A stretch of DNA of 63,229 bases, counting the filler, from Bonamia ostreae (Eukaryota), in NCBI GenBank assembly GCA_040357525.1. It is 29 parts of 29 records of this genome, joined end to end, with 100 filler letters (N's around TTAATTAATTAA, not from the genome) between each part and the next. Parts side by side here need not be neighbours in the genome. Positions count along the whole stretch, not along the records: positions 6,593 to 8,688 come from JBDODL010001049.1; positions 8,789 to 10,884 come from JBDODL010001050.1; positions 10,985 to 13,078 come from JBDODL010001051.1; positions 13,179 to 15,272 come from JBDODL010001052.1; positions 15,373 to 17,465 come from JBDODL010001053.1; positions 17,566 to 19,656 come from JBDODL010001054.1; positions 19,757 to 21,847 come from JBDODL010001055.1; positions 21,948 to 24,036 come from JBDODL010001056.1; 21 more parts are not named here. One strand, given 5' to 3'. A model generated the notes under the pieces. It did no database searches. It saw nothing but the letters and a program-made list of their open reading frames with translations, and was not told the DNA's origin. A program made the translations under genes and the position numbers. Below, one piece after another: positions 1-63,229 of the stretch; position 1 is the first letter of the stretch; the number at the start of each line of letters is the position of its first letter.

Positions 1-194
1 AAAAAAGTGGAAATGTAAAATGGAGTAAGCATTTACTCAAATTACAAAATATTCATTCGCTCAAAATAGGTCTACTGTTACAATTCACAAAATTATATTT
101 TCAAAACAATAATGAACTATTTTTTCAAAACGATAATGAACAAAATTTTTATTCGAATATTATAAAAATACGAAAAAAGAGCAAATTAACCGAA

Positions 195-1594
195 ATGTTT
201 CAATTACTTTTATTAAAAATGCTCGATTTCTTGAATATTGATTTCAGTCGAATCGAAACGACCAGTCCTCCAGTTTCCGAAAAATGCACCGGAATCGGAT
301 TAGATTACAGAGGTAATCTGGCGTCCAGTGTTTCTGGCAAACAATGTTTGCAGTGGAGTTCTTTCTACAAAAATTTGTACAAAGAAGCCGGAATAGGCGA
401 ACACAATTATTGCCGCAACCCTCTTTTCGACACAAACGGCGTGTTTTGTATCGTCGAATATAACGGCGACCAAGATATTGTTGAACATTGCGACAAAAAG
501 TGTACTAGCGGATTCTTAGTCGAAAAACATAATTTTTTCTGTGACAAATTTGAAGTACTTCTTGAATACGGACCCTTCACCGATTGCCAAGAAAGATGTC
601 TGTCGAACCCCGATTGCAAATATTTTATCTATAAAGACAACGACAACAATTGTCTCCGCTGTCTTGCGTTAGATAGCAGCAACGAGATAAAGGGTGGATA
701 CAACTACGGAGGGGAGATGTATAAAAAATATGGCGAAGAGTCAAACATATATTGCAAATTAAGAATGAAAGATCTGGAAAGTGCATCTATCGACACAACT
801 TTCTGTCGCAGCAGTAACAGAAACGGTTTGGTCAATGTCTTCGATTGCAACGTCAAATGCAATCAAAATTACGTCGGGAACGTCAATATTCTGTGCAACA
901 ACAGTGAAGATTATTTTGTCGTTGATGATCAGTGCAAACGTTTATTATTTGATCACAAAAAATTGTGTTTGAAATTGTTTTTTTTTGCACATCTCAAACA
1001 AAAAAATTGTTACATTATCACAAACAACGTCGCTTTGTACGCCATTAACAAAAATTGTCACGCAATTTTAAATAAGCGGGTTGCTACTTCCCGGCCGAGA
1101 AAGCGGAAAAAAACAACATCGATTTGGAAAACTGCCAAACGTCGCAGACAAATTTGAAAAGTGTGGAAGAGTGCGAACTAAAATGCCTTCTGAACTCGCA
1201 AATCTCAACAAACATTAAAACAGAGAAAAGCGATGTCCACTGCAATACCGCGGGCGGCGAATTCTCATACAACTTGCAATGTCGCGCGAAAAAATGTTTT
1301 TTGAGCGACGAAGCTTTGGGCACTGAAGGAATAGATTTCAGTCAATGCGTTATGGGCGATAACAATGCAATAAAAGAGGAAGACTGCACTTTGTTCTGTA
1401 AAGAAAATTTTTCTGGTTTTGTTAACGCCATTTGTGGCGATGAAGGAATTTTTGTTATCGAAGGAAGGTGCAGTAGAGAGCCTGACGGGAGTGACATTGT
1501 GAGACAAAAATTGGAACCTGAAAAAATTGAAGATGGAGCAAAAATTGGCGAACCAAAATTGGGGAGCGATCTAAATGACGGCGAACTGGATTAA
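195..1594 (+). CDS. Cys-rich extracellular protein: kringle + PAN/apple + three 6-Cys sushi-like modules (5' end uncertain)
   Basis: Kringle motifs GLDYRG...SGKQCLQW...HNYCRNP; PAN-like CQERCLSNPDCKYFIY; removing intron 940-1076 (GTTT..TAAG) joins ORF 195 to ORF 1124 in frame; three ~62-aa 6-Cys repeats follow. Confidence 0.8.
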
Positions 1595-2098
1595 ATTAAA
1601 AATTTGGCTAAATTATAAAACTAAAATAATTTAATGGAAGAATTGGTGCAGTTTGCAAAAAATCCGAAGAGCAACCCTGAAAAGCTTTTGCGGAATAACA
1701 AAAATGCTAAAGCTTTTTCCCAAAACATATCGGAAAAACTTAAATCGAAGGTTTTTTATTTCACCATTAAAATTTAAATCGGAAAGCTTAAATCAAAGCT
1801 TTTCCTTTGTCGATCATAAACATTTAGAATTTATTTTTAATTTTCTGTCTCCATAAGAAGACAGATCAGGGAGGGAAAGCCCAATAAATGTTTATTCAAA
1901 TCACTCCACTTTCCTTTTCATCCTTTGTGGGAAGTTCGACGTTTCGTTTTAGTACTCATGTCGTTTTAGCATTTAACCAGGTCTAGTTAAGATTTAGTGG
2001 AAGTGCCGCGTTTTTTTAATTTGGCAGTCTGAATTTTTTGGACACTGTACTCGAAAGTTGGCAGGTTTTTTGAGTTTGACGGTGTTGTTTGGGTGTCT

Positions 2099-2198
2099 NN
2101 NNNNNNNNNNNNNNNNNNNNNNNNNNNNNNNNNNNNNNNNNNTTAATTAATTAANNNNNNNNNNNNNNNNNNNNNNNNNNNNNNNNNNNNNNNNNNNN
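2099..2198. other. Artificial contig spacer (first of 28 identical spacers)
   Basis: 44 N + TTAATTAATTAA (stops in all six frames) + 44 N, recurring every ~2.17-2.20 kb; contig lengths fall from 2098 to 2065 bp. Confidence 0.99.
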
Positions 2199-2894
2199 AA
2201 GATCAATTCAGCTAGAAAACGTACATAGTAAATTAAAAATTGTGCGATTCATTTTCTTTGTAAGTAATTTCTTTTGTCTCAATATCCCAATATGAAACAC
2301 TGATAACCTGTCTCAGTTATATTTTGTCAATGAGTTCCATAAATCTCTTAGTGAAAATAACTGCTTTCAGTGAAAAAAAAGATAACTGCTTCGAGTTGAA
2401 AGAAAATAACTACTTTCAGTTAAAAAAAAAAAAAGATGACTGCTACTAGTTACAAAGAAATTGTTCAATGCCATGGTTGTTCAATAGATTATGACTATGA
2501 AATGTTAGTTCCTTCTCAATATTGTCTTGGATTTTTGATGGTAACAAAAAGAATGAACAGTATATCTGCAAGTTTAACATGTATCATGATGAATAGAGAA
2601 GAAAAATTCAGGTTTATCAGGTTTACATGAGAAAATCATGTAAAGGCATACCCTTGAATCCAACAGTGTATTTTATTTTATTTTCCCCCAGAGTTATTCC
2701 TTAGCTTAAAGGTTTTCAATGCACACTCATTGTACATATTGTATCACAAATTTTGATTGTCTGGAAATGGTTATGAAACTTTGTATGAATTGATGTAGGC
2801 TGCCCATTTGATCGAAATGTTGATTTATGTGTTAAATTGTATCTTAATCGAATTTTATAATATATATGTTCCGTTTTAAATTAAATTTTCAAAC

Positions 2895-3080
2895 ATTTTT
2901 GGCTCACATGAGCCAACGCCTCTAGAGAGCCTCTCTGATCAATATTTGTCCGTTGTCTGTCGTTGGCATTGTAATTGTCAAGTTTTCCATTTTCATGTTT
3001 TTCTCCAGGACTACAATCTCGACAAAACTTGGCACAGAGTATCCCTTGGTGCAGAGGATTCCAGTCTATTCAAATGTAGG
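2895..3080 (+). mobile_element. Degenerate oyster-type Helitron/Helentron-associated non-autonomous element (Cg170-like satellite-linked end), host DNA
   Basis: TTTTTGGCTCACATGAGCC...TCTGATCAATATTTGTCCGTTGTC...AAACTTGGCACAGAGTATCCCTTGGTG...TTCAAATG resembles the abundant oyster repeat as I recall it; not checked by search. Confidence 0.65.
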
Positions 3081-3395
3081 AGGGAATGACTAATGAAGAA
3101 GTGCATGCAACTGGGGATGGGGACAGCGTCATGAATATTGACAGAAGAACAACAAAGACTGTCCAGGAACAACACATTGCTGACGAAGCCAAAAAGGATG
3201 AATCCGTAAGTCCTTTCGTCCTTCAATCAGCAGATCAGTGTTATCAAGGCAGTTTTCAATATGTTTTTGAATGAATTCATAGAATACATATCTCTTCTTT
3301 ATTGTAGGAGGGAATGACTAATGAAGAAGTGCAAACAACTGGGGATGGGGACAGCGTCATGAATATTGAAAGAAGTACATCAAAGACTGTCCAGT
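3076..3395 (+). repeat. Direct duplication of an ~90-bp exon-like segment (host contig)
   Basis: GTAGGAGGGAATGACTAATGAAGAAGTGCA...GGGGACAGCGTCATGAATATTGA occurs at ~3076 and ~3304. Confidence 0.85.
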
Positions 3396-4395
3396 CTATG
3401 ACAGTTGGTTCCTATTTAGAAATTCAGCATGGAACTGAAAAATTTAAAGCAGTGGTAAGTATGTTGAAGAATCCGTGTGATCAGCATGATCATAATAACT
3501 TTTCCCAGGAAAATTAAGTTAAATTATTCTTCTAATATCAACATCATTGATGTCATCAGTGTGCAAATTACATGAAAATTTAATACCCAATTATGTTTTA
3601 ATAGTGAAAAAATAAACATTGGGCAGCTGAAGTAATAATTGAATTGGATATTTTAAAATGGAAATGCTCAGTCAGTAGTGACCCTTGAATATAAACGGAA
3701 AAGTAACCTATTCCAGTTAAATAATGTTTAACTCAAAACTTCTATTGACACAGAGAAGAAGCTAATACAATTTCACATTAAAAATTTGGAAGTAAATGGC
3801 CATTTTGTTAAATATTTTCATGATCATGTTAATGTGGAATGGATGTCATTTTTAATAGGAGTGAAAAATTAATCATGATTAATATCTGTTTAACAATAAA
3901 AAATGGTTGTTTTGGGGAAATTCTGGTATATGTTCTAAAGGTTAAAGATAACTGAGGACAGTTTTTATGAAAAATCTGTTGGTGAAAAAAACCCATTTAA
4001 TCTTAAAATGTAAATCATATGCAATGATGATGATATAATAATTTCAGTAATAGTCAGTTCTCTTTTTTAGATAACCAAAGTGTCAGAAGACCCACAAGGG
4101 TACTGGGTTCAATTCTTTTTAAAAACAAGAAGCAAATATACCCTGCAAGAGAAGGAATTCTTCATTCTCCCCACTGATGTTTTAAGACAAATTCAAGAAC
4201 CAAGTTTAGAGGCCAGTGGGTCAAGAATGTATTTTAACTTTTGAAGTAGGTCCTCCTCCCCCTCCCCATCTGATGTGTTGATCATCTTTGGAAAGNNNNN
4301 NNNNNNNNNNNNNNNNNNNNNNNNNNNNNNNNNNNNNNNTTAATTAATTAANNNNNNNNNNNNNNNNNNNNNNNNNNNNNNNNNNNNNNNNNNNN

Positions 4396-4677
4396 CAGAA
4401 AGACGCACCGAGACCTTTCCCGATTCACAGCCCCGCTGCTACTCCTCTCAGAATGCCTTTCCAAATGCCGCCCGGGATGATGATGCCAGCTCCTCCGATG
4501 ATGGGATTCCCATTAAACGGACAATTCGCCCAAAGGCCTGGATCCCTCCCTGGATTTCAGCCGAGAGGGTTACCGTTTCCGCCGGGGAGACCCAATGTCC
4601 CCTTCCCCGGAAATATGCCTTTTCCGCCGCCAGTCGGCAGAATGCCCAACGGAAATCCCAATAATAGCAATAAATGA
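4396..4677 (+). CDS. Pro/Met/Gly-rich C-terminus of an unidentified protein (5' truncated; typical of RNA-processing factors)
   Basis: Open GC-rich frame from contig start to TGA 4677; MPPGMMMPAPPMMG low-complexity tail. Confidence 0.6.
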   Translation, partial: QKDAPRPFPIHSPAATPLRMPFQMPPGMMMPAPPMMGFPLNGQFAQRPGSLPGFQPRGLPFPPGRPNVPFPGNMPFPPPVGRMPNGNPNNSNK

Positions 4678-5203
4678 AATTTTATCGTAATTTCAGTCGA
4701 ATTTTTTTTATCAATTTTCTTGTTCTCCAAAACAAAAACTGCTTTTTTGTTATATTAACTTTTGCTTTGTTATAAATCATTTGCTCTCTTTATTGCAAAA
4801 ATTATAGTTATCCAATATTGAAATGACAAATTTATTTTTTGAATTTATTTAGCGGATAAAAACAGACTTTAATTGAAAATAATTTGTTGAAAATAATTAT
4901 TTTTGAAAATTTTGATGTTTTTCGTCTAAAAATGTTGAAAATTCTTTTCATCGATTAAAATTTTTTTCAGCAAATTCTCTTTATTGAATGTTAGAGATAA
5001 ATTGAAATAATATTACATTCGATCAAAAATATTAAAATATAATCATGTACTCAAATACGATCATTAAAATGTCTCTATATATGCGCAAACGTTATAAACC
5101 GCAAATTATATTAATGCACACACGTATAGTAACAAAACGAAATATAGAAATTATATTTTAAAACATTAAGAAAACTAAAACTTTTGAGCTTAAGGCATTC
5201 ATA

Positions 5204-5736
5204 ATGGCAAAAAACCTGTTAAGTTTTAAATTCAACAATCAAAACTGGTTCGTTACAACCGATTATTGTTGTCTAATAACAGGAAACATTGTTTTTACGA
5301 TAAACTTAAAATGATCCTGAAGACTATAGCTCTTCTTATCTTTGGTCATTACGCTTTCGTCACTTTCGTTTTGAAACCTTGGATAGGTTTCAATCTAATC
5401 TCGATTCTGCACGGTTTCTTCACGATAATGGCTATGATGTCCCATATTCGCAGTCAATTCACAGATCCCGGAGACATTAAAAGGCACAATAAGGTTTCAG
5501 ATAACGAGGAAGCGAAGAATCGTCTTTGTATCGTCTGTTTTGCAGATAAACCAGCATCTGTGCATCATTGCAGTGTCTGCAAGAAATGTATACTCGATAT
5601 GGACCACCATTGTCCGTGGATTAACAATTGTGTGGGTTATTTGAATCAAAAGTATTTTGTTTTGTTTCTTTTCTACACTTTTCTTACTTGTGCAATAGCA
5701 ATCGTTTTTTATAAAATATTTTTTCGTTGTTTGTAA
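5204..5736 (+). CDS. DHHC palmitoyltransferase (ZDHHC3/7-like), apparently 3'-truncated
   Basis: ATG 5204; 32-nt intron 5291-5322; TDPG, CxxC, HHCSVC, MDHHCPWINNCVG..NQKYFVLFL. Confidence 0.9.
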
Positions 5737-5761
5737 AAAAGTTTGAAATTTAAAATTTTCT

Positions 5762-6492
5762 GATCACAACATAAAAAGATGCGGAATCTGCGAAAAAATG
5801 ATGGAACTACATGAAATGGTCCCAAACAAAAAATACGTTTTGATCTGCAAAAAGTGCAAAAAACATTACAACATCTTCCTAAAAAACGGACAAATCAGCG
5901 TAAAATCGCCAGACTTTTATTGCCCCATTTGTAAGTTCCAAGTGCTCCTCGTAAAAAGCCGCCAAAACAGACAAAAGTCTTCTTTTTATAATCTCTGTCC
6001 TTATTGCTACAACCACCCATCGCACCAAAACATTAGTCAAAACAACAATGACCTCAGTCAAACAAACTTTGCCAAACATTTAAAGTGTTTTCAGTGCACC
6101 TTCGAAAATTGCGTTTTGTCCAACAAATCTAAACCGGTCCAAAAATGTCCTTTGTGTCCGAGCAACCTGCTCGCCAGAAAAATAAAAGACAATCTGCACG
6201 TTCTTTCGTGCAGTTCTTATCCTCTTTGCGACTACACGCAATGGTTGGATGGCGTGGCAAAGATGGAAGTGAAAGACAGCGATTGCAGTCGATGTTCGGC
6301 GAATGGGCAGAAAGTGAAAACAGTCAAATTTAACTTCAAGATGGGCGCGGTGGATGCCTCTGTGCCGCTTTTTTATGAAGGATGCATTGTCTGTGATCCA
6401 GTGCTTAAAAGCACTTTTGCTCCGGGGAAGAGAAGTGGCAAAAAGAAAAGTTTAAGAGGCGTCAACAAAAACAAAAGAGGTTTCGGTAAAAA
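5762..6492 (+). CDS. C-terminal zinc-ribbon region of a DNA topoisomerase III
   Basis: Series of CxxC pairs incl. LCPYCYNHP, CFQCTFENC, LSCSSYPLCDYTQWL, GCIVCDPVL; basic tail. Confidence 0.75.
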
Positions 6493-6592
6493 NNNNNNNN
6501 NNNNNNNNNNNNNNNNNNNNNNNNNNNNNNNNNNNNTTAATTAATTAANNNNNNNNNNNNNNNNNNNNNNNNNNNNNNNNNNNNNNNNNNNN

Positions 6593-7787
6593 TTTTGCAA
6601 CTATATTAAATATTTTTATTGAATTTTATCAAATGTTTTGAAAATTCGATAAACTTTTGCCAAGCGTTAGCTTCAAACGTCAATTTTCCGACGTTGACCG
6701 GCGGCAGTTGCAGAAAATCGCCACACAGAACTAATTGAATGCCGCCGAAAGGCTTCTCATTCGATCTCATTTTCCGCGCTATAAAGTCCAATTTGTCGAA
6801 AATAACTCCAGATATCATTGAAATCTTAAATTTCCGTTTAAAACTTCGTCGATTATTAAGATTTTAGTCGACATCCAACGAGAGTAAACTTCCCTTTTCT
6901 TTCTTATGTTCTTTACAAGTTTTTCGGGTTGGCCTTTCCCGAACCCGATTCCGGCCCAACTTTACTTAAAATTTGGTCCAACCTGTGAAGCGTTCTTCCA
7001 TTCAAGTTGAACGCGGCGAGTCCAGTCGACGCTGTCACGTGGACTTTTAGTTTTCTTTGTTTCAAAACAGCGTGAATTTCTTTTATCAAAACGCCTAAAT
7101 TTTTAAAATTGATCAACAAAACTTTTTCCAGTACCGGCGCAACCTGTGAAGAAGACATTTTTGCCTTCAACAACTTGTTTTAGAACGTTTTTCTGTTGAT
7201 CTGACAAAACTAGGTTTTTCAGCTTTTGCCCAATTTCCGCCATTTTCCCGTCTTTTTTGTGTTCTATCCTTCTCGGCCTTTTAAAAGGAGTGCTTAAAGC
7301 CATCGGCTTTTTAGCCGAATTGATATTGTCGCTGTAGTTTATCTTTGTCGTAGTGTTTTTTCCATGATCAGAATTTTTCCTTTTTGGTGTTTTTTGATCC
7401 GTTTTTATCGTTTTGGCGAGATCTTTTCTGTGAAATTTTTCGCCTCGATAACTGATTTTTTCTAGCCGCGGTTGGTTTGGATACGGCTTCGATCTCGCTA
7501 GTTCTGAAATGAACTTGTTTTTCAACACTTTATTTTCACTAATTTTTCGTTTTAAACTTGTACACTGGGAATTTTGAGCACAAGTTCGATCTCGACTTTT
7601 CTTTGTATTTGAGTTTTTTCTTTCTTGTGATCGCTTTGTTCTTCGCTTCCAGAATGTTTTCTTTCGATGGGCTCATGTACTTTTCCCTCGAAGCTGATAA
7701 AAGCTTTTCGGATATTGCTAGAAATTCGTCGCTATTGGCGTTTCTAAACCCTGTTTTCGGGGTGTCTGTTTTGGCAATTCCGCTCAT
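6593..7787 (-). CDS. PIF1: Pif1-family 5'-3' DNA helicase (3' truncated)
   Basis: FFTGCAGTGKS, TASTGLAA, TLHSWAGIG, LIIDEISM, PFGGIQLVLCGDFLQLPPV restored by introns 7095-7122 (28 nt), 6960-6982 (23 nt) and 6825-6844 (20 nt). Confidence 0.95.
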
Positions 7788-8788
7788 CCGTCGATTTGAA
7801 GTTTAAGTGAAGATATATAGTGTTGTTTTAATATGTCTAAATTTGTTGAGATTTAATATGGATTGTTGAAAAGTTAAAACGATGTTATTTTTAATTTCAG
7901 ACGGGAATTTTTAGTTATTTTTATAACTTTTGCCGACTACAGAATGTCGAGCAATTAGTGCAGGTCGAAATCCTATCTCTTTTTCGACTTGTTCCTCGAT
8001 TATTATCGCTATAAGTGTGGGCGCAGCTCCCGCGAAAACATCCTCCTTCTGTACTATCCAGTCCCTTTCGAGAGATTATAAATAATCCTTCATTCTGACC
8101 TTCAAAACTAGTCTTATTTTGCTGAGTTTGTTCTGTTATTGTTTTTTGTAATAATTTTCTGTACTCCCCAAAGCACCTTTATTTCTTGTTTGATTTTTTG
8201 ATTTGCCGCCTCTCTGATGAGAGAGAGTGTCAGAGATGTAGTCAATCAAATGCGTAGGCGTAACCGACACAATGTAAATTTTTAAACTGGAGGAGATATT
8301 GCAATTGACTGTGCTTCGGATAAAAAACGTTTGTTTTATTATCTACAAGAAATTTTTACTCTTTCCGTTTTTGGGAAGAGAAAAACTAATTCCAAACTTT
8401 CTTTTGAGTCTAACTCATTCAGTTTTATTGTTGTGCTTCTTTTGCTTGAATATCATGAATTTGTTTTTTCTTTTGGAATCTATGTTCCAAATTTTTTTCA
8501 GATTAGTTTTTTTTCAGATCTATGTTCCAATTCTTCGTTGTATTTTGCACTTACGGTTATTACAAAACCGTCTGCGTACGCGATTATGTCGTTTTATTAT
8601 AAAAAATTTGACGTTTCACAACTATGGATGAAAAATTATTATCTGTATGAAATTGATTTCTGTTGAAAATTAATATCGGTATCTATTGNNNNNNNNNNNN
8701 NNNNNNNNNNNNNNNNNNNNNNNNNNNNNNNNTTAATTAATTAANNNNNNNNNNNNNNNNNNNNNNNNNNNNNNNNNNNNNNNNNNNN

Positions 8789-8955
8789 AATTTTTTCCGC
8801 CATTTTTAGCAAAATTTGTTTTTACCGAATTTATTTCAATTAATTTTTTCCGCCATTTTTAGCAAAATTTGTTTTTACCGAATTTATTTCAATTAATTTT
8901 TTCCGCCATTTTTAGCAAAATTTGTTTTTACCGAATTTATTTCAATTAAATTTTT
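8789..8955. repeat. Tandem repeat, 53-bp unit x3 (probably intronic)
   Basis: CCGCCATTTTTAGCAAAATTTG unit begins at 8797, 8850 and 8903. Confidence 0.95.
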
Positions 8956-8959
8956 CAAA

Positions 8960-9618
8960 TAATCGACTTATCGAAAAGGCCCTTAAATGCGGCGAACCAT
9001 TTATAGTTCACAAATACCACGACGGAATCCTGACCAATTTCAGTTATTTGAGCTCGAAAGCAAAAGAACGTCGCTTTTTCAGAATGGACAAAGCAGAAAA
9101 CCGCGACATTAAAGACGTCATGAAAAAATACGCGCGTTATCGTTTATCCGACGGCATTCCTTCCATTATCGTCTTAATGCACAAAACCGGAAACGAAATT
9201 CTGATCAACGAAGCAGATCGCGTCGGGTTCGACCAAATTTTTTAGATTTAATTTTTTAAATTTTAATCTCCAAAATCTTTCCATTTTTAGAATTCCTGTC
9301 GCCTGTTTATGCGACAGCGATGTCGACCCGTCGCGGATAATGTACGTTATCCCCGGGAACGATGACAACGAGCCATCTGTCAGGTACGTCATGGAAATGC
9401 TCTCAAACGCCATTTTAGAGAAAAAGAAAAATATTCGATTTTGGAGGAAACTGATTGACATTCAGAGAAAAGAGCCGAAAAAGCTTTATTCCCCGAACGT
9501 AAAACCAAATTTGTCGTTAAGAAAGGGTTTGACTCAAATTGAAATGCTCAACCCAAAAATCGTTTTTACAAATTTAACTCGTTTTTTATAATAGAGACCG
9601 AAAAGAAAAAATGATTAA
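8960..9618 (+). CDS. MRPS2: Mitochondrial ribosomal protein uS2m (5' truncated)
   Basis: GILTNF...P..IIVL...EADRVG/IPVACLCDSDVDPSRIMYVIPGNDD: organellar/bacterial-type S2 signature split by a GTTC..TAG intron. Confidence 0.85.
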
Positions 9619-9913
9619 TTTATCACAACTTCTTTTCGCTATTATTATTTTAAAAACACGAAAGAATGCAACAATTTTAGACTATTTTTAAGTTCAACGT
9701 CGTCAAATGGCTCGTCGCTAATTTTTAATGACGATTCTTTTGGCGAAAAAACGGACATTTCTTCGCTGAAAATTGCAAAAATAACTTTTGAAAATCCTTT
9801 TCGTCGTCGTTTTCATGTTTAATGAATTCGAGATATTTGTCCAAAATGTCAAAAAAAGATCTTTTTTTTTTGTATTTAAAATTGTCGATAAAGTTTAAAA
9901 TTTAGTTTTGAGC

Positions 9914-10165
9914 TTATTTAAACTTTGAAGAATGGCTGTCCGGTTCGTTATAAATTTGAAAATTCGTGTTTAAACTGAGCACTCTTTCGCCGTTTGGCAG
10001 TTTTTTAGAATAGAACAATAATTCGTCTCCAAATTTGTTTCTGATCGATTTGGCTATTTTCGCCGGAAAATAAGACAGATTTCTTTTGGTCGCTTTTCTG
10101 TAAAAATAAAAAAGTAAAATGGCTCCCGCTGATATTATTATGGCTCCAAACGCCCTTTTCTTCAT
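9914..10165 (-). CDS. Small hypothetical protein with N-terminal hydrophobic anchor
   Basis: ORF MKKRAFGAIIISAGAILLFYFYRK; divergent from TOP3B; probably continues across an intron. Confidence 0.4.
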   Translation of the reverse strand: MKKRAFGAIIISAGAILLFYFYRKATKRNLSYFPAKIAKSIRNKFGDELLFYSKKLPNGERVLSLNTNFQIYNEPDSHSSKFK

Positions 10166-10426
10166 TAAATTTATATCGGAGATATAAAAGCTTTTCGATT
10201 TTGACGTTAAAAATGGGTTTAGCCATATTTATTAGTTGTTTTTCACATAAAATGATCAGTTTTGATCAAATAGCAATTTTTTTACATTTTTTACATAATT
10301 TGGTTTTTGGACCTTTTTCTGTGTTTCTTTAATTATTTTGATTTGCCGATTTTTGTTTTCATGTTCTTCAGTTTTATAAATCGGGCTAAATATTTTTCAC
10401 AAAGCTTAACAAAATAAGCTTTAAAA

Positions 10427-10884
10427 ATGGCCTCGAACATTGCCTTGATTGTGGGAGAGAAACCAAGCGTTGCTCTCTCAGTAGCAAAAGCCCTTTCGAA
10501 CAACAATTTCCAAAGCAAAAAGTCGTTCGCAACACCAATTCACGAATTCACTGGCAGTTTCCAGGACAAAAGGACTGTTTTCCGATGCACTTCGGTGACT
10601 GGACATGTTCTCAACATCGATTTCCACCCCAAATACAGGAACTGGACCGACACCGAACCGCGAGAACTTTTTACGGCCAAAACAGAGAAGAATCCGGCGG
10701 ACAAAAATGGCAAAATTTGCAAACATTTGCAAATCGCTGCTAAGAACGTCAAATATCTGATTCTTTGGCTTGATTGTGACCGAGAAGGCGAGAATATTTG
10801 TTTTGAAGTGATCGACCAATGCCGTTTTTCGATGGTCAATTATTCTCCAAAGGTTAATTTTAATAAATCTTTATATTTGCAATA
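10427..10884 (+). CDS. TOP3B: DNA topoisomerase III beta, N-terminal TOPRIM domain (3' truncated)
   Basis: VGEKPSVA, TSVTGHV, LILWLDCDREGENICFEV. Confidence 0.9.
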
Positions 10885-10984
10885 NNNNNNNNNNNNNNNN
10901 NNNNNNNNNNNNNNNNNNNNNNNNNNNNTTAATTAATTAANNNNNNNNNNNNNNNNNNNNNNNNNNNNNNNNNNNNNNNNNNNN

Positions 10985-13078
10985 TATTACGCAATAATCT
11001 TTTCCTATATTTGTTACGTTTTTTTATTTCTTGTTTAATACTATTATTCCACCAAATTTTACCAAATTTATTACAAAGCTTTATTTTCTTTATTTTGCAA
11101 TGTTTTTCTACAGCATTTCTATAAATTGAAATAAGTTTTTCATAAATTTCATTTATATTTTTACTTTTAGAGCAAAATTTTAGAAAACTAGTTAAATTAT
11201 CCTCTAATTCTTTATTGTACTCATTTATATTTACATCATTCCAACAAATCCTTGTTTGTGGACAATTTTTTAAAACTTTGTTACATATTATATTAAATTT
11301 TATTGGTAAATGTTCACTTCCTATATATTCGAGACATTTTATTTTAGAAATCTTTAAAGAACCGATTTCTTTAGTAATTATAAGATCAACTGTTGATTTT
11401 TCATTAAAATTATTAATTAATGTTGTTAACTTATTTACATGATTTATTGATTTGTTTTCAATTAATGCTTTGTATAGATTTAGTCCATTTTTATTGTTTT
11501 TACTTACAGACCATTCTTTATGTTTAGAATTAAAATCTCCTAGAATAACCGAGTTTTTATCAAAGCCAATATCAATGAACAAATTTTCAAATTTTGTTAC
11601 TTTTGATGGAAAAACATATACGTTAAATACCTTTAAATAATTATTATTATGAAGTTGTATTTGTATTCCTTGAATTTCAAAATTAGACAATTTACTGTTA
11701 TTCAGATGTCTTAGATTTATTAAGCATGAATTAATTTTCATCCTCACAAGTGTTATTAAACCACCTCCTGTTTTATTCTTTCTTTGATACTCATACATAT
11801 TGTATCCATTAAATTTATGATTATGATTACAGTTTAACCATGTTTCCTGAATACAAACAATATCAGGCTTTTGTTCAGTTATTAAATTTTTTATTTCATT
11901 TATATTTTTGTTTAAACTTCGTATATTTATAGAAATTACTTTTAACATTGCATCGTTTNNNNNNNNNNTTTTGTTACTAAAATCATATTTTTGAAAAAAT
12001 TGTGTAAGAACACTGTTCATAAACAACTCAATTTTTTTTCCATTATTTTCATTGTTTTTTCAGCAATTTTTATAATATCTTGTTCATTTAAATTTTGATA
12101 TATAGATTTTTCGGCTTTTTTATGAACTTTCGTTTTTTTATTAATTTTTTGTTTCACTATAACCTTATTTTCATACTTGGGTTGTTTATCCAAAAATTCA
12201 TCCTCAGACTCAATATGAATTTGTTTATTAAGATTGTGTTCATTTTTAACTTTACGAATTTTTTGGGATATTTTAAACTTTTTTTTAGCTTCAGTTAAAA
12301 CTTCTTGATCAAACATACGAGTTTTATCTTCAAAACCATCTTTTAATAACCACTTGTTTTTCGTAATAATATTATGTTGTTTAAATTTACACTGAAATGC
12401 GTTAGCTTTGTGGTTTTTGCCACAGTTTGCACATTTTAGATTTGATTTTTCTTTACAATCTTTCGACTTGTGGTTTTTAGAACAAAATCTACAAACTGTG
12501 TTTGTGTTATAACACATTTCAGCTGTGTGTCCAAACTTTTGACATCTGTAGCATTGAATGATATTTTTTTTAATGTACCTTGATATCTTAAAATTTCTTT
12601 GGCATACTGTAAAACTTTTTTGTGCTAACAATGTTTCAAAAGTATCTTTATCACACAGGTTTATAAAACATGTACTGAAAATTGGATTATTTTTAAGAGG
12701 TTTAAGTGTAACGTTACTTATTTTTACATCTTTTTCATTAAAATACCTCTTAAAATCTTCTTCTTTTACAAATTTCGGTACATAATGTATTACAATTTTG
12801 TACAAACTATGATTGTTGTCCACTATTATAGCGTCTTTACCAAAAAATTTTTTTACGTCATTTGTTTTTTTAGCTTCTAACTTATCAATCTCATTTTCAA
12901 AAAATACTCTGATGTCACCGTATGGCAATACGTCTGCATTAATCGCTTTTTTAAAAGCTTGTGACATGTTAGAGCTCAATTTAAAGCAATTGTTGTATTG
13001 GAATTTATTTTCAACATTTTTAATAATTAACGAACAAAAGTTTTGTTCGTTGAATTTTTTATACATGTCTTGAGGATT
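10985..13078 (-). mobile_element. Non-LTR retrotransposon (APE-type LINE): ORF1 with three CCHC knuckles (13066-12017) and ORF2 endonuclease (12020-10985, truncated before RT)
   Basis: CYRCQKFGHTAEMC / CRFCSKNHKSKDC / CANCGKNHKANAFQC; APE motifs SINIRSL, DIVCIQETW, ILGDFNSKH, GSEHLPI, WWN. Confidence 0.92.
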
Positions 13079-13178
13079 NNNNNNNNNNNNNNNNNNNNNN
13101 NNNNNNNNNNNNNNNNNNNNNNTTAATTAATTAANNNNNNNNNNNNNNNNNNNNNNNNNNNNNNNNNNNNNNNNNNNN

Positions 13179-13447
13179 TACAACAGCAAAAACGATTGCT
13201 TTGACTTTGCGGACACCGAAAATGCAAAAGTCTCCGAAGTGATCGATTTCCACAAGAAAAATCTCGAAAACGCAGAAAAAATCAATTTGAAACAAGTTAA
13301 TTTTCAAGTTTTGAAAACTTAAATAAGAATGTGCGCCATCTTCACGTTTTCATAGAAGACAACCAAAACGGTTCTCCGATAACTTTTTTGAATTCGATCC
13401 GTCTCTTCGGGCGACTCTTCGAGCAACATCACACGGAATACGAGTAA
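13179..13447 (+). CDS. PITH-domain protein C-terminus (TXNL1/PITHD1-like)
   Basis: Removing 20-nt intron 13308-13327 gives INLKQVNFQNVRHLHVFIEDNQNG...SIRLFG; missed by the ORF track. Confidence 0.8.
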
Positions 13448-13462
13448 ATTTAATTCTTCTTT

Positions 13463-13834
13463 TTATTCGTCTTCTATGACCAACATCTCCATCGAGTCTG
13501 ATCCGCTCTTTTCGACATCCGGAACCGGCGGTTTCATGCATTTCCGTATCAAAAAGTAGATTAAGACAAACGCGAGAAATGTCAAAATTGTGCAAATAAT
13601 GAACACTATTATCCAAACTGAGAGGTTTTCATTCCTTTTCGTGTCGACTTCTTTGATGTCTTGTCCGATTAAGTTTTCGCTCAAAAGTCGTTCCTTTCTT
13701 TTTCGTTGTTTATAAAATTTGTTCAAGATTTTCAAAATTTAAAACGATATTTTCGAGTTTTTTGGAGAATCGTTTTTTGTAAAAATGGCGAAGATTGAAA
13801 TCAGTAATAAACATAATTTAGTTGTTACTTTCAT
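13463..13834 (-). CDS. Small type I membrane protein (signal peptide, one TM, acidic tail)
   Basis: ATG 13834 MKVTTKLCLLLISIFAIF; GTTT..AAG intron; TM VWIIVFIICTILTFLAFVLIYFLI; tail ends SMEMLVIEDE. Confidence 0.65.
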
Positions 13835-14136
13835 TCGGATATTTTTTAGTTGATAAGATTTTGATCAAATCGCATCAAAATTTTTATTTTCTGTTTTAAT
13901 GGCGACGCTTCGTTTAAAAAAACGAGTACAAAAATAGAAGTTCTGAAATAGATTTTCTGTTTAAAAATAGAATTTTCTTATTATACAAAATTTTTCCTGC
14001 GCAAACAGTTAAAAAACAAGTACATAAAAACGCTTAGACAAAACAATAATGAAAATTTGCATTTACACGCAAATTATTTTTTCAAAAGAATAAAATCCAT
14101 CCAAGCACCAATTTACAAATTTACCACATTTTTTAA

Positions 14137-15146
14137 ATGACGATAATCCTTTTTATCGCGACAGCAAAATTTGCGTTTTCGTGTGTTATGAACATTGAAT
14201 TTTGCGTAAAAGATAAAACTTTTAATAATCTGGCGAAGAACGTGTACTTGGATATTGTAGATTTTAACGAGGGATATGTAGATGCGATGGCTATTTTGTA
14301 CGGTGTGAATTCTGGCGTAGCAATGATTTCTTTCACGTTTGAAGACGTCGACTCAATCGATGATGTTGCCATTTCCTTGCTGAATTTAGCTTTGAACGTT
14401 GAAACAGGTTTTAAAACAATTATCGTACCATTTAATGACGAAAATAGACGCTTTAGAACAGAAACACAGTGTTTCAGACTGTTTGGCCAGAATAAAATCT
14501 CTTAACAAACCAAATGAGTTCCAAAACGTCGTCGTTGTCGTCTCTGACGATAAATTGAACACTGAATTTTATTCGAACATTTTGGGCTCTGATTACAAAT
14601 TTTTTTTGGTAGGTTCAGTTGGACATTAAAATTTTAAGATTTTTACAAAAAAGCAAGCCGATTTTTGCACTTTTAACACCATTTTCGTTTTAGAACAAAT
14701 TTTTTATCCGGAACGCATTAAAAGGTTCAGAAAAGCAAAGGCATTTTTTTAGACACGATTTGCGCACAAAAGTGTGCCCTCTAAATAAATGCGTGAACAA
14801 TCCGATAACAAGAAAAAAGAGCGGCGACGCCATTGTCGTCTTTGGAAATAATTGCGCTGGCAGTGAAACTGGCTCCATTTGCAAAGGAACTTGTTTTAAG
14901 AATACGAAAACTAACGAAACGACAACATTTAAGTGTCTGGAAAGCGGAGAATGGGACCAAGAAATGATTTGCGTCAAGAAAGGGTTTCCGGTGTATCAAG
15001 TCGTTTCTTTGATTTTTGTCGGAATACTTTTTATTTTTGCACTGACGCTCAAATTCACGTCCCTTTTAAGACCGGACGCGGCACAAAGTTCTCCGGAAAG
15101 CGAAACAGAGGACGAGAAAAAAGATCTTTTAGTCATTGACTTTTAA
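14137..15146 (+). CDS. Type I surface protein: signal peptide, degenerate vWA-like domain, one 6-Cys sushi-like module, TM, acidic tail
   Basis: Three ORFs joinable by GT-AG introns; NVVVVVSDD and KFFLVG strands typical of vWA; GSICKGTC...FKCLESGEW....C; TM then ESETEDEKKDLLVIDF. Confidence 0.65.
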
Positions 15147-15904
15147 ATCGCCCATTTTATTATAATCACAAAAACTTAAATAAATGTCCCATTTGTTAAA
15201 CAACAAAAAGCACTGCAGAGACACGTCTGAGAAACCGACCAGTCAAGAAGAGGGGGTTGGGCAGCGAGGGCGNNNNNNNNNNNNNNNNNNNNNNNNNNNN
15301 NNNNNNNNNNNNNNNNTTAATTAATTAANNNNNNNNNNNNNNNNNNNNNNNNNNNNNNNNNNNNNNNNNNNNCTGTTCGTAATCTTCACCTTTCATTAAT
15401 TAAGTAGATAACATAAATACCTGTAGCTATAGAGAACTATTGAGAAAGAAAATGCAGACCCATATACACGTGTAATAATCATTGTCCTTTTTCTTCCATT
15501 ATTCATGGCACACAATTTTCAAAATAGACTACGGTATAAATTAACTTTATTATGCTTAAAACAATATTCATGACTTATCCATTCCTTCATACTTCAACTA
15601 GAACATATGCGAAATAACAAATTCCATTATTTTATGACACCATAACTAAATACTAACATCATAAGAAAAAGAATGTATACCCTTTAAAATAAATTGGAAT
15701 TATATGCAATTATAAACTTTCTTTTTTCTGTGGCAGAAAACAATTATTTTTACACGCACTTCGTTCATTTATAGATATGTATCTTGTTCATAAGTTTTAT
15801 TAGGGCCTTAGTTAGAGAGCATTTGGTTTAACCTTCACATGTACTTCAGTGAGTGTGTAACATGAAGTACAAAAGTTTAAAAGATTCACATTGAATGAAT
15901 CAGA

Positions 15905-15980
15905 ATGTGATCGGTCGACAGAGTATGCTTGCTCCTTCTAGACACTCCGCTGATATATACAGGGTCCGTGTTGTTCAATT
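15905..15980. repeat. Fragment of an oyster-type interspersed repeat; degenerate reverse-complement copy at ~42505-42600
   Basis: TGTGATCGGTCGACAGAGTATGCTTGCTCC...CAGGGTCCGTGTT vs reverse complement of ACAGACCCCTGGAAAC...TGGGATCAG...GACACCCGCCGTGA. Confidence 0.55.
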
Positions 15981-16064
15981 CTTAAATTCGTGTTCTTTAT
16001 AGCAGTTGTGAGACTGATCACAGTTCGTTATATTCACCTTTTCATTTACATTTTTCTTACATAG

Positions 16065-16940
16065 GAAAAGAAACTGAATTTCAAGACCTCCTGGATTTGG
16101 CTCGTGAGGCACTGCAACTATATTTTGATGGATTGTTTCCTCCAAACAATTTTGAAACTTTTCTACAAACTGAAAGGTCGTCAATTGAAGGGAGAGGAAC
16201 ACATTTTAAACCAGAGGAGCGGAGGAAATTGTTTCCAGGTACATATGATCACAGAATATCTAGTCATCACTTCGTATTCATTAACTAAAAGTGCGTATAT
16301 ATGAGCATATTAACTATCTTGCAAAACTACTTTTCAATGTTTTCGAAGGCTATAAACAATCTACAATATGTACATGCAGGTCGCTAAATTATCGTTTGAA
16401 GTGAAATCTAAAACAATTCTTTTGTGTGCGTTATAATTATATGAGGAAATTGATGAACATTGTTTTGATATTGTAAACTTATATTTCAATTCCAAAGAAA
16501 GTGGAAAGGTAACTTCTGAAGACTTGGATATCACGCTGTTGTATAAAATCATACGAAACTATGGCGACTTGCCCAAGCCAGGAAACGGCTGGGGGAAGGA
16601 ACCTCGCCCATACGAAAAAGAAAAGAGTGACGACATAGAACGAGTTCGATATTACAGGAATAAATTTACACATAAATCGCAAGGATCTTTGGATGTCACA
16701 GCAACAATTTGGTTAGATTTGGCTGAGGTTTGTTTTTCTAACCTACTCTACAATTTCGCTGGATTCATTTAATTTTATTTACGCTAAATAATTTAAGTCA
16801 CAGGATATTGCATTATATGCAAGATTTTCTTTTTTAGGCTATTGAGAGATTAAGTGACGGTGATCTTAAAGGAAAAGTAAACGAGGTTTCGAAATCCTGT
16901 TCTGTGTTCCAAACAAGTATTCAAGATAAAGTAGAAAAAG
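16065..16940 (+). CDS. DZIP3-like HEPN domain exons (host gene fragment)
   Basis: Exons 16065-16238, 16498-16727, 16838-16940; LFPP, SEDLDITLLYKIIRN, GWG, DDIERVRYYRNKFTH (R-x4-H). Confidence 0.8.
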
Positions 16941-17597
16941 GTTTAAAACAAGAAGGGAGTTGACCAAAATGCAGTAATTGAGACATTTTGAAGTAGTTCT
17001 TTGTACGTATGTGAACTTATAAAAGTTCATAAAAACAGTATTTCTTCACAACTGACAAAATCATGCTGTTTTGAAATCCTTCATACACATATTTTATCAC
17101 ATAGAAGTTTTCATGCTGATTCCTTTTTCTAAATCTTATTACTTACCAGAAGAATCCTCTCATCGTACGGAAGATTCTGCAAAGTGTCAGATGTAGTCTT
17201 AATACATACTTTATCAACATATTGTTTGCATACATAATCTATTTGCTGAAGGAATTGTATCATGTATGCTTGTGCAATTATAAATGTTTTTGTACATTTT
17301 GCAGTCAGCACTCAGCAGTATTATATAGGACAGTGATTACATATCTCTTGGTTGTATATTGTCTCTTTCGCGTGAAAAGTCTATATTGTTCCCAATTACC
17401 AGGTCTAAAATGTTTCAGAATTTTCGGAAAAGTGTTACTTCCGATATGAGTTGCGTCTTTGCTAANNNNNNNNNNNNNNNNNNNNNNNNNNNNNNNNNNN
17501 NNNNNNNNNTTAATTAATTAANNNNNNNNNNNNNNNNNNNNNNNNNNNNNNNNNNNNNNNNNNNNCTTCATCTTTCATGCATGGTATAACTGAACAG

Positions 17598-18695
17598 TTA
17601 ATATTCCAATGGAAGTCCTGAATTGGGGAAAGGATGGTATTGAAAGATTTACTGCATACCTTAACTTTGGAAAAGAACCAGTTTATCACACCAGTGGAAT
17701 GATTGTTGGCTGTGCAGGAGCAGGAAAGACAACTTTAATCAACCGCTTGCAGGATTGTTCATTAGGAGAAATATTAAAAGTTAAAACAACAAAGGGAATT
17801 GAAGTTCATCCTGCTATTTTCAAAGTGAACAATAAGCAACTACAAGGTATTACGATGTAGTTTTTTAAAAATATTTTTGTTTATAAATCTTGGAAATTTC
17901 CTGTGCACAGAATGATGGCTTTCTTTTTTATTTTAGTGAATAAAGAGAAAACTGTGAAATATTTCAAAATTCCGCAAGTCAATATTCTTGGCGTTAACTT
18001 CCCTATCGAAAAAGAAAAAACACACAATGAATCAGTTTCTCGTCAAGATGATTTACAAAGCAATACCGAAGTGACTGCTACGAATGCATACACAGAAACA
18101 GAGGGGGGTAGTTGTCATCTAGATAATCCTGTTCTTCAAACAAACAAAGTATCCGAGAACCCGAACACTGAGAAACAAACGCGTCAAGAATTGCAATCAT
18201 CTCTAAACCTGGGGAAAACTGAACAACGCAAGATGCCCATGAAGACGCCTTCAAAATATTCATTAAAATCACTTCTCCAAACTTTTGACAATGTAACTTT
18301 TCATGGCGAAAGGAGTGTTCAGTATTTAACTTTACTTGATTTTGCCGGTCAGTCTGCTTACTATGCATGCCATCAGATTTACCTTAGTGAAAGAGCCTTT
18401 TACATATTAGTCATGGATATGTCCAAAGACTTAAATGCAGTGGTAGGTGAAGAGGTATGCGACCACAGTCATACAGTGTTCGAGACATGGCGATATAGAG
18501 GTATATACTATGATTCAATCTAATTATTTTCTCTGATACCTTTTTTAATTAACCCATATAAGTATTATATTTAACGATATGTATTTTTAAATCTTAGATT
18601 TTTACGCCTTTTGGATGAAATCTATTCATACATATAGCAGTCGAAATGCACCGGTTATTCTTGTGGCTACGCATGCAGAGGATAAAAGTGATAAG
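17598..18695 (+). CDS. Roco-family ROC GTPase exons (host gene fragment)
   Basis: GCAGAGKTT P-loop, TKGIEV, LLDFAGQSAYYACHQIYL, FWMKSIH..PVILVATH; exons 17598-17846, 17937-18500, 18598-18695 with GTA donors. Confidence 0.85.
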
Positions 18696-19763
18696 GTATA
18701 TGTAATACGGAAGTGTTGATTCTCTTTCAAACTCCTTGAAATATTTTATTGCTGATTGGGGTCAAGCAGAAGAGTTGCTATATAGATTGGAAGAGGACAA
18801 ACGCCAGTATTCAGTGTACCAGCTATGCATGAATATATTTTCTTTGATTTCCGAAACCTCATATTCTGATATCACCTTTGAGTTGTATAATACTGCCATT
18901 ACATAGTAATGATATCAAATCGAATTGTGGTTTGCAATTCCAGAAGTATTTATCTTTTTGGTTTTAATTCAAACGTTCAGTAAAATTATTTGAGATACTT
19001 TCTACATGTCAAGGTTTGTATACATGCATATGTGCAGTATTTCATTTTAATGCACATATTTGCGATGTTCGTATAACTATGCTATGCACCATTTTGTTCC
19101 ATGTAAACAATATTACAGAAGCAACCTTCACCTAGCTTATTCGACTAGAAAAAGTACTAGATCGAAATTATTCATTACCAAGTCATAATCGGTTTAAAAT
19201 TAATGGAAAAGTGGCCGAAAAAGATGGTAAAGTTGTTTGAAAATGACTTCGTACAAAAACATTTCCTGCCTCCAAAATATTACAATGGCCAAACGCAACA
19301 TTAAAAAAAAGCTTTGTTTTAAAAGGACAAACCAGAAAGGATTCCTGATTCTCAATTCTAAATCTCAATTCTAAATTCAAGCGTTAGGTGAAGGAGTAAT
19401 CACTACCTATGTTAACGTCGAGCAGGTTTAGAATTCATAAGTTCTCGAAAGCTTTATTCACTGAGCTACACATGTACCGTGATCAGTTTTATTAAGTATT
19501 TCTAGCAATTAGTGTAAGCATTCTTTTGCTTAGACCACCGGTGGCCACGGTTATGCATATTCGAGAAAAATGCGCGAACAATACTAATTAGAAAAAATAA
19601 ATCCGTTGATGTCTCATCTCTACAAATTTCCAAATCGAAGAATATCCGAGAAATGGNNNNNNNNNNNNNNNNNNNNNNNNNNNNNNNNNNNNNNNNNNNN
19701 TTAATTAATTAANNNNNNNNNNNNNNNNNNNNNNNNNNNNNNNNNNNNNNNNNNNNTCTGGAT

Positions 19764-20468
19764 TTATATAGAAGTGTCTTCTTTATCTTCATCATCTTTC
19801 TTTTTTCTTTCTAACAAAGTGAGAAATTTGGGATCTTCTAAACCGATTCTGGCCATTCTGATCATCGCCGTGTACATGAACAAAACTCCAGCGGCAAACT
19901 CGAGTAAACCGGAAAACACAGAAGTCCATCTAAGAACATATTGAGAAAATGCGTAAAAAAGCATCGAAACAGCAACGATTGAATGAGGGATGATTTCCAT
20001 CCATGGACCGTCTTTTTTGAATTTAACAAATGACATTAACGCCATTGAAAGTGCAAACATGAAGTAGTAGATCACATTTTGGATGTTTTTAACTGATATT
20101 CCGTTCGATTTTTCATTCAAATAAAAAATTCCAAAACTAAAATTTAAAAATTGACCATTATTAAAACTAAATTTCAAAGTGGCCATTTTTAAACTAAATT
20201 TCAAAAATTGCAAATTTTAAAATTGTAAAAATTTCAGAAACGTTATAAATGTAAATGACTCGAAGGATTTACCAGAAAGAATACTTACAGCGGCACAGAA
20301 AAACAGCAAAAAGGACATTTTCTCCATTAACTGCAATGTCAAATCTCTATTGAAGAATATGTTGAACGGGTTCACTCCAATAATAAATTTCTGGACTCCA
20401 AAAACCAACATGGTCAACGCCATTGCAAAATAGCCAATTCCCGTTACTGGTCCAAATTTTATCGCCAT
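19764..20468 (-). CDS. Polytopic membrane protein, probable GPR1/FUN34/YaaH (SatP/Ady2) acetate channel homologue
   Basis: ~6 TM; GIGYFAMALTMLVFG, SGKSFESFTFITFGIFYL and SGLLEFAAGVLFMYTAM align by eye with family motifs; one intron ~20137-20241. Confidence 0.55.
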
Positions 20469-20758
20469 TTTTGTTAATTCGAAAATGAAATTTTTTATTT
20501 TCTGTATTGTTTTTTTACAAAATTATTATTTTTTTAATTTTAAAATTCTCAATTATGTTTTCTTAAGTGTCAAATTAAATTGTTAATCTCTTCCAATTTA
20601 AACTTTTTAAAAATTATTTTTCTAAAAATACCAATCCGTTCCAATATTTTTTCCAAAAATTTATTTAAAAATGGCAATGAAGATGGATAAATCCAAAATT
20701 TCCTAAAAATGGCAATGAAGATGGATAAATTTCCTAAAAATGGATAAATTCAACAAAT

Positions 20759-21451
20759 TTATTCGACGACGAAGATTTCGTGCTGATACGACTCGTTTTC
20801 TAGTATAAAATCTAATCGAGTGCTTAAAAGGGGATGTTTATTGTCTGATTTTTTACAGACAGCGACCAGCACGATCGAAACGACTCCTGTGAGAACGCAC
20901 GAGAAAACAAAAAGACAATTAAAAAATTCGAACAGAAAAATTTCCGATGTAAAAATTTTTCTGTTACCGCAAAATCCTTTATTGTTTACCCATTTGCCTT
21001 TTCTACATAACGGAAATGTACCAATAAATACTTTTTCATCACATTTTACTTCACAATAACGATTATTTGGAATATTTGTGCATTTTTTAAGGCTGTTTTT
21101 GTTCGCATTTAAAACAAACGGCGTTGTTTTGCAAACTGATGAACATTTGACAGAGCTAAAGTCCCATATCGCATCTTTATTAAAAGCAACGCATTCGATT
21201 TTTCCCATTGTTACATAATCTCCTTGACATTCAATGTTGCAAGTACTGTTTACTTTTTTAATGTCAGAAAAGCAATTTTCATCAATTTTTATCAAAATTC
21301 CTTTAACGTTTGCAAAATTTGTCAATTTTGGGCACTTTCCTGAAATTTTTTTTGTTTTTAATTTGTAAAAACTTTTTTGGCACAAATCAAGATTGTTTTC
21401 TTGTGCTAACTTTGCCAATTGTAAAAATATCAAGCAAAAAATCGATATCAT
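20759..21451 (-). CDS. Type I surface protein with two 6-Cys sushi-like modules
   Basis: Hydrophobic N-terminus; STCNIEC...IEC...W....C and YCEVKC...PLCRKGKW....C; TM; tail ends HEIFVVE. Confidence 0.7.
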   Translation of the reverse strand: MISIFCLIFLQLAKLAQENNLDLCQKSFYKLKTKKISGKCPKLTNFANVKGILIKIDENCFSDIKKVNSTCNIECQGDYVTMGKIECVAFNKDAIWDFSSVKCSSVCKTTPFVLNANKNSLKKCTNIPNNRYCEVKCDEKVFIGTFPLCRKGKWVNNKGFCGNRKIFTSEIFLFEFFNCLFVFSCVLTGVVSIVLVAVCKKSDNKHPLLSTRLDFILENESYQHEIFVVE

Positions 21452-21947
21452 TTTTTCTTTCGGAAAATTGTTTTTTCTGTTTTGTTCAAAATTCGTAAAA
21501 ACCGTTTTTCTGGAAATCGCTTTAAAATTTTTATTATTTCCTTTTACTTTGAAAATCGATACTCAAATATGGGAAAGCAGCTGCTCAGAAGAATATGAAA
21601 ATTTTGCGAAGAATTTAAGACATATTAAAAGTTGTGTAACAGAGATTGTGAAATGTTAAAAAATTTTGTTTGGTTTACTTCTTTCAATCAAACAAAGGGG
21701 CATAGTCTGCACCAGATTTGCCTCTTTTACTTTTAGACGACGGTCCTGCTGTTATGCTCAAACCATTCGAAGCCATTCCAGACACTTCGACTTTTTTACC
21801 TTTCTTTATTCCAACATGATCTCGGTCGATTAATAGCTTTTCTAATCNNNNNNNNNNNNNNNNNNNNNNNNNNNNNNNNNNNNNNNNNNNNTTAATTAAT
21901 TAANNNNNNNNNNNNNNNNNNNNNNNNNNNNNNNNNNNNNNNNNNNN

Positions 21948-22114
21948 ATTTTCAGAAAATTAACTTTTAGAGCATTTCCTCTTTCTTCCGTCTTCATCGA
22001 ATAATCGATTTCTTCTTCTAAAATTTCTCTTTCGATCATTTCCAGCTCTCTGTCTGTTTCTCTTTTTCTTTCGATCGCTTCTATGATCGTGCATTTAATT
22101 TCGTCTATATCCAT
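21948..22114 (-). CDS. EAF6: NuA4 subunit Eaf6, first exon
   Basis: IERKRETDRELEMIEREILEEEIDYSMKTEERGNALK resembles Eaf6 ...LERQIY..E..YL..T...GNII. Confidence 0.65.
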
Positions 22115-22178
22115 TTTCTAAATACTATATAGATTTTTATTAACAATTATTTCGTTTAGAGCTTGAAAAAACAAAGTC

Positions 22179-23192
<1,014 letters not shown>

Positions 23193-23294
23193 TTCTATAA
23201 AAATACAAATACTGTTTATATCGACTCGGCTTAATAAAATATTGCGGGTTTTTATGCAAAATCCGTAAATCGTAAAAATCGGTAAAAACTAAAA

Positions 23295-24036
23295 ATGCAC
23301 GTCGCAGTCGTCGGATGTGGGCATGGTCGTTTAGATGACATATATTCGTCGATAAAGCAGATCGAAAAAAGCGAATCGGTTAAAGTCGATTTATTGCTTA
23401 TTTGCGGGGATTTTCAGGCCATCAGAAATAAAGAAGAATTGAGAACAATGGCCTGCCCCGAAAAATATCGCAACATGGAATCGTATTATAAATATTATAA
23501 CGGCGAGAAGAAAGCGCCGGTGATGACTATCGTCATAGGCGGAAATCATGAATCCAGTCTCCATTTTTATGAATTGTTTTTTAGGCTAAAGTTAAAAATA
23601 AAAAATAATTACAAAAATAATTACAAAAACATAATCAAATATGTTCGAAAACGAAGCGCCATTAAATGTAAAATGGAGAAATTTGATTTTTAAAAAAACA
23701 GAAAATCCCGAAAAGAAATAAAAATTTTGTTTAAAAGATATCACGGCGGATGGCTAGCGGACAACATATATTTCCTGGGTTACGCTGGCGTCGTTAATTT
23801 TAACGGTCTAAGAATTTGCGGTCTGTCCGGAATTTTTAAAAAGCACGATTATAGTAAGGGCTTTTACGAAAGTCCGCCTTTTTTAGAAAAGTCCGATCAA
23901 CATTCAGTTTATCATTCGAGAGAATTCAATGTGGAGCAATTATGTCAACTCAGATCTAAAGTTCATATCGTGATGACGCACGATTGGCCAACGGGAATTG
24001 CGTTTCATGGCGATGTGGAAAATCTAATCCGACGAA
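23295..24036 (+). CDS. DBR1: Lariat debranching enzyme (3' truncated)
   Basis: VGCGHG, ICGDFQAIRN, IGGNHE, YHGGWLA, THDWP; intron ~23576-23737. Confidence 0.97.
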
Positions 24037-24145
24037 NNNNNNNNNNNNNNNNNNNNNNNNNNNNNNNNNNNNNNNNNNNNTTAATTAATTAANNNNNNNN
24101 NNNNNNNNNNNNNNNNNNNNNNNNNNNNNNNNNNNNAAACCAAAA

Positions 24146-24330
24146 AATCTCCACTTTCTTTTAACGCGATTTGATTAAAAATTTAACGCGATTATCCGTC
24201 AGTGAAAAAATTGAAATTACAAAAATTGCAAATTTTTCCATTTAATGGCTAAAAGACCAAAAACTGCAAATTTTTAAAAACGAAGGACGAAATTTAAAGA
24301 TGAAATGTAAAATGGAGAGATTTGATTAAA
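24146..24330. mobile_element. Candidate MITE-like element with ~22-bp imperfect terminal inverted repeats
   Basis: AATCTCCACTTT at 24146 and AAAATGGAGAGATTTGATTAAA at 24309-24330; the same ends recur in four other contigs. Confidence 0.5.
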
Positions 24331-24431
24331 TCTTTATTGACGACTCAAAAATTAAATCAAATTATCAAACAATAACTTTTAATGACCAAAAAATTAAAAT
24401 TTGTCAAAATATTAAAATCTCCCAAAAAAGT

Positions 24432-25319
24432 TTACTCTGCGATCATTTTTACGTAATAGTCTCCAATAACAAATTTTCTCCCAGAATGAACAGATTTTTC
24501 AAGATTGAACTCATCGTAAACAGACATCGGCACAACTCTAAAATCAAGAGAAACTCTTGTATTCTTTGTCACATTCAACAAATTGTAATGACGGCATTGG
24601 TTTCCATAGAATTGGAAAAACTGGCCGTAGCCCATTTTTAGTGGAACGAATTTGTTGGATTTCGGAAATGTCTCGAAAAATAAACCGTTTGAGTCAAAAA
24701 TGTCTGTCAATGCGACGATAAAATTAATTTCGCCAGTCGGGTGACCGTAATCTGAATCTTTGTGCAATCCTATTTTGTCTGATTCTTAAAATTTTGATTA
24801 TTGCAAATATTCTGCTTTTTAAAATTTTGATCATCGAAATTCAGATTTTTACTATAAAAATTAAACGTTCTTTTCCGGTTTCTCCAATAGCCGTGTTATC
24901 AGGAAAACAAACTCTAAAATTTGGTTCTTTTTGAACAGCAAATTCAGTTTCTTCAAATAGCGGCAAAACGTTTTTTGTGACAAATTTTTTATACAAATCG
25001 ACCATTTCTCGATAAAATGGCGAATCGTAATATTTTCTGTGAATTTTTGAATTTTGGTCGTTTTCGAATTTTAGTCGATTTATCGAAAAAACAGAATGTA
25101 ATTTTTCAAACTCTGTTTCCGTCTCTAATATTTTCTATTGTTGTGTTAAATTTATTTTCCAAATAATTACAAAGTTGGTTCACCAAAAATTTTTAAATTT
25201 TTAATTTTTTCAATTTGTTCAAACTTTAACAACTCTTTAAACTTAAATGTTTTTGTGTCATAATCAAAATAATGAAATCTGTTCCGAAAGTCTTCGATTC
25301 GCATTTTTGAATTGTCCAT
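24432..25319 (-). CDS. StrG-like Fe(II)/2-oxoglutarate dioxygenase
   Basis: QKEPNFRVCFPDNTAIG, LHKDSDYGHP (HxD), QCRHYN (distal His), TRVSLDFR (RxS); intron 24785-24866 plus a second intron near 25135-25225 whose boundaries are unresolved. Confidence 0.75.
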
Positions 25320-25433
25320 TTTTTGAAAAACAAATTTTACAATTTTTTTTTATTTTTTGCGTTTTGCAAAAATTTTAACGATTCAAAAATGGACCAGAAA
25401 AAGAACCAAAAATAAAATTTTGAAGACAAAAAT

Positions 25434-26221
25434 TTAATCTCTTTTTCTTTTTCCGTTGCTCGCAAAAACAAAATCGGGCAATTTGGATTTTGATATGTAA
25501 TTTACTTTTACAGACATTCCTTCTGTTTTTGAATTGAAATCGTTAATATGTTTTACAAACGCTTTCACCGCCTTTATAAAATTTCAAATTGTAAATTTTT
25601 AAACCGGAACAATATTGATTTTCTTCCTTTTGTTGTTTCGATTATGTTTGATTTCGTTTTTGTCAATAATGATTTTGGATCCGATGAAAAACGAAATATT
25701 TTTTTGCTTTTCCAAATCGTGATTGAAACTTTGAGGGAATGGGACCAATTTAAAGTATAATATCTCTTCTAATGTTCCAACAAATCTTTTTTTTGGAGTT
25801 CTTTATGTCAAATAAACCTTCTAATGCGACTTTCGATCCAACCGAACCAAGCAGTGAAATCCTCTTCAATAAAACAAGTTCCAGAGATTTGGAAATAGTG
25901 TTTGTGGTTTTTGAAGAATGTATTTGCTTCAATCAACTTTTCGAAAATATCGTCTTTGCCAGATTTGAATATTTCTCTGGCTCGACTTATTTCTTCGCGG
26001 AGACTATTTTTAAGGTTAAAAACAATGCGAAAGTTGAGAATGTAACGTTGTATGTCGAGTTTTGAGCCGGGTATGACGGAGTTATTATTGGCATTCTGTC
26101 GTACAGATTTGCCTTTTTGCGAAATGATATTTTTGACGATTTGAAGTAAAAGTATTTTTTTACAGAAAAATGAAAATATTTTTGACATTGATCAAATAAT
26201 AAAATCAAAAAATATAAAAAA
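25434..26221 (-). CDS. PAP: Poly(A) polymerase, C-terminal part
   Basis: MPIITPSYPAQNSTYNVT, FF..HKHYF, WFGWIESRIR, LPDFVF; several short introns. Confidence 0.9.
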
Positions 26222-26399
26222 NNNNNNNNNNNNNNNNNNNNNNNNNNNNNNNNNNNNNNNNNNNNTTAATTAATTAANNNNNNNNNNNNNNNNNNNNNNN
26301 NNNNNNNNNNNNNNNNNNNNNTTTTATTTTTTTTTATATTTTTTCATTTATTCTAAATTTTTGTTTAAATTTTTGTCCAATCCGCAAAAATTTAGAAAC

Positions 26400-28300
26400 A
26401 ACCATCAAAAAAAAATAGCAAACTCAATCGACTTCACAAGCGCAAAAAGAAAATGCTTCGATTTGTACTACGACGACATGGAACAATGCGTCGCAACCAA
26501 AAACGACTTAATCATCGAATTCAAAGAAAAAGACCAACCCTTCGAACACGAATCTCTAAGCGAAATCCGCTTTCACGTCCCAATCGGCGAAATGGACAAC
26601 TTTCTCTCCAAATCCCAAAACGACGATTCTGACGCCACTTTTTTGTCCGCCAGCCAATTGTCTGAACGCATTCGCAATCGAGCAGATCTTACTTTTAGCC
26701 CCAAAAACGCAGTTGTGAAATTTGCGAATCAGCAATTGATAACGCCTCGCGGTCGTTACGAAGTCGGGTTGTCCAGAGACACGCTATTTTTGCACGGAAA
26801 GACGTTTAGTTATAAGTCAAAATTGCGCGATTTTTACAAAATGTTTTTGTTGCCGAACGACGACGGGCACTATTTGGCTGTTTTTAATTCGATTCAAATT
26901 TTTTAATTCGCAAAATTTGGAAAAAATTTTGTAAATCAAATCTGCAAAAAGGTGAATTTGAAAAAGCCTTTAAATTTTGGAAAAACTTTTTATCACTTCG
27001 TTATTATAAAATTTGGAGAAGATAGCCAGATTACCGTTTCTGTTGACATTCCACAGTTTAAAAATTGCGATTTTACAATTTTAAAAATTTTTAAAAATTT
27101 TAAAAGATTTTGAGGAAATAAGAAAAGATTTTTAGTAATGTTAAAAAAATAAGAAAAGAGATTGAGGAAAAATATGACGGCAAATTGAGCCGAGAAATGG
27201 AAGGGCCGTCTTTCAGAATTACAACGAGAATATTTAAAACTCTTTCCAACACAAAAGTTTTTATGCCCGGTTCCTTCGAAAACACGACTGAGCAGAAATA
27301 TATTCGTTGTGCAATGAAGACTTCTGCGGGATTTTTGTATCCGATGGAAGCCAGTTTTGTTTTCTGTCCAAAGCCGGTTGTTTATGTCCGTTTTTATTTT
27401 TTTTGTAAATTTTTGCGATAATTTGAAAAATTTTAATGTTTTTGAGATAAATCTTTTTTCGTATTTTTGCGATAATTTGAAAAATTTTAATGTTTTTGAG
27501 ATAAATCTTGTTTTCGTATTTTTGCGATAATTTGAAAAATTTTAATGTTTTTGAGATAAATCTTGNNNNNNNNNNNNNNNNNNNNNNNNNNNNNNNNNNN
27601 NNNNNNNNNNNNNNNNNNNNNNNNNNNNNNNNNNNNNNNNNNNNNNNNNNNNNNNNNNNNNNNNNTTTTCGTATTTTTGCGATAATTTTAAAAATTTATT
27701 TTAATTTAAAAAGAACACAGCAAAATTGAATCTGTGAGCTTTTTAAGATTGTTAAACAGGTTTTTGGATAAATAATATTTCCGTTTCGAAAAATCAAAAA
27801 TCTGCAGAAAATTAAAAAAAATTATTAAAGTATGAGCAGCACAAAAATGTTTGATCTGGCACTGACATTAAAGAAAGACCATAAGAATGCGAGAAAAGAT
27901 GCAAAAATTGTTTTCACTGGAATTGACAAAAGAGAATTTCCAAATCTTTTCAAATTTTTGGCTTCCAAAAATCTACGAATTTTAGACAAAGAAATTTACG
28001 TTTTTAATAAATTTTTTAATTTAAAATTGATATCAATTTTTTAATTTTTTAATTTAAGGAAAAACGATTGAACCTCTCGGACGCGGGACAAAGAAGCTGT
28101 CGAATAAGCGGCGCAACAAATGTCATTTTGCCCAACGGCAACAGCGATACTTCTTCCGACGAAGATTTTGACGAAACGAAAACTTTGGACCAACTCGACA
28201 GAAAACTGTTTTTACATTCAAAATTAGACGAGAAACTACTGAAAATATCGAAAACGAAGAAATATCAAGTAGCAGCGAAATTGACGTTGACGACATTTAA
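26400..28300 (+). CDS. SSRP1: FACT subunit SSRP1/Pob3 (5' truncated; ends in acidic tail without HMG box)
   Basis: LSEIRFHVP, TPRGRYEV, LHGKTFSYK, GFLYPME..FVFCPKP, KMFDL, FTGIDKRE; last intron 28208-28227 (20 nt). Confidence 0.93.
27410..27690. repeat. Intronic tandem repeat, 54-55-bp unit, at least 3 copies plus assembly gap
   Basis: GCGATAATTTGAAAAATTTTAATG at 27415, 27469 and 27524; resumes after the 100-N gap. Confidence 0.9.
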
Positions 28301-28661
28301 TAAATGCCGTTTTACAAATTTTTTGTCAATAAAGATTTTATCTCTATTTTATTTTTTGCGGATATGTCGACAAATCTCTATTTCTATCGTTTCAAGATAT
28401 GTTGTTNNNNNNNNNNNNNNNNNNNNNNNNNNNNNNNNNNNNNNNNNNNNTTAATTAATTAANNNNNNNNNNNNNNNNNNNNNNNNNNNNNNNNNNNNNN
28501 NNNNNNATTTTTTTTAACAACTACTATATCATTTTTTATATTTTTTAAAATTTTTTTAATAAATTAGATATTTTTTTATATAATTTGCTAAAATTTTTTA
28601 ATAAAAACGACATTTTTTTATCAAACTTGTAAAAAAGAGCCAACTATTTATTAAACTCTCC

Positions 28662-29445
<784 letters not shown>

Positions 29446-29557
29446 CGCTCAATATATTTTTTCTGTTTTTTCCTAATTTTTAGAAAGAGCTTTAAATTAT
29501 TAAACAAATGGAATATATTTTGGAGTTTAGACAAAGCTTTAGATTTAATTGTAAAAA

Positions 29558-30575
29558 ATGGCGGAAAAAGTTTTTTGTATTTTGATAACAAATAATTTAG
29601 GACGAGGAAGTTTTGGACGATTTTTTTAGCGAAATCGGCGATATCGAACAGAACAACGAAATCGACCGGATAATTAAGGCGATGACGCTGGACCCGATAA
29701 ACATTTTGGATATTCCGTACCATTCAACTTCTTCTGAAATCAGAAGAAGGTACAAAAAACTTTCTCTCAAAGTTCATCCCGACAAAGTCCCCGAATCGAA
29801 AAAAGAACTGGCCAAAGAAGCTTTTTTCAAATTGGGAAAGGCTTATAAAGACTTGTTGGATGACGAAAAACGAAAAGATCTAAACGAAATTGTAAATTTT
29901 GCTAAAAAGTTTTTGGAGAAAAAATACAGTTCGGCAAAGTTTTTTGTCTTTTTTGATGAACTAATTTATAAAACAAATTTTTAACAATTAAAAATTGCGA
30001 ACAATTAAAAAACAAATTTTTAACAATTAAAAATTGCGAACAATTTAAAAACAAATTTTTTACAATTTAAAAAAAAAGAAAAAAATCGATAACAGATTTT
30101 ACAGGCGAAAAAGACGTTTTTTAATTTACAGTAAAAGAAAGATTTGAAAAGAGAAGTAGCAAAAATATTAATTGATCGCGCATGGAAAAATCGAATGATA
30201 AAAAAGATGTCTGAAAAGTACGATGAACGAGCTGCGAAAGAAAGAGAAGAATGGAAAAACGACCAGAAGGAAAAATCTGATCATCAAAGAAAATGGGTTG
30301 AAGACAGGTTTTTTTGCCATTTTTAATTTTTGCTCTCGGATTTTAAAATTTTAGCTTTAAAATAGCTCAGAATATTTAAAATTTGATCTTTAATGGATTT
30401 ATAAAAATGAAGATCAAAACGAGTCAACAGCTGGAAGAAGTTTAAAGCTAACGTAAAGAAAACGTCGAGACGCAAAGTTGTCAAAGGGGTCGGTCATAGG
30501 GTAAAATCGAAGAAACAAGAAAATGGCAAAGACGAAAACAAAATCAAATTTAAAAAGTTCAACAGGCGAGTCTAA
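29558..30575 (+). CDS. DNAJC8: J-domain protein DNAJC8/Spf31-like
   Basis: FFSEI..IE, YKKLSLKVHPDK, W.E.R..RVNSWKKF; multiple GTT introns. Confidence 0.8.
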
Positions 30576-30744
30576 ATTTTATAATTTTTCNNNNNNNNNN
30601 NNNNNNNNNNNNNNNNNNNNNNNNNNNNNNNNNNTTAATTAATTAANNNNNNNNNNNNNNNNNNNNNNNNNNNNNNNNNNNNNNNNNNNNGTACAAGTTA
30701 AAAGCTTCGAGCATGCTCTGTTATACCTTTGTTGTATTTCTAGA

Positions 30745-31763
30745 ATGGCATCAAGAACAGAAAAAGTGGACAAACTATACACCAGTGAAGATATATATCC
30801 AAGGCATTTGGCAGATTTAATTAAACAAGAAATAATGAAATACCATCACCTGGCAAACGCCGAAATAATCCCTCGGCAGTGTTTGCATCTGGAGATTAGG
30901 AGATTTAGAACTTAAGTAATTATCTTAATCAATGGTTAAATGAGGAGACTTTAAGTCCAAGATTTATTTGTAACCTGTATAAATTGAAAACAATTTGTAG
31001 ACTATAAACGGGTTTCGCCGAATTTAGTGAACTGTGGTCTAGGGTTCATGATATTATTGACGTAGACGAAGCAGGGATTTATTTAGATATTTTGGGGGGA
31101 ATTGACGACACTAATTTGCAGTAAAAAATATTAAGTAGTTGGTCATTGCGTTCTTATGTTTGTAGAATTGCAGCAGGAAAACCTCTTCCTCTTAAATCAT
31201 CATTATCACCTCAACCAGTTTCGTTAAATGGAAATAGATTACCCGTAAAGAATAAACCAAAGAAAAAGAACCCATGGCAAACATTGTTAGAAAATAAAAC
31301 TAGTAAAGAAGAATGTAGTAGATCCAATACGAGAGAGTTAAAAGTCATTCAGGTTAGACATCAAGTAGTAAATATAGATCCAGATCCCGTACCAAAATTG
31401 TCAGATGACGAAGAGACTGTACTAGACGAAATTTGCCAAAGAATTCAAAATTTACCGGATTTGGTTATAGCAGAGATAATGAAATATCAGAGGTGGGCTG
31501 AAGGCAAAAAGCCGGTTAGGAGAAAAATTAATGGTGAATTCAAAACAGCGATAGCATTACAATCTTTGGTCTTGCAAAACGAACAAACAAACCCCTTGTA
31601 CCCATCCTTCATACTATTTTTGAAACGTTACTTTAGATCTGAATACTATGGCTCCAAAACTCAGATTACTATGACAAAACGTTGTATTGAGATAATGGCA
31701 TGGATGTATCAATTTGATAGACACTTCTTTGGTTATCGTCAAAATGAACCTTACAACAGATAG
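30745..31763 (+). CDS. Two unidentified ORFs upstream of env, each preceded by a splice acceptor (30745-30915; ~31166-31763)
   Basis: Pyrimidine tract + AG at 30742-43 and 31164-65; both ORFs contain EIMKY. Confidence 0.4.
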
Positions 31764-31812
31764 CATACCACGTAATTATCGATATCATTCTCTCTCTAGG
31801 TACCAAGACGAT

Positions 31813-32772
31813 ATGAAGTTGGAAATCCTGCTCTTTATAACTCTTGACTGTTGCTTAGCGCAAAGTTTAGTTAGAAGAAACGTGATATTCGAGAAAGTAA
31901 AAGATATTTCTATTGTAAATGGCAAATGGACTGCGGTCACTGTTTTGGATTTGAATCCTTATCAAACCTTGATTAGTATCTTGAAAGCCAACTTAGTACA
32001 GTATACGTGCAGTTGAATAATACGGTATCGAGGGAATACCATGACCTTCCAGGAAATTTTACAAAAATTGCAAACGATCCCATCTTAATGTCATATCTCT
32101 TAAAATGACTACAAGTAAGAGAGATTTGTAATGGAAATAGCAAACTTTCAAGTAAATCGAAAACATATGGAACAAGCAATCAGTGGGATATGTTATATAT
32201 ATCAACGAAATAAAAGAGCTGTTATTCCAATCGCAGGAAAAGCACTTTCCTTTCTTTTTGGCACTTTAGACGAGGCGGACCTTGAAACCATTAAAACTAA
32301 TATTCGGAGAATCTCAGTCGGACAAGAACACCTAAAGCACGTAGTTAGAGAAAGCATTACGTTGGTTAAAGATAATCAAGAAAAAATTAAGAAAAATCGG
32401 CAAACTATCAATAACATCATAGACGTTCTTATCAAAACAATAACAGTACAAGGGGAACTGGAAAGAACTGTAGAAAACATACAAAGATTGGATAATATTT
32501 ATATCCGTTTTGATCGAACGATTAGCAGTTTGGCTGAAGTTATTTCGATTGCACGAACACATTTACAACAAATTCATTTACAATTAAACATGTTATCGTT
32601 AGGACATCTTTCTCCAACTGTAATCTCGCCGCGCGATCTAAGACAACTTTTGACTGGAATTTCTGATAATTTAAGCCCGGAATTCAAATTGCCCTTTGAT
32701 ATTTACGACTGATTTATGGTCGTAGTATAAAGTTTTACTATGCACTACACTCATCGAGAGTGAACGTTTAAT
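31813..32772 (+). pseudogene. env: Decayed env gene (baculovirus-F/errantivirus-like class I fusion protein) of an LTR retroelement, probably host
   Basis: Signal peptide MKLEILLFITLDCCLA; furin site RNKR then AVIPIAGKALSFLFGTLDEADL fusion-peptide pattern; heptads; GHLSPTVISP; frameshifts/stops near 32010, 32106 and 32710. Confidence 0.85.
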
Positions 32773-33208
32773 NNNNNNNNNNNNNNNNNNNNNNNNNNNN
32801 NNNNNNNNNNNNNNNNTTAATTAATTAANNNNNNNNNNNNNNNNNNNNNNNNNNNNNNNNNNNNNNNNNNNNATATATTTTTCAAATTTTTTTTTTTTCA
32901 AATTTTTTTTTATAAGCGATTTTATCAAATATTATTTTTTCAAATTTATTTTTTTTGAAAAGCACTTTTTTTTCAAATTTTAGTGGAAAATCTCTATTTT
33001 TTCAAATTTTATTTTAGCAAATTTATTTTAGTTGAAAAGCACTTTTTTCATATTTTAGTGGAAAATAGCTATTTTTTCGAATTTTATTTTTTGCAAATTT
33101 TAAATATTTTTTCAAAATTAAGAAAAGACAAAACACTTTAAATCGATCATCGAAAAAATTGCGGAAAAAATAGAAAAGAAAAGTTTTGGGCAAATCCAAT
33201 TTGGCAAT

Positions 33209-34953
33209 TTGCCTCAAAACATTGTTTCTAAAGCAAATTCGATTCTTTCAAATCTCAAACAACAAAATTTATTGAGACAAAAGTCCGAAAATGAAATGTC
33301 AAGCCAAATTTTAGAAATCGAAAATCAATTGCAAAAAGAACAAAATCTAAATAAAAAACTTGAAAATAACTCCGAAAAGCTTAAAAATGAATTTAAAATG
33401 CAAATTGGAAATGTTCTGGAAGACAGAAAGATCGAAACTGTGAGAATCGAAAGAAAAATGGAAAAATTGAGTGAAGAAAATGGAGATTTGAAATCGGAAG
33501 TCGTTAGTTTCAAAGCAAAAATGGCAAATTTGCAAGAAAACAGAAATGGCGATATTGAATTTCTGCGGAATTCGGAACAAGAATTGAAAATTTTAAATTT
33601 GAAACTGAAAGAGCAAATCGAGAAAAACGACAAATTGGAAAACGAGAAAAATGATTTGGTCAAAGAGGTGGCGAAATTGAATAAAAATGAAGAAAAAGTG
33701 AAAATCGCTAAAATCAACGAAAATGCTAAATTTAAAGACGCGTTTAAAAATCATTTTTCTGTGAAGATTTTGGACGTTATTGCTAAATTTTTAAATAAAA
33801 AACGAAAAATTTATTAAATTTAAAAGCGAAAAAACAAAATTTTACAAAATTTTATAAATCGAAAAACAAAATTTTAGAAAATTTTTATAAACGAAAAAAA
33901 TTAATTTTACAAAATTTTATAAATCGAAAAACAAAATTTTAGAAAATTTTTAAAAACGAAAAAATTAATTTTACAAAATTTTATAAATCGAAAAACAAAA
34001 TTTTACAAAATTTTATAAATCGAAAAACAAAATTTTACAAAATTTTACAAAAGATAACAAAAATAATCGACAAAATCGAAAAAACAATCGAAAAATTGAC
34101 AGAACCGATCTTAAAAAAAAGTTCTTCGCTCCCAATTCTTCCAACAAACAAAACAAAAAACGGAACCAAAACCGATTTGCCCAAAACTCAAAATTTGACA
34201 AAAAATCGATTATCGAATTGGATAAACAATTTGCTGAAAAACAAGAAAAAGAGATATGTCGTCAACCTCAACGATCATTCTTCCGGAGATTTTATTTTCA
34301 ACGAAAAAACTGGAAAATGGATCAACAATGTTTTCCATTTTTATCGCCAAAAAATCGATCGTTACAATTATTCCAAAACACTTTCATTATTTCAATTCTT
34401 AAAGAACGACAAAGACGACAACAAAACTGAAAAAACGCCAACATTGCCACCGAAGAGAAAGAAAACACCCCAAAAAATCCAATCTCGCGTCGTCTCTGAT
34501 ACCAACGCGTTGAGCAGATACGCTTCGAACAACAGTTTCTTTGGATACGGCGACTCGGAAATGAACGAAAAAGAAAAAAACGGAGAAAAATCGGTCGGAA
34601 ACGCCGCTAAACATTTGAACGAATTGCGATCTGAAATAAAGAACTTTGAGAGAATGCTTTGCGCCGAAGACAAAAACGGCTTCTCCGCTCTAAATTCCGC
34701 TGTTCTCAAGGTCACCAAAGAGAGTAACAAAGGCCAAAAAACGGTCGAAAATGTCATTGAAATCCAAAAAGGTTTTTGCTCGATAATCGGTTTCAAGGAA
34801 GAAAGAGCGAAACGAGATTAGACAGAGTGGAGAAGGACATTGGACAGATACTTCGGGGGCAGAACGCTCAACTGGGAATCGCGAAAGAAACATTTATCGA
34901 TTTGAGAGACGTGAAGCAAATCGCGACGAACAGAATGGCCACGGACGCGTTCG
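33209..34953 (+). CDS. Coiled-coil protein of unknown function (multi-exon, partial)
   Basis: E/K/N/L heptad-rich ORFs 33209-33817 and 34096-34821 separated by a repeat-filled intron. Confidence 0.55.
33826..34050. repeat. Intronic tandem repeat, ~32-bp unit
   Basis: AAAATTTTACAAAATTTTATAAATCGAAAAAC reiterated ~6 times with variants. Confidence 0.85.
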
Positions 34954-35053
34954 NNNNNNNNNNNNNNNNNNNNNNNNNNNNNNNNNNNNNNNNNNNNTTA
35001 ATTAATTAANNNNNNNNNNNNNNNNNNNNNNNNNNNNNNNNNNNNNNNNNNNN

Positions 35054-36240
35054 ACTGGTTATAAAAATTTTGGATTTTATCTTTTCGATCATAAAACTCA
35101 AAATTTCGTCCTTTCGCGTCAACAAAAGTTAACCTCGTTTCTAATCAGAACCTCTTCCTTTTTGGGGTGAACGTTGGCATCCACAAGTTTTCTGTCGATT
35201 TTGGCCGAGAAGTAAAAAAAAGTCTTAAATTTGTTGTGGACAGAGTTTTTGTACAGCGTTTGAACGTCGGAAGAAAGTTTCTTCCACGAAACCAGTCTTT
35301 TGTTGACGAAAAATATGTGGATTGGTTTGTCGATTCTGCTTTTTGTGCGTAAAAACGTGAGATCGGTTTTTGAAATGCATCCTTCAAAGTCGATGGCGTC
35401 GTTGCCGTCTCTTATTTGGATCAGTTTTTCCGATATTTTCTGTCCTTGAATTGGTCTTGGAAACCGTAAAATAGTTTTATCATCGTTAACGGGGTCGGGC
35501 CATTTTGTTTCGTTAGCGGTGAGCAGAGCCGGTTTTTGTTGTGAGATTGTTTGGCGTAAATGAAGTTTATTTTTGGATTGTCGATCGCGTATCTGTTTTT
35601 GAAATTTAAAATCACTTTTTCACGATGTCGAGGGACCGGGTTTTCTCTTCTTTCAAGGAAAAACTGAAAATCCGTTGTCGGAGTGGAATGTTATAAAACA
35701 GATTTTCTACCGTTATTCGAGTTCCATTCAGTCCAGCTGACACTTCTATCGGGGAAACCAATTTGCCGTTAACGAAAACGCCTTTGCTGGCCAATTTCTG
35801 GCGATTTTCAAATTATAAGAATCGAACATCGTTTTTGGTTTTAGAGACGACTGTTATTTTGGAAACAGCCGAAATGCTTGCTAACGCTTCTCCTCTGAAC
35901 CCAAACGTCTTAACGTTCTGAAATTTTAATAATCAAAATTTTGTTTTCGGTTGAACCTCAATGTCGTCATATTTGGTTATTTTGCTCGTTGCATGTCTCT
36001 CACATAACAACTCAAAATCCTTTGCTTCGATGCCATGGCCGTTATCACTTACAGACAGAAATTCAAGTCCTCCGCCATCGATCTCGACCTTAGACAAGCA
36101 GGAAAAAGAACCTTTATTTCGGAAGAACCTGCGTCCAATGAATTTTCTACCAATTCCTTGACAACGGCGGATGGCCGTTCCACCGCTTCGCCTGCGGCTA
36201 TCATTGCTACGACATTTTCCGACAGTCGAAGAATTGCCAT
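35054..36240 (-). CDS. MLH1: MutL homologue MLH1, N-terminal ATPase/transducer (3' truncated)
   Basis: [76 protein letters not shown]; at least 5 introns of 23-39 nt. Confidence 0.88.
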
Positions 36241-36311
36241 TGCCAAGCTGTTCGGGGTTCGCGATTAGCTTGAAAATTTACAAAGATCTTATAAAGTAAC
36301 GTTTGTGCCAA

Positions 36312-36974
36312 ATGGCTATAAGATTTTGCAAACCAAACGCTGCAAATAAGATTGCTTTTTCCAACTTAAATTTTAGGCGGTTAACCAGTCAAAACGGTAA
36401 TCCGTCTAAATGTTGGCTATGCGGAAGAAAGAAAATGGACCGTTTCGAATTCTCGAAAACATGCAGCACATGCAAAGTACTGCAGCCGTCCCAGCAACAC
36501 AACTATTTTTCATTATTGCGATTCCCCGTACAATACTCGATCGATCTCGATCTGCTGAAAAACAGATATCACAAACAACAATCTATTCTGCACCCCGACA
36601 AATTCACCAAGAAAACGGGTTCGCTCCAAAAAAAATCGGTCGATCTAAGCTCTTTGGTAAACAAGGCGGTGGGAACTCTGCGAGACCCTCTTGAGCGAGC
36701 AAAATATCTCCTGAAACTAAAAGGGTTCGATAACGACGAAAAAACACACAACACTAAAATGGTCGTTGAAATGTTTGCCCTGAACGAGCAAATCGACAAA
36801 GCCGAAAAAAGCGAACTGGTTAATCTCAGACTGCAAAACAAAAAAGACGTCGAGCGCCGTTTCAGCGAATTGGGAACTTTTTTTTACAACGAAGAGTGGG
36901 AAAAAGCAAACGACTGTCTTCACAAAATTATGTACTTAAATCGGGCCATTGAAATTATAGACAATAAATTATAG
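36312..36974 (+). CDS. HSCB: Mitochondrial Fe-S co-chaperone HscB/Jac1 with tetracysteine motif
   Basis: Presequence-like N-terminus, CWLC..CSTC..QP, LHPDKF, SSLVNKA..TL.DPL.RA.YLL. Confidence 0.93.
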   Translation: MAIRFCKPNAANKIAFSNLNFRRLTSQNGNPSKCWLCGRKKMDRFEFSKTCSTCKVLQPSQQHNYFSLLRFPVQYSIDLDLLKNRYHKQQSILHPDKFTKKTGSLQKKSVDLSSLVNKAVGTLRDPLERAKYLLKLKGFDNDEKTHNTKMVVEMFALNEQIDKAEKSELVNLRLQNKKDVERRFSELGTFFYNEEWEKANDCLHKIMYLNRAIEIIDNKL

Positions 36975-37029
36975 TTTTCCGTCAAAATTGTTTTAGTTAA
37001 TAAAATCTCTCGCCATTTCAATGAAATGG

Positions 37030-37133
37030 CGTTTTCGAAGATATGTCGCCATTTAATTGCAATAAATTGCGCTTCGTTTTCGAAGATATGTCGCCATTTA
37101 ATTGCAATAAATTGCGCTTCGAGTTCGAAGATA
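37030..37133. repeat. Tandem repeat, 45-bp unit, at contig end
   Basis: CGAAGATA starts at 37036, 37081 and 37126. Confidence 0.9.
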
Positions 37134-37233
37134 NNNNNNNNNNNNNNNNNNNNNNNNNNNNNNNNNNNNNNNNNNNNTTAATTAATTAANNNNNNNNNNN
37201 NNNNNNNNNNNNNNNNNNNNNNNNNNNNNNNNN

Positions 37234-38053
37234 TTTATAATTGATGAATCAAAGTCAAACGTTCTAGTACTCAATTCAAATTCTCTTAACTTTTACAAAG
37301 AAAAAACAAAATTATATGAACCAAGCTACAACGACAAAAGAACATCGACTGAAAAAGTTGTTGAAACAACAAAAAGCAATTTCGGAAGTATTTTAACAAG
37401 CATTTTCAGAAATAGTTTTGAACTCCTTTGCAACAACGGCCCCATCTGCAAAGAAACTATGGTCGGAATTGAACTCGAAATAAAACAAATTCAAATTAAA
37501 AACTTTGATTTTGACAAAATAAAAAAAATCGAGGAAACCGAAAACCGCCAAAGAATGGTATCCATTTTGCTCAAAAGCTATTATGAATATCTTCGTGATA
37601 AAGGATTGCGATTGTTGCAACCCTTTTACAACGTTGTATTGCTATCAGTTGGTTTATTTTTGCAATTAAAAAAGCGTCAGAACTGAACAAATTAAATTAT
37701 GTCATAGAACACAACGGCGGCGAAATAATAAAAAAAGTTCAAAAACAACTAATCTTTGAGGTACATTGCATTGTTCCAGTGTACCAACACGCAATATTCG
37801 TAAAAGGTAATTTTGCGGAATTTAAGATTTGCTTAGAAAAACAGGAGGGAAAACAATTCCGCAAGTATCTTTTTCGAAGATAACGATGCGTTTGATTGAC
37901 GAAGATCCATTCCTTAATTTACTGCCTCGTCAGATTAATGACGAGGACGAATCGGTTCAAAATAAGAGAATCTTGCAGATAGTTAACGGAGTCAGGAGCT
38001 TCAAAGGGATGAAAATAATAGAAGAAAAACAAGAAGACGATAGTTCAGAATAA
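37234..38053 (+). CDS. EF2-family GTPase C-terminus, most like EFL1/Ria1 (divergent, 5' truncated)
   Basis: FELLCNNGPICKETMVG, RLLQPFY, LLRKTGG..IPQVSFS...IDEDPF, IVNGVRSFKGM. Confidence 0.65.
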
Positions 38054-38478
38054 ATTTAAAATTTAATGCAAATTCTCTTAACTACTTTCAATAAATTTAA
38101 TGCAAAAAATGGACAGGAAGCGTCGACATTCCAACAAACAACTAAAATTAAAATGGAGAGATTTGATAAAATCTTTCCCTTTTTAGTCAATAAAGATTTA
38201 ACAATATCGACACTTTCCATTTCGTTCTTTGTGGGAATGTCGACACTTTCCATTTCGTTTTAGAAGATATTTCGTTTTAGCACTTTAACCATTTCTTGGT
38301 AAGATTTCATTTACAAAAACAAGTTTCAAAAACAGTTTTCGTATCAAATCTTTACTAACCAAAAAAAAAAGTGCACGCGCCATATATACAAATCCGCTAC
38401 AAAATTGATATATGCAAATTTTGTAATAAAGACCAACCAAGAGCTAAAAATTAGGAAATCATAAAAGTTAGTTATCTA

Positions 38479-39153
38479 ATGCGCGAAATAATTTCCATTC
38501 ATGTCGGGCAAGCTGGTGTCCAAGTCGGAAATTCCTGCTGGGAGCTTTTCTGCAGAGAACACAATATCGACGAAAACGGAAAGCTCAAATCGGTAAAACA
38601 TTTTACAAAATATCATAAAAAACTGTCTTACAAAAATGTCTTACAAAAATGTCTTATAAAATATCGCAAAAAAACTTTAGGACGTCGTAGACGACAAAAC
38701 ATTCACGACCTTTTTCTCGGAAACAGAAGGCGAAAAATATGTTCCGAGAAGCGTTCACTTTGATCTCGAACCGAGCGTCATCGACGAAGTCAGAAACGGT
38801 CCGTACAAAAATCTCTTCCACCCCGAACAGCTCATCAGCGGGAAAGAGGATGCGGCAAACAATTATGCGCGCGGACACTACACTGTTGGAAAAGATTACG
38901 TCGATTCTTGTCTCAATCAAATTCGCAAAGTGGCCGACAATTGCAGTTCGTTGCAAGGATTCCTGATTTTCAGTTCAGTCGGCGGTGGAACGGGTTCTGG
39001 TTTTGGGTCGCTGTTGCTTGAGCGACTTTCTGTAGATTATAACAAAAAGTCGAAACTCGCTTTCACGATTTATCCGTCTCCGCAAACGTCGACTTCTGTC
39101 GTAGAGCCTTATAACTCTGTTCTTTCGACGCATTCGCTGCTTGAACACAGCGG
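38479..39153 (+). CDS. TUBA: Alpha-tubulin (divergent; 3' part not in contig)
   Basis: [54 protein letters not shown]; intron 38593-38680. Confidence 0.97.
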
Positions 39154-39524
39154 TTTTGAATGATGAGCCATTGAGCTTTAGGACTTTGTTTAAACTATTG
39201 AAATATGTTAAAATAACGTGTTGTTTTTAAATATGGTTGGGGAGCATTGTTTAGCAACTCAAGTTTAGGGCATTCCATATTTGTTATTTTCGATTTCACA
39301 ATATCGTCTTAAANNNNNNNNNNNNNNNNNNNNNNNNNNNNNNNNNNNNNNNNNNNNTTAATTAATTAANNNNNNNNNNNNNNNNNNNNNNNNNNNNNNN
39401 NNNNNNNNNNNNNTTATCGAATTTTTGAATTTTAATGAAATTTGGATTTTTGAATTTTAATGAAATTTGGATTTTTTTATTGAATTTTTGATTTTTTTTT
39501 ATCGAATATTGATTTTTTAAAAAG

Positions 39525-41337
39525 TGACGGGATCGAAAATGGCTTTATAAAATCAGAATTGAAAGCCGAGATTGATAGGACAATGTCTTTGTTGCCAATA
39601 GCGTCGAGGAGAGCCAAAAGCAGCGAAAAGGATAGCTGCGAAATAAATTTGATGGCGCTCAAAATAATGAAAAGGTTTGTTGTTTTTAATTGAAGAATAT
39701 CGGCGAAATTGAGTGGAACGGAATTTGGAGAGTTTATGAACGAAAAACAGCAAGTGAACGAGTTGATATTGCAAGCGACTTCTGTGAAGAATTTGAGTCA
39801 GTGCTATGTCGGATGGTGTCCATTTTGGTAATAAACATTGTACTTTTTAAATTGCTTTTTTACAAACAATTTTAAACAGCGCCAAAATAATGTCAAAATT
39901 GCTTCTTTTTAAATAACAATTTTAAATAACGTCAAAATTGCTTTTTTAACAAACAATTTTAAACAACGTCAAAATAACGTCAAAATTGCTTTTTTTAAAT
40001 AACAATTTTAAACAACGTCAAAATTGCTTTTTTTAAATAATAATTTTAAACAACGTCAAAATTGCTTTTTTTAACAAACAATTTTAAACAATTTTTAAAT
40101 ATTTTGCCAAATTTCGTTTAATTTGACAATTTTCCCAAATTTATAATCAGTTTTCTTGTTTTTATAAAACAACAAATTTAATTTTGGCAATTTTATTTTT
40201 CTCTAGAATATTTGCAAATTTTTGTCGTACCATCTTGTTCTTCCATTCCTTTAAAAAAATATTCCGCTTTAATCGATCAGAATAGATTTCCAAATAAATT
40301 TATCAAAATACGACAAAAATTTAAAGTTAAACCAGAAATATTTAAGGAAGGAAACAGAAATTGCTGGAAATGTCCTCTGATAAAAACAAAATTTGCAAGT
40401 TCTATCTCGCCGGAAATTGCAAAATAAAGTTTTCTCAAAAAATTTAGAAATTGCAGTTACGTCCATTCAAAGGAAGGCCCAGAATCCATTTGCAGATACT
40501 TTTTGATCGGGAATTGTTTGCGAGGACAAGAATGCCATTTTAGACACCAACTCGAAAATGACAAAATTGGCCTCGAACACCAAAATTTTGCAGCGTCGAA
40601 AGAAAATGGCGACAATTTGAGCAGAACAGAACACAGAAACAGTTTTCTCAAATTGCTCAAACCAGAACAAAACGATTATTTGTATCCGCCAAATGGCGAT
40701 CAAGTCGCCTACAGCGTCGACCGAAATGTTTATTTGGAGGATTATGCTCTTCGCGAAAAATTGGAAAGTGAAAAGTTGTCAGACAAACAGAAACTCGAAC
40801 GCAAAGTTCTTGACGAAAAGTTCGTAGACAGTTTGCACCAAAGTGAAATGGAGTACTTTTTCAAAAAGCCGTTTGAAAAGGAATTTTGCATCGATACGAC
40901 AAAAGAGAAAAAATGGTTGGAGAAAGAATGCAAAATAGAGAAGAAAGGACGAGAGAAAAATCTTAAAAATTTTGAAATCGATTTGGACGCGGCCAATTTG
41001 ATGAAATTGAGCGGTTTTTATTTTTGCGGCAAAATTTTTGATTTTCGGTTCAAAATTTTGCCAAAAGCGAATTAAATTCGGAAAAATTTTAAAGATTTGC
41101 AAAATAAATATTTTCCGCATGTGCCAGCGAATATAGTTGCAATGTGTTTTAAAAGTTTTGGGTGTAACAAAGATGAAGCAATGTTTGAAAATTTCAATTA
41201 AAAGGAATTTTTTGGGGGGAAAATATGGAATGAAGAAAACTGAAAATTTGCCAAAAGTAAATTTGCCGAAAAATAAAAAATTGGTTAAAAATAAAATGGA
41301 AAAATGGGTTGAGACCGGCGATAATTTGAGTTTTTAA
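39525..41337 (+). CDS. CCCH zinc-finger protein with CUE-like segment, possibly Smr-domain family (partial)
   Basis: ICRYFLIGNCLRGQECHFRH; KIFPHVPANIV; WVETGD motif resembling the region before DUF1771/Smr; exon joining is tentative. Confidence 0.5.
39860..40095. repeat. Intronic degenerate tandem repeat
   Basis: AAACAACGTCAAAATTGCTTTTTT..ACAATTTT reiterated ~5 times. Confidence 0.85.
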
Positions 41338-41591
41338 ACTGAAATTTTAAAATTATTTTGCAATTTTTTTGTAAATCTAAAAATAATAAAGTTTTGTTTT
41401 AAAACAAGTATTTTTTGCGTTTTTTGCGCTCAATTTAAATTAGTTTTTTTGCGATTTTTTTGTAAATCTAAAAACAATAAAGTTTTGTTTTNNNNNNNNN
41501 NNNNNNNNNNNNNNNNNNNNNNNNNNNNNNNNNNNTTAATTAATTAANNNNNNNNNNNNNNNNNNNNNNNNNNNNNNNNNNNNNNNNNNNN

Positions 41592-43669
41592 AAAAAAAAA
41601 AACTTCAATGCAGATTTCAAAAAAGCAGAAAACGCATTACCAAAAGTGTGGATTTCTCTACCACAGTGTTTTGACTCGAGGACGGCTTCAAATTAATGAT
41701 ATCATGTTAATATTACATTATCATGTTAATTAGTTCATATGTACAGGGTCTTACATGGGCATTTACGATTTAAGAAAGACATTTAGTTTTATACTGTTGC
41801 TGAATATTCTGATTTTGCTTTGGTGCGTTGGACAGAATTTTTTCTAGATTCTATATATAGCCCTTGGGTTGAGTGATACTTTAAACTAATACGCAGGTAA
41901 TCGGTAAGGCCTGTGGATATCTTTTATAAATGAGAATATATCTCTTTCTCTATCATTTGTAATTTACGTGGATTTGTTTACATCAAAATGAAAACAGAAA
42001 TTATTTTATTGATATAGCAATGGTGAACTACTCAGTATATGTTTTACTAAGAATGATTAGGCATATTGCATAAAGGTTTTATACAAAAGAACTTAAGAAT
42101 CTTAATTAGCTAAGAATGTGTTTAAGAAATTCACTGTATATATATTTTCGCATATGAATTCATGTATTACTTCATCGTCCTATTGAACTCTGATAAACAT
42201 CGTTCTAAAAGAAGAACCATTACAATTATATCTAGGTTATAGATGTCAATATAGAACTCGACGGGACATGTCAACTAATTCTTCCTACGCTTTTCAAGGA
42301 TTGGTGTTTATTACTAGATAAATATAATCAATCATAATAGATCTGTCAGAGGCAAATGATTATCTACCACATGCTACCATTCTGTGTAAAGGTGTAGCAT
42401 ATGGTCTCTTACAAAATGCAGTTCAATTGGTGAAAAATTACCTCAAAAATAGGACAAAGTAGGCAAAATGTTAAGAAATATCAAAAATCATTTTAAGAGC
42501 AAGGTAAATACAGACCCCTGGAAACACGAGATGGGATCAGATTTCTGAGATGATTAAACATCCTTTCTTTGAGTGGTGACACCCGCCGTGAACCGTATAT
42601 CTAAATTAAGATGTATGACTAAGTACCAAACAATTTCCGCCTTGATAATTTTCAAGCCCTATCAATTCAAACGGCTAGAGCTTTTTTCGTTGGCTTAGTA
42701 CCAATTACCCTAAACCACTACTTTGTACGAACCCATATTCATTTGTTACCTGATACTTTTTTTCTGATTTGTCATCTTTCTTTAAAATTCTTATCAAGAC
42801 ACCATATTCTTTCAGAAAACTCAGTTCTACGGTGAATTGCAGCTTTTCGTATTATATCATGCGCATCAGAATATTGAATATGATAATTAGGTAGCATCTA
42901 GCTATTGAATTTAAAAGTACACCCGTTGTAACCTACGAATTGCGTATTAAACCTGTAGTCAAAGAATGAAATGCAGTATAAGTCATTATGTCATTTTATG
43001 ATAAGAACTTGAAAATAATTTATCTCTATATGTCAGTGAATGAGATTTGACTATGAATATGTATGGGTTCTTTTATTTTCGAATATCGAAATAAAGTAAT
43101 TCAGAGTCCGCAGAGTTAGAAAGCTATCAGACATTTTCCATATTTATTATTTTCCTTGGTGAATATTCAATGAATAAAGTATGAGTGCATGCCAGCGCAG
43201 GTTGCCTACTTTTATGTAAAAAAAAATACAATATATCTTAATCAATTAATATAAAAATCTTACCTGGACAAGCATGCTCGACATTTTCAAATGAAAATTT
43301 TATTTTATTTATTCTATATTTCCTTTTAAAATGTGTAGCACTGTCAAACAGTGGCAGTTCTAATAAAAATACTATTCAGTATAATTGATTTCAAAACGTA
43401 GCAGTTTGCGTGGGGAAAATCTTATAATTCAGTATAATTCAGATCCTGAAATACGAAAAATCAGTGACACCTCCTGAATCAAAAATAGAACTTGATTGAC
43501 TTCACAAAACCCGAATACAGGAAGGTAAACAATGCAGATTAGATTGATCAAGATGGGGCAAACTTTAGATATTTGCCAACAATATATCTCAAAAATAAGA
43601 TTCTTACTTGGGAATTCTAAGGGGAAAACAAGAAATGAATCAGAAACATGTATGTCCCCAGTTGCAAAA
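41592..43669. other. Non-coding host-type contig
   Basis: No credible ORF over 2 kb; contains oyster-type repeat fragment ~42505-42600. Confidence 0.7.
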
Positions 43670-43799
43670 NNNNNNNNNNNNNNNNNNNNNNNNNNNNNNN
43701 NNNNNNNNNNNNNTTAATTAATTAANNNNNNNNNNNNNNNNNNNNNNNNNNNNNNNNNNNNNNNNNNNNTTTTGCTTTTTAATAATTATTTAAAACGAA

Positions 43800-45443
43800 A
43801 AGGAATTAGAATTGAATAGAAAATATGATTGGTCCCAGTTTGACATAGAAACCGATAGAAAAAATTTAATTGGACCTGGTCTTACTGGATTTGTAAACTT
43901 CGGTAACAATTGTTATTTTAATTCTGTTTTGCAAATTATTATGGCACTTCCTCCGTTTTTTTCTGTTTCTTTATCAAAATTAAAAAACAGTCAAAATTTT
44001 TAAGCAAAAAAATATTTTAAAATTAGCTAAAAATACAAATTTGAAGATTCGAAAATTTAGCCAAATCCAATCATATAAAAAATTGTCCATCGCTATTTCC
44101 CCCAAATTGTTTAATTTGCCAATTATGCAAATTATCTGACGGAATTCATTCCGGGAAATATTCAAAATTCTCATCGATTTTTGACATTAATAAAAAATTG
44201 ACTGAAAACGAAAATGAGCAAAAGGGAATTGATGTTTCGATGTTTAAATCTTGTCTCTGTATCGATAATCCAATGTTTTTATCGCATTCGCAACAAGTTA
44301 TTTTTTATAATATTTTCAAACAAAATTTTGCTCAAAAATATTTAACTGTTTTTGCGATCAAATTAAAAACCAAAAAAATTTTGTAATAAAAAATAAACAA
44401 AAAATAAGGACGCTTTGGAACTACTTGTTTATTTTATATTCAAAATGGAAACTTCAAATTTTAACGAGGAATTGGACGTTTCAATTAATATCCAAAAATT
44501 GCTAAATTGCAAATTTTCAACTCGTTTCCAATGCCAAAAATGCAAAAGCAGTCGATTTAACAAAGAGCCAAGTGATTTTCTGTCATTGCCACTAAATATT
44601 CTCAAAGAAAAGAAAGAAAATGATTTGATGAATTGCTTTGAAAAGTTTTTCGAAGATGAGATAATTGATGATTTTAAATGCGATCATTGCAATGAAAAAA
44701 CTGCAGTTTCAAAGTTTGTCTTTAACAAATATTTTCAAAAACGGGACAAATTTTATTGAAATTTTTCCGACAAATTTTTATTTTTGGTTAAAATTATAAA
44801 GACTATCAAGAATAAACGAATTTCCAAAATTACTTATATTGCAATTACAGCGATTTGTCTTTTACAAGGAAAAGGGGGTTATCTGCAAAAATGGTAAATT
44901 AGCTAAAATAAAAAAGATTGTCCAGTTAATGTTCCGGAACAAATCGATTTGACCAAATTTAAACAAATGGACACAAATGCAAATGCGAAAACAAATGAGC
45001 AATCTATAGATCAAAACAACATCGATTCCTTAATGTCGATGGGATTTAACAAAGATAAAGTGACGAAAGTGTTAAAAATTACAGTTTAACTTTATTTAAA
45101 AATAGAATAATGATTTAGAAAAGGCTCTAAATTTGATGTTATCGGTCGGAGATGGTTTCTTAGAGGAAAATAATGCAATTAATGGTTCAAAAATTTTAAT
45201 GCAAATTGTAATTTTTTTAATGATTCGAAAATTAATTTGAAAGAATTCAAAATCGGCGGAAAATATCAGCTATTTGGCTTTGTGACGCATATCGGAAACT
45301 CTACTCAACAGGGCCATTATATAGCACATATCTTAAAAAACGATAAATGGGTTTGCTTCAATGATCGAAAAGTATTTCAATCGGATTTAAGGGCTGCAAA
45401 AAGAGCTTATATTCTGTTTTATATGAGCAAAGACTGGAAATAA
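43800..45443 (+). CDS. Ubiquitin-specific protease USP5/USP13 (Ubp14)-like (5' truncated)
   Basis: GPGLTGFVNFGNNCYFNSVLQ, QQ/DALE, UBA LMSMGF, GKYQLFGFVTHIG.S...GHYIAHI...FND. Confidence 0.9.
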
Positions 45444-45567
45444 ATCGTAAATTGCTATTTTTTAATAATAAAGCGTTGTAAATAAAGTTATTATAAATCT
45501 TCGTTGTTTATAAGATCTGTGATTTTTGATTCGAAATTTATTCTAAATTGCTAAAATATTCAATAAA

Positions 45568-45816
45568 ATGGCTAATTCCACAATGTTTCAGGCAATCCGA
45601 ATGTTGAAAAGAGTGAGAGGATTTTATAGAAATATTAAGTCCCTCCAAAAAATTCAACGCAATTTCCAAACTTTAAAGTCCGATAATAGCTTAAACAGAA
45701 ACGCAGACGAAAGGAAAATTATTCATATGAAAGGAATGACTATGGCGGGGAGAAGCATTTACATGGATATGCAAGCAACAACACCAATGGATCCCAAGGT
45801 ACTACAGGCAATGATG
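45568..45816 (+). CDS. NFS1: Mitochondrial cysteine desulfurase, first exon
   Basis: Basic presequence-like N-terminus then RSIYMDMQATTPMDPKVL.AMM. Confidence 0.9.
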
Positions 45817-45946
45817 GTTTTGGCTAAATATCGATTTTTAGCAAATNNNNNNNNNNNNNNNNNNNNNNNNNNNNNNNNNNNNNNNNNNNNTTAATTAATT
45901 AANNNNNNNNNNNNNNNNNNNNNNNNNNNNNNNNNNNNNNNNNNNN

Positions 45947-48023
45947 ACTATGCCAGAAATGTTTGAAAATGGCTGTACAACCGGAAAAACGCGAAACAAA
46001 GGTTCAATATTTAAAAACAACTCAAAATTCAAGATTTGGAAAAACGGTGCGCCATTTGTTTGTCTGAAATCGAATGTCCGAGTTTGCTAGAATGCCGCAA
46101 ATGTCGCGTCGAACTACACAAACAATGTCTAGTTCTGGCAAAATTCGATTGCAAAGTTGGCAGAAACGGCCATTTCGACAAATTCGTTTGCAGCAACTGC
46201 GACTCTAAAAATATTTTTACCCCAAAATGCGTTGTTTGTCCTATTAGTACGGGATTTTTTATTAGATGCGAAGAAAACAGATTTATTCACCTTTCCTGGT
46301 TAGTCGTCATTTTTAAAAATTCACAATGGCAAAAATCTGAGAATTAATTAAAAAGCGCTTTGTGGATTCCAGAAATACACATCGCCAACAAAATCAACAG
46401 AAAAGTTGTCGGAATCAACGATGTGCCTTTTGAGAGGTACCAACTTTTGTGTTTCTATTGCAAAAACTCGTACGGCGCTTGCATTCAATGTTTTTTCGGT
46501 TCCAAATTTAGGCGCAAGTCCAAACTGCTCGATATCTTTTCATCCAAGTTGCAGTTTTAGGAACAAAAACAGATTTATCATAAAAGACAAAAATTTTCAA
46601 ATTTGGAGTAATACCGATTTCGGTTCTGAAATTTTGGCGGAAAAATTTTTAGCTTTTTGTCAGTTTTTTCGATAACATTTTAAGCAAACACAATAACGAA
46701 AATGTTCTAAACGTCGAAAAGCAAACAGATTTTCTTTTTTTCAGAAGAACTATCAATTATCGAGAAAGCCCAAATTCTTCAAATTCTCGGACTTTCATCG
46801 CCAATAAAGTTGATTTTAATCGATTTTTTAAATTCAAAAAATTTGCAAATTGAAAAAATTTTCCGAAAAACAAAAAAGAAAAAATTGGAAAAGCCAAAAA
46901 TATTTCTTCCGTTGATTTGGAAAAATCTCGAGAGCTTTTTTGACAACAGATTAATAATCCCAATTTTGCGGTTATTAAATTGTTCGCCGAAAATCGATCT
47001 GTCTTTCGCAATTCCTGGTCAACCGCTGAGACGTTCTGTAAAAATGAGAATTTTGGAAAATTTTGTAAAAATGCCGTCATTTTTGGGTTATCGAGAAAAA
47101 ATGGCGATTGGGATATCGACCGATCTTTCCTTTTGCAGAATTTTCCGTTTCTTGGAAAATTTTTTCTGCAAATCAAATAGTTCGATCGACGAGAAAAAAT
47201 GTGTGTGCGAACAATGTCGTAATCTCAACGATTCTTTCGCTGATTTTATTAACGATTTTGAGTACAAAAACCCGACTTTTAATAAGCTTATAATTGATTT
47301 TTGTAACGATTTTTATTCTGAAATTAACAACAGCGATATTTTATTTTCAGTGAATTCGAAGTGTGTGAAAAGAAGAAGAAAAAGTGGGCGTTTAGCTGTT
47401 AAAAAATGTAAGAAAAATGGCGATATTTTAAGCAAAAACAATAAAAATGGAGATATTTTAAGCAAAAACAATAAAAATGGAGATATTTTAAGCAAAAACA
47501 ATAAAAATGGAGATATTTTAAGCAAAAACAAGTTAAAGAGAATATTTGCAATTTTTGAAAATAAGAAAACAAAATTTTATGTTGAAATGGAGATAATTAG
47601 AAAAAATCAAAATTACAAAACTTGTATAAAAAATTTTAAGGAAATGGCGACATCTTTTAAACTCTTCGATTTCAATTATACCAAAAATAAAAATTTTGAA
47701 CGATCTAATTACAAAAATGGTGAACAGATGATCAATTTGGTTAATAATGACGCTAAATTTAATAAAAATTGTAAAAATTTTGATAAAAATGGTGCAAAAA
47801 CCGTCAAAAAACGTGAAAAGAAAAAAAGAAAAAGTGCTCGAATAAACGAAAATAAATTGAATTTAGAAGATTCTGACGAGATCGAAATGCGAATTGAGAG
47901 ATTGCAGAAAATTTTGGCGGTCCAAATAGAAGAAAACAATAAAGCGAGAAAGCGCTTAACGGAAAATGACGGTTTAAAGAAAATGATTTTTTGTCTTCGA
48001 CAATTCTTCGAAGAAAAAGTTTA
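45947..48023 (+). CDS. PHD + extended-PHD chromatin protein (JADE/BRPF/AF10-like; partial)
   Basis: CAIC..C..C...LHKQC..CSNC; CVVCP..G; HLSCALWIPEI; RYQLLCFYC; GACIQCASPNCSISFHPSC after a 22-nt intron. Confidence 0.8.
47413..47531. repeat. 30-bp tandem repeat x4 (reads KNGDILSKNN in frame)
   Basis: AAAAATGG(C/A)GATATTTTAAGCAAAAACAAT repeated. Confidence 0.95.
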
Positions 48024-48143
48024 NNNNNNNNNNNNNNNNNNNNNNNNNNNNNNNNNNNNNNNNNNNNTTAATTAATTAANNNNNNNNNNNNNNNNNNNNN
48101 NNNNNNNNNNNNNNNNNNNNNNNTTCGAGTTGGAATACAGTAA

Positions 48144-49506
48144 ATGAGAAATCTAAACAAAGTAAAGCTCTGGTTAACAGAAAGACGTTTATCTTATGAC
48201 AACAAATTCTCTCTGTTCATCTTTTGTCTGACAGTCACAAAAAGCATGTTGGGCTCATTTATTTTTTTCCAACCTTTGATTATCTTCAATACCGGGATTT
48301 TCATCGCAATTTTCTTGCAGATTTTGTCAATGGCGTTTAGTTTTTACACTTTTGTTGTAATTGGGTACTATGCTGCGCTGGACCAAGAGATCCATTGGTA
48401 TTCTGATTTGTATCTTCGATTCGGTGTTCCTTTTTCTGTGTGCACAGATATCATCAACGTTTTGGTAAGAACAATATCCAATTCTTACTATCTGTCGTTT
48501 GCATGTTTTAACTCGACAATTTTAAGCAAAATTGATTTACGTCAGGACACAGAAAAAAATTGAATTTTACGGTATTGTACTGATGATGGGATTCCTCATC
48601 TTGTTGCCATTGTCCCTTTTCAAAAGTTTTTTCATATTAAAGAAGATTTGCGTTCATTGAGATTTTTGACAATAGTGAATTTTGCTCTTTTGATAGCCAT
48701 TTTGATCAGTACTTTGGTCGATTTGTTTAAAGGAGAAAGACAGAAAATTCCTCTCGCGCCTTCGAATTGGTACAATGTGTTTATTGCTATCCCTGTTTAT
48801 TCTGGTTCGTTTGATTGTCATGTCCTTATTCTCGATTTTTACAAAGATTTCAAAAAGAACGCTTTCAGTTTTAAAATCGAAAAATAAAAGGGAATTCTCT
48901 CGAACGATATTCTAAAATTTCATTTTTGGCGTTCTTGATTTATTTTTCGCTTTGTTTTTTGTATGGCATTTTCTTCGCATTCGCGTATGGAAATCATGAT
49001 TACGATTTTGTTCCTAGCAAATTCTCTGCACTTTTAATAGTGTTTTCGTTGATTCTAAGTTACAGTTATTTTGTCGGAAGTATTTTGAAATCTCTTGACG
49101 CAATATTAGGAAAAAGTTTTTCTTGTAAAATGAAAAGTCAATAAAAGCGCTTACGAAAAATCTCAACCATTTGTTTTCCGATCTATTAAATTGTTCTTTA
49201 TCGTTTCCATAACGATTGTTATCGCCATTTTTATCAAGAATCTCAATTTGCTCGTTTTGTTCGTTTGGTTTTTCAACTTTAAATTTGTTTTTGATAAATT
49301 TGGTTTTCAACGACAAATTGACCATTTTAAATTGAAAATTTAGGGCATTTTTGGGATCGATGATTGTTTATATATTCCCTGCGCTCATTGTGATTTTAAC
49401 CGAAAACAATTTTGCGATCATTATAAAAGTCATTAACATTGCAACGTTGATTTACGGAATGGTCTCGTTTGTTGGAATTTGTTTGTTTTTTAATCTGAAG
49501 AAATAA
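48144..49506 (+). CDS. Amino-acid transporter, Aa_trans (SLC38/AVT) family
   Basis: ~11 TM; KSMLGS, ILLPLSLFKNLRSLRFLT (after 22- and 20-nt introns), SFDCH, GSMIVYIFPA; stop TAA 49504-49506. Confidence 0.85.
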
Positions 49507-50047
49507 ATATTATCAAATTTAAATCATTTTTATCCAAAACTTCCCCGTTCTTCTTCAGTTCGCTTCCTCTTTTCGCCCCACATTTCTCCAGAATCTCGAT
49601 TGACCGGAGAGCCTTCTTTCTGTAAGCCAAGTCCAATGGCGTCAACCCCCATCGATCTGTCTGGCTCAGTTCTTTCCAATGTCTTTTCTGTCCGTTATAT
49701 CTGTTGACAAGCAATTCGATGACTTCGACGTGGTCTTTGGCCGCGGCCAAATGCAGAGCAGTGCGTTTGTCGTAATTCTTTAACATGAGATCAGCGGATT
49801 CGGCGACCAAGTCTCTAATTCCGTCCGTGTCGCCGACATCCGAAGCGCTCATGAGCGAAGACAAGTTCCCAAACGATTCGATGCGCCGCATTTCTTTCTT
49901 TTTGGGGATCGTCGCGGGGACTGTACAGGGCATGATTTTAACGCTTTCGCCGAAACTGCGGTTGCTTTCGAGATGATGGAAAGAAAATTGCTCGACGAGA
50001 AGTTCTGCGAAGCGAATAGCTTTTATGGAATTGTTGGTCACGTCCAA
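49490..50047 (-). CDS. GLS: Glutaminase C-terminus with ankyrin repeats (5' truncated)
   Basis: LD..NNSIKAIRF..LV..FSFH; GD..GIR; YDKRTALHLAAA..H.EV; DRWGLTPLD. Confidence 0.85.
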   Translation of the reverse strand: MDVTNNSIKAIRFAELLVEQFSFHHLESNRSFGESVKIMPCTVPATIPKKKEMRRIESFGNLSSLMSASDVGDTDGIRDLVAESADLMLKNYDKRTALHLAAAKDHVEVIELLVNRYNGQKRHWKELSQTDRWGLTPLDLAYRKKALRSIEILEKCGAKRGSELKKNGEVLDKNDLNLIIFISSD

Positions 50048-50443
50048 TCTTTATTTTTTGTAATTTGCAATTTTGAGCGGTTTTAAAATCATTTTTTTGT
50101 AAAATTAAATTTTTTGCAATTTTGAATTTTTGACGATTTAAAATCATTTTTTTGCAATTTGGAATTTTGTGTATCTTGTATAGATTTATGTTTTCTTTTT
50201 NNNNNNNNNNNNNNNNNNNNNNNNNNNNNNNNNNNNNNNNNNNNTTAATTAATTAANNNNNNNNNNNNNNNNNNNNNNNNNNNNNNNNNNNNNNNNNNNN
50301 ACTGTTTGACGAAGCCGGTGTCCGTGAAAGTAGAAAGCAAGAACACTGCAGCAATTATTTTATTTGTAACTAGTGGGGTACTTGAATTATATAGTATCGT
50401 AGGAAATTATTATTGATATAAGATATTTAGTATGACCTAACAA

Positions 50444-52232
50444 TTAGTTCCCATTTTGGTGAAAATTTCTTGAGCGGGACATTACACAATATATTACCAA
50501 CCAACCTAACAATTGGCTTGAACGTATTTGCCCTAGTGTCAGGTTGTATTTGTAGATTAGATCGTGAGAACGACCATGGAATTTGCGAAATGTTGCCTTT
50601 GAACGAAAATCTTCAAACTCCTGCAATATTAACTTATTTGTTAGTGGACTGCCTCGATTCAAAAATGGGTCGTACGGAAAAGATGCTTTTGCGTATTGCA
50701 TCAGTTGAGATATATGCAGGGGACAATAGAATTTTGCTACATAGATATGGGATTTTGACGATAGGGAAACTGGTTATACCGTTTGTGTATTCCGTGCACA
50801 AATTCTCTTCACCGGTATGTGACATCAAATATCAATTTTGAGGACATGGCGTGGTGGTTGTAGATTTTTTATTTTTTATCCTAATTGCTATAATGAGTGG
50901 GCGAGTTAATTAGATTGTAACATGCATCATCAAATTAAATATTCCTAAATAATAACAAGGTTCAGAAATACAATTGTGATTAAATTGGAATAAAAAATCA
51001 AACAATATTGGCTACATGGAGATGAAACATGGCTATCAATGCTGACTATTGAAACCGTTTCATATATGAAACCTACCAAAACAATATGCCGCAAAACAGG
51101 GAGGTTTAGGTAAGAAGTATGCCCAGTAGTTCTCACATTTGCAGACATATATTGAAAAGGATTCGTCACATGTCGAGGCTTGTTTTGATATACAAACTAC
51201 CCTGTCATCACATCCCTCCTCAGGTATTGTCCCTGTAAACAAAATGGCAATGGATGGCTAATTGGGTAAAATATTTGCATCACATGAAGTATTAAAAGTA
51301 GCCAAACGAAATTTAAAGATTCAATGTTTCAGAATGAATAAAGTGACATCTTTGTTACTTGATCTGATATTTCACATTTGAATAACATCTCAATAGGGAA
51401 TAAAAGGCGATTCATTTGTAGACAAATTCATTATAAGCAATACTTTCTGGAGTAAATGGGGCAAAAACCATAATGATATATCGATGTTTTGAGGGTATTA
51501 ATACACGTGACGAAACAATTTTGAAATGCACCCTTTAAAACATGTGCAACTGAACAGTGACAATCTCAGTAGTGTATGATTTGAATGCATCCTTTGTTGT
51601 TGTACGAAATTGGAATTTTTCTCCTTTTTTAAACTTGACATGCTTAAACAGTTTTTGAGAATAGCTTTCGGGAAGCTTCGGAACATACATTTAAAAACGT
51701 TGGGTACATAACCCATTGAAAGTGAATTTTGCACAATTGAATTTTCTATCTAATAATCAATGATTTTGACATTATAGTCATTCTTCTCTGAATAGACTTT
51801 ATTTTCTCAGCCACTGTCTTATATAATTCAGACTACTTCACGGTGTAACGTAAATACAACTTTCCAAAACTTGTTACCGAGAAAGTATTACTGTAGATGT
51901 ATAACGTGAAAGAAGAAATAAAATGTTGCTTTTGCATCAGAATTGCATTGATTTATTCTATGAGATGTCCTTTGAAATAATGGAGGATTTTATAAAATGT
52001 ATACCTTTCATCCATATTGGAAAGTGTGTACCACAGTGGTCCATGTTGACAGTGCTGTTCACTATGTTTACCGCAGATTTAAACCATCTACCATCCCCAT
52101 GAACTATTTCGTCATCACTGAGAGGTTTTTCTCCCGCACTGAAATCAGCGTGGTATGATTTGTACCGCCGTACAAGGTCAGGAACCACCGGCATCGTGGC
52201 ATCACAGAAAGCTGTGGCATTTCCATGTTTTC
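50444..52232 (-). CDS. VWDE/uromodulin D8C-like secreted protein exons (host gene fragment)
   Basis: Exons 52232-52005 and 51232-51077: GRWF...HCGTHFPIWMKG/TIP...VC...C...IYVCKC...AYFL..PPC..AYCFG; long conventional introns. Confidence 0.7.
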
Positions 52233-52852
52233 CTAAATCTTTATATAAAACTTTATTTGCAATAAAGAAATGTGCGCTTTCCCTATCATGGTTACAATAT
52301 TATACATTGTCAATGTATTTGCTTTTAAATGATAAATGACAGTATATTCTAGATGAGAGATTTGAATTGGAAGATTNNNNNNNNNNNNNNNNNNNNNNNN
52401 NNNNNNNNNNNNNNNNNNNNTTAATTAATTAANNNNNNNNNNNNNNNNNNNNNNNNNNNNNNNNNNNNNNNNNNNNACAATAAATGGCTATTTTTTCTTG
52501 TACAACATCAGAAAGTACTTTGCATGTAAATCATCCATTTCTAACGTATAACCGTTGTCAATATTTATTAAATTCGATCTTACTGTTTCTTTTATGCGGT
52601 TGTGACAATAGCAATAACGTTGTCTGCTGACACTCCAATGAAAAAAGCACGTTTAATTTTGAAATCGATTATTTTGAAAATTAATTCGCAAAATTAAAAT
52701 TTGAATATTTTTCCATTTTAATTTTATCAATTTAATTTTCTAACCAAATTTTAATTTTATTGTTGATTTTCAATCAGTTTCAGCTTGCACCTGATGAAAA
52801 ACTATTTATATCATTTTTTCACTAGTCCAAACCACAATTTCAGATCGTCCAA

Positions 52853-54552
52853 ATGGCATATTCTTTAATGAACGCAAAATTTAAAAGTGGGAATTTTGAA
52901 GACATCAAAACAAATAAAACTAAAAAAAGAGATTTGACAATCGATTTTATTCGCTGCGTCAGCGTGTTTTTAATCATTTTCGTCCACATTACTATCACAA
53001 CTAGAGAAATCCAACACCCGAGATTAGAAGAACGAGAAGTTTTTATCGGAATATTGTACGTCTACTTGCAGTTTGGAATTCCGATGCTCTTTTACATTTC
53101 AGGTCGTTCGGCCGCCATGTCCCGGAAATCGGAAGACGGATTCAAAACAGTTCTGACCAAATCAGTAAAGCTAATTTTGCCCGTTTTCCCCGCTCATTTT
53201 CTGATAGTCATTCCGACGGGGTATCTTTCGAGTGCTTACAGCCGCGCGATTTGTGGCAATTTGCACGAAAGGAACTTCTTTCGATTTTATTGGAGTTATA
53301 TTTTGGATTGGGTCGAACATCCTTTCAAATGTGGTTTTTGGTGGTTGTGGTTTCTCGTTGTACTTTGGATTGTATCCATTTTTTCTTTACCAGGTTTGAT
53401 GGCTCTATATGGTGAAACGATCAATAAAAAAACGGTCGGTTGTTGTTACGCTGCGTTGTTTGTCTCTTTGATTATTGTTTCGATTTTTTTAAAAAGTTTT
53501 TTTTGCCTGAAAATTATGAATTGTTTTTTTCCAATTGTATTTTTGTTAACGTTTTCAGTTCTTATTTACATTCTGGTGACCGACTTTAAAAATTACATTT
53601 AATGAATAGATTGGTTATTGCTGTTTAATTCAGCGTACTTTGGCATTTTAATTTGTTTTCCATTGCTATCACCTTCTGTAAATCTTGGAAACAGAATTAT
53701 TACAAAAAGCAAAATGTTCATTCCTTGCATATACGGATTCGCAAGTTCCATTTTGTATGTTATTGTCACATCTGTCTTGATAAATCAATTTTATGAAAAT
53801 GTGAAACAAATTTATTCAATTTTGACGTTTGTTCATTACACTTTCTTCTATTCACAAGTTTTGAAATCGTAAAAAAAGGGATTTGTAGACGTCAAAAGAA
53901 TGAAAATAGAAAGCACACATTTTCTTCTCGAATTTGCTACAGTTGTGTTGTCAATCGCCATTTTAGTTTTTGGGATAAATTTGAATAATTTTAAAACGGG
54001 AAATACATTTGCTTTTCCCAATTTTAAAAGTACTTTTCTCAGGACTACTTTTATTCTCTGCAGTTGGATCTGGTTCTAGCATAATATTTACAAACAATTA
54101 TTTTTATTTGTTACAAACTTTGTTATTTATGAAGACGAAAATTTTTTACATAAAATTATTTAAAATTTGACAGGCTTTATGGACTGCAATCTGGGATCAG
54201 ACACAGATTAACCGACATGAAACCAAATTGGATTCTAGATCACATGAATAAAAGCTGCATTGTAGTGTACGTCTTTCACTACTTTTTTATTGCAGCTATA
54301 AGTGTTTTTAACAAAATCATAAAACAGAGAGTAATCGTGATACCACTGAAACTTGGCCTTCTTTCCAATATTTTGGTATTGGTGGTATTTACTTATCCAC
54401 TTTGCTCTCTTTCTTATATCACCGTTTATTATTTTGTTATAAAAAATTTTCTAAACACTGATTATTGTTATTTGAAAACGGAAACTGCAAATTTTACAAA
54501 ATTTGCAAATATTTGTCTTCTAATGGACAAAATCCAAAAACGACAAATCTTC
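52853..54552 (+). CDS. Acyltransferase-3 (OafA/OpgC-like) polytopic membrane O-acyltransferase
   Basis: RDLTIDFIR...LIIFVH, PMLFYISG, WWLWFLVVL, S.IVVYVFHY; several short introns incl. 53858-53878. Confidence 0.8.
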
Positions 54553-54717
54553 NNNNNNNNNNNNNNNNNNNNNNNNNNNNNNNNNNNNNNNNNNNNTTAA
54601 TTAATTAANNNNNNNNNNNNNNNNNNNNNNNNNNNNNNNNNNNNNNNNNNNNTAATCGACAACAAAAAAATTGCTAAAAAATGCTTCGAAAACTGTTAAA
54701 AAGACATATTTATTCGC

Positions 54718-55473
54718 TCAACTTTCTTTACTCGACAATATGTTCTGCAGACAAAAATGGATGGCCCAAAAACTAGCACTCAGCAAAACCTGCAGCCTCC
54801 CTTCGGTCAACACTCGCGCCCGCGCCGCCCCGCAGGCCTCCCCCGCTCCGACGCTCCCGCGGCGCAGCACATAAACCGCCGCCCCCAAACTGGCCGACAC
54901 CGCCAACGTCGACCAAAACGACCTAAACAGCGCCGCTATTAATCTAAAATGCAAACGCAGCACGAACAGGAAACACGCCGCGAACACCAAATCCTCCCAG
55001 AAGCGGATGTGGAAAACGTGCAGGAAGAAAACGAAGAGACAGAAGTAGCCGTGGGGCACCATCAGCTGGCGGGCGGAGGGGAAGTGCAGCGAGAAAAAAA
55101 AGTTGCAGAGGAAGAACAACGCGGTGATGGGACAGACCCTGCGCAGGTTTTCGAACAGAAAGTTGAGCCACGGCATCAGACTGAACCGCACCATTCCCAC
55201 GAAATGGAGCACGATCAGCGATTTGGTGCCGCTCATCGGAAACGCTCTAAAAGACATTGTTTTGTAAAGACGATGAGCGATTAAAAAGACATTCGACATT
55301 TTTAAAGCCAAAAACGTTTTCTCGGAGTTTCCGATTGTTTTATAGAAGTAGCAGTTGACGAGCAGAAAGACGAAGTTTAGAAGAGTGGAGGGAAGGCCTT
55401 GAAATGGAAAAGGAAACTGTATGTGGGCTGCTCCGGTCGTAACATTTAAAACTAGCCGCAGTGTCTTTAGCAA
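54718..55473 (-). CDS. Hydrophobic hypothetical membrane protein
   Basis: 251-aa open frame, locally GC-rich, several hydrophobic stretches; no family recognised. Confidence 0.4.
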   Translation of the reverse strand: MLKTLRLVLNVTTGAAHIQFPFPFQGLPSTLLNFVFLLVNCYFYKTIGNSEKTFLALKMSNVFLIAHRLYKTMSFRAFPMSGTKSLIVLHFVGMVRFSLMPWLNFLFENLRRVCPITALFFLCNFFFSLHFPSARQLMVPHGYFCLFVFFLHVFHIRFWEDLVFAACFLFVLRLHFRLIAALFRSFWSTLAVSASLGAAVYVLRRGSVGAGEACGAARARVLTEGRLQVLLSASFWAIHFCLQNILSSKES

Positions 55474-55670
55474 GAATGGAAAATTTTAAGAATCTGTATC
55501 GCGGCAAGACTTTTTATCTCAGTGAAGGCACAACGCATGTTAAAGCTGATTTGCAAAACATGGGCATAGTTTAAGCTACTCTCATATAACAGATAGTACA
55601 TGTTTCGGACTTTGAAAACATTGGAATAATCGATTTTTACGTTTTGCGGAGAGCGAAGGAACACGGCGAA

Positions 55671-56418
55671 ATGGTCAGCAAAATCAACTCTGGCCGCGAC
55701 AAGACGGCGCTTTGTTCTCTTCGCTCGAAAGCCATTATTTCCAAAATTCGGAAAATCGACAAAAAAAAGTCGGAAGTCGAAAATGCGGAACTGAAGAAAG
55801 TGATTAACAGGAAAATCGCTGTGATGACTTTAAGTGGTTTTGCCGTTGCCATTAATCGCAATTATACAGTTTTGATTTAGGACTTTGTAAAATGGCATTT
55901 TAAATTTGATTTTATCGTTTTTAGAATTGTCTGAGATAATTCAGAACTTTAAAAAATCGTTTTCGAAATCGGTTGTTAACGCGAAGAGGCTAAATTTGAA
56001 GGAAACGCATTTCATTTCTTTGAATTCTGTTGACAAAAAATTCGAACCGATTATAAAAATCTTCAGAAAAGATCGGTTTCAAAAATTTTGATTATAAAAA
56101 TTTTATTACAAAAATTTTGCGGTGAAAATTGCGTCGATTAATTTTCGTTAAATTTAGTAACGGGAACTGCACAACGCCAAAAATTTACGAAAAAGCCAAA
56201 AATTGCATTTTTTTAAATCCGGAAAGAAAAAAATCGAACAGAAAAAGAGCACAAAAAGTTGGTTATTGTGAAATCTGTAACGTTTCATTTGTTAAAATCG
56301 AAACGGTTTTTGATTTAAATTAATCGATCAAAAGCATTTGAAATCTTCCGGCCATTTAAAGCAACTCACAAAATCAAAATTTTATGAAAAATTAGACAAT
56401 GTACTCAACAAATTTTAA
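55671..56418 (+). CDS. DBF4: Compact Dbf4-type zinc-finger protein (Cdc7 activator)
   Basis: KVGYCEICNVSF.KIET/HLKSSGH after a 29-nt intron; upstream HFISLNSVDKKFEPI resembles motif M. Confidence 0.7.
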
Positions 56419-56974
56419 ATTAGTAAATAGCAAAATTTTTGTTTTCCGATTAACTGAAACGATAGCACATAACTTTCTACTTTTGGTCTTTTTTTGTTTA
56501 TGTTCTAAAATCGACTTTCTTTTATGTTGCCATTCTCAAATTCTGTCATGTTAAAGTTTTCTTTAGTTTTGCTATTGTAATGTGTTCTTTGCTTTGGTTT
56601 ATTAAGCGCGAAGAGGTTTTTATTTGGCGATTCGATAAAATTGTAATTTTTTTGTTTTTTTTTTAGATTTTACAAAATTGTAATTTTTTTGTTTTTGTGA
56701 TTTTATAAAATCGTAATTTATTTGTTTNNNNNNNNNNNNNNNNNNNNNNNNNNNNNNNNNNNNNNNNNNNNTTAATTAATTAANNNNNNNNNNNNNNNNN
56801 NNNNNNNNNNNNNNNNNNNNNNNNNNNGATTCATTAAAAAAATCGATTCGTTAAAAAAGCAATATTTGCAAAAATCGACCATTGCAAAACAAAATAAATT
56901 TTGACCAAATCCAAATTTCAGTCATTTTTTGACATTTCATAATAACAATAAATTAAACTTAAAACAAATATTAT

Positions 56975-57823
56975 ATGACGTTAACATATTTTGTTGCAGG
57001 CGCGTCGAGAGGAATCGGATTGGAATTTGTTCAACAGTTGTTAACAGTTTGCTTCTCTCCATTTTTTATAAAAGTCGAAGAACAAAGTTATCGCGGGCTG
57101 CAGAAAACCCGAAAGCTTAAGAGACCTAAAATCAAAGTACCCAGAAAACCTGCACACATTAACTTTGGACGTGAATTCCGATTCATCCATAGACGCTGCT
57201 TATGAGAATCTGAAGTCGAAAGCAACAAAAGACCTCAAAATCGACGTCTTCGTACAAAACGCGGCCGTCGCTGATTTTGGCGATAAAGTCTTCGACGTAA
57301 AAAGAGAGACGGCGAGGCACGTTTTGGAGACGAACTCGATTTCACCATTGATGGTCTCGAGGAAGTTTTTGGATATGTTTGCTCAGCCGTCTTCCAAATT
57401 AGTGTTTATTACCTCTCGAATGGGTTCGATTTCAGACAATTCGTCTTCTTCCGCTGTTTTCTACAGAATGAGCAAATCCGCTCTAAATATGCGTTGCTTC
57501 TTTAAATTGCAGTGACAAAATGTCTGTCGATTGATTTGAAAGAAAAAGGGGTCATTGTTTTGGCACTCCATCCGGGTAAGCTTATTGTTGTAGCATTACG
57601 ATTTTCCAGTAAAATAATTTTCAGTATTTTTGTGGTAACTCCGAATGACGAATTATAATGCGATTTTCTAGGATGGGTGCAAACAGAAATGGGGATGATG
57701 GGAGGACAAGCTCCTCTGACAGCGGAACAGAGCGTGAAAGGAATGATCAACGTTATCTCGTCCGTCGGGCCAGAGAAAACGGGCCGTTTTTTAAATTGGA
57801 AAGGAGCTGAAATTGAGTGGTGA
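56975..57823 (+). CDS. Short-chain dehydrogenase/reductase, C-factor (CsgA)/sniffer-like
   Basis: AGASRGIGLEFV, NAA, SRMGSI.DN, YRMSKSALNM, LHPGWVQTEMG; three introns incl. 57493-57512 (20 nt). Confidence 0.93.
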
Positions 57824-58093
57824 AAAGTTTGTAACACAATATGCACTGTTAATTCTACATAATTTTTAAAATTGCTGTTCTGCAAACATTGACGCTTTTC
57901 TGCAAACATTGACTTTTTCGCTTTTGTCATCGACTCTGTTTTCGATTCACAAATTTTGTTGTCGCAAAAACAAAAATTTATTGAAAATAGTCTTTAGCGG
58001 ATATTCTTTATAACAAAAAATTTATACAAACGGGATATAAAACTGACCATTAAAGCTTAAAGAGTATTAATATTTTTGGTATAAAATCGTAAA

Positions 58094-58896
58094 ATGGATT
58101 CTGTCAAAGAAAAGAATGTGAACATTTTTAACGAAGAATGTAATCAACTTTTATTAAAGGCGACAATTGCGGCAAAAAATGCGAAACTAAAATGGTATCG
58201 GTGGACATTCCCAAGTTCCGTGAGATTATAATAATGTCGACAAATTGCGACCATTGCGGAAACAGAACTTCGGACTTACAAGGAAGCAGTTATATCCACG
58301 AAAAAGGAAAAGAAATTAATCTCAAAATGACTACAGCCGAAGATCTTAAACGAGAAGTTGTTAGAGTTTCAAAATATCTCATTGCTTTTACAAAAATATC
58401 GTACATTTTCAAATTTTTACTATCGCAAACGACTAATAAAACGCTGATTAAAACCACTTTTTGCGAACAATAAAAATCCATTTTTTTGCGAACAATCCAT
58501 TTCAAATATTAAAAATCATAAAACAAAAATGTTAGTCATTTGCTATACAATTATAAAAGACCGATTCAACTGTTGTGTCAATTCCTGAAATTGAATTCGT
58601 CTCTTACCAGGGACCCAACATCGGTGAAATAACGACGACAGAAGGGCTCTTGATCAAATTCAAAGAACAAATCGAATCGATTTACAAACGAGAACTCGAA
58701 AACAAAAAACTGACCGAAAAATTAAAAAAGAGTTACCAAAAAAACATTTCGGACTTGAAAGATTTGGCCGAACTAAAAAAGCCATTCACAATGAACTTCA
58801 AAGACGTTTTGGGAGACGTTTATGTCGAAAAACTGAAAAACGACCAAAATTTAAAAATCGATTTTTTTGAAAGAACGAAAGAACAAAACGCGGAAT
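58094..58896 (+). CDS. ZPR1: Zinc-finger protein ZPR1 (3' truncated)
   Basis: CDNC..CET.M..VDIPKFREIIIMSTNCDHCG, DLKREVV, IPEIEF, TTTEGLL, FERTKEQN; 20-nt intron 58140-58159. Confidence 0.9.
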
Positions 58897-58996
58897 NNNN
58901 NNNNNNNNNNNNNNNNNNNNNNNNNNNNNNNNNNNNNNNNTTAATTAATTAANNNNNNNNNNNNNNNNNNNNNNNNNNNNNNNNNNNNNNNNNNNN

Positions 58997-59394
58997 GTGG
59001 GCGCTTGTTGGATGAACGCCAATTGTTGTAAACAAATTTTTATGTTTAGAAACAAAAGAAAGAGATTTTTGCGCTTCGTTAAAATTGGTAACAGTGACAA
59101 TGATTTTGTCGACATTAAATGAACTTGCTCTTTTTAAGACAAATTCAAAATCGTTTAAATGTTGCACTTTTTTTCTGTAAATTCCTTTAAACATTCTAAA
59201 AATAAAATTTGAATTTGAGAATCAAATGCAAAATTTCTATTTTAATTTGGTTTTTTGTAAAATTAATGAAAATAAATTAGCTTTAAATTGCTAAAAATTT
59301 TGCAATATTTAGTCGGATGGTTAATTTGTTATAACGGGTCGAATAGATTAACTCCAATATCTATTAACTTCATTTTTTTGTTATTGTCGGACAT
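58997..59394 (-). CDS. TATDN1: TatD-family nuclease (3' truncated)
   Basis: LIDIGVNLFDP/MFKGIYR...H..D...VL.RA...TTIGVHPT. Confidence 0.92.
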
Positions 59395-59474
59395 GTTCTT
59401 CCAATTAAAATTTAGCTTTGTTTTTGTTTTTGTACACGGATTATAATTAAAGCTTAAATCAATAAAAATCGGAT

Positions 59475-59548
59475 GTTTATATAGCTCAATTGGTTCGAGT
59501 ATGGGACTTTTAATCCTGAGGTTGTTGGTTCGAGTCCCGTTGGAGGTA
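59475..59548 (+). tRNA. Degenerate tRNA-Lys(UUU) gene or pseudogene
   Basis: A box TAGCTCAATTGG, anticodon loop CTTTTAA (59507-59513), B box GGTTCGAGTCC, TTTT terminator; acceptor stem poorly paired. Confidence 0.75.
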
Positions 59549-60919
59549 TTTTCATAACTTGATTGACACAAATTTAATATCTTTGTTATGATACCGGCCA
59601 AAATTAATGGCTCACAAATTTTGTTTAATTTCGCCGTCAAGTACCATTTTCTTCGTCAATTATTTCAAATCGTAAAAATGGCGCGCGAAAAATTTAGCTG
59701 AAGATTATTTTGAGCCAAAACCAACCTTAAATTGTTACGCCTTTTTTAAAACAGGAATAGAAACCGAAAATTTTTGCAAGAAATTTTTTAAAAGTGATTT
59801 GATTTTTGAAATTTTTTCTTTGATTGACATAATAAATAAAGAAAAAAATTAATTTTGCTTCTCAATAAATTTATAAAAGGATAAATTGAAAACTTTGATG
59901 ATTTTTCGCAAATTTAAAACTAAAGATTTAAAATATTCGAAAAAATATTTAAATTTAAAAAAATTTTATTCGATTTGCATCATAAAATTAAATTTATTTT
60001 CAAAATAATCGCAAAAACTTATACTAAACCAGAAAAATCGCAAAAATGATTAAATTACCAAAACTTTTCGCTTTAACGAAATGATTTTTAACTTAGATTT
60101 GCTTTAACATAATAAAATTTAATCAAATCTCTCCACTTTATAGGCGAAATTTATCCATTAAAACTTAAAGCTGCCAAAATTTTTACCCGGATTTATATAA
60201 TCCAATATAATAAAATTTCAAAAACGGCAAATAAAAATTTCAAATTTGCTAATATACATTTTTATAATTGTTATGCAAACAAAATTATCACTTACAATAT
60301 AATTTATTTTGCCAAAAAGCTTAAAAATTTAAGCTTTATTTGAATGCTCCCAAGAAACAAACGACCACTACAGTCGAAAACAATAACTACAAATAAATAT
60401 AAGCTTTCCTGGATACTTCTATTTATCTCTCTTATCGAAGTTTCTATAAATATTTTTAATAACACAAAATAAAAATTTCAAATATCGCAATTTTTAAAAA
60501 GTTAATAATCTGGATTTTTGGAACACCCGAAAGAATTTTTATAAGAGAATATTTTTCAAATCACACAAACACATTCAAAACATTAACTTGCGAAAAAAGA
60601 AACACAAAAAGCAACAAAAACGCTTTTAAAAAACTAAAACTTCTTTTCGCATTAAACTTTTTAAGTGTCAAAAAACTTTCCGAAAAACGTTGAAATATTT
60701 TCAATTTTTTTTTGTTCTGATTTTAAAAATTAAAAACTAAGAAAAAGAAACTAAGCAACAAAAGCAGAAAATATATTTTAGGATCGCAGTATTCGTTCAA
60801 AATATACAAAAACAAATTCTCAATGAATACAGCGAATCTGGAAAAGATGACGAAGAACTTTTCTTCTAAGAGTGTAGACAATTGTAACTTTAATTTCTTT
60901 GATTTTCCTCAACAGAAGT

Positions 60920-61064
60920 TTTTTTGGTTAAAATTTTTTGTCGACAAAATTTAAAATTATTTTTTGGTTAAAATTTAAAATTATTTTTTGGTTAAAATTT
61001 TTTGTCGACAAAATTTAAAATTATTTTTTTGGTTAAAATTTTTTGTCGACAAAATTTAAAATTA
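60920..61064. repeat. Tandem repeat (~40-45-bp unit) starting at a probable GTTT intron donor
   Basis: TTTTTTGGTTAAAATTTTTTGTCGACAAAATTTAAAATTA x3 plus a partial unit. Confidence 0.85.
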
Positions 61065-61299
61065 NNNNNNNNNNNNNNNNNNNNNNNNNNNNNNNNNNNN
61101 NNNNNNNNTTAATTAATTAANNNNNNNNNNNNNNNNNNNNNNNNNNNNNNNNNNNNNNNNNNNNGCAATTTGTAATTTATTGAAATTCTGTTTTTCCTAC
61201 TAAGCTCGCTTATAATTAATCGCCATTATCAGTTTTATAAGTAACATTTGATAAATTGTTTAAGTTTTTAAAATAATTAAAAATTCGACAATTTTTTTC

Positions 61300-63229
61300 T
61301 CATTTATTGACCTCAATTCTAATATCGCCGCGACTCTCTTCTAAAACAATTTTGCAGCCTTCGTAGATAACAGCGCTGTCATGCGCTTTCGCCAGCTCAT
61401 TTATTATCTTCCTGTCGACCTCGTTTTGTATCGATCTCGCGCCGTAATATTTGTTGTACCCTTTCGCAATCAAATCGACCACTCCGTTCGTCCACGTTAT
61501 TTTAATTTTGTGTCTTTGCATAGCTCTCTCAGCCCATTTTTCGAGTTCGATGCTTGTCAATGTTTTCAGTTCTTTTTCGTTGAACGGAAGGAAAAACAGA
61601 ATTTCGTTGATTCGTCCAATAAACTCGTCGCGATGAAAATGTTTATGGAGCACCGGGTATATTCTCTTTTCCACGAATTTCCTCGAAAGCCGCGTTGATT
61701 CGTCAGACAAAATTTGGGACTTTTCTGTTTTTTATTTCGGTAAAACCTTTTTCTATTTTTTGGTTAAATTGAGGGAGCACTGTGCGGCTTCTCGCATTCG
61801 AACGCAAAGACTCGGCTTCGTCTGCGATTTCTCTTTGGGCCAAATTGGAGGTCATCACGAAAATGGCTTTTGGGCAGTTGACCGTGTTGCCTCTCCCGTC
61901 TGTGATTCTCCCTTCGTCGAAAAGTTGTAACATTACAGTCAAAACGTCTGGATGCGCCTTTTCGACTTCGTCGAGCAAAACAACAGAATCTGGATTTTTT
62001 CGAAGTTTTTCTGTCAGTTGCCCGCCTTCGTCGAATCCAACGTATCTTAGAAAAACAATTTAAAGAAATTTTCCAAATTGTAAAAAATTGCAAATTTGCG
62101 ATTTTTAATAAAGCGATTTTAAAACAGTTTTTATTTAAAGAGATTTTTCCAAATTGCAAAAAATTTTTGAAAAATTTTCCTTTTGATAAAATTTGTTTAA
62201 ACGATTATGGCTAAAATTTAAACCCAGGCGGCGATCCGATAAACTTTGAAACTTCATGCCTTGTTTGGAATTCCGACTATTTTAAAGAATTATAAAAAAT
62301 ATTTTTATAATCGTAAAATTGAGAATTGCTATTTTCGCTTTTTCTTCTAAAAACTAGATCTAATCTAATGAAAGCTTCTTTCTTTTTAGGGTGCAAATAT
62401 TTTGCGATCTGCTTTGCCAGCTCTGTTTTCCCGACTCCTGAACTACCCAAAAACAGGAAAACGAGCGGTTTGTTATCATCTGACCAACCACTTTGTTTTC
62501 TTCGAATTGCTGCGGAGACAGAGTGGATTGGATCGATCTGTCCAACAATTCTAGATTTCAACTTTTAAAAATTTACAATTGCATTTTTCGCAATATTTAA
62601 TCAAATCTCTCCACTTTAAATTTTTTAACGGACGACAATTATCCATAAAACGAAGACTTTCGCTTTAGGATTGCATCCGTTAAATGAAAATAAGTTTTCT
62701 ATTTTGAAATTTAAATTTTACAATAAGCAGTTTTCTGCAAAATTGTTAATTGTCTAATTGCCAAATCTTCGCAAATTGAACGATATCTTCAAGAGGATTT
62801 TTCTGACGATATTCTCTTTCTTTTTTTAAGTTCTCATGAATATACTTATCGGCGTCTTCTCTCAAAGTTTTCTGTTTATAACATGTTTAAATTGGAAAAT
62901 GAAACCAAAACGTTTTTTTCATGCACTGAAAGCTGCGTTTTGCTGGTTAATAGATCTTCAGGTTTCTCTTTGCCAAAGCCTTTGCACGCGATCGATGGAT
63001 CCGCTCCATTATGGATAAGGAATTTGACGATGTCGATGTTGCCAGAGATAACAGCATAATGCAAAGGAGTGAAGCCATTCACGTCTGCAGACCTGTCTAT
63101 TTTTCTGAAACAGTCAAAGTTTATTTGAGTGTAGTGTTTGTAAAAATGCGCTTCGTTTGTTTCAGTTTCGACTGTTTTGTTCACGTCTGCGCCGTTTTCA
63201 ACTAGTAATTTGACCATTTCGAAATCGCC
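61300..63229 (-). CDS. CLPB: Skd3-type mitochondrial CLPB: ankyrin repeats + single AAA+ domain (5' truncated)
   Basis: [11 protein letters not shown]...[102 protein letters not shown]. Confidence 0.93.

Follow-up and report, generated by a model that had tools for sequence, protein, structure and literature searches.

The short segments that interrupt conserved reading frames in draft contigs of Bonamia ostreae, a haplosporidian parasite of oysters, are very probably genuine spliceosomal GT-AG introns, handled by one splicing system whose signals are unlike the eukaryotic norm. The window analysed (63,229 nucleotides) is an artificial chain of 29 draft-genome contigs of B. ostreae, each about 2.1 kb. 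RNA contigs, exact mapping of a public protein, continuity of HMM, Pfam and PDB matches, and restored ORFs together gave a small sample of 29 introns, tallied in about 12 genes over 63 kb; base-composition figures and counts at +4 to +6 were computed on 27 of these. An earlier note on this DNA had listed 14 tiny introns, all of which end in GT..AG on a single strand. Twelve were supported and two (5291-5322 and 53858-53878) were kept as candidates only. Counts of motifs did not exceed chance in comparison with the shuffled window (181 versus 177.5 ± 9.1; 37 versus 27.6 ± 4.9), so the case stands on RNA and homology.

Introns supported by RNA contigs and by a mapped public protein

RNA and DNA contigs were compared over the genome contig at 28507-30590. 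RNA-type runs were X3, taken as RNA by guess, and X17, recorded as RNA-seq and covering one gene; the DNA run was X1. Seven GT-AG segments (20, 22, 22, 49, 70, 105 and 140 nt), all with a GTTT donor, were skipped by the RNA contigs, which come from two studies, and retained in the DNA run, where a contig of 1433 nt (depth 11.6) is colinear with the genome and carries the segments. Together with the restoration of conserved proteins upon removal, this bears out the claim that tiny GT-AG introns are real.

Three of the seven are located in a DnaJ gene on the plus strand. The 140-nt intron at 29939..30078 (GTTTTT..AAAAAG; joint in X3 and X17 contigs) contains a 39-nt tandem repeat (x2.9). The 22-nt intron at 30116..30137 (GTTTTT..TAAAAG), absent from X3 and X17 contigs, skips an internal CAG that would yield 16 nt. 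For the 105-nt intron at 30308..30412 (GTTTTT..ATGAAG), the joint was found in X3 and X17 with the cut read two places rightward.

The UBE2K CDS (29445..28662, minus strand) holds six introns in 784 bp, exactly as had been described, which is six introns per 573-nt CDS. Their removal regains a 190-aa ORF, and four were RNA-verified in X3 contigs: 28776..28797 (22 nt, GTTTTC..TTTTAG) and 29144..29163 (20 nt, GTTTGT..TTTAAG), both missing in the RNA contig with the X1 DNA contig colinear, and 28956..29025 (70 nt, GTTTTT..TTTTAG) and 29233..29281 (49 nt, GTTTCT..TTTAAG), both seen as joints. The other two, at 29316..29336 (21 nt, GTTTCA..AACAG) and 29393..29421 (29 nt, GTTGAT..TTGCAG), lie outside the RNA contigs and were placed by restoring the 190-aa E2 ORF.

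The public B. ostreae SSRP1 protein P0001 was mapped exactly with six introns on the plus strand, each with a GTTT donor: 26880..26951 (72 nt, GTTTTT..AAAAAG), 27056..27153 (98 nt, GTTTAA..AATAAG), 27390..27713 (324 nt with an assembly gap of 100 N inside, GTTTTT..AAAAAG, with a 55-nt tandem repeat of at least x2.9), 27760..27830 (71 nt, GTTTTT..TTAAAG), 28000..28058 (59 nt, GTTTTT..TTTAAG) and 28208..28227 (20 nt, GTTTTT..AATTAG). One exon ORF matches the NCBI entry 'FACT complex subunit ssrp1, partial [Bonamia ostreae]' at 100% identity. The six introns stem from a gene predictor trained on transcripts and so do not prove each site independently.

Introns placed by protein homology

Following removal of three introns from PIF1 (minus strand), the exons run through unbroken Pfam profile coordinates (2-38 / 37-~73 / 74-111 / 111-156). 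The 28-nt intron at 7095..7122 (GTTTTG..ATTTAG) is situated immediately past the P-loop codons, between ORFs matching profile positions 2-38 and 37-84. At 6960..6982 (23 nt, GTTGGA..GTAAAG), after which the middle exon ORF begins at profile position 74, an internal AAG that would yield 18 nt is skipped. Both junction sides of 6825..6844 (20 nt, GTTTTA..TTTAAG) fall at profile position 111.

Four junctions in a MutL homologue (minus strand) were picked by local MutL HMM score among GT/GC-AG candidates, leaving the +3 base unused. The best-scoring introns were 36089..36111 (23 nt, GTTCTT..TCTAAG; top of 71 candidates, 130.9 versus 122.0 bits), 35918..35956 (39 nt, GTTCAA..TTTCAG; top of 24, 116.8 versus 104.4 bits), 35798..35827 (30 nt, GTTCGA..CGCCAG; top of 15, 96.0 versus 74.2 bits for the next) and 35593..35623 (31 nt, GTGAAA..AAACAG, a non-GTT donor; top of 6, narrowly, 132.2 versus 127.0 bits). 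In DIM1 (rRNA dimethylase, minus strand), two junctions were residue-exact against human DIMT1: the intron at 22901..22923 (23 nt, GTTTTT..ATTTAG) is gapless at DIMT1 residues ~101/102, and at 22611..22632 (22 nt, GTTTTT..TTCAAG) the exons end and start at residues 162/163 of 1zq9. An 88-nt alpha-tubulin intron with a non-GTT donor (38593..38680, plus strand, GTAAAA..CTTTAG) joins ...GKLKS to the next exon; other splice candidates in this gene were rejected, as conserved residues were inserted or deleted.

Four junctions depend on the continuity of motifs, and the evidence for those in the PITH-domain, short-chain dehydrogenase and ZPR1 genes (all plus strand) is weaker. The PITH intron (13308..13327, 20 nt, GTTTTG..AATAAG) is moderately supported by a Pfam PITH match beginning at the acceptor and by its spliced reading, which restores PITH continuity. 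Support is likewise moderate for two dehydrogenase introns. Removal of 57493..57512 (20 nt, GTTGCT..TTGCAG) restores ...YRMSKSALNM|LTKCLSIDL...LHPG, and removal of 57576..57671 (96 nt, GTAAGC..TTCTAG), which has a canonical-looking donor, is in frame and contains stops, joins LHPG to WVQTEMG. The ZPR1 intron (58140..58159, 20 nt, GTAATC..TTAAAG, a non-GTT donor) interrupts the codon for the first Cys in CxxC, giving CDNCG...CDHCG when spliced, and directly after the acceptor the Pfam zinc-ribbon match begins, at profile position 11.

Three probable introns were left outside the tally: 26004..26023 in a poly(A) polymerase gene (minus strand, 20 nt, GTTTTT..AAATAG; between PDB-aligned blocks, with a donor common to the three shortest candidates), 61725..61746 in a CLPB/Skd3 homologue (minus strand, 22 nt, GTTTTA..AAACAG; between PDB-aligned blocks 94-180 and 193-318) and 9227..9290 in a mitoribosomal S2 gene (plus strand, 64 nt or, from the same donor, 19 nt, GTTCGA..TTTTAG; flanking Pfam coordinates 172 then 170). 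The two remaining candidates from the earlier list are also on the plus strand. The 21-nt segment at 53858..53878 in an acyltransferase gene has GT..AG ends and flanking ORFs without homology signal; for the 32-nt segment at 5291..5322 in a DHHC gene, an in-frame ATG at 5311 permits an intron-free start.

Splice signals, lengths and comparison with known systems

The donor bias towards GTT that had been counted by hand was recovered: T occupies +3 in 25 of 29 donors, where the rate over every GT of the window is 0.441 (p=3.4e-6). GTTT was found in 19/29 and GTTTT in 15/29, and the four non-GTT donors include GTAAGC. Positions +4, +5 and +6 carry T in 17, 15 and 14 of 27 introns, so that the bias is strong at +3 only. 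Acceptors amount to any HAG (AAG 16, TAG 7, CAG 6, GAG 0; n=29); AAG is frequent, as had been claimed, but its excess is no greater than window composition allows (0.412, p=0.09). With 46% A, 39% T and 9% C in the last 10 nt before AG (27 introns), the pyrimidine tract is indeed absent. The A-richness ascribed to the 3' halves is mild (45% A versus 37% in 5' halves; 27 introns). A at -7 and/or -8 was found in 25/29, followed by a short T-rich spacer, a typical 3' end being AAATTTAAG.

The shortest introns are 20 nt (6/29) with none shorter among the 29, and four tiny introns, one of them RNA-verified, skip an internal AG whose use would shorten them to 9, 12, 16 or 18 nt, which fits the suggested floor near 20 nt. 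From an abrupt start at this length the distribution is continuous to more than 100 nt. Twelve of the 29 introns measure 39-324 nt and have the same GTTT...AAG signals; the proposal of a separate micro-intron system thus does not hold, and the tiny introns form the short end of a single continuous population. Tandem repeats occur within at least three longer introns (98, 140 and 324 nt). Tiny introns are unstructured (minimum free energy ~0, mean z-score 0.25), and lengths divisible by three (7/29) are not clearly depleted. The A's at -7/-8 may represent the branch site, and the 3' site would be the first AG 3' of it that lies at an allowed distance. The 20-nt floor would then correspond to the minimal spans held by the spliceosome, about 12 nt from 5' splice site to branch and about 7-8 nt from branch to AG.

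Entamoeba, also an AT-rich parasite, uses a GUUUGU 5' splice site, to which U1 has co-evolved as AACAAAC (Roy & Bowser, 10.1101/2022.06.08.495308); introns of both begin with GUUU rather than GUR and have unusual 3' sequences. In contrast to Entamoeba, which is intron-poor, the Bonamia consensus is GUUUUU-like (GTTTGT in 1/29), genes can be as intron-dense as UBE2K and introns may measure as little as 20 nt. The mikrocytids Mikrocytos mackini and Paramikrocytos canceri, also Ascetosporea, have ultra-short spliceosomal introns as well; theirs are few (224), all 16-17 nt, with strongly conserved sequences and a severely reduced spliceosome (PMC10245619), whereas those of Bonamia range from 20 to 324 nt, carry only loose signals and are densely packed in some genes. 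Tiny introns are further described for the Bigelowiella nucleomorph (18-21 nt), Stentor (15-16 nt) and Paramecium, and for myxobolid myxozoans and Dicyema, with medians of 22-27 nt and a reduced donor 'GTa' (PMC13644364). Lengths piling at a sharp lower limit and the lack of a pyrimidine tract are common to these lineages and Bonamia, as are, in myxobolids and Dicyema, weakly conserved A's just 5' of AG; Bonamia differs in its broad length distribution and in preferring GTT over 'GTa'. The B. ostreae genome paper terms the introns 'canonical', with a mean of 2 per mRNA; its main text gives no intron lengths, logos or snRNAs, and the word 'intron' is absent from four supplementary files (PMC11069148). 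The introns themselves are already in the public gene models, the 20-nt SSRP1 intron being an example, and a description of their signals was not found in those parts of the paper.

Alternative explanations and donor recognition

Assembly indels, or annotation patches for frameshifts in a poor draft, are a highly improbable source of the segments. The assembly is strongly fragmented (2-kb contigs with N gaps), and in a naive ORF-chaining model decoy dinucleotides yielded as many 'introns' as GT-AG. Against this, the independent DNA run has the segments, the RNA contigs of two studies miss exactly those GT..AG segments, and the DIM1 junctions agree to the residue with human DIMT1. Excision at the DNA level, as of ciliate internal eliminated sequences, would match the size range of short eliminated sequences; it is equally hard to credit, since the joined form is confined to RNA-type runs, not being found in DNA run X1, and the ends are GT..AG. 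The organism is a rhizarian, a group in which nuclear dimorphism is not known.

Given RNA splicing, recognition of the donor was considered. The standard U1 snRNA 5' end is ACUUACCU, with which a GUUUUU donor pairs at only ~3 positions; hence one of two things would hold: a changed U1 5' end, or recognition via proteins and short-intron definition. There is roughly an even chance that the snRNAs are ordinary, or that U1 is lost as reported in related mikrocytids. The donor would then be defined by GU with a U-rich stretch that binds a TIA1/Nam8-type protein, and by the closeness of the ends, and the U preference would in part reflect T-rich mutation pressure. This is consistent with the little information past +3 and with GTA and GTG donors being accepted by the same spliceosome; T at +3 in 86% versus 44% background (p=3.4e-6) speaks against composition alone as sufficient. 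The snRNAs identified in mikrocytids are limited to U2, U4 and U6 (PMC10245619). The earlier note had proposed an altered U1 5' end, U6 ACAGA box or U2AF; a U1 5' end co-evolved to pair with GUUUUU, maybe with changes in U6 or U2AF too, is possible but rather doubtful. It would account for the rarity of a purine at +3 (4/29) and the U-rich +4 to +6, which leave little standard-U1 pairing, and has precedent in Entamoeba and Mastigamoeba (10.1101/2022.06.08.495308). The confinement of strong bias to +3 and the use of four non-GTT donors, including GTAAGC, weigh against it. In the same paper, most lineages whose donors are atypical keep a standard U1, among them Thecamonas, five members of the Mamiellales and 69 species of yeast (10.1101/2022.06.08.495308). 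This is a point for ordinary snRNAs, and U1 remodelling is not the default expectation. Rfam models detected no snRNA gene in the window, neither at gathering score nor at E<=1. The introns of B. ostreae offer a new natural system in which to test how spliceosomes recognize intron starts.

Intron removal in RNA and restored reading frames

RNA and DNA were compared on a single contig (28507-30590), chosen because it carried four of the 14 micro-introns named by the earlier note. Two public runs were used, X3, taken as RNA by guess, and X17, recorded as RNA-seq and belonging to a different study. Contigs from these runs skipped seven segments. Four lay in the UBE2K gene on the minus strand, at 28776-28797 (22 nt), 28956-29025 (70 nt), 29144-29163 (20 nt), and 29233-29281 (49 nt), and three in a DnaJ gene on the plus strand, at 29939-30078 (140 nt), 30116-30137 (22 nt), and 30308-30412 (105 nt). 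All seven had GT..AG ends and GTTT donors. A 1,433-nt contig from the public DNA run X1 (depth 11.6) was colinear across the UBE2K region. Within the evidence-based tally of 29 introns, the seven covered by RNA were all present in DNA and exactly missing from RNA, and the other 22 were without RNA cover. For the seven segments, assembly indels and DNA-level excision were thereby excluded. Of the introns named by the earlier note, 28776-28797 and 29144-29163 were among those missing from RNA. The stretch 29316-29421 lay beyond the reach of the RNA contigs, which say nothing on splicing there; run X22 contributed no contig. X1 depth rose to 279 and 1,289, compared with about 11.6, at 28507-28576 and 30047-30116, together with loose ends; these AT-rich stretches therefore have copies elsewhere. 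A few strain-like single-base differences between runs were seen (28615, 28663, 29756, and 30158).

Removal of the introns restored conserved reading frames in UBE2K, SSRP1, MutL, and DIM1. Following removal of the four RNA-verified UBE2K introns together with 29316-29336 and 29393-29421, both on the earlier list, a single 190-codon ORF in the standard code was obtained, with an E2 core carrying the HPN motif and a UBA-like tail. Its coding sequence runs from 29445 to 28662, with exons of 24, 56, 34, 69, 118, 158, and 114 nt, and the earlier count of six introns in 784 bp was exact. For SSRP1, the exon ORF at 26322-26903 was 100% identical to the NCBI entry 'FACT complex subunit ssrp1, partial [Bonamia ostreae]'. 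This protein (P0001, 412 aa) mapped exactly on contig 26322-28406 with six introns of 72, 98, 324 (N gap included), 71, 59, and 20 nt, the last being 28208-28227, also on the earlier list. Donors were GTTT in all six and acceptors AAG in five. Public annotation already contains micro-introns, because the P0001 model includes this 20-nt intron. The genome paper states that funannotate, with published transcriptome reads as training data, produced the annotation (PMC11069148); the six SSRP1 introns are predictor calls and not independent proof.

Further junctions were placed by homology, the +3 base playing no part in the choice. For the MutL homologue, a local HMM was built from 34 MutL homologues given by a representative search, and every frame-compatible GT/GC-AG join was scored at four junctions. 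That search, made with a MutL exon, did not return a protein of B. ostreae itself, the best match having 61% identity over 81 aa. Top-scoring joins were 36089-36111 (23 nt, GTTCTT), 35918-35956 (39 nt, GTTCAA), and 35798-35827 (30 nt, GTTCGA; 96.0 bits vs 74.2 for the runner-up), the last already on the earlier list; at the fourth junction, 35593-35623 (31 nt, GTGAAA) led by a narrow margin (132.2 vs 127.0). Three DIM1 ORFs were aligned to human DIMT1. Removal of 22611-22632 (22 nt, GTTTTT) joined residue 162 to 163, and removal of 22901-22923 (23 nt, GTTTTT) gave a gapless join between residues ~101 and 102. In PIF1, Pfam profile coordinates ran 2-38, 37-~73, 74-111, and 111-156 over introns 7095-7122, 6960-6982, and 6825-6844, all three on the earlier list. 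Alpha-tubulin required an intron of 88 nt at 38593-38680, with GTAAAA as its donor.

Junctions in the PITH, SDR, and ZPR1 genes are weaker cases, placed by domain or motif continuity. At 13308-13327 the PITH Pfam match begins at the acceptor. The SDR introns are 57493-57512 (20 nt, GTTGCT), placed by motif continuity, and 57576-57671 (plus strand, 96 nt, in-frame, GTAAGC donor, TTCTAG acceptor); a canonical-looking GTAAGC donor and a GTTGCT donor thus stand side by side in one dehydrogenase gene. Intron 58140-58159 (GTAATC) splits the first zinc-ribbon Cys codon of ZPR1. Outside the tally, probable introns, all three with GTT donors, were placed in PAP (26004-26023), CLPB (61725-61746), and mitoribosomal S2 (9227-9290). 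Protein searches with a PIF1 and a ZPR1 exon, in the 'longer' length class, gave no match; PAP ORFs had none in PDB at E ≤ 1e-5, and that search was repeated at 0.05. Altogether, 12 of the 14 micro-introns first listed were supported. The remaining two stay candidates: at 5291-5322 an in-frame ATG at 5311 offers an intron-free alternative, and the ORFs flanking 53858-53878 carried no homology signal.

Several counting procedures were set aside as evidence. A naive count of restored ORFs (at least 25 open codons) gave 1869 for GT-AG vs 1400-6152 for eight decoy pairs. An ORF-chaining dynamic programme using codon log-odds gave 188 GT-AG 'introns' vs 169-209 with six decoys, and was dropped because part of the true introns escaped it. 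When every GT-AG pair compatible with the frame was listed, 0-51 candidates per junction were left, and a Pfam-coordinate gap test (GT/GC/AT donors, AG/AC acceptors) left 3-25; neither decides a junction without residue-level homology. Counts of GTTT..AG at 20-23 nt were uninformative relative to doublet-preserving shuffles (181 vs 177.5 ± 9.1), also with AA at -8/-7 (37 vs 27.6 ± 4.9).

Splice-site signals and intron lengths

Most eukaryotes use a GTRAGT-like donor and follow a YAG acceptor rule, and in almost all of them +3 is a purine. All 29 introns began with GT and ended with AG. Donors were GTT in 25 cases, GTA in three, and GTG in one, with GTTT in 19 and GTTTT in 15; the purine of the typical GTRAGT-like donor was found at +3 in 4/29 only. 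As T follows 44.1% of all GT dinucleotides in the window, 25/29 is well above background (p = 3.4e-6), in line with the T at +3 that the earlier note had seen in most donors. Of the 19 introns that remain when the predictor calls and the weaker motif-based junctions are set aside, 17 began with GTT. No tabulated donor was of the U12-type /RTATCCTT.

Acceptors were AAG (16), TAG (7), CAG (6), and GAG (0). AAG is thus frequent and the acceptors are far from the usual YAG rule; since A precedes AG in 41.2% of cases in the window, it does not exceed what composition gives (p = 0.09), and the 'AAG code' that had been proposed was weakened. The 10 nt upstream of AG consisted of 46% A, 39% T, and 9% C (n = 27), so the pyrimidine tract is absent, as had been noted. 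A was found at -7 in 21/29, at -8 in 21/29, and at either or both in 25/29. T predominated at -6 to -4 (n = 27), and a typical 3' end is AAATTTAAG.

Lengths ranged from 20 to 324 nt, the shorter introns measuring 20 (six times), 21, 22 (three), 23 (three), 28, 29, 30, and 31 nt, and the longer ones 39, 49, 59, 70, 71, 72, 88, 96, 98, 105, 140, and 324 nt. Introns of at most 31 nt made up 17/29, and lengths divisible by three 7/29. The six 20-nt introns agree with the floor near 20 nt claimed earlier. In four tiny introns, unused internal AGs would give 9, 12, 16, or 18 nt: 30116-30137 (16 bypassed for 22 nt, shown by RNA), 6960-6982 (18 for 23 nt), 29393-29421 (12 for 29 nt), and 35593-35623 (9 for 31 nt). 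These bypassed AGs fit a lower limit on length or on the branch-to-AG distance. The branch site would be formed by the A's at -7/-8, the 3' site would be the first AG allowed after it, and the 20-nt floor would correspond to a minimal span from 5' splice site to branch plus a minimal span from branch to AG. A hairpin, with the U-run pairing with the 3' A-run, was rejected (10/15 tiny introns at 0.0 kcal/mol, mean z-score 0.25).

A separate micro-intron system, as proposed by the earlier note, was weakened by these data. Introns from 20 to more than 300 nt share the same donor and acceptor features, so that the micro-introns form the short end of a single population, all of it processed by one spliceosome. 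Tandem or low-complexity repeats were found in at least three longer introns: a 55-nt unit × 2.9 (99% identity, cut by the assembly gap) at 27409-27565 in 27390-27713, a 39-nt unit × 2.9 (92%) at 29958-30073 in 29939-30078, and 10- and 21-nt low-complexity repeats at 27077-27147 in 27056-27153. These young repeats suggest a short ground state, from which introns grow longer as local stretches are duplicated.

Contigs and other genes in the window

Bonamia ostreae, a flat-oyster parasite, belongs to the Haplosporida (Ascetosporea, Rhizaria). The SSRP1 match assigned the window to its draft genome, and an origin from a ciliate, dicyemid, or myxozoan was discarded after it. The 29 contigs of the window measured 2,065-2,098 bp, were sorted by length, and were separated by N44-TTAATTAATTAA-N44 linkers (e.g., 2099-2198 and 4296-4395). 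As they were joined artificially, no inference holds across joins and gene order is without meaning. For the same reason, the intron pattern is not one feature spanning 6825-58159 and is a genome-wide property sampled on many contigs. Overall GC was ~31%, and public runs containing the stretch included oyster and mollusc metagenomes, as fits this parasite.

A CLPB/Skd3-type disaggregase with N-terminal ankyrin repeats was found at 61303-63229 (minus strand), its gene split by several introns; two of its exon ORFs matched solved chains of caseinolytic peptidase B protein homolog (E 1e-33 to 1e-36). A contig of 24% GC (10986-13078, minus strand) carried an endonuclease-reverse-transcriptase ORF of a non-LTR retroelement and a 353-aa ORF without a Pfam family. 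Animal-type domains were matched in plus-strand ORFs at 3-1154, 16437-16769, 17594-18520, and 32119-32709: Kringle (at cut-off), HEPN_DZIP3 (E = 9e-14), AAA/Roc, and a weak Baculo_F. These families are better known in animals, and the contigs may be the parasite's own, host carry-over, or transfers.

Known systems and recognition of the 5' splice site

The pattern belongs with ultra-short introns and with atypical donors peculiar to single lineages, both already known. Entamoeba uses a near-universal GUUUGU and is intron-poor, whereas GTTTGT occurred in 1/29 Bonamia introns and SSRP1, the MutL homologue, and UBE2K carry four to six introns each. Mikrocytid introns are a uniform 16-17 nt with highly conserved sequence, unlike the 20-324 nt of Bonamia. 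The 'GTa' donors of myxobolids and Dicyema, reported in 2026 in a study of the shortest introns in animals (PMC13644364), are also unlike GTT. Passages of the B. ostreae genome paper mention 'canonical introns' with a mean of 2 per mRNA; its 'intron' and 'splice' passages give no lengths or motifs, and the word 'intron' is absent from four of its supplementary files (PMC11069148). This published mean may be too low. Neither 'intron' nor 'splic' occurs in the transcriptome paper. In the literature searched, no paper was found that describes how long the introns of Bonamia or of haplosporidians are, or their splice motifs; actin introns of haplosporidians are the subject of older papers on single genes.

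The standard U1 5' end is ACUUACCU, with which a GUUUUU donor would pair poorly. No snRNA gene was found in the window with Rfam, at the gathering score and at E ≤ 1. A tRNA-Lys (UUU) at 59474-59549 (plus strand), on a contig of 24% GC, was the sole Rfam or ARAGORN match. Passages of a preprint on Entamoeba introns describe both outcomes, a U1 that co-evolved with the GUUUGU donor in Entamoeba and a standard U1 despite atypical donors in Thecamonas, Mamiellales, and 69 yeast species; the atypical donors counted there came from only six lineages, all intron-poor (10.1101/2022.06.08.495308). In the related mikrocytids, only U2, U4, and U6 are reported as identified (PMC10245619). That the U1 of B. 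ostreae is compensated for its donors is possible and rather doubtful. Equally tentative is the wider proposal of a re-tuned 5'-site recognition, by a U1 co-evolved with GUUUUU or without U1 pairing, with dense introns kept and a hard 20-nt limit, perhaps in all haplosporidians.

Gene finders and RNA-seq mappers that use default minimum intron lengths or GTR donor models will mis-annotate B. ostreae, an oyster parasite of relevance to WOAH, and related species. The sharp 20-nt floor and the bypassed nearer AGs give a measurable minimum for the B. ostreae spliceosome. A GUU-preferring rhizarian parasite with many introns per gene would make it possible to ask whether U1 co-evolves with splice sites or proteins take over. 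If the re-tuning is true, B. ostreae would provide an independent, intron-rich natural experiment on snRNA/splice-site co-evolution and on minimal spliceosome geometry.
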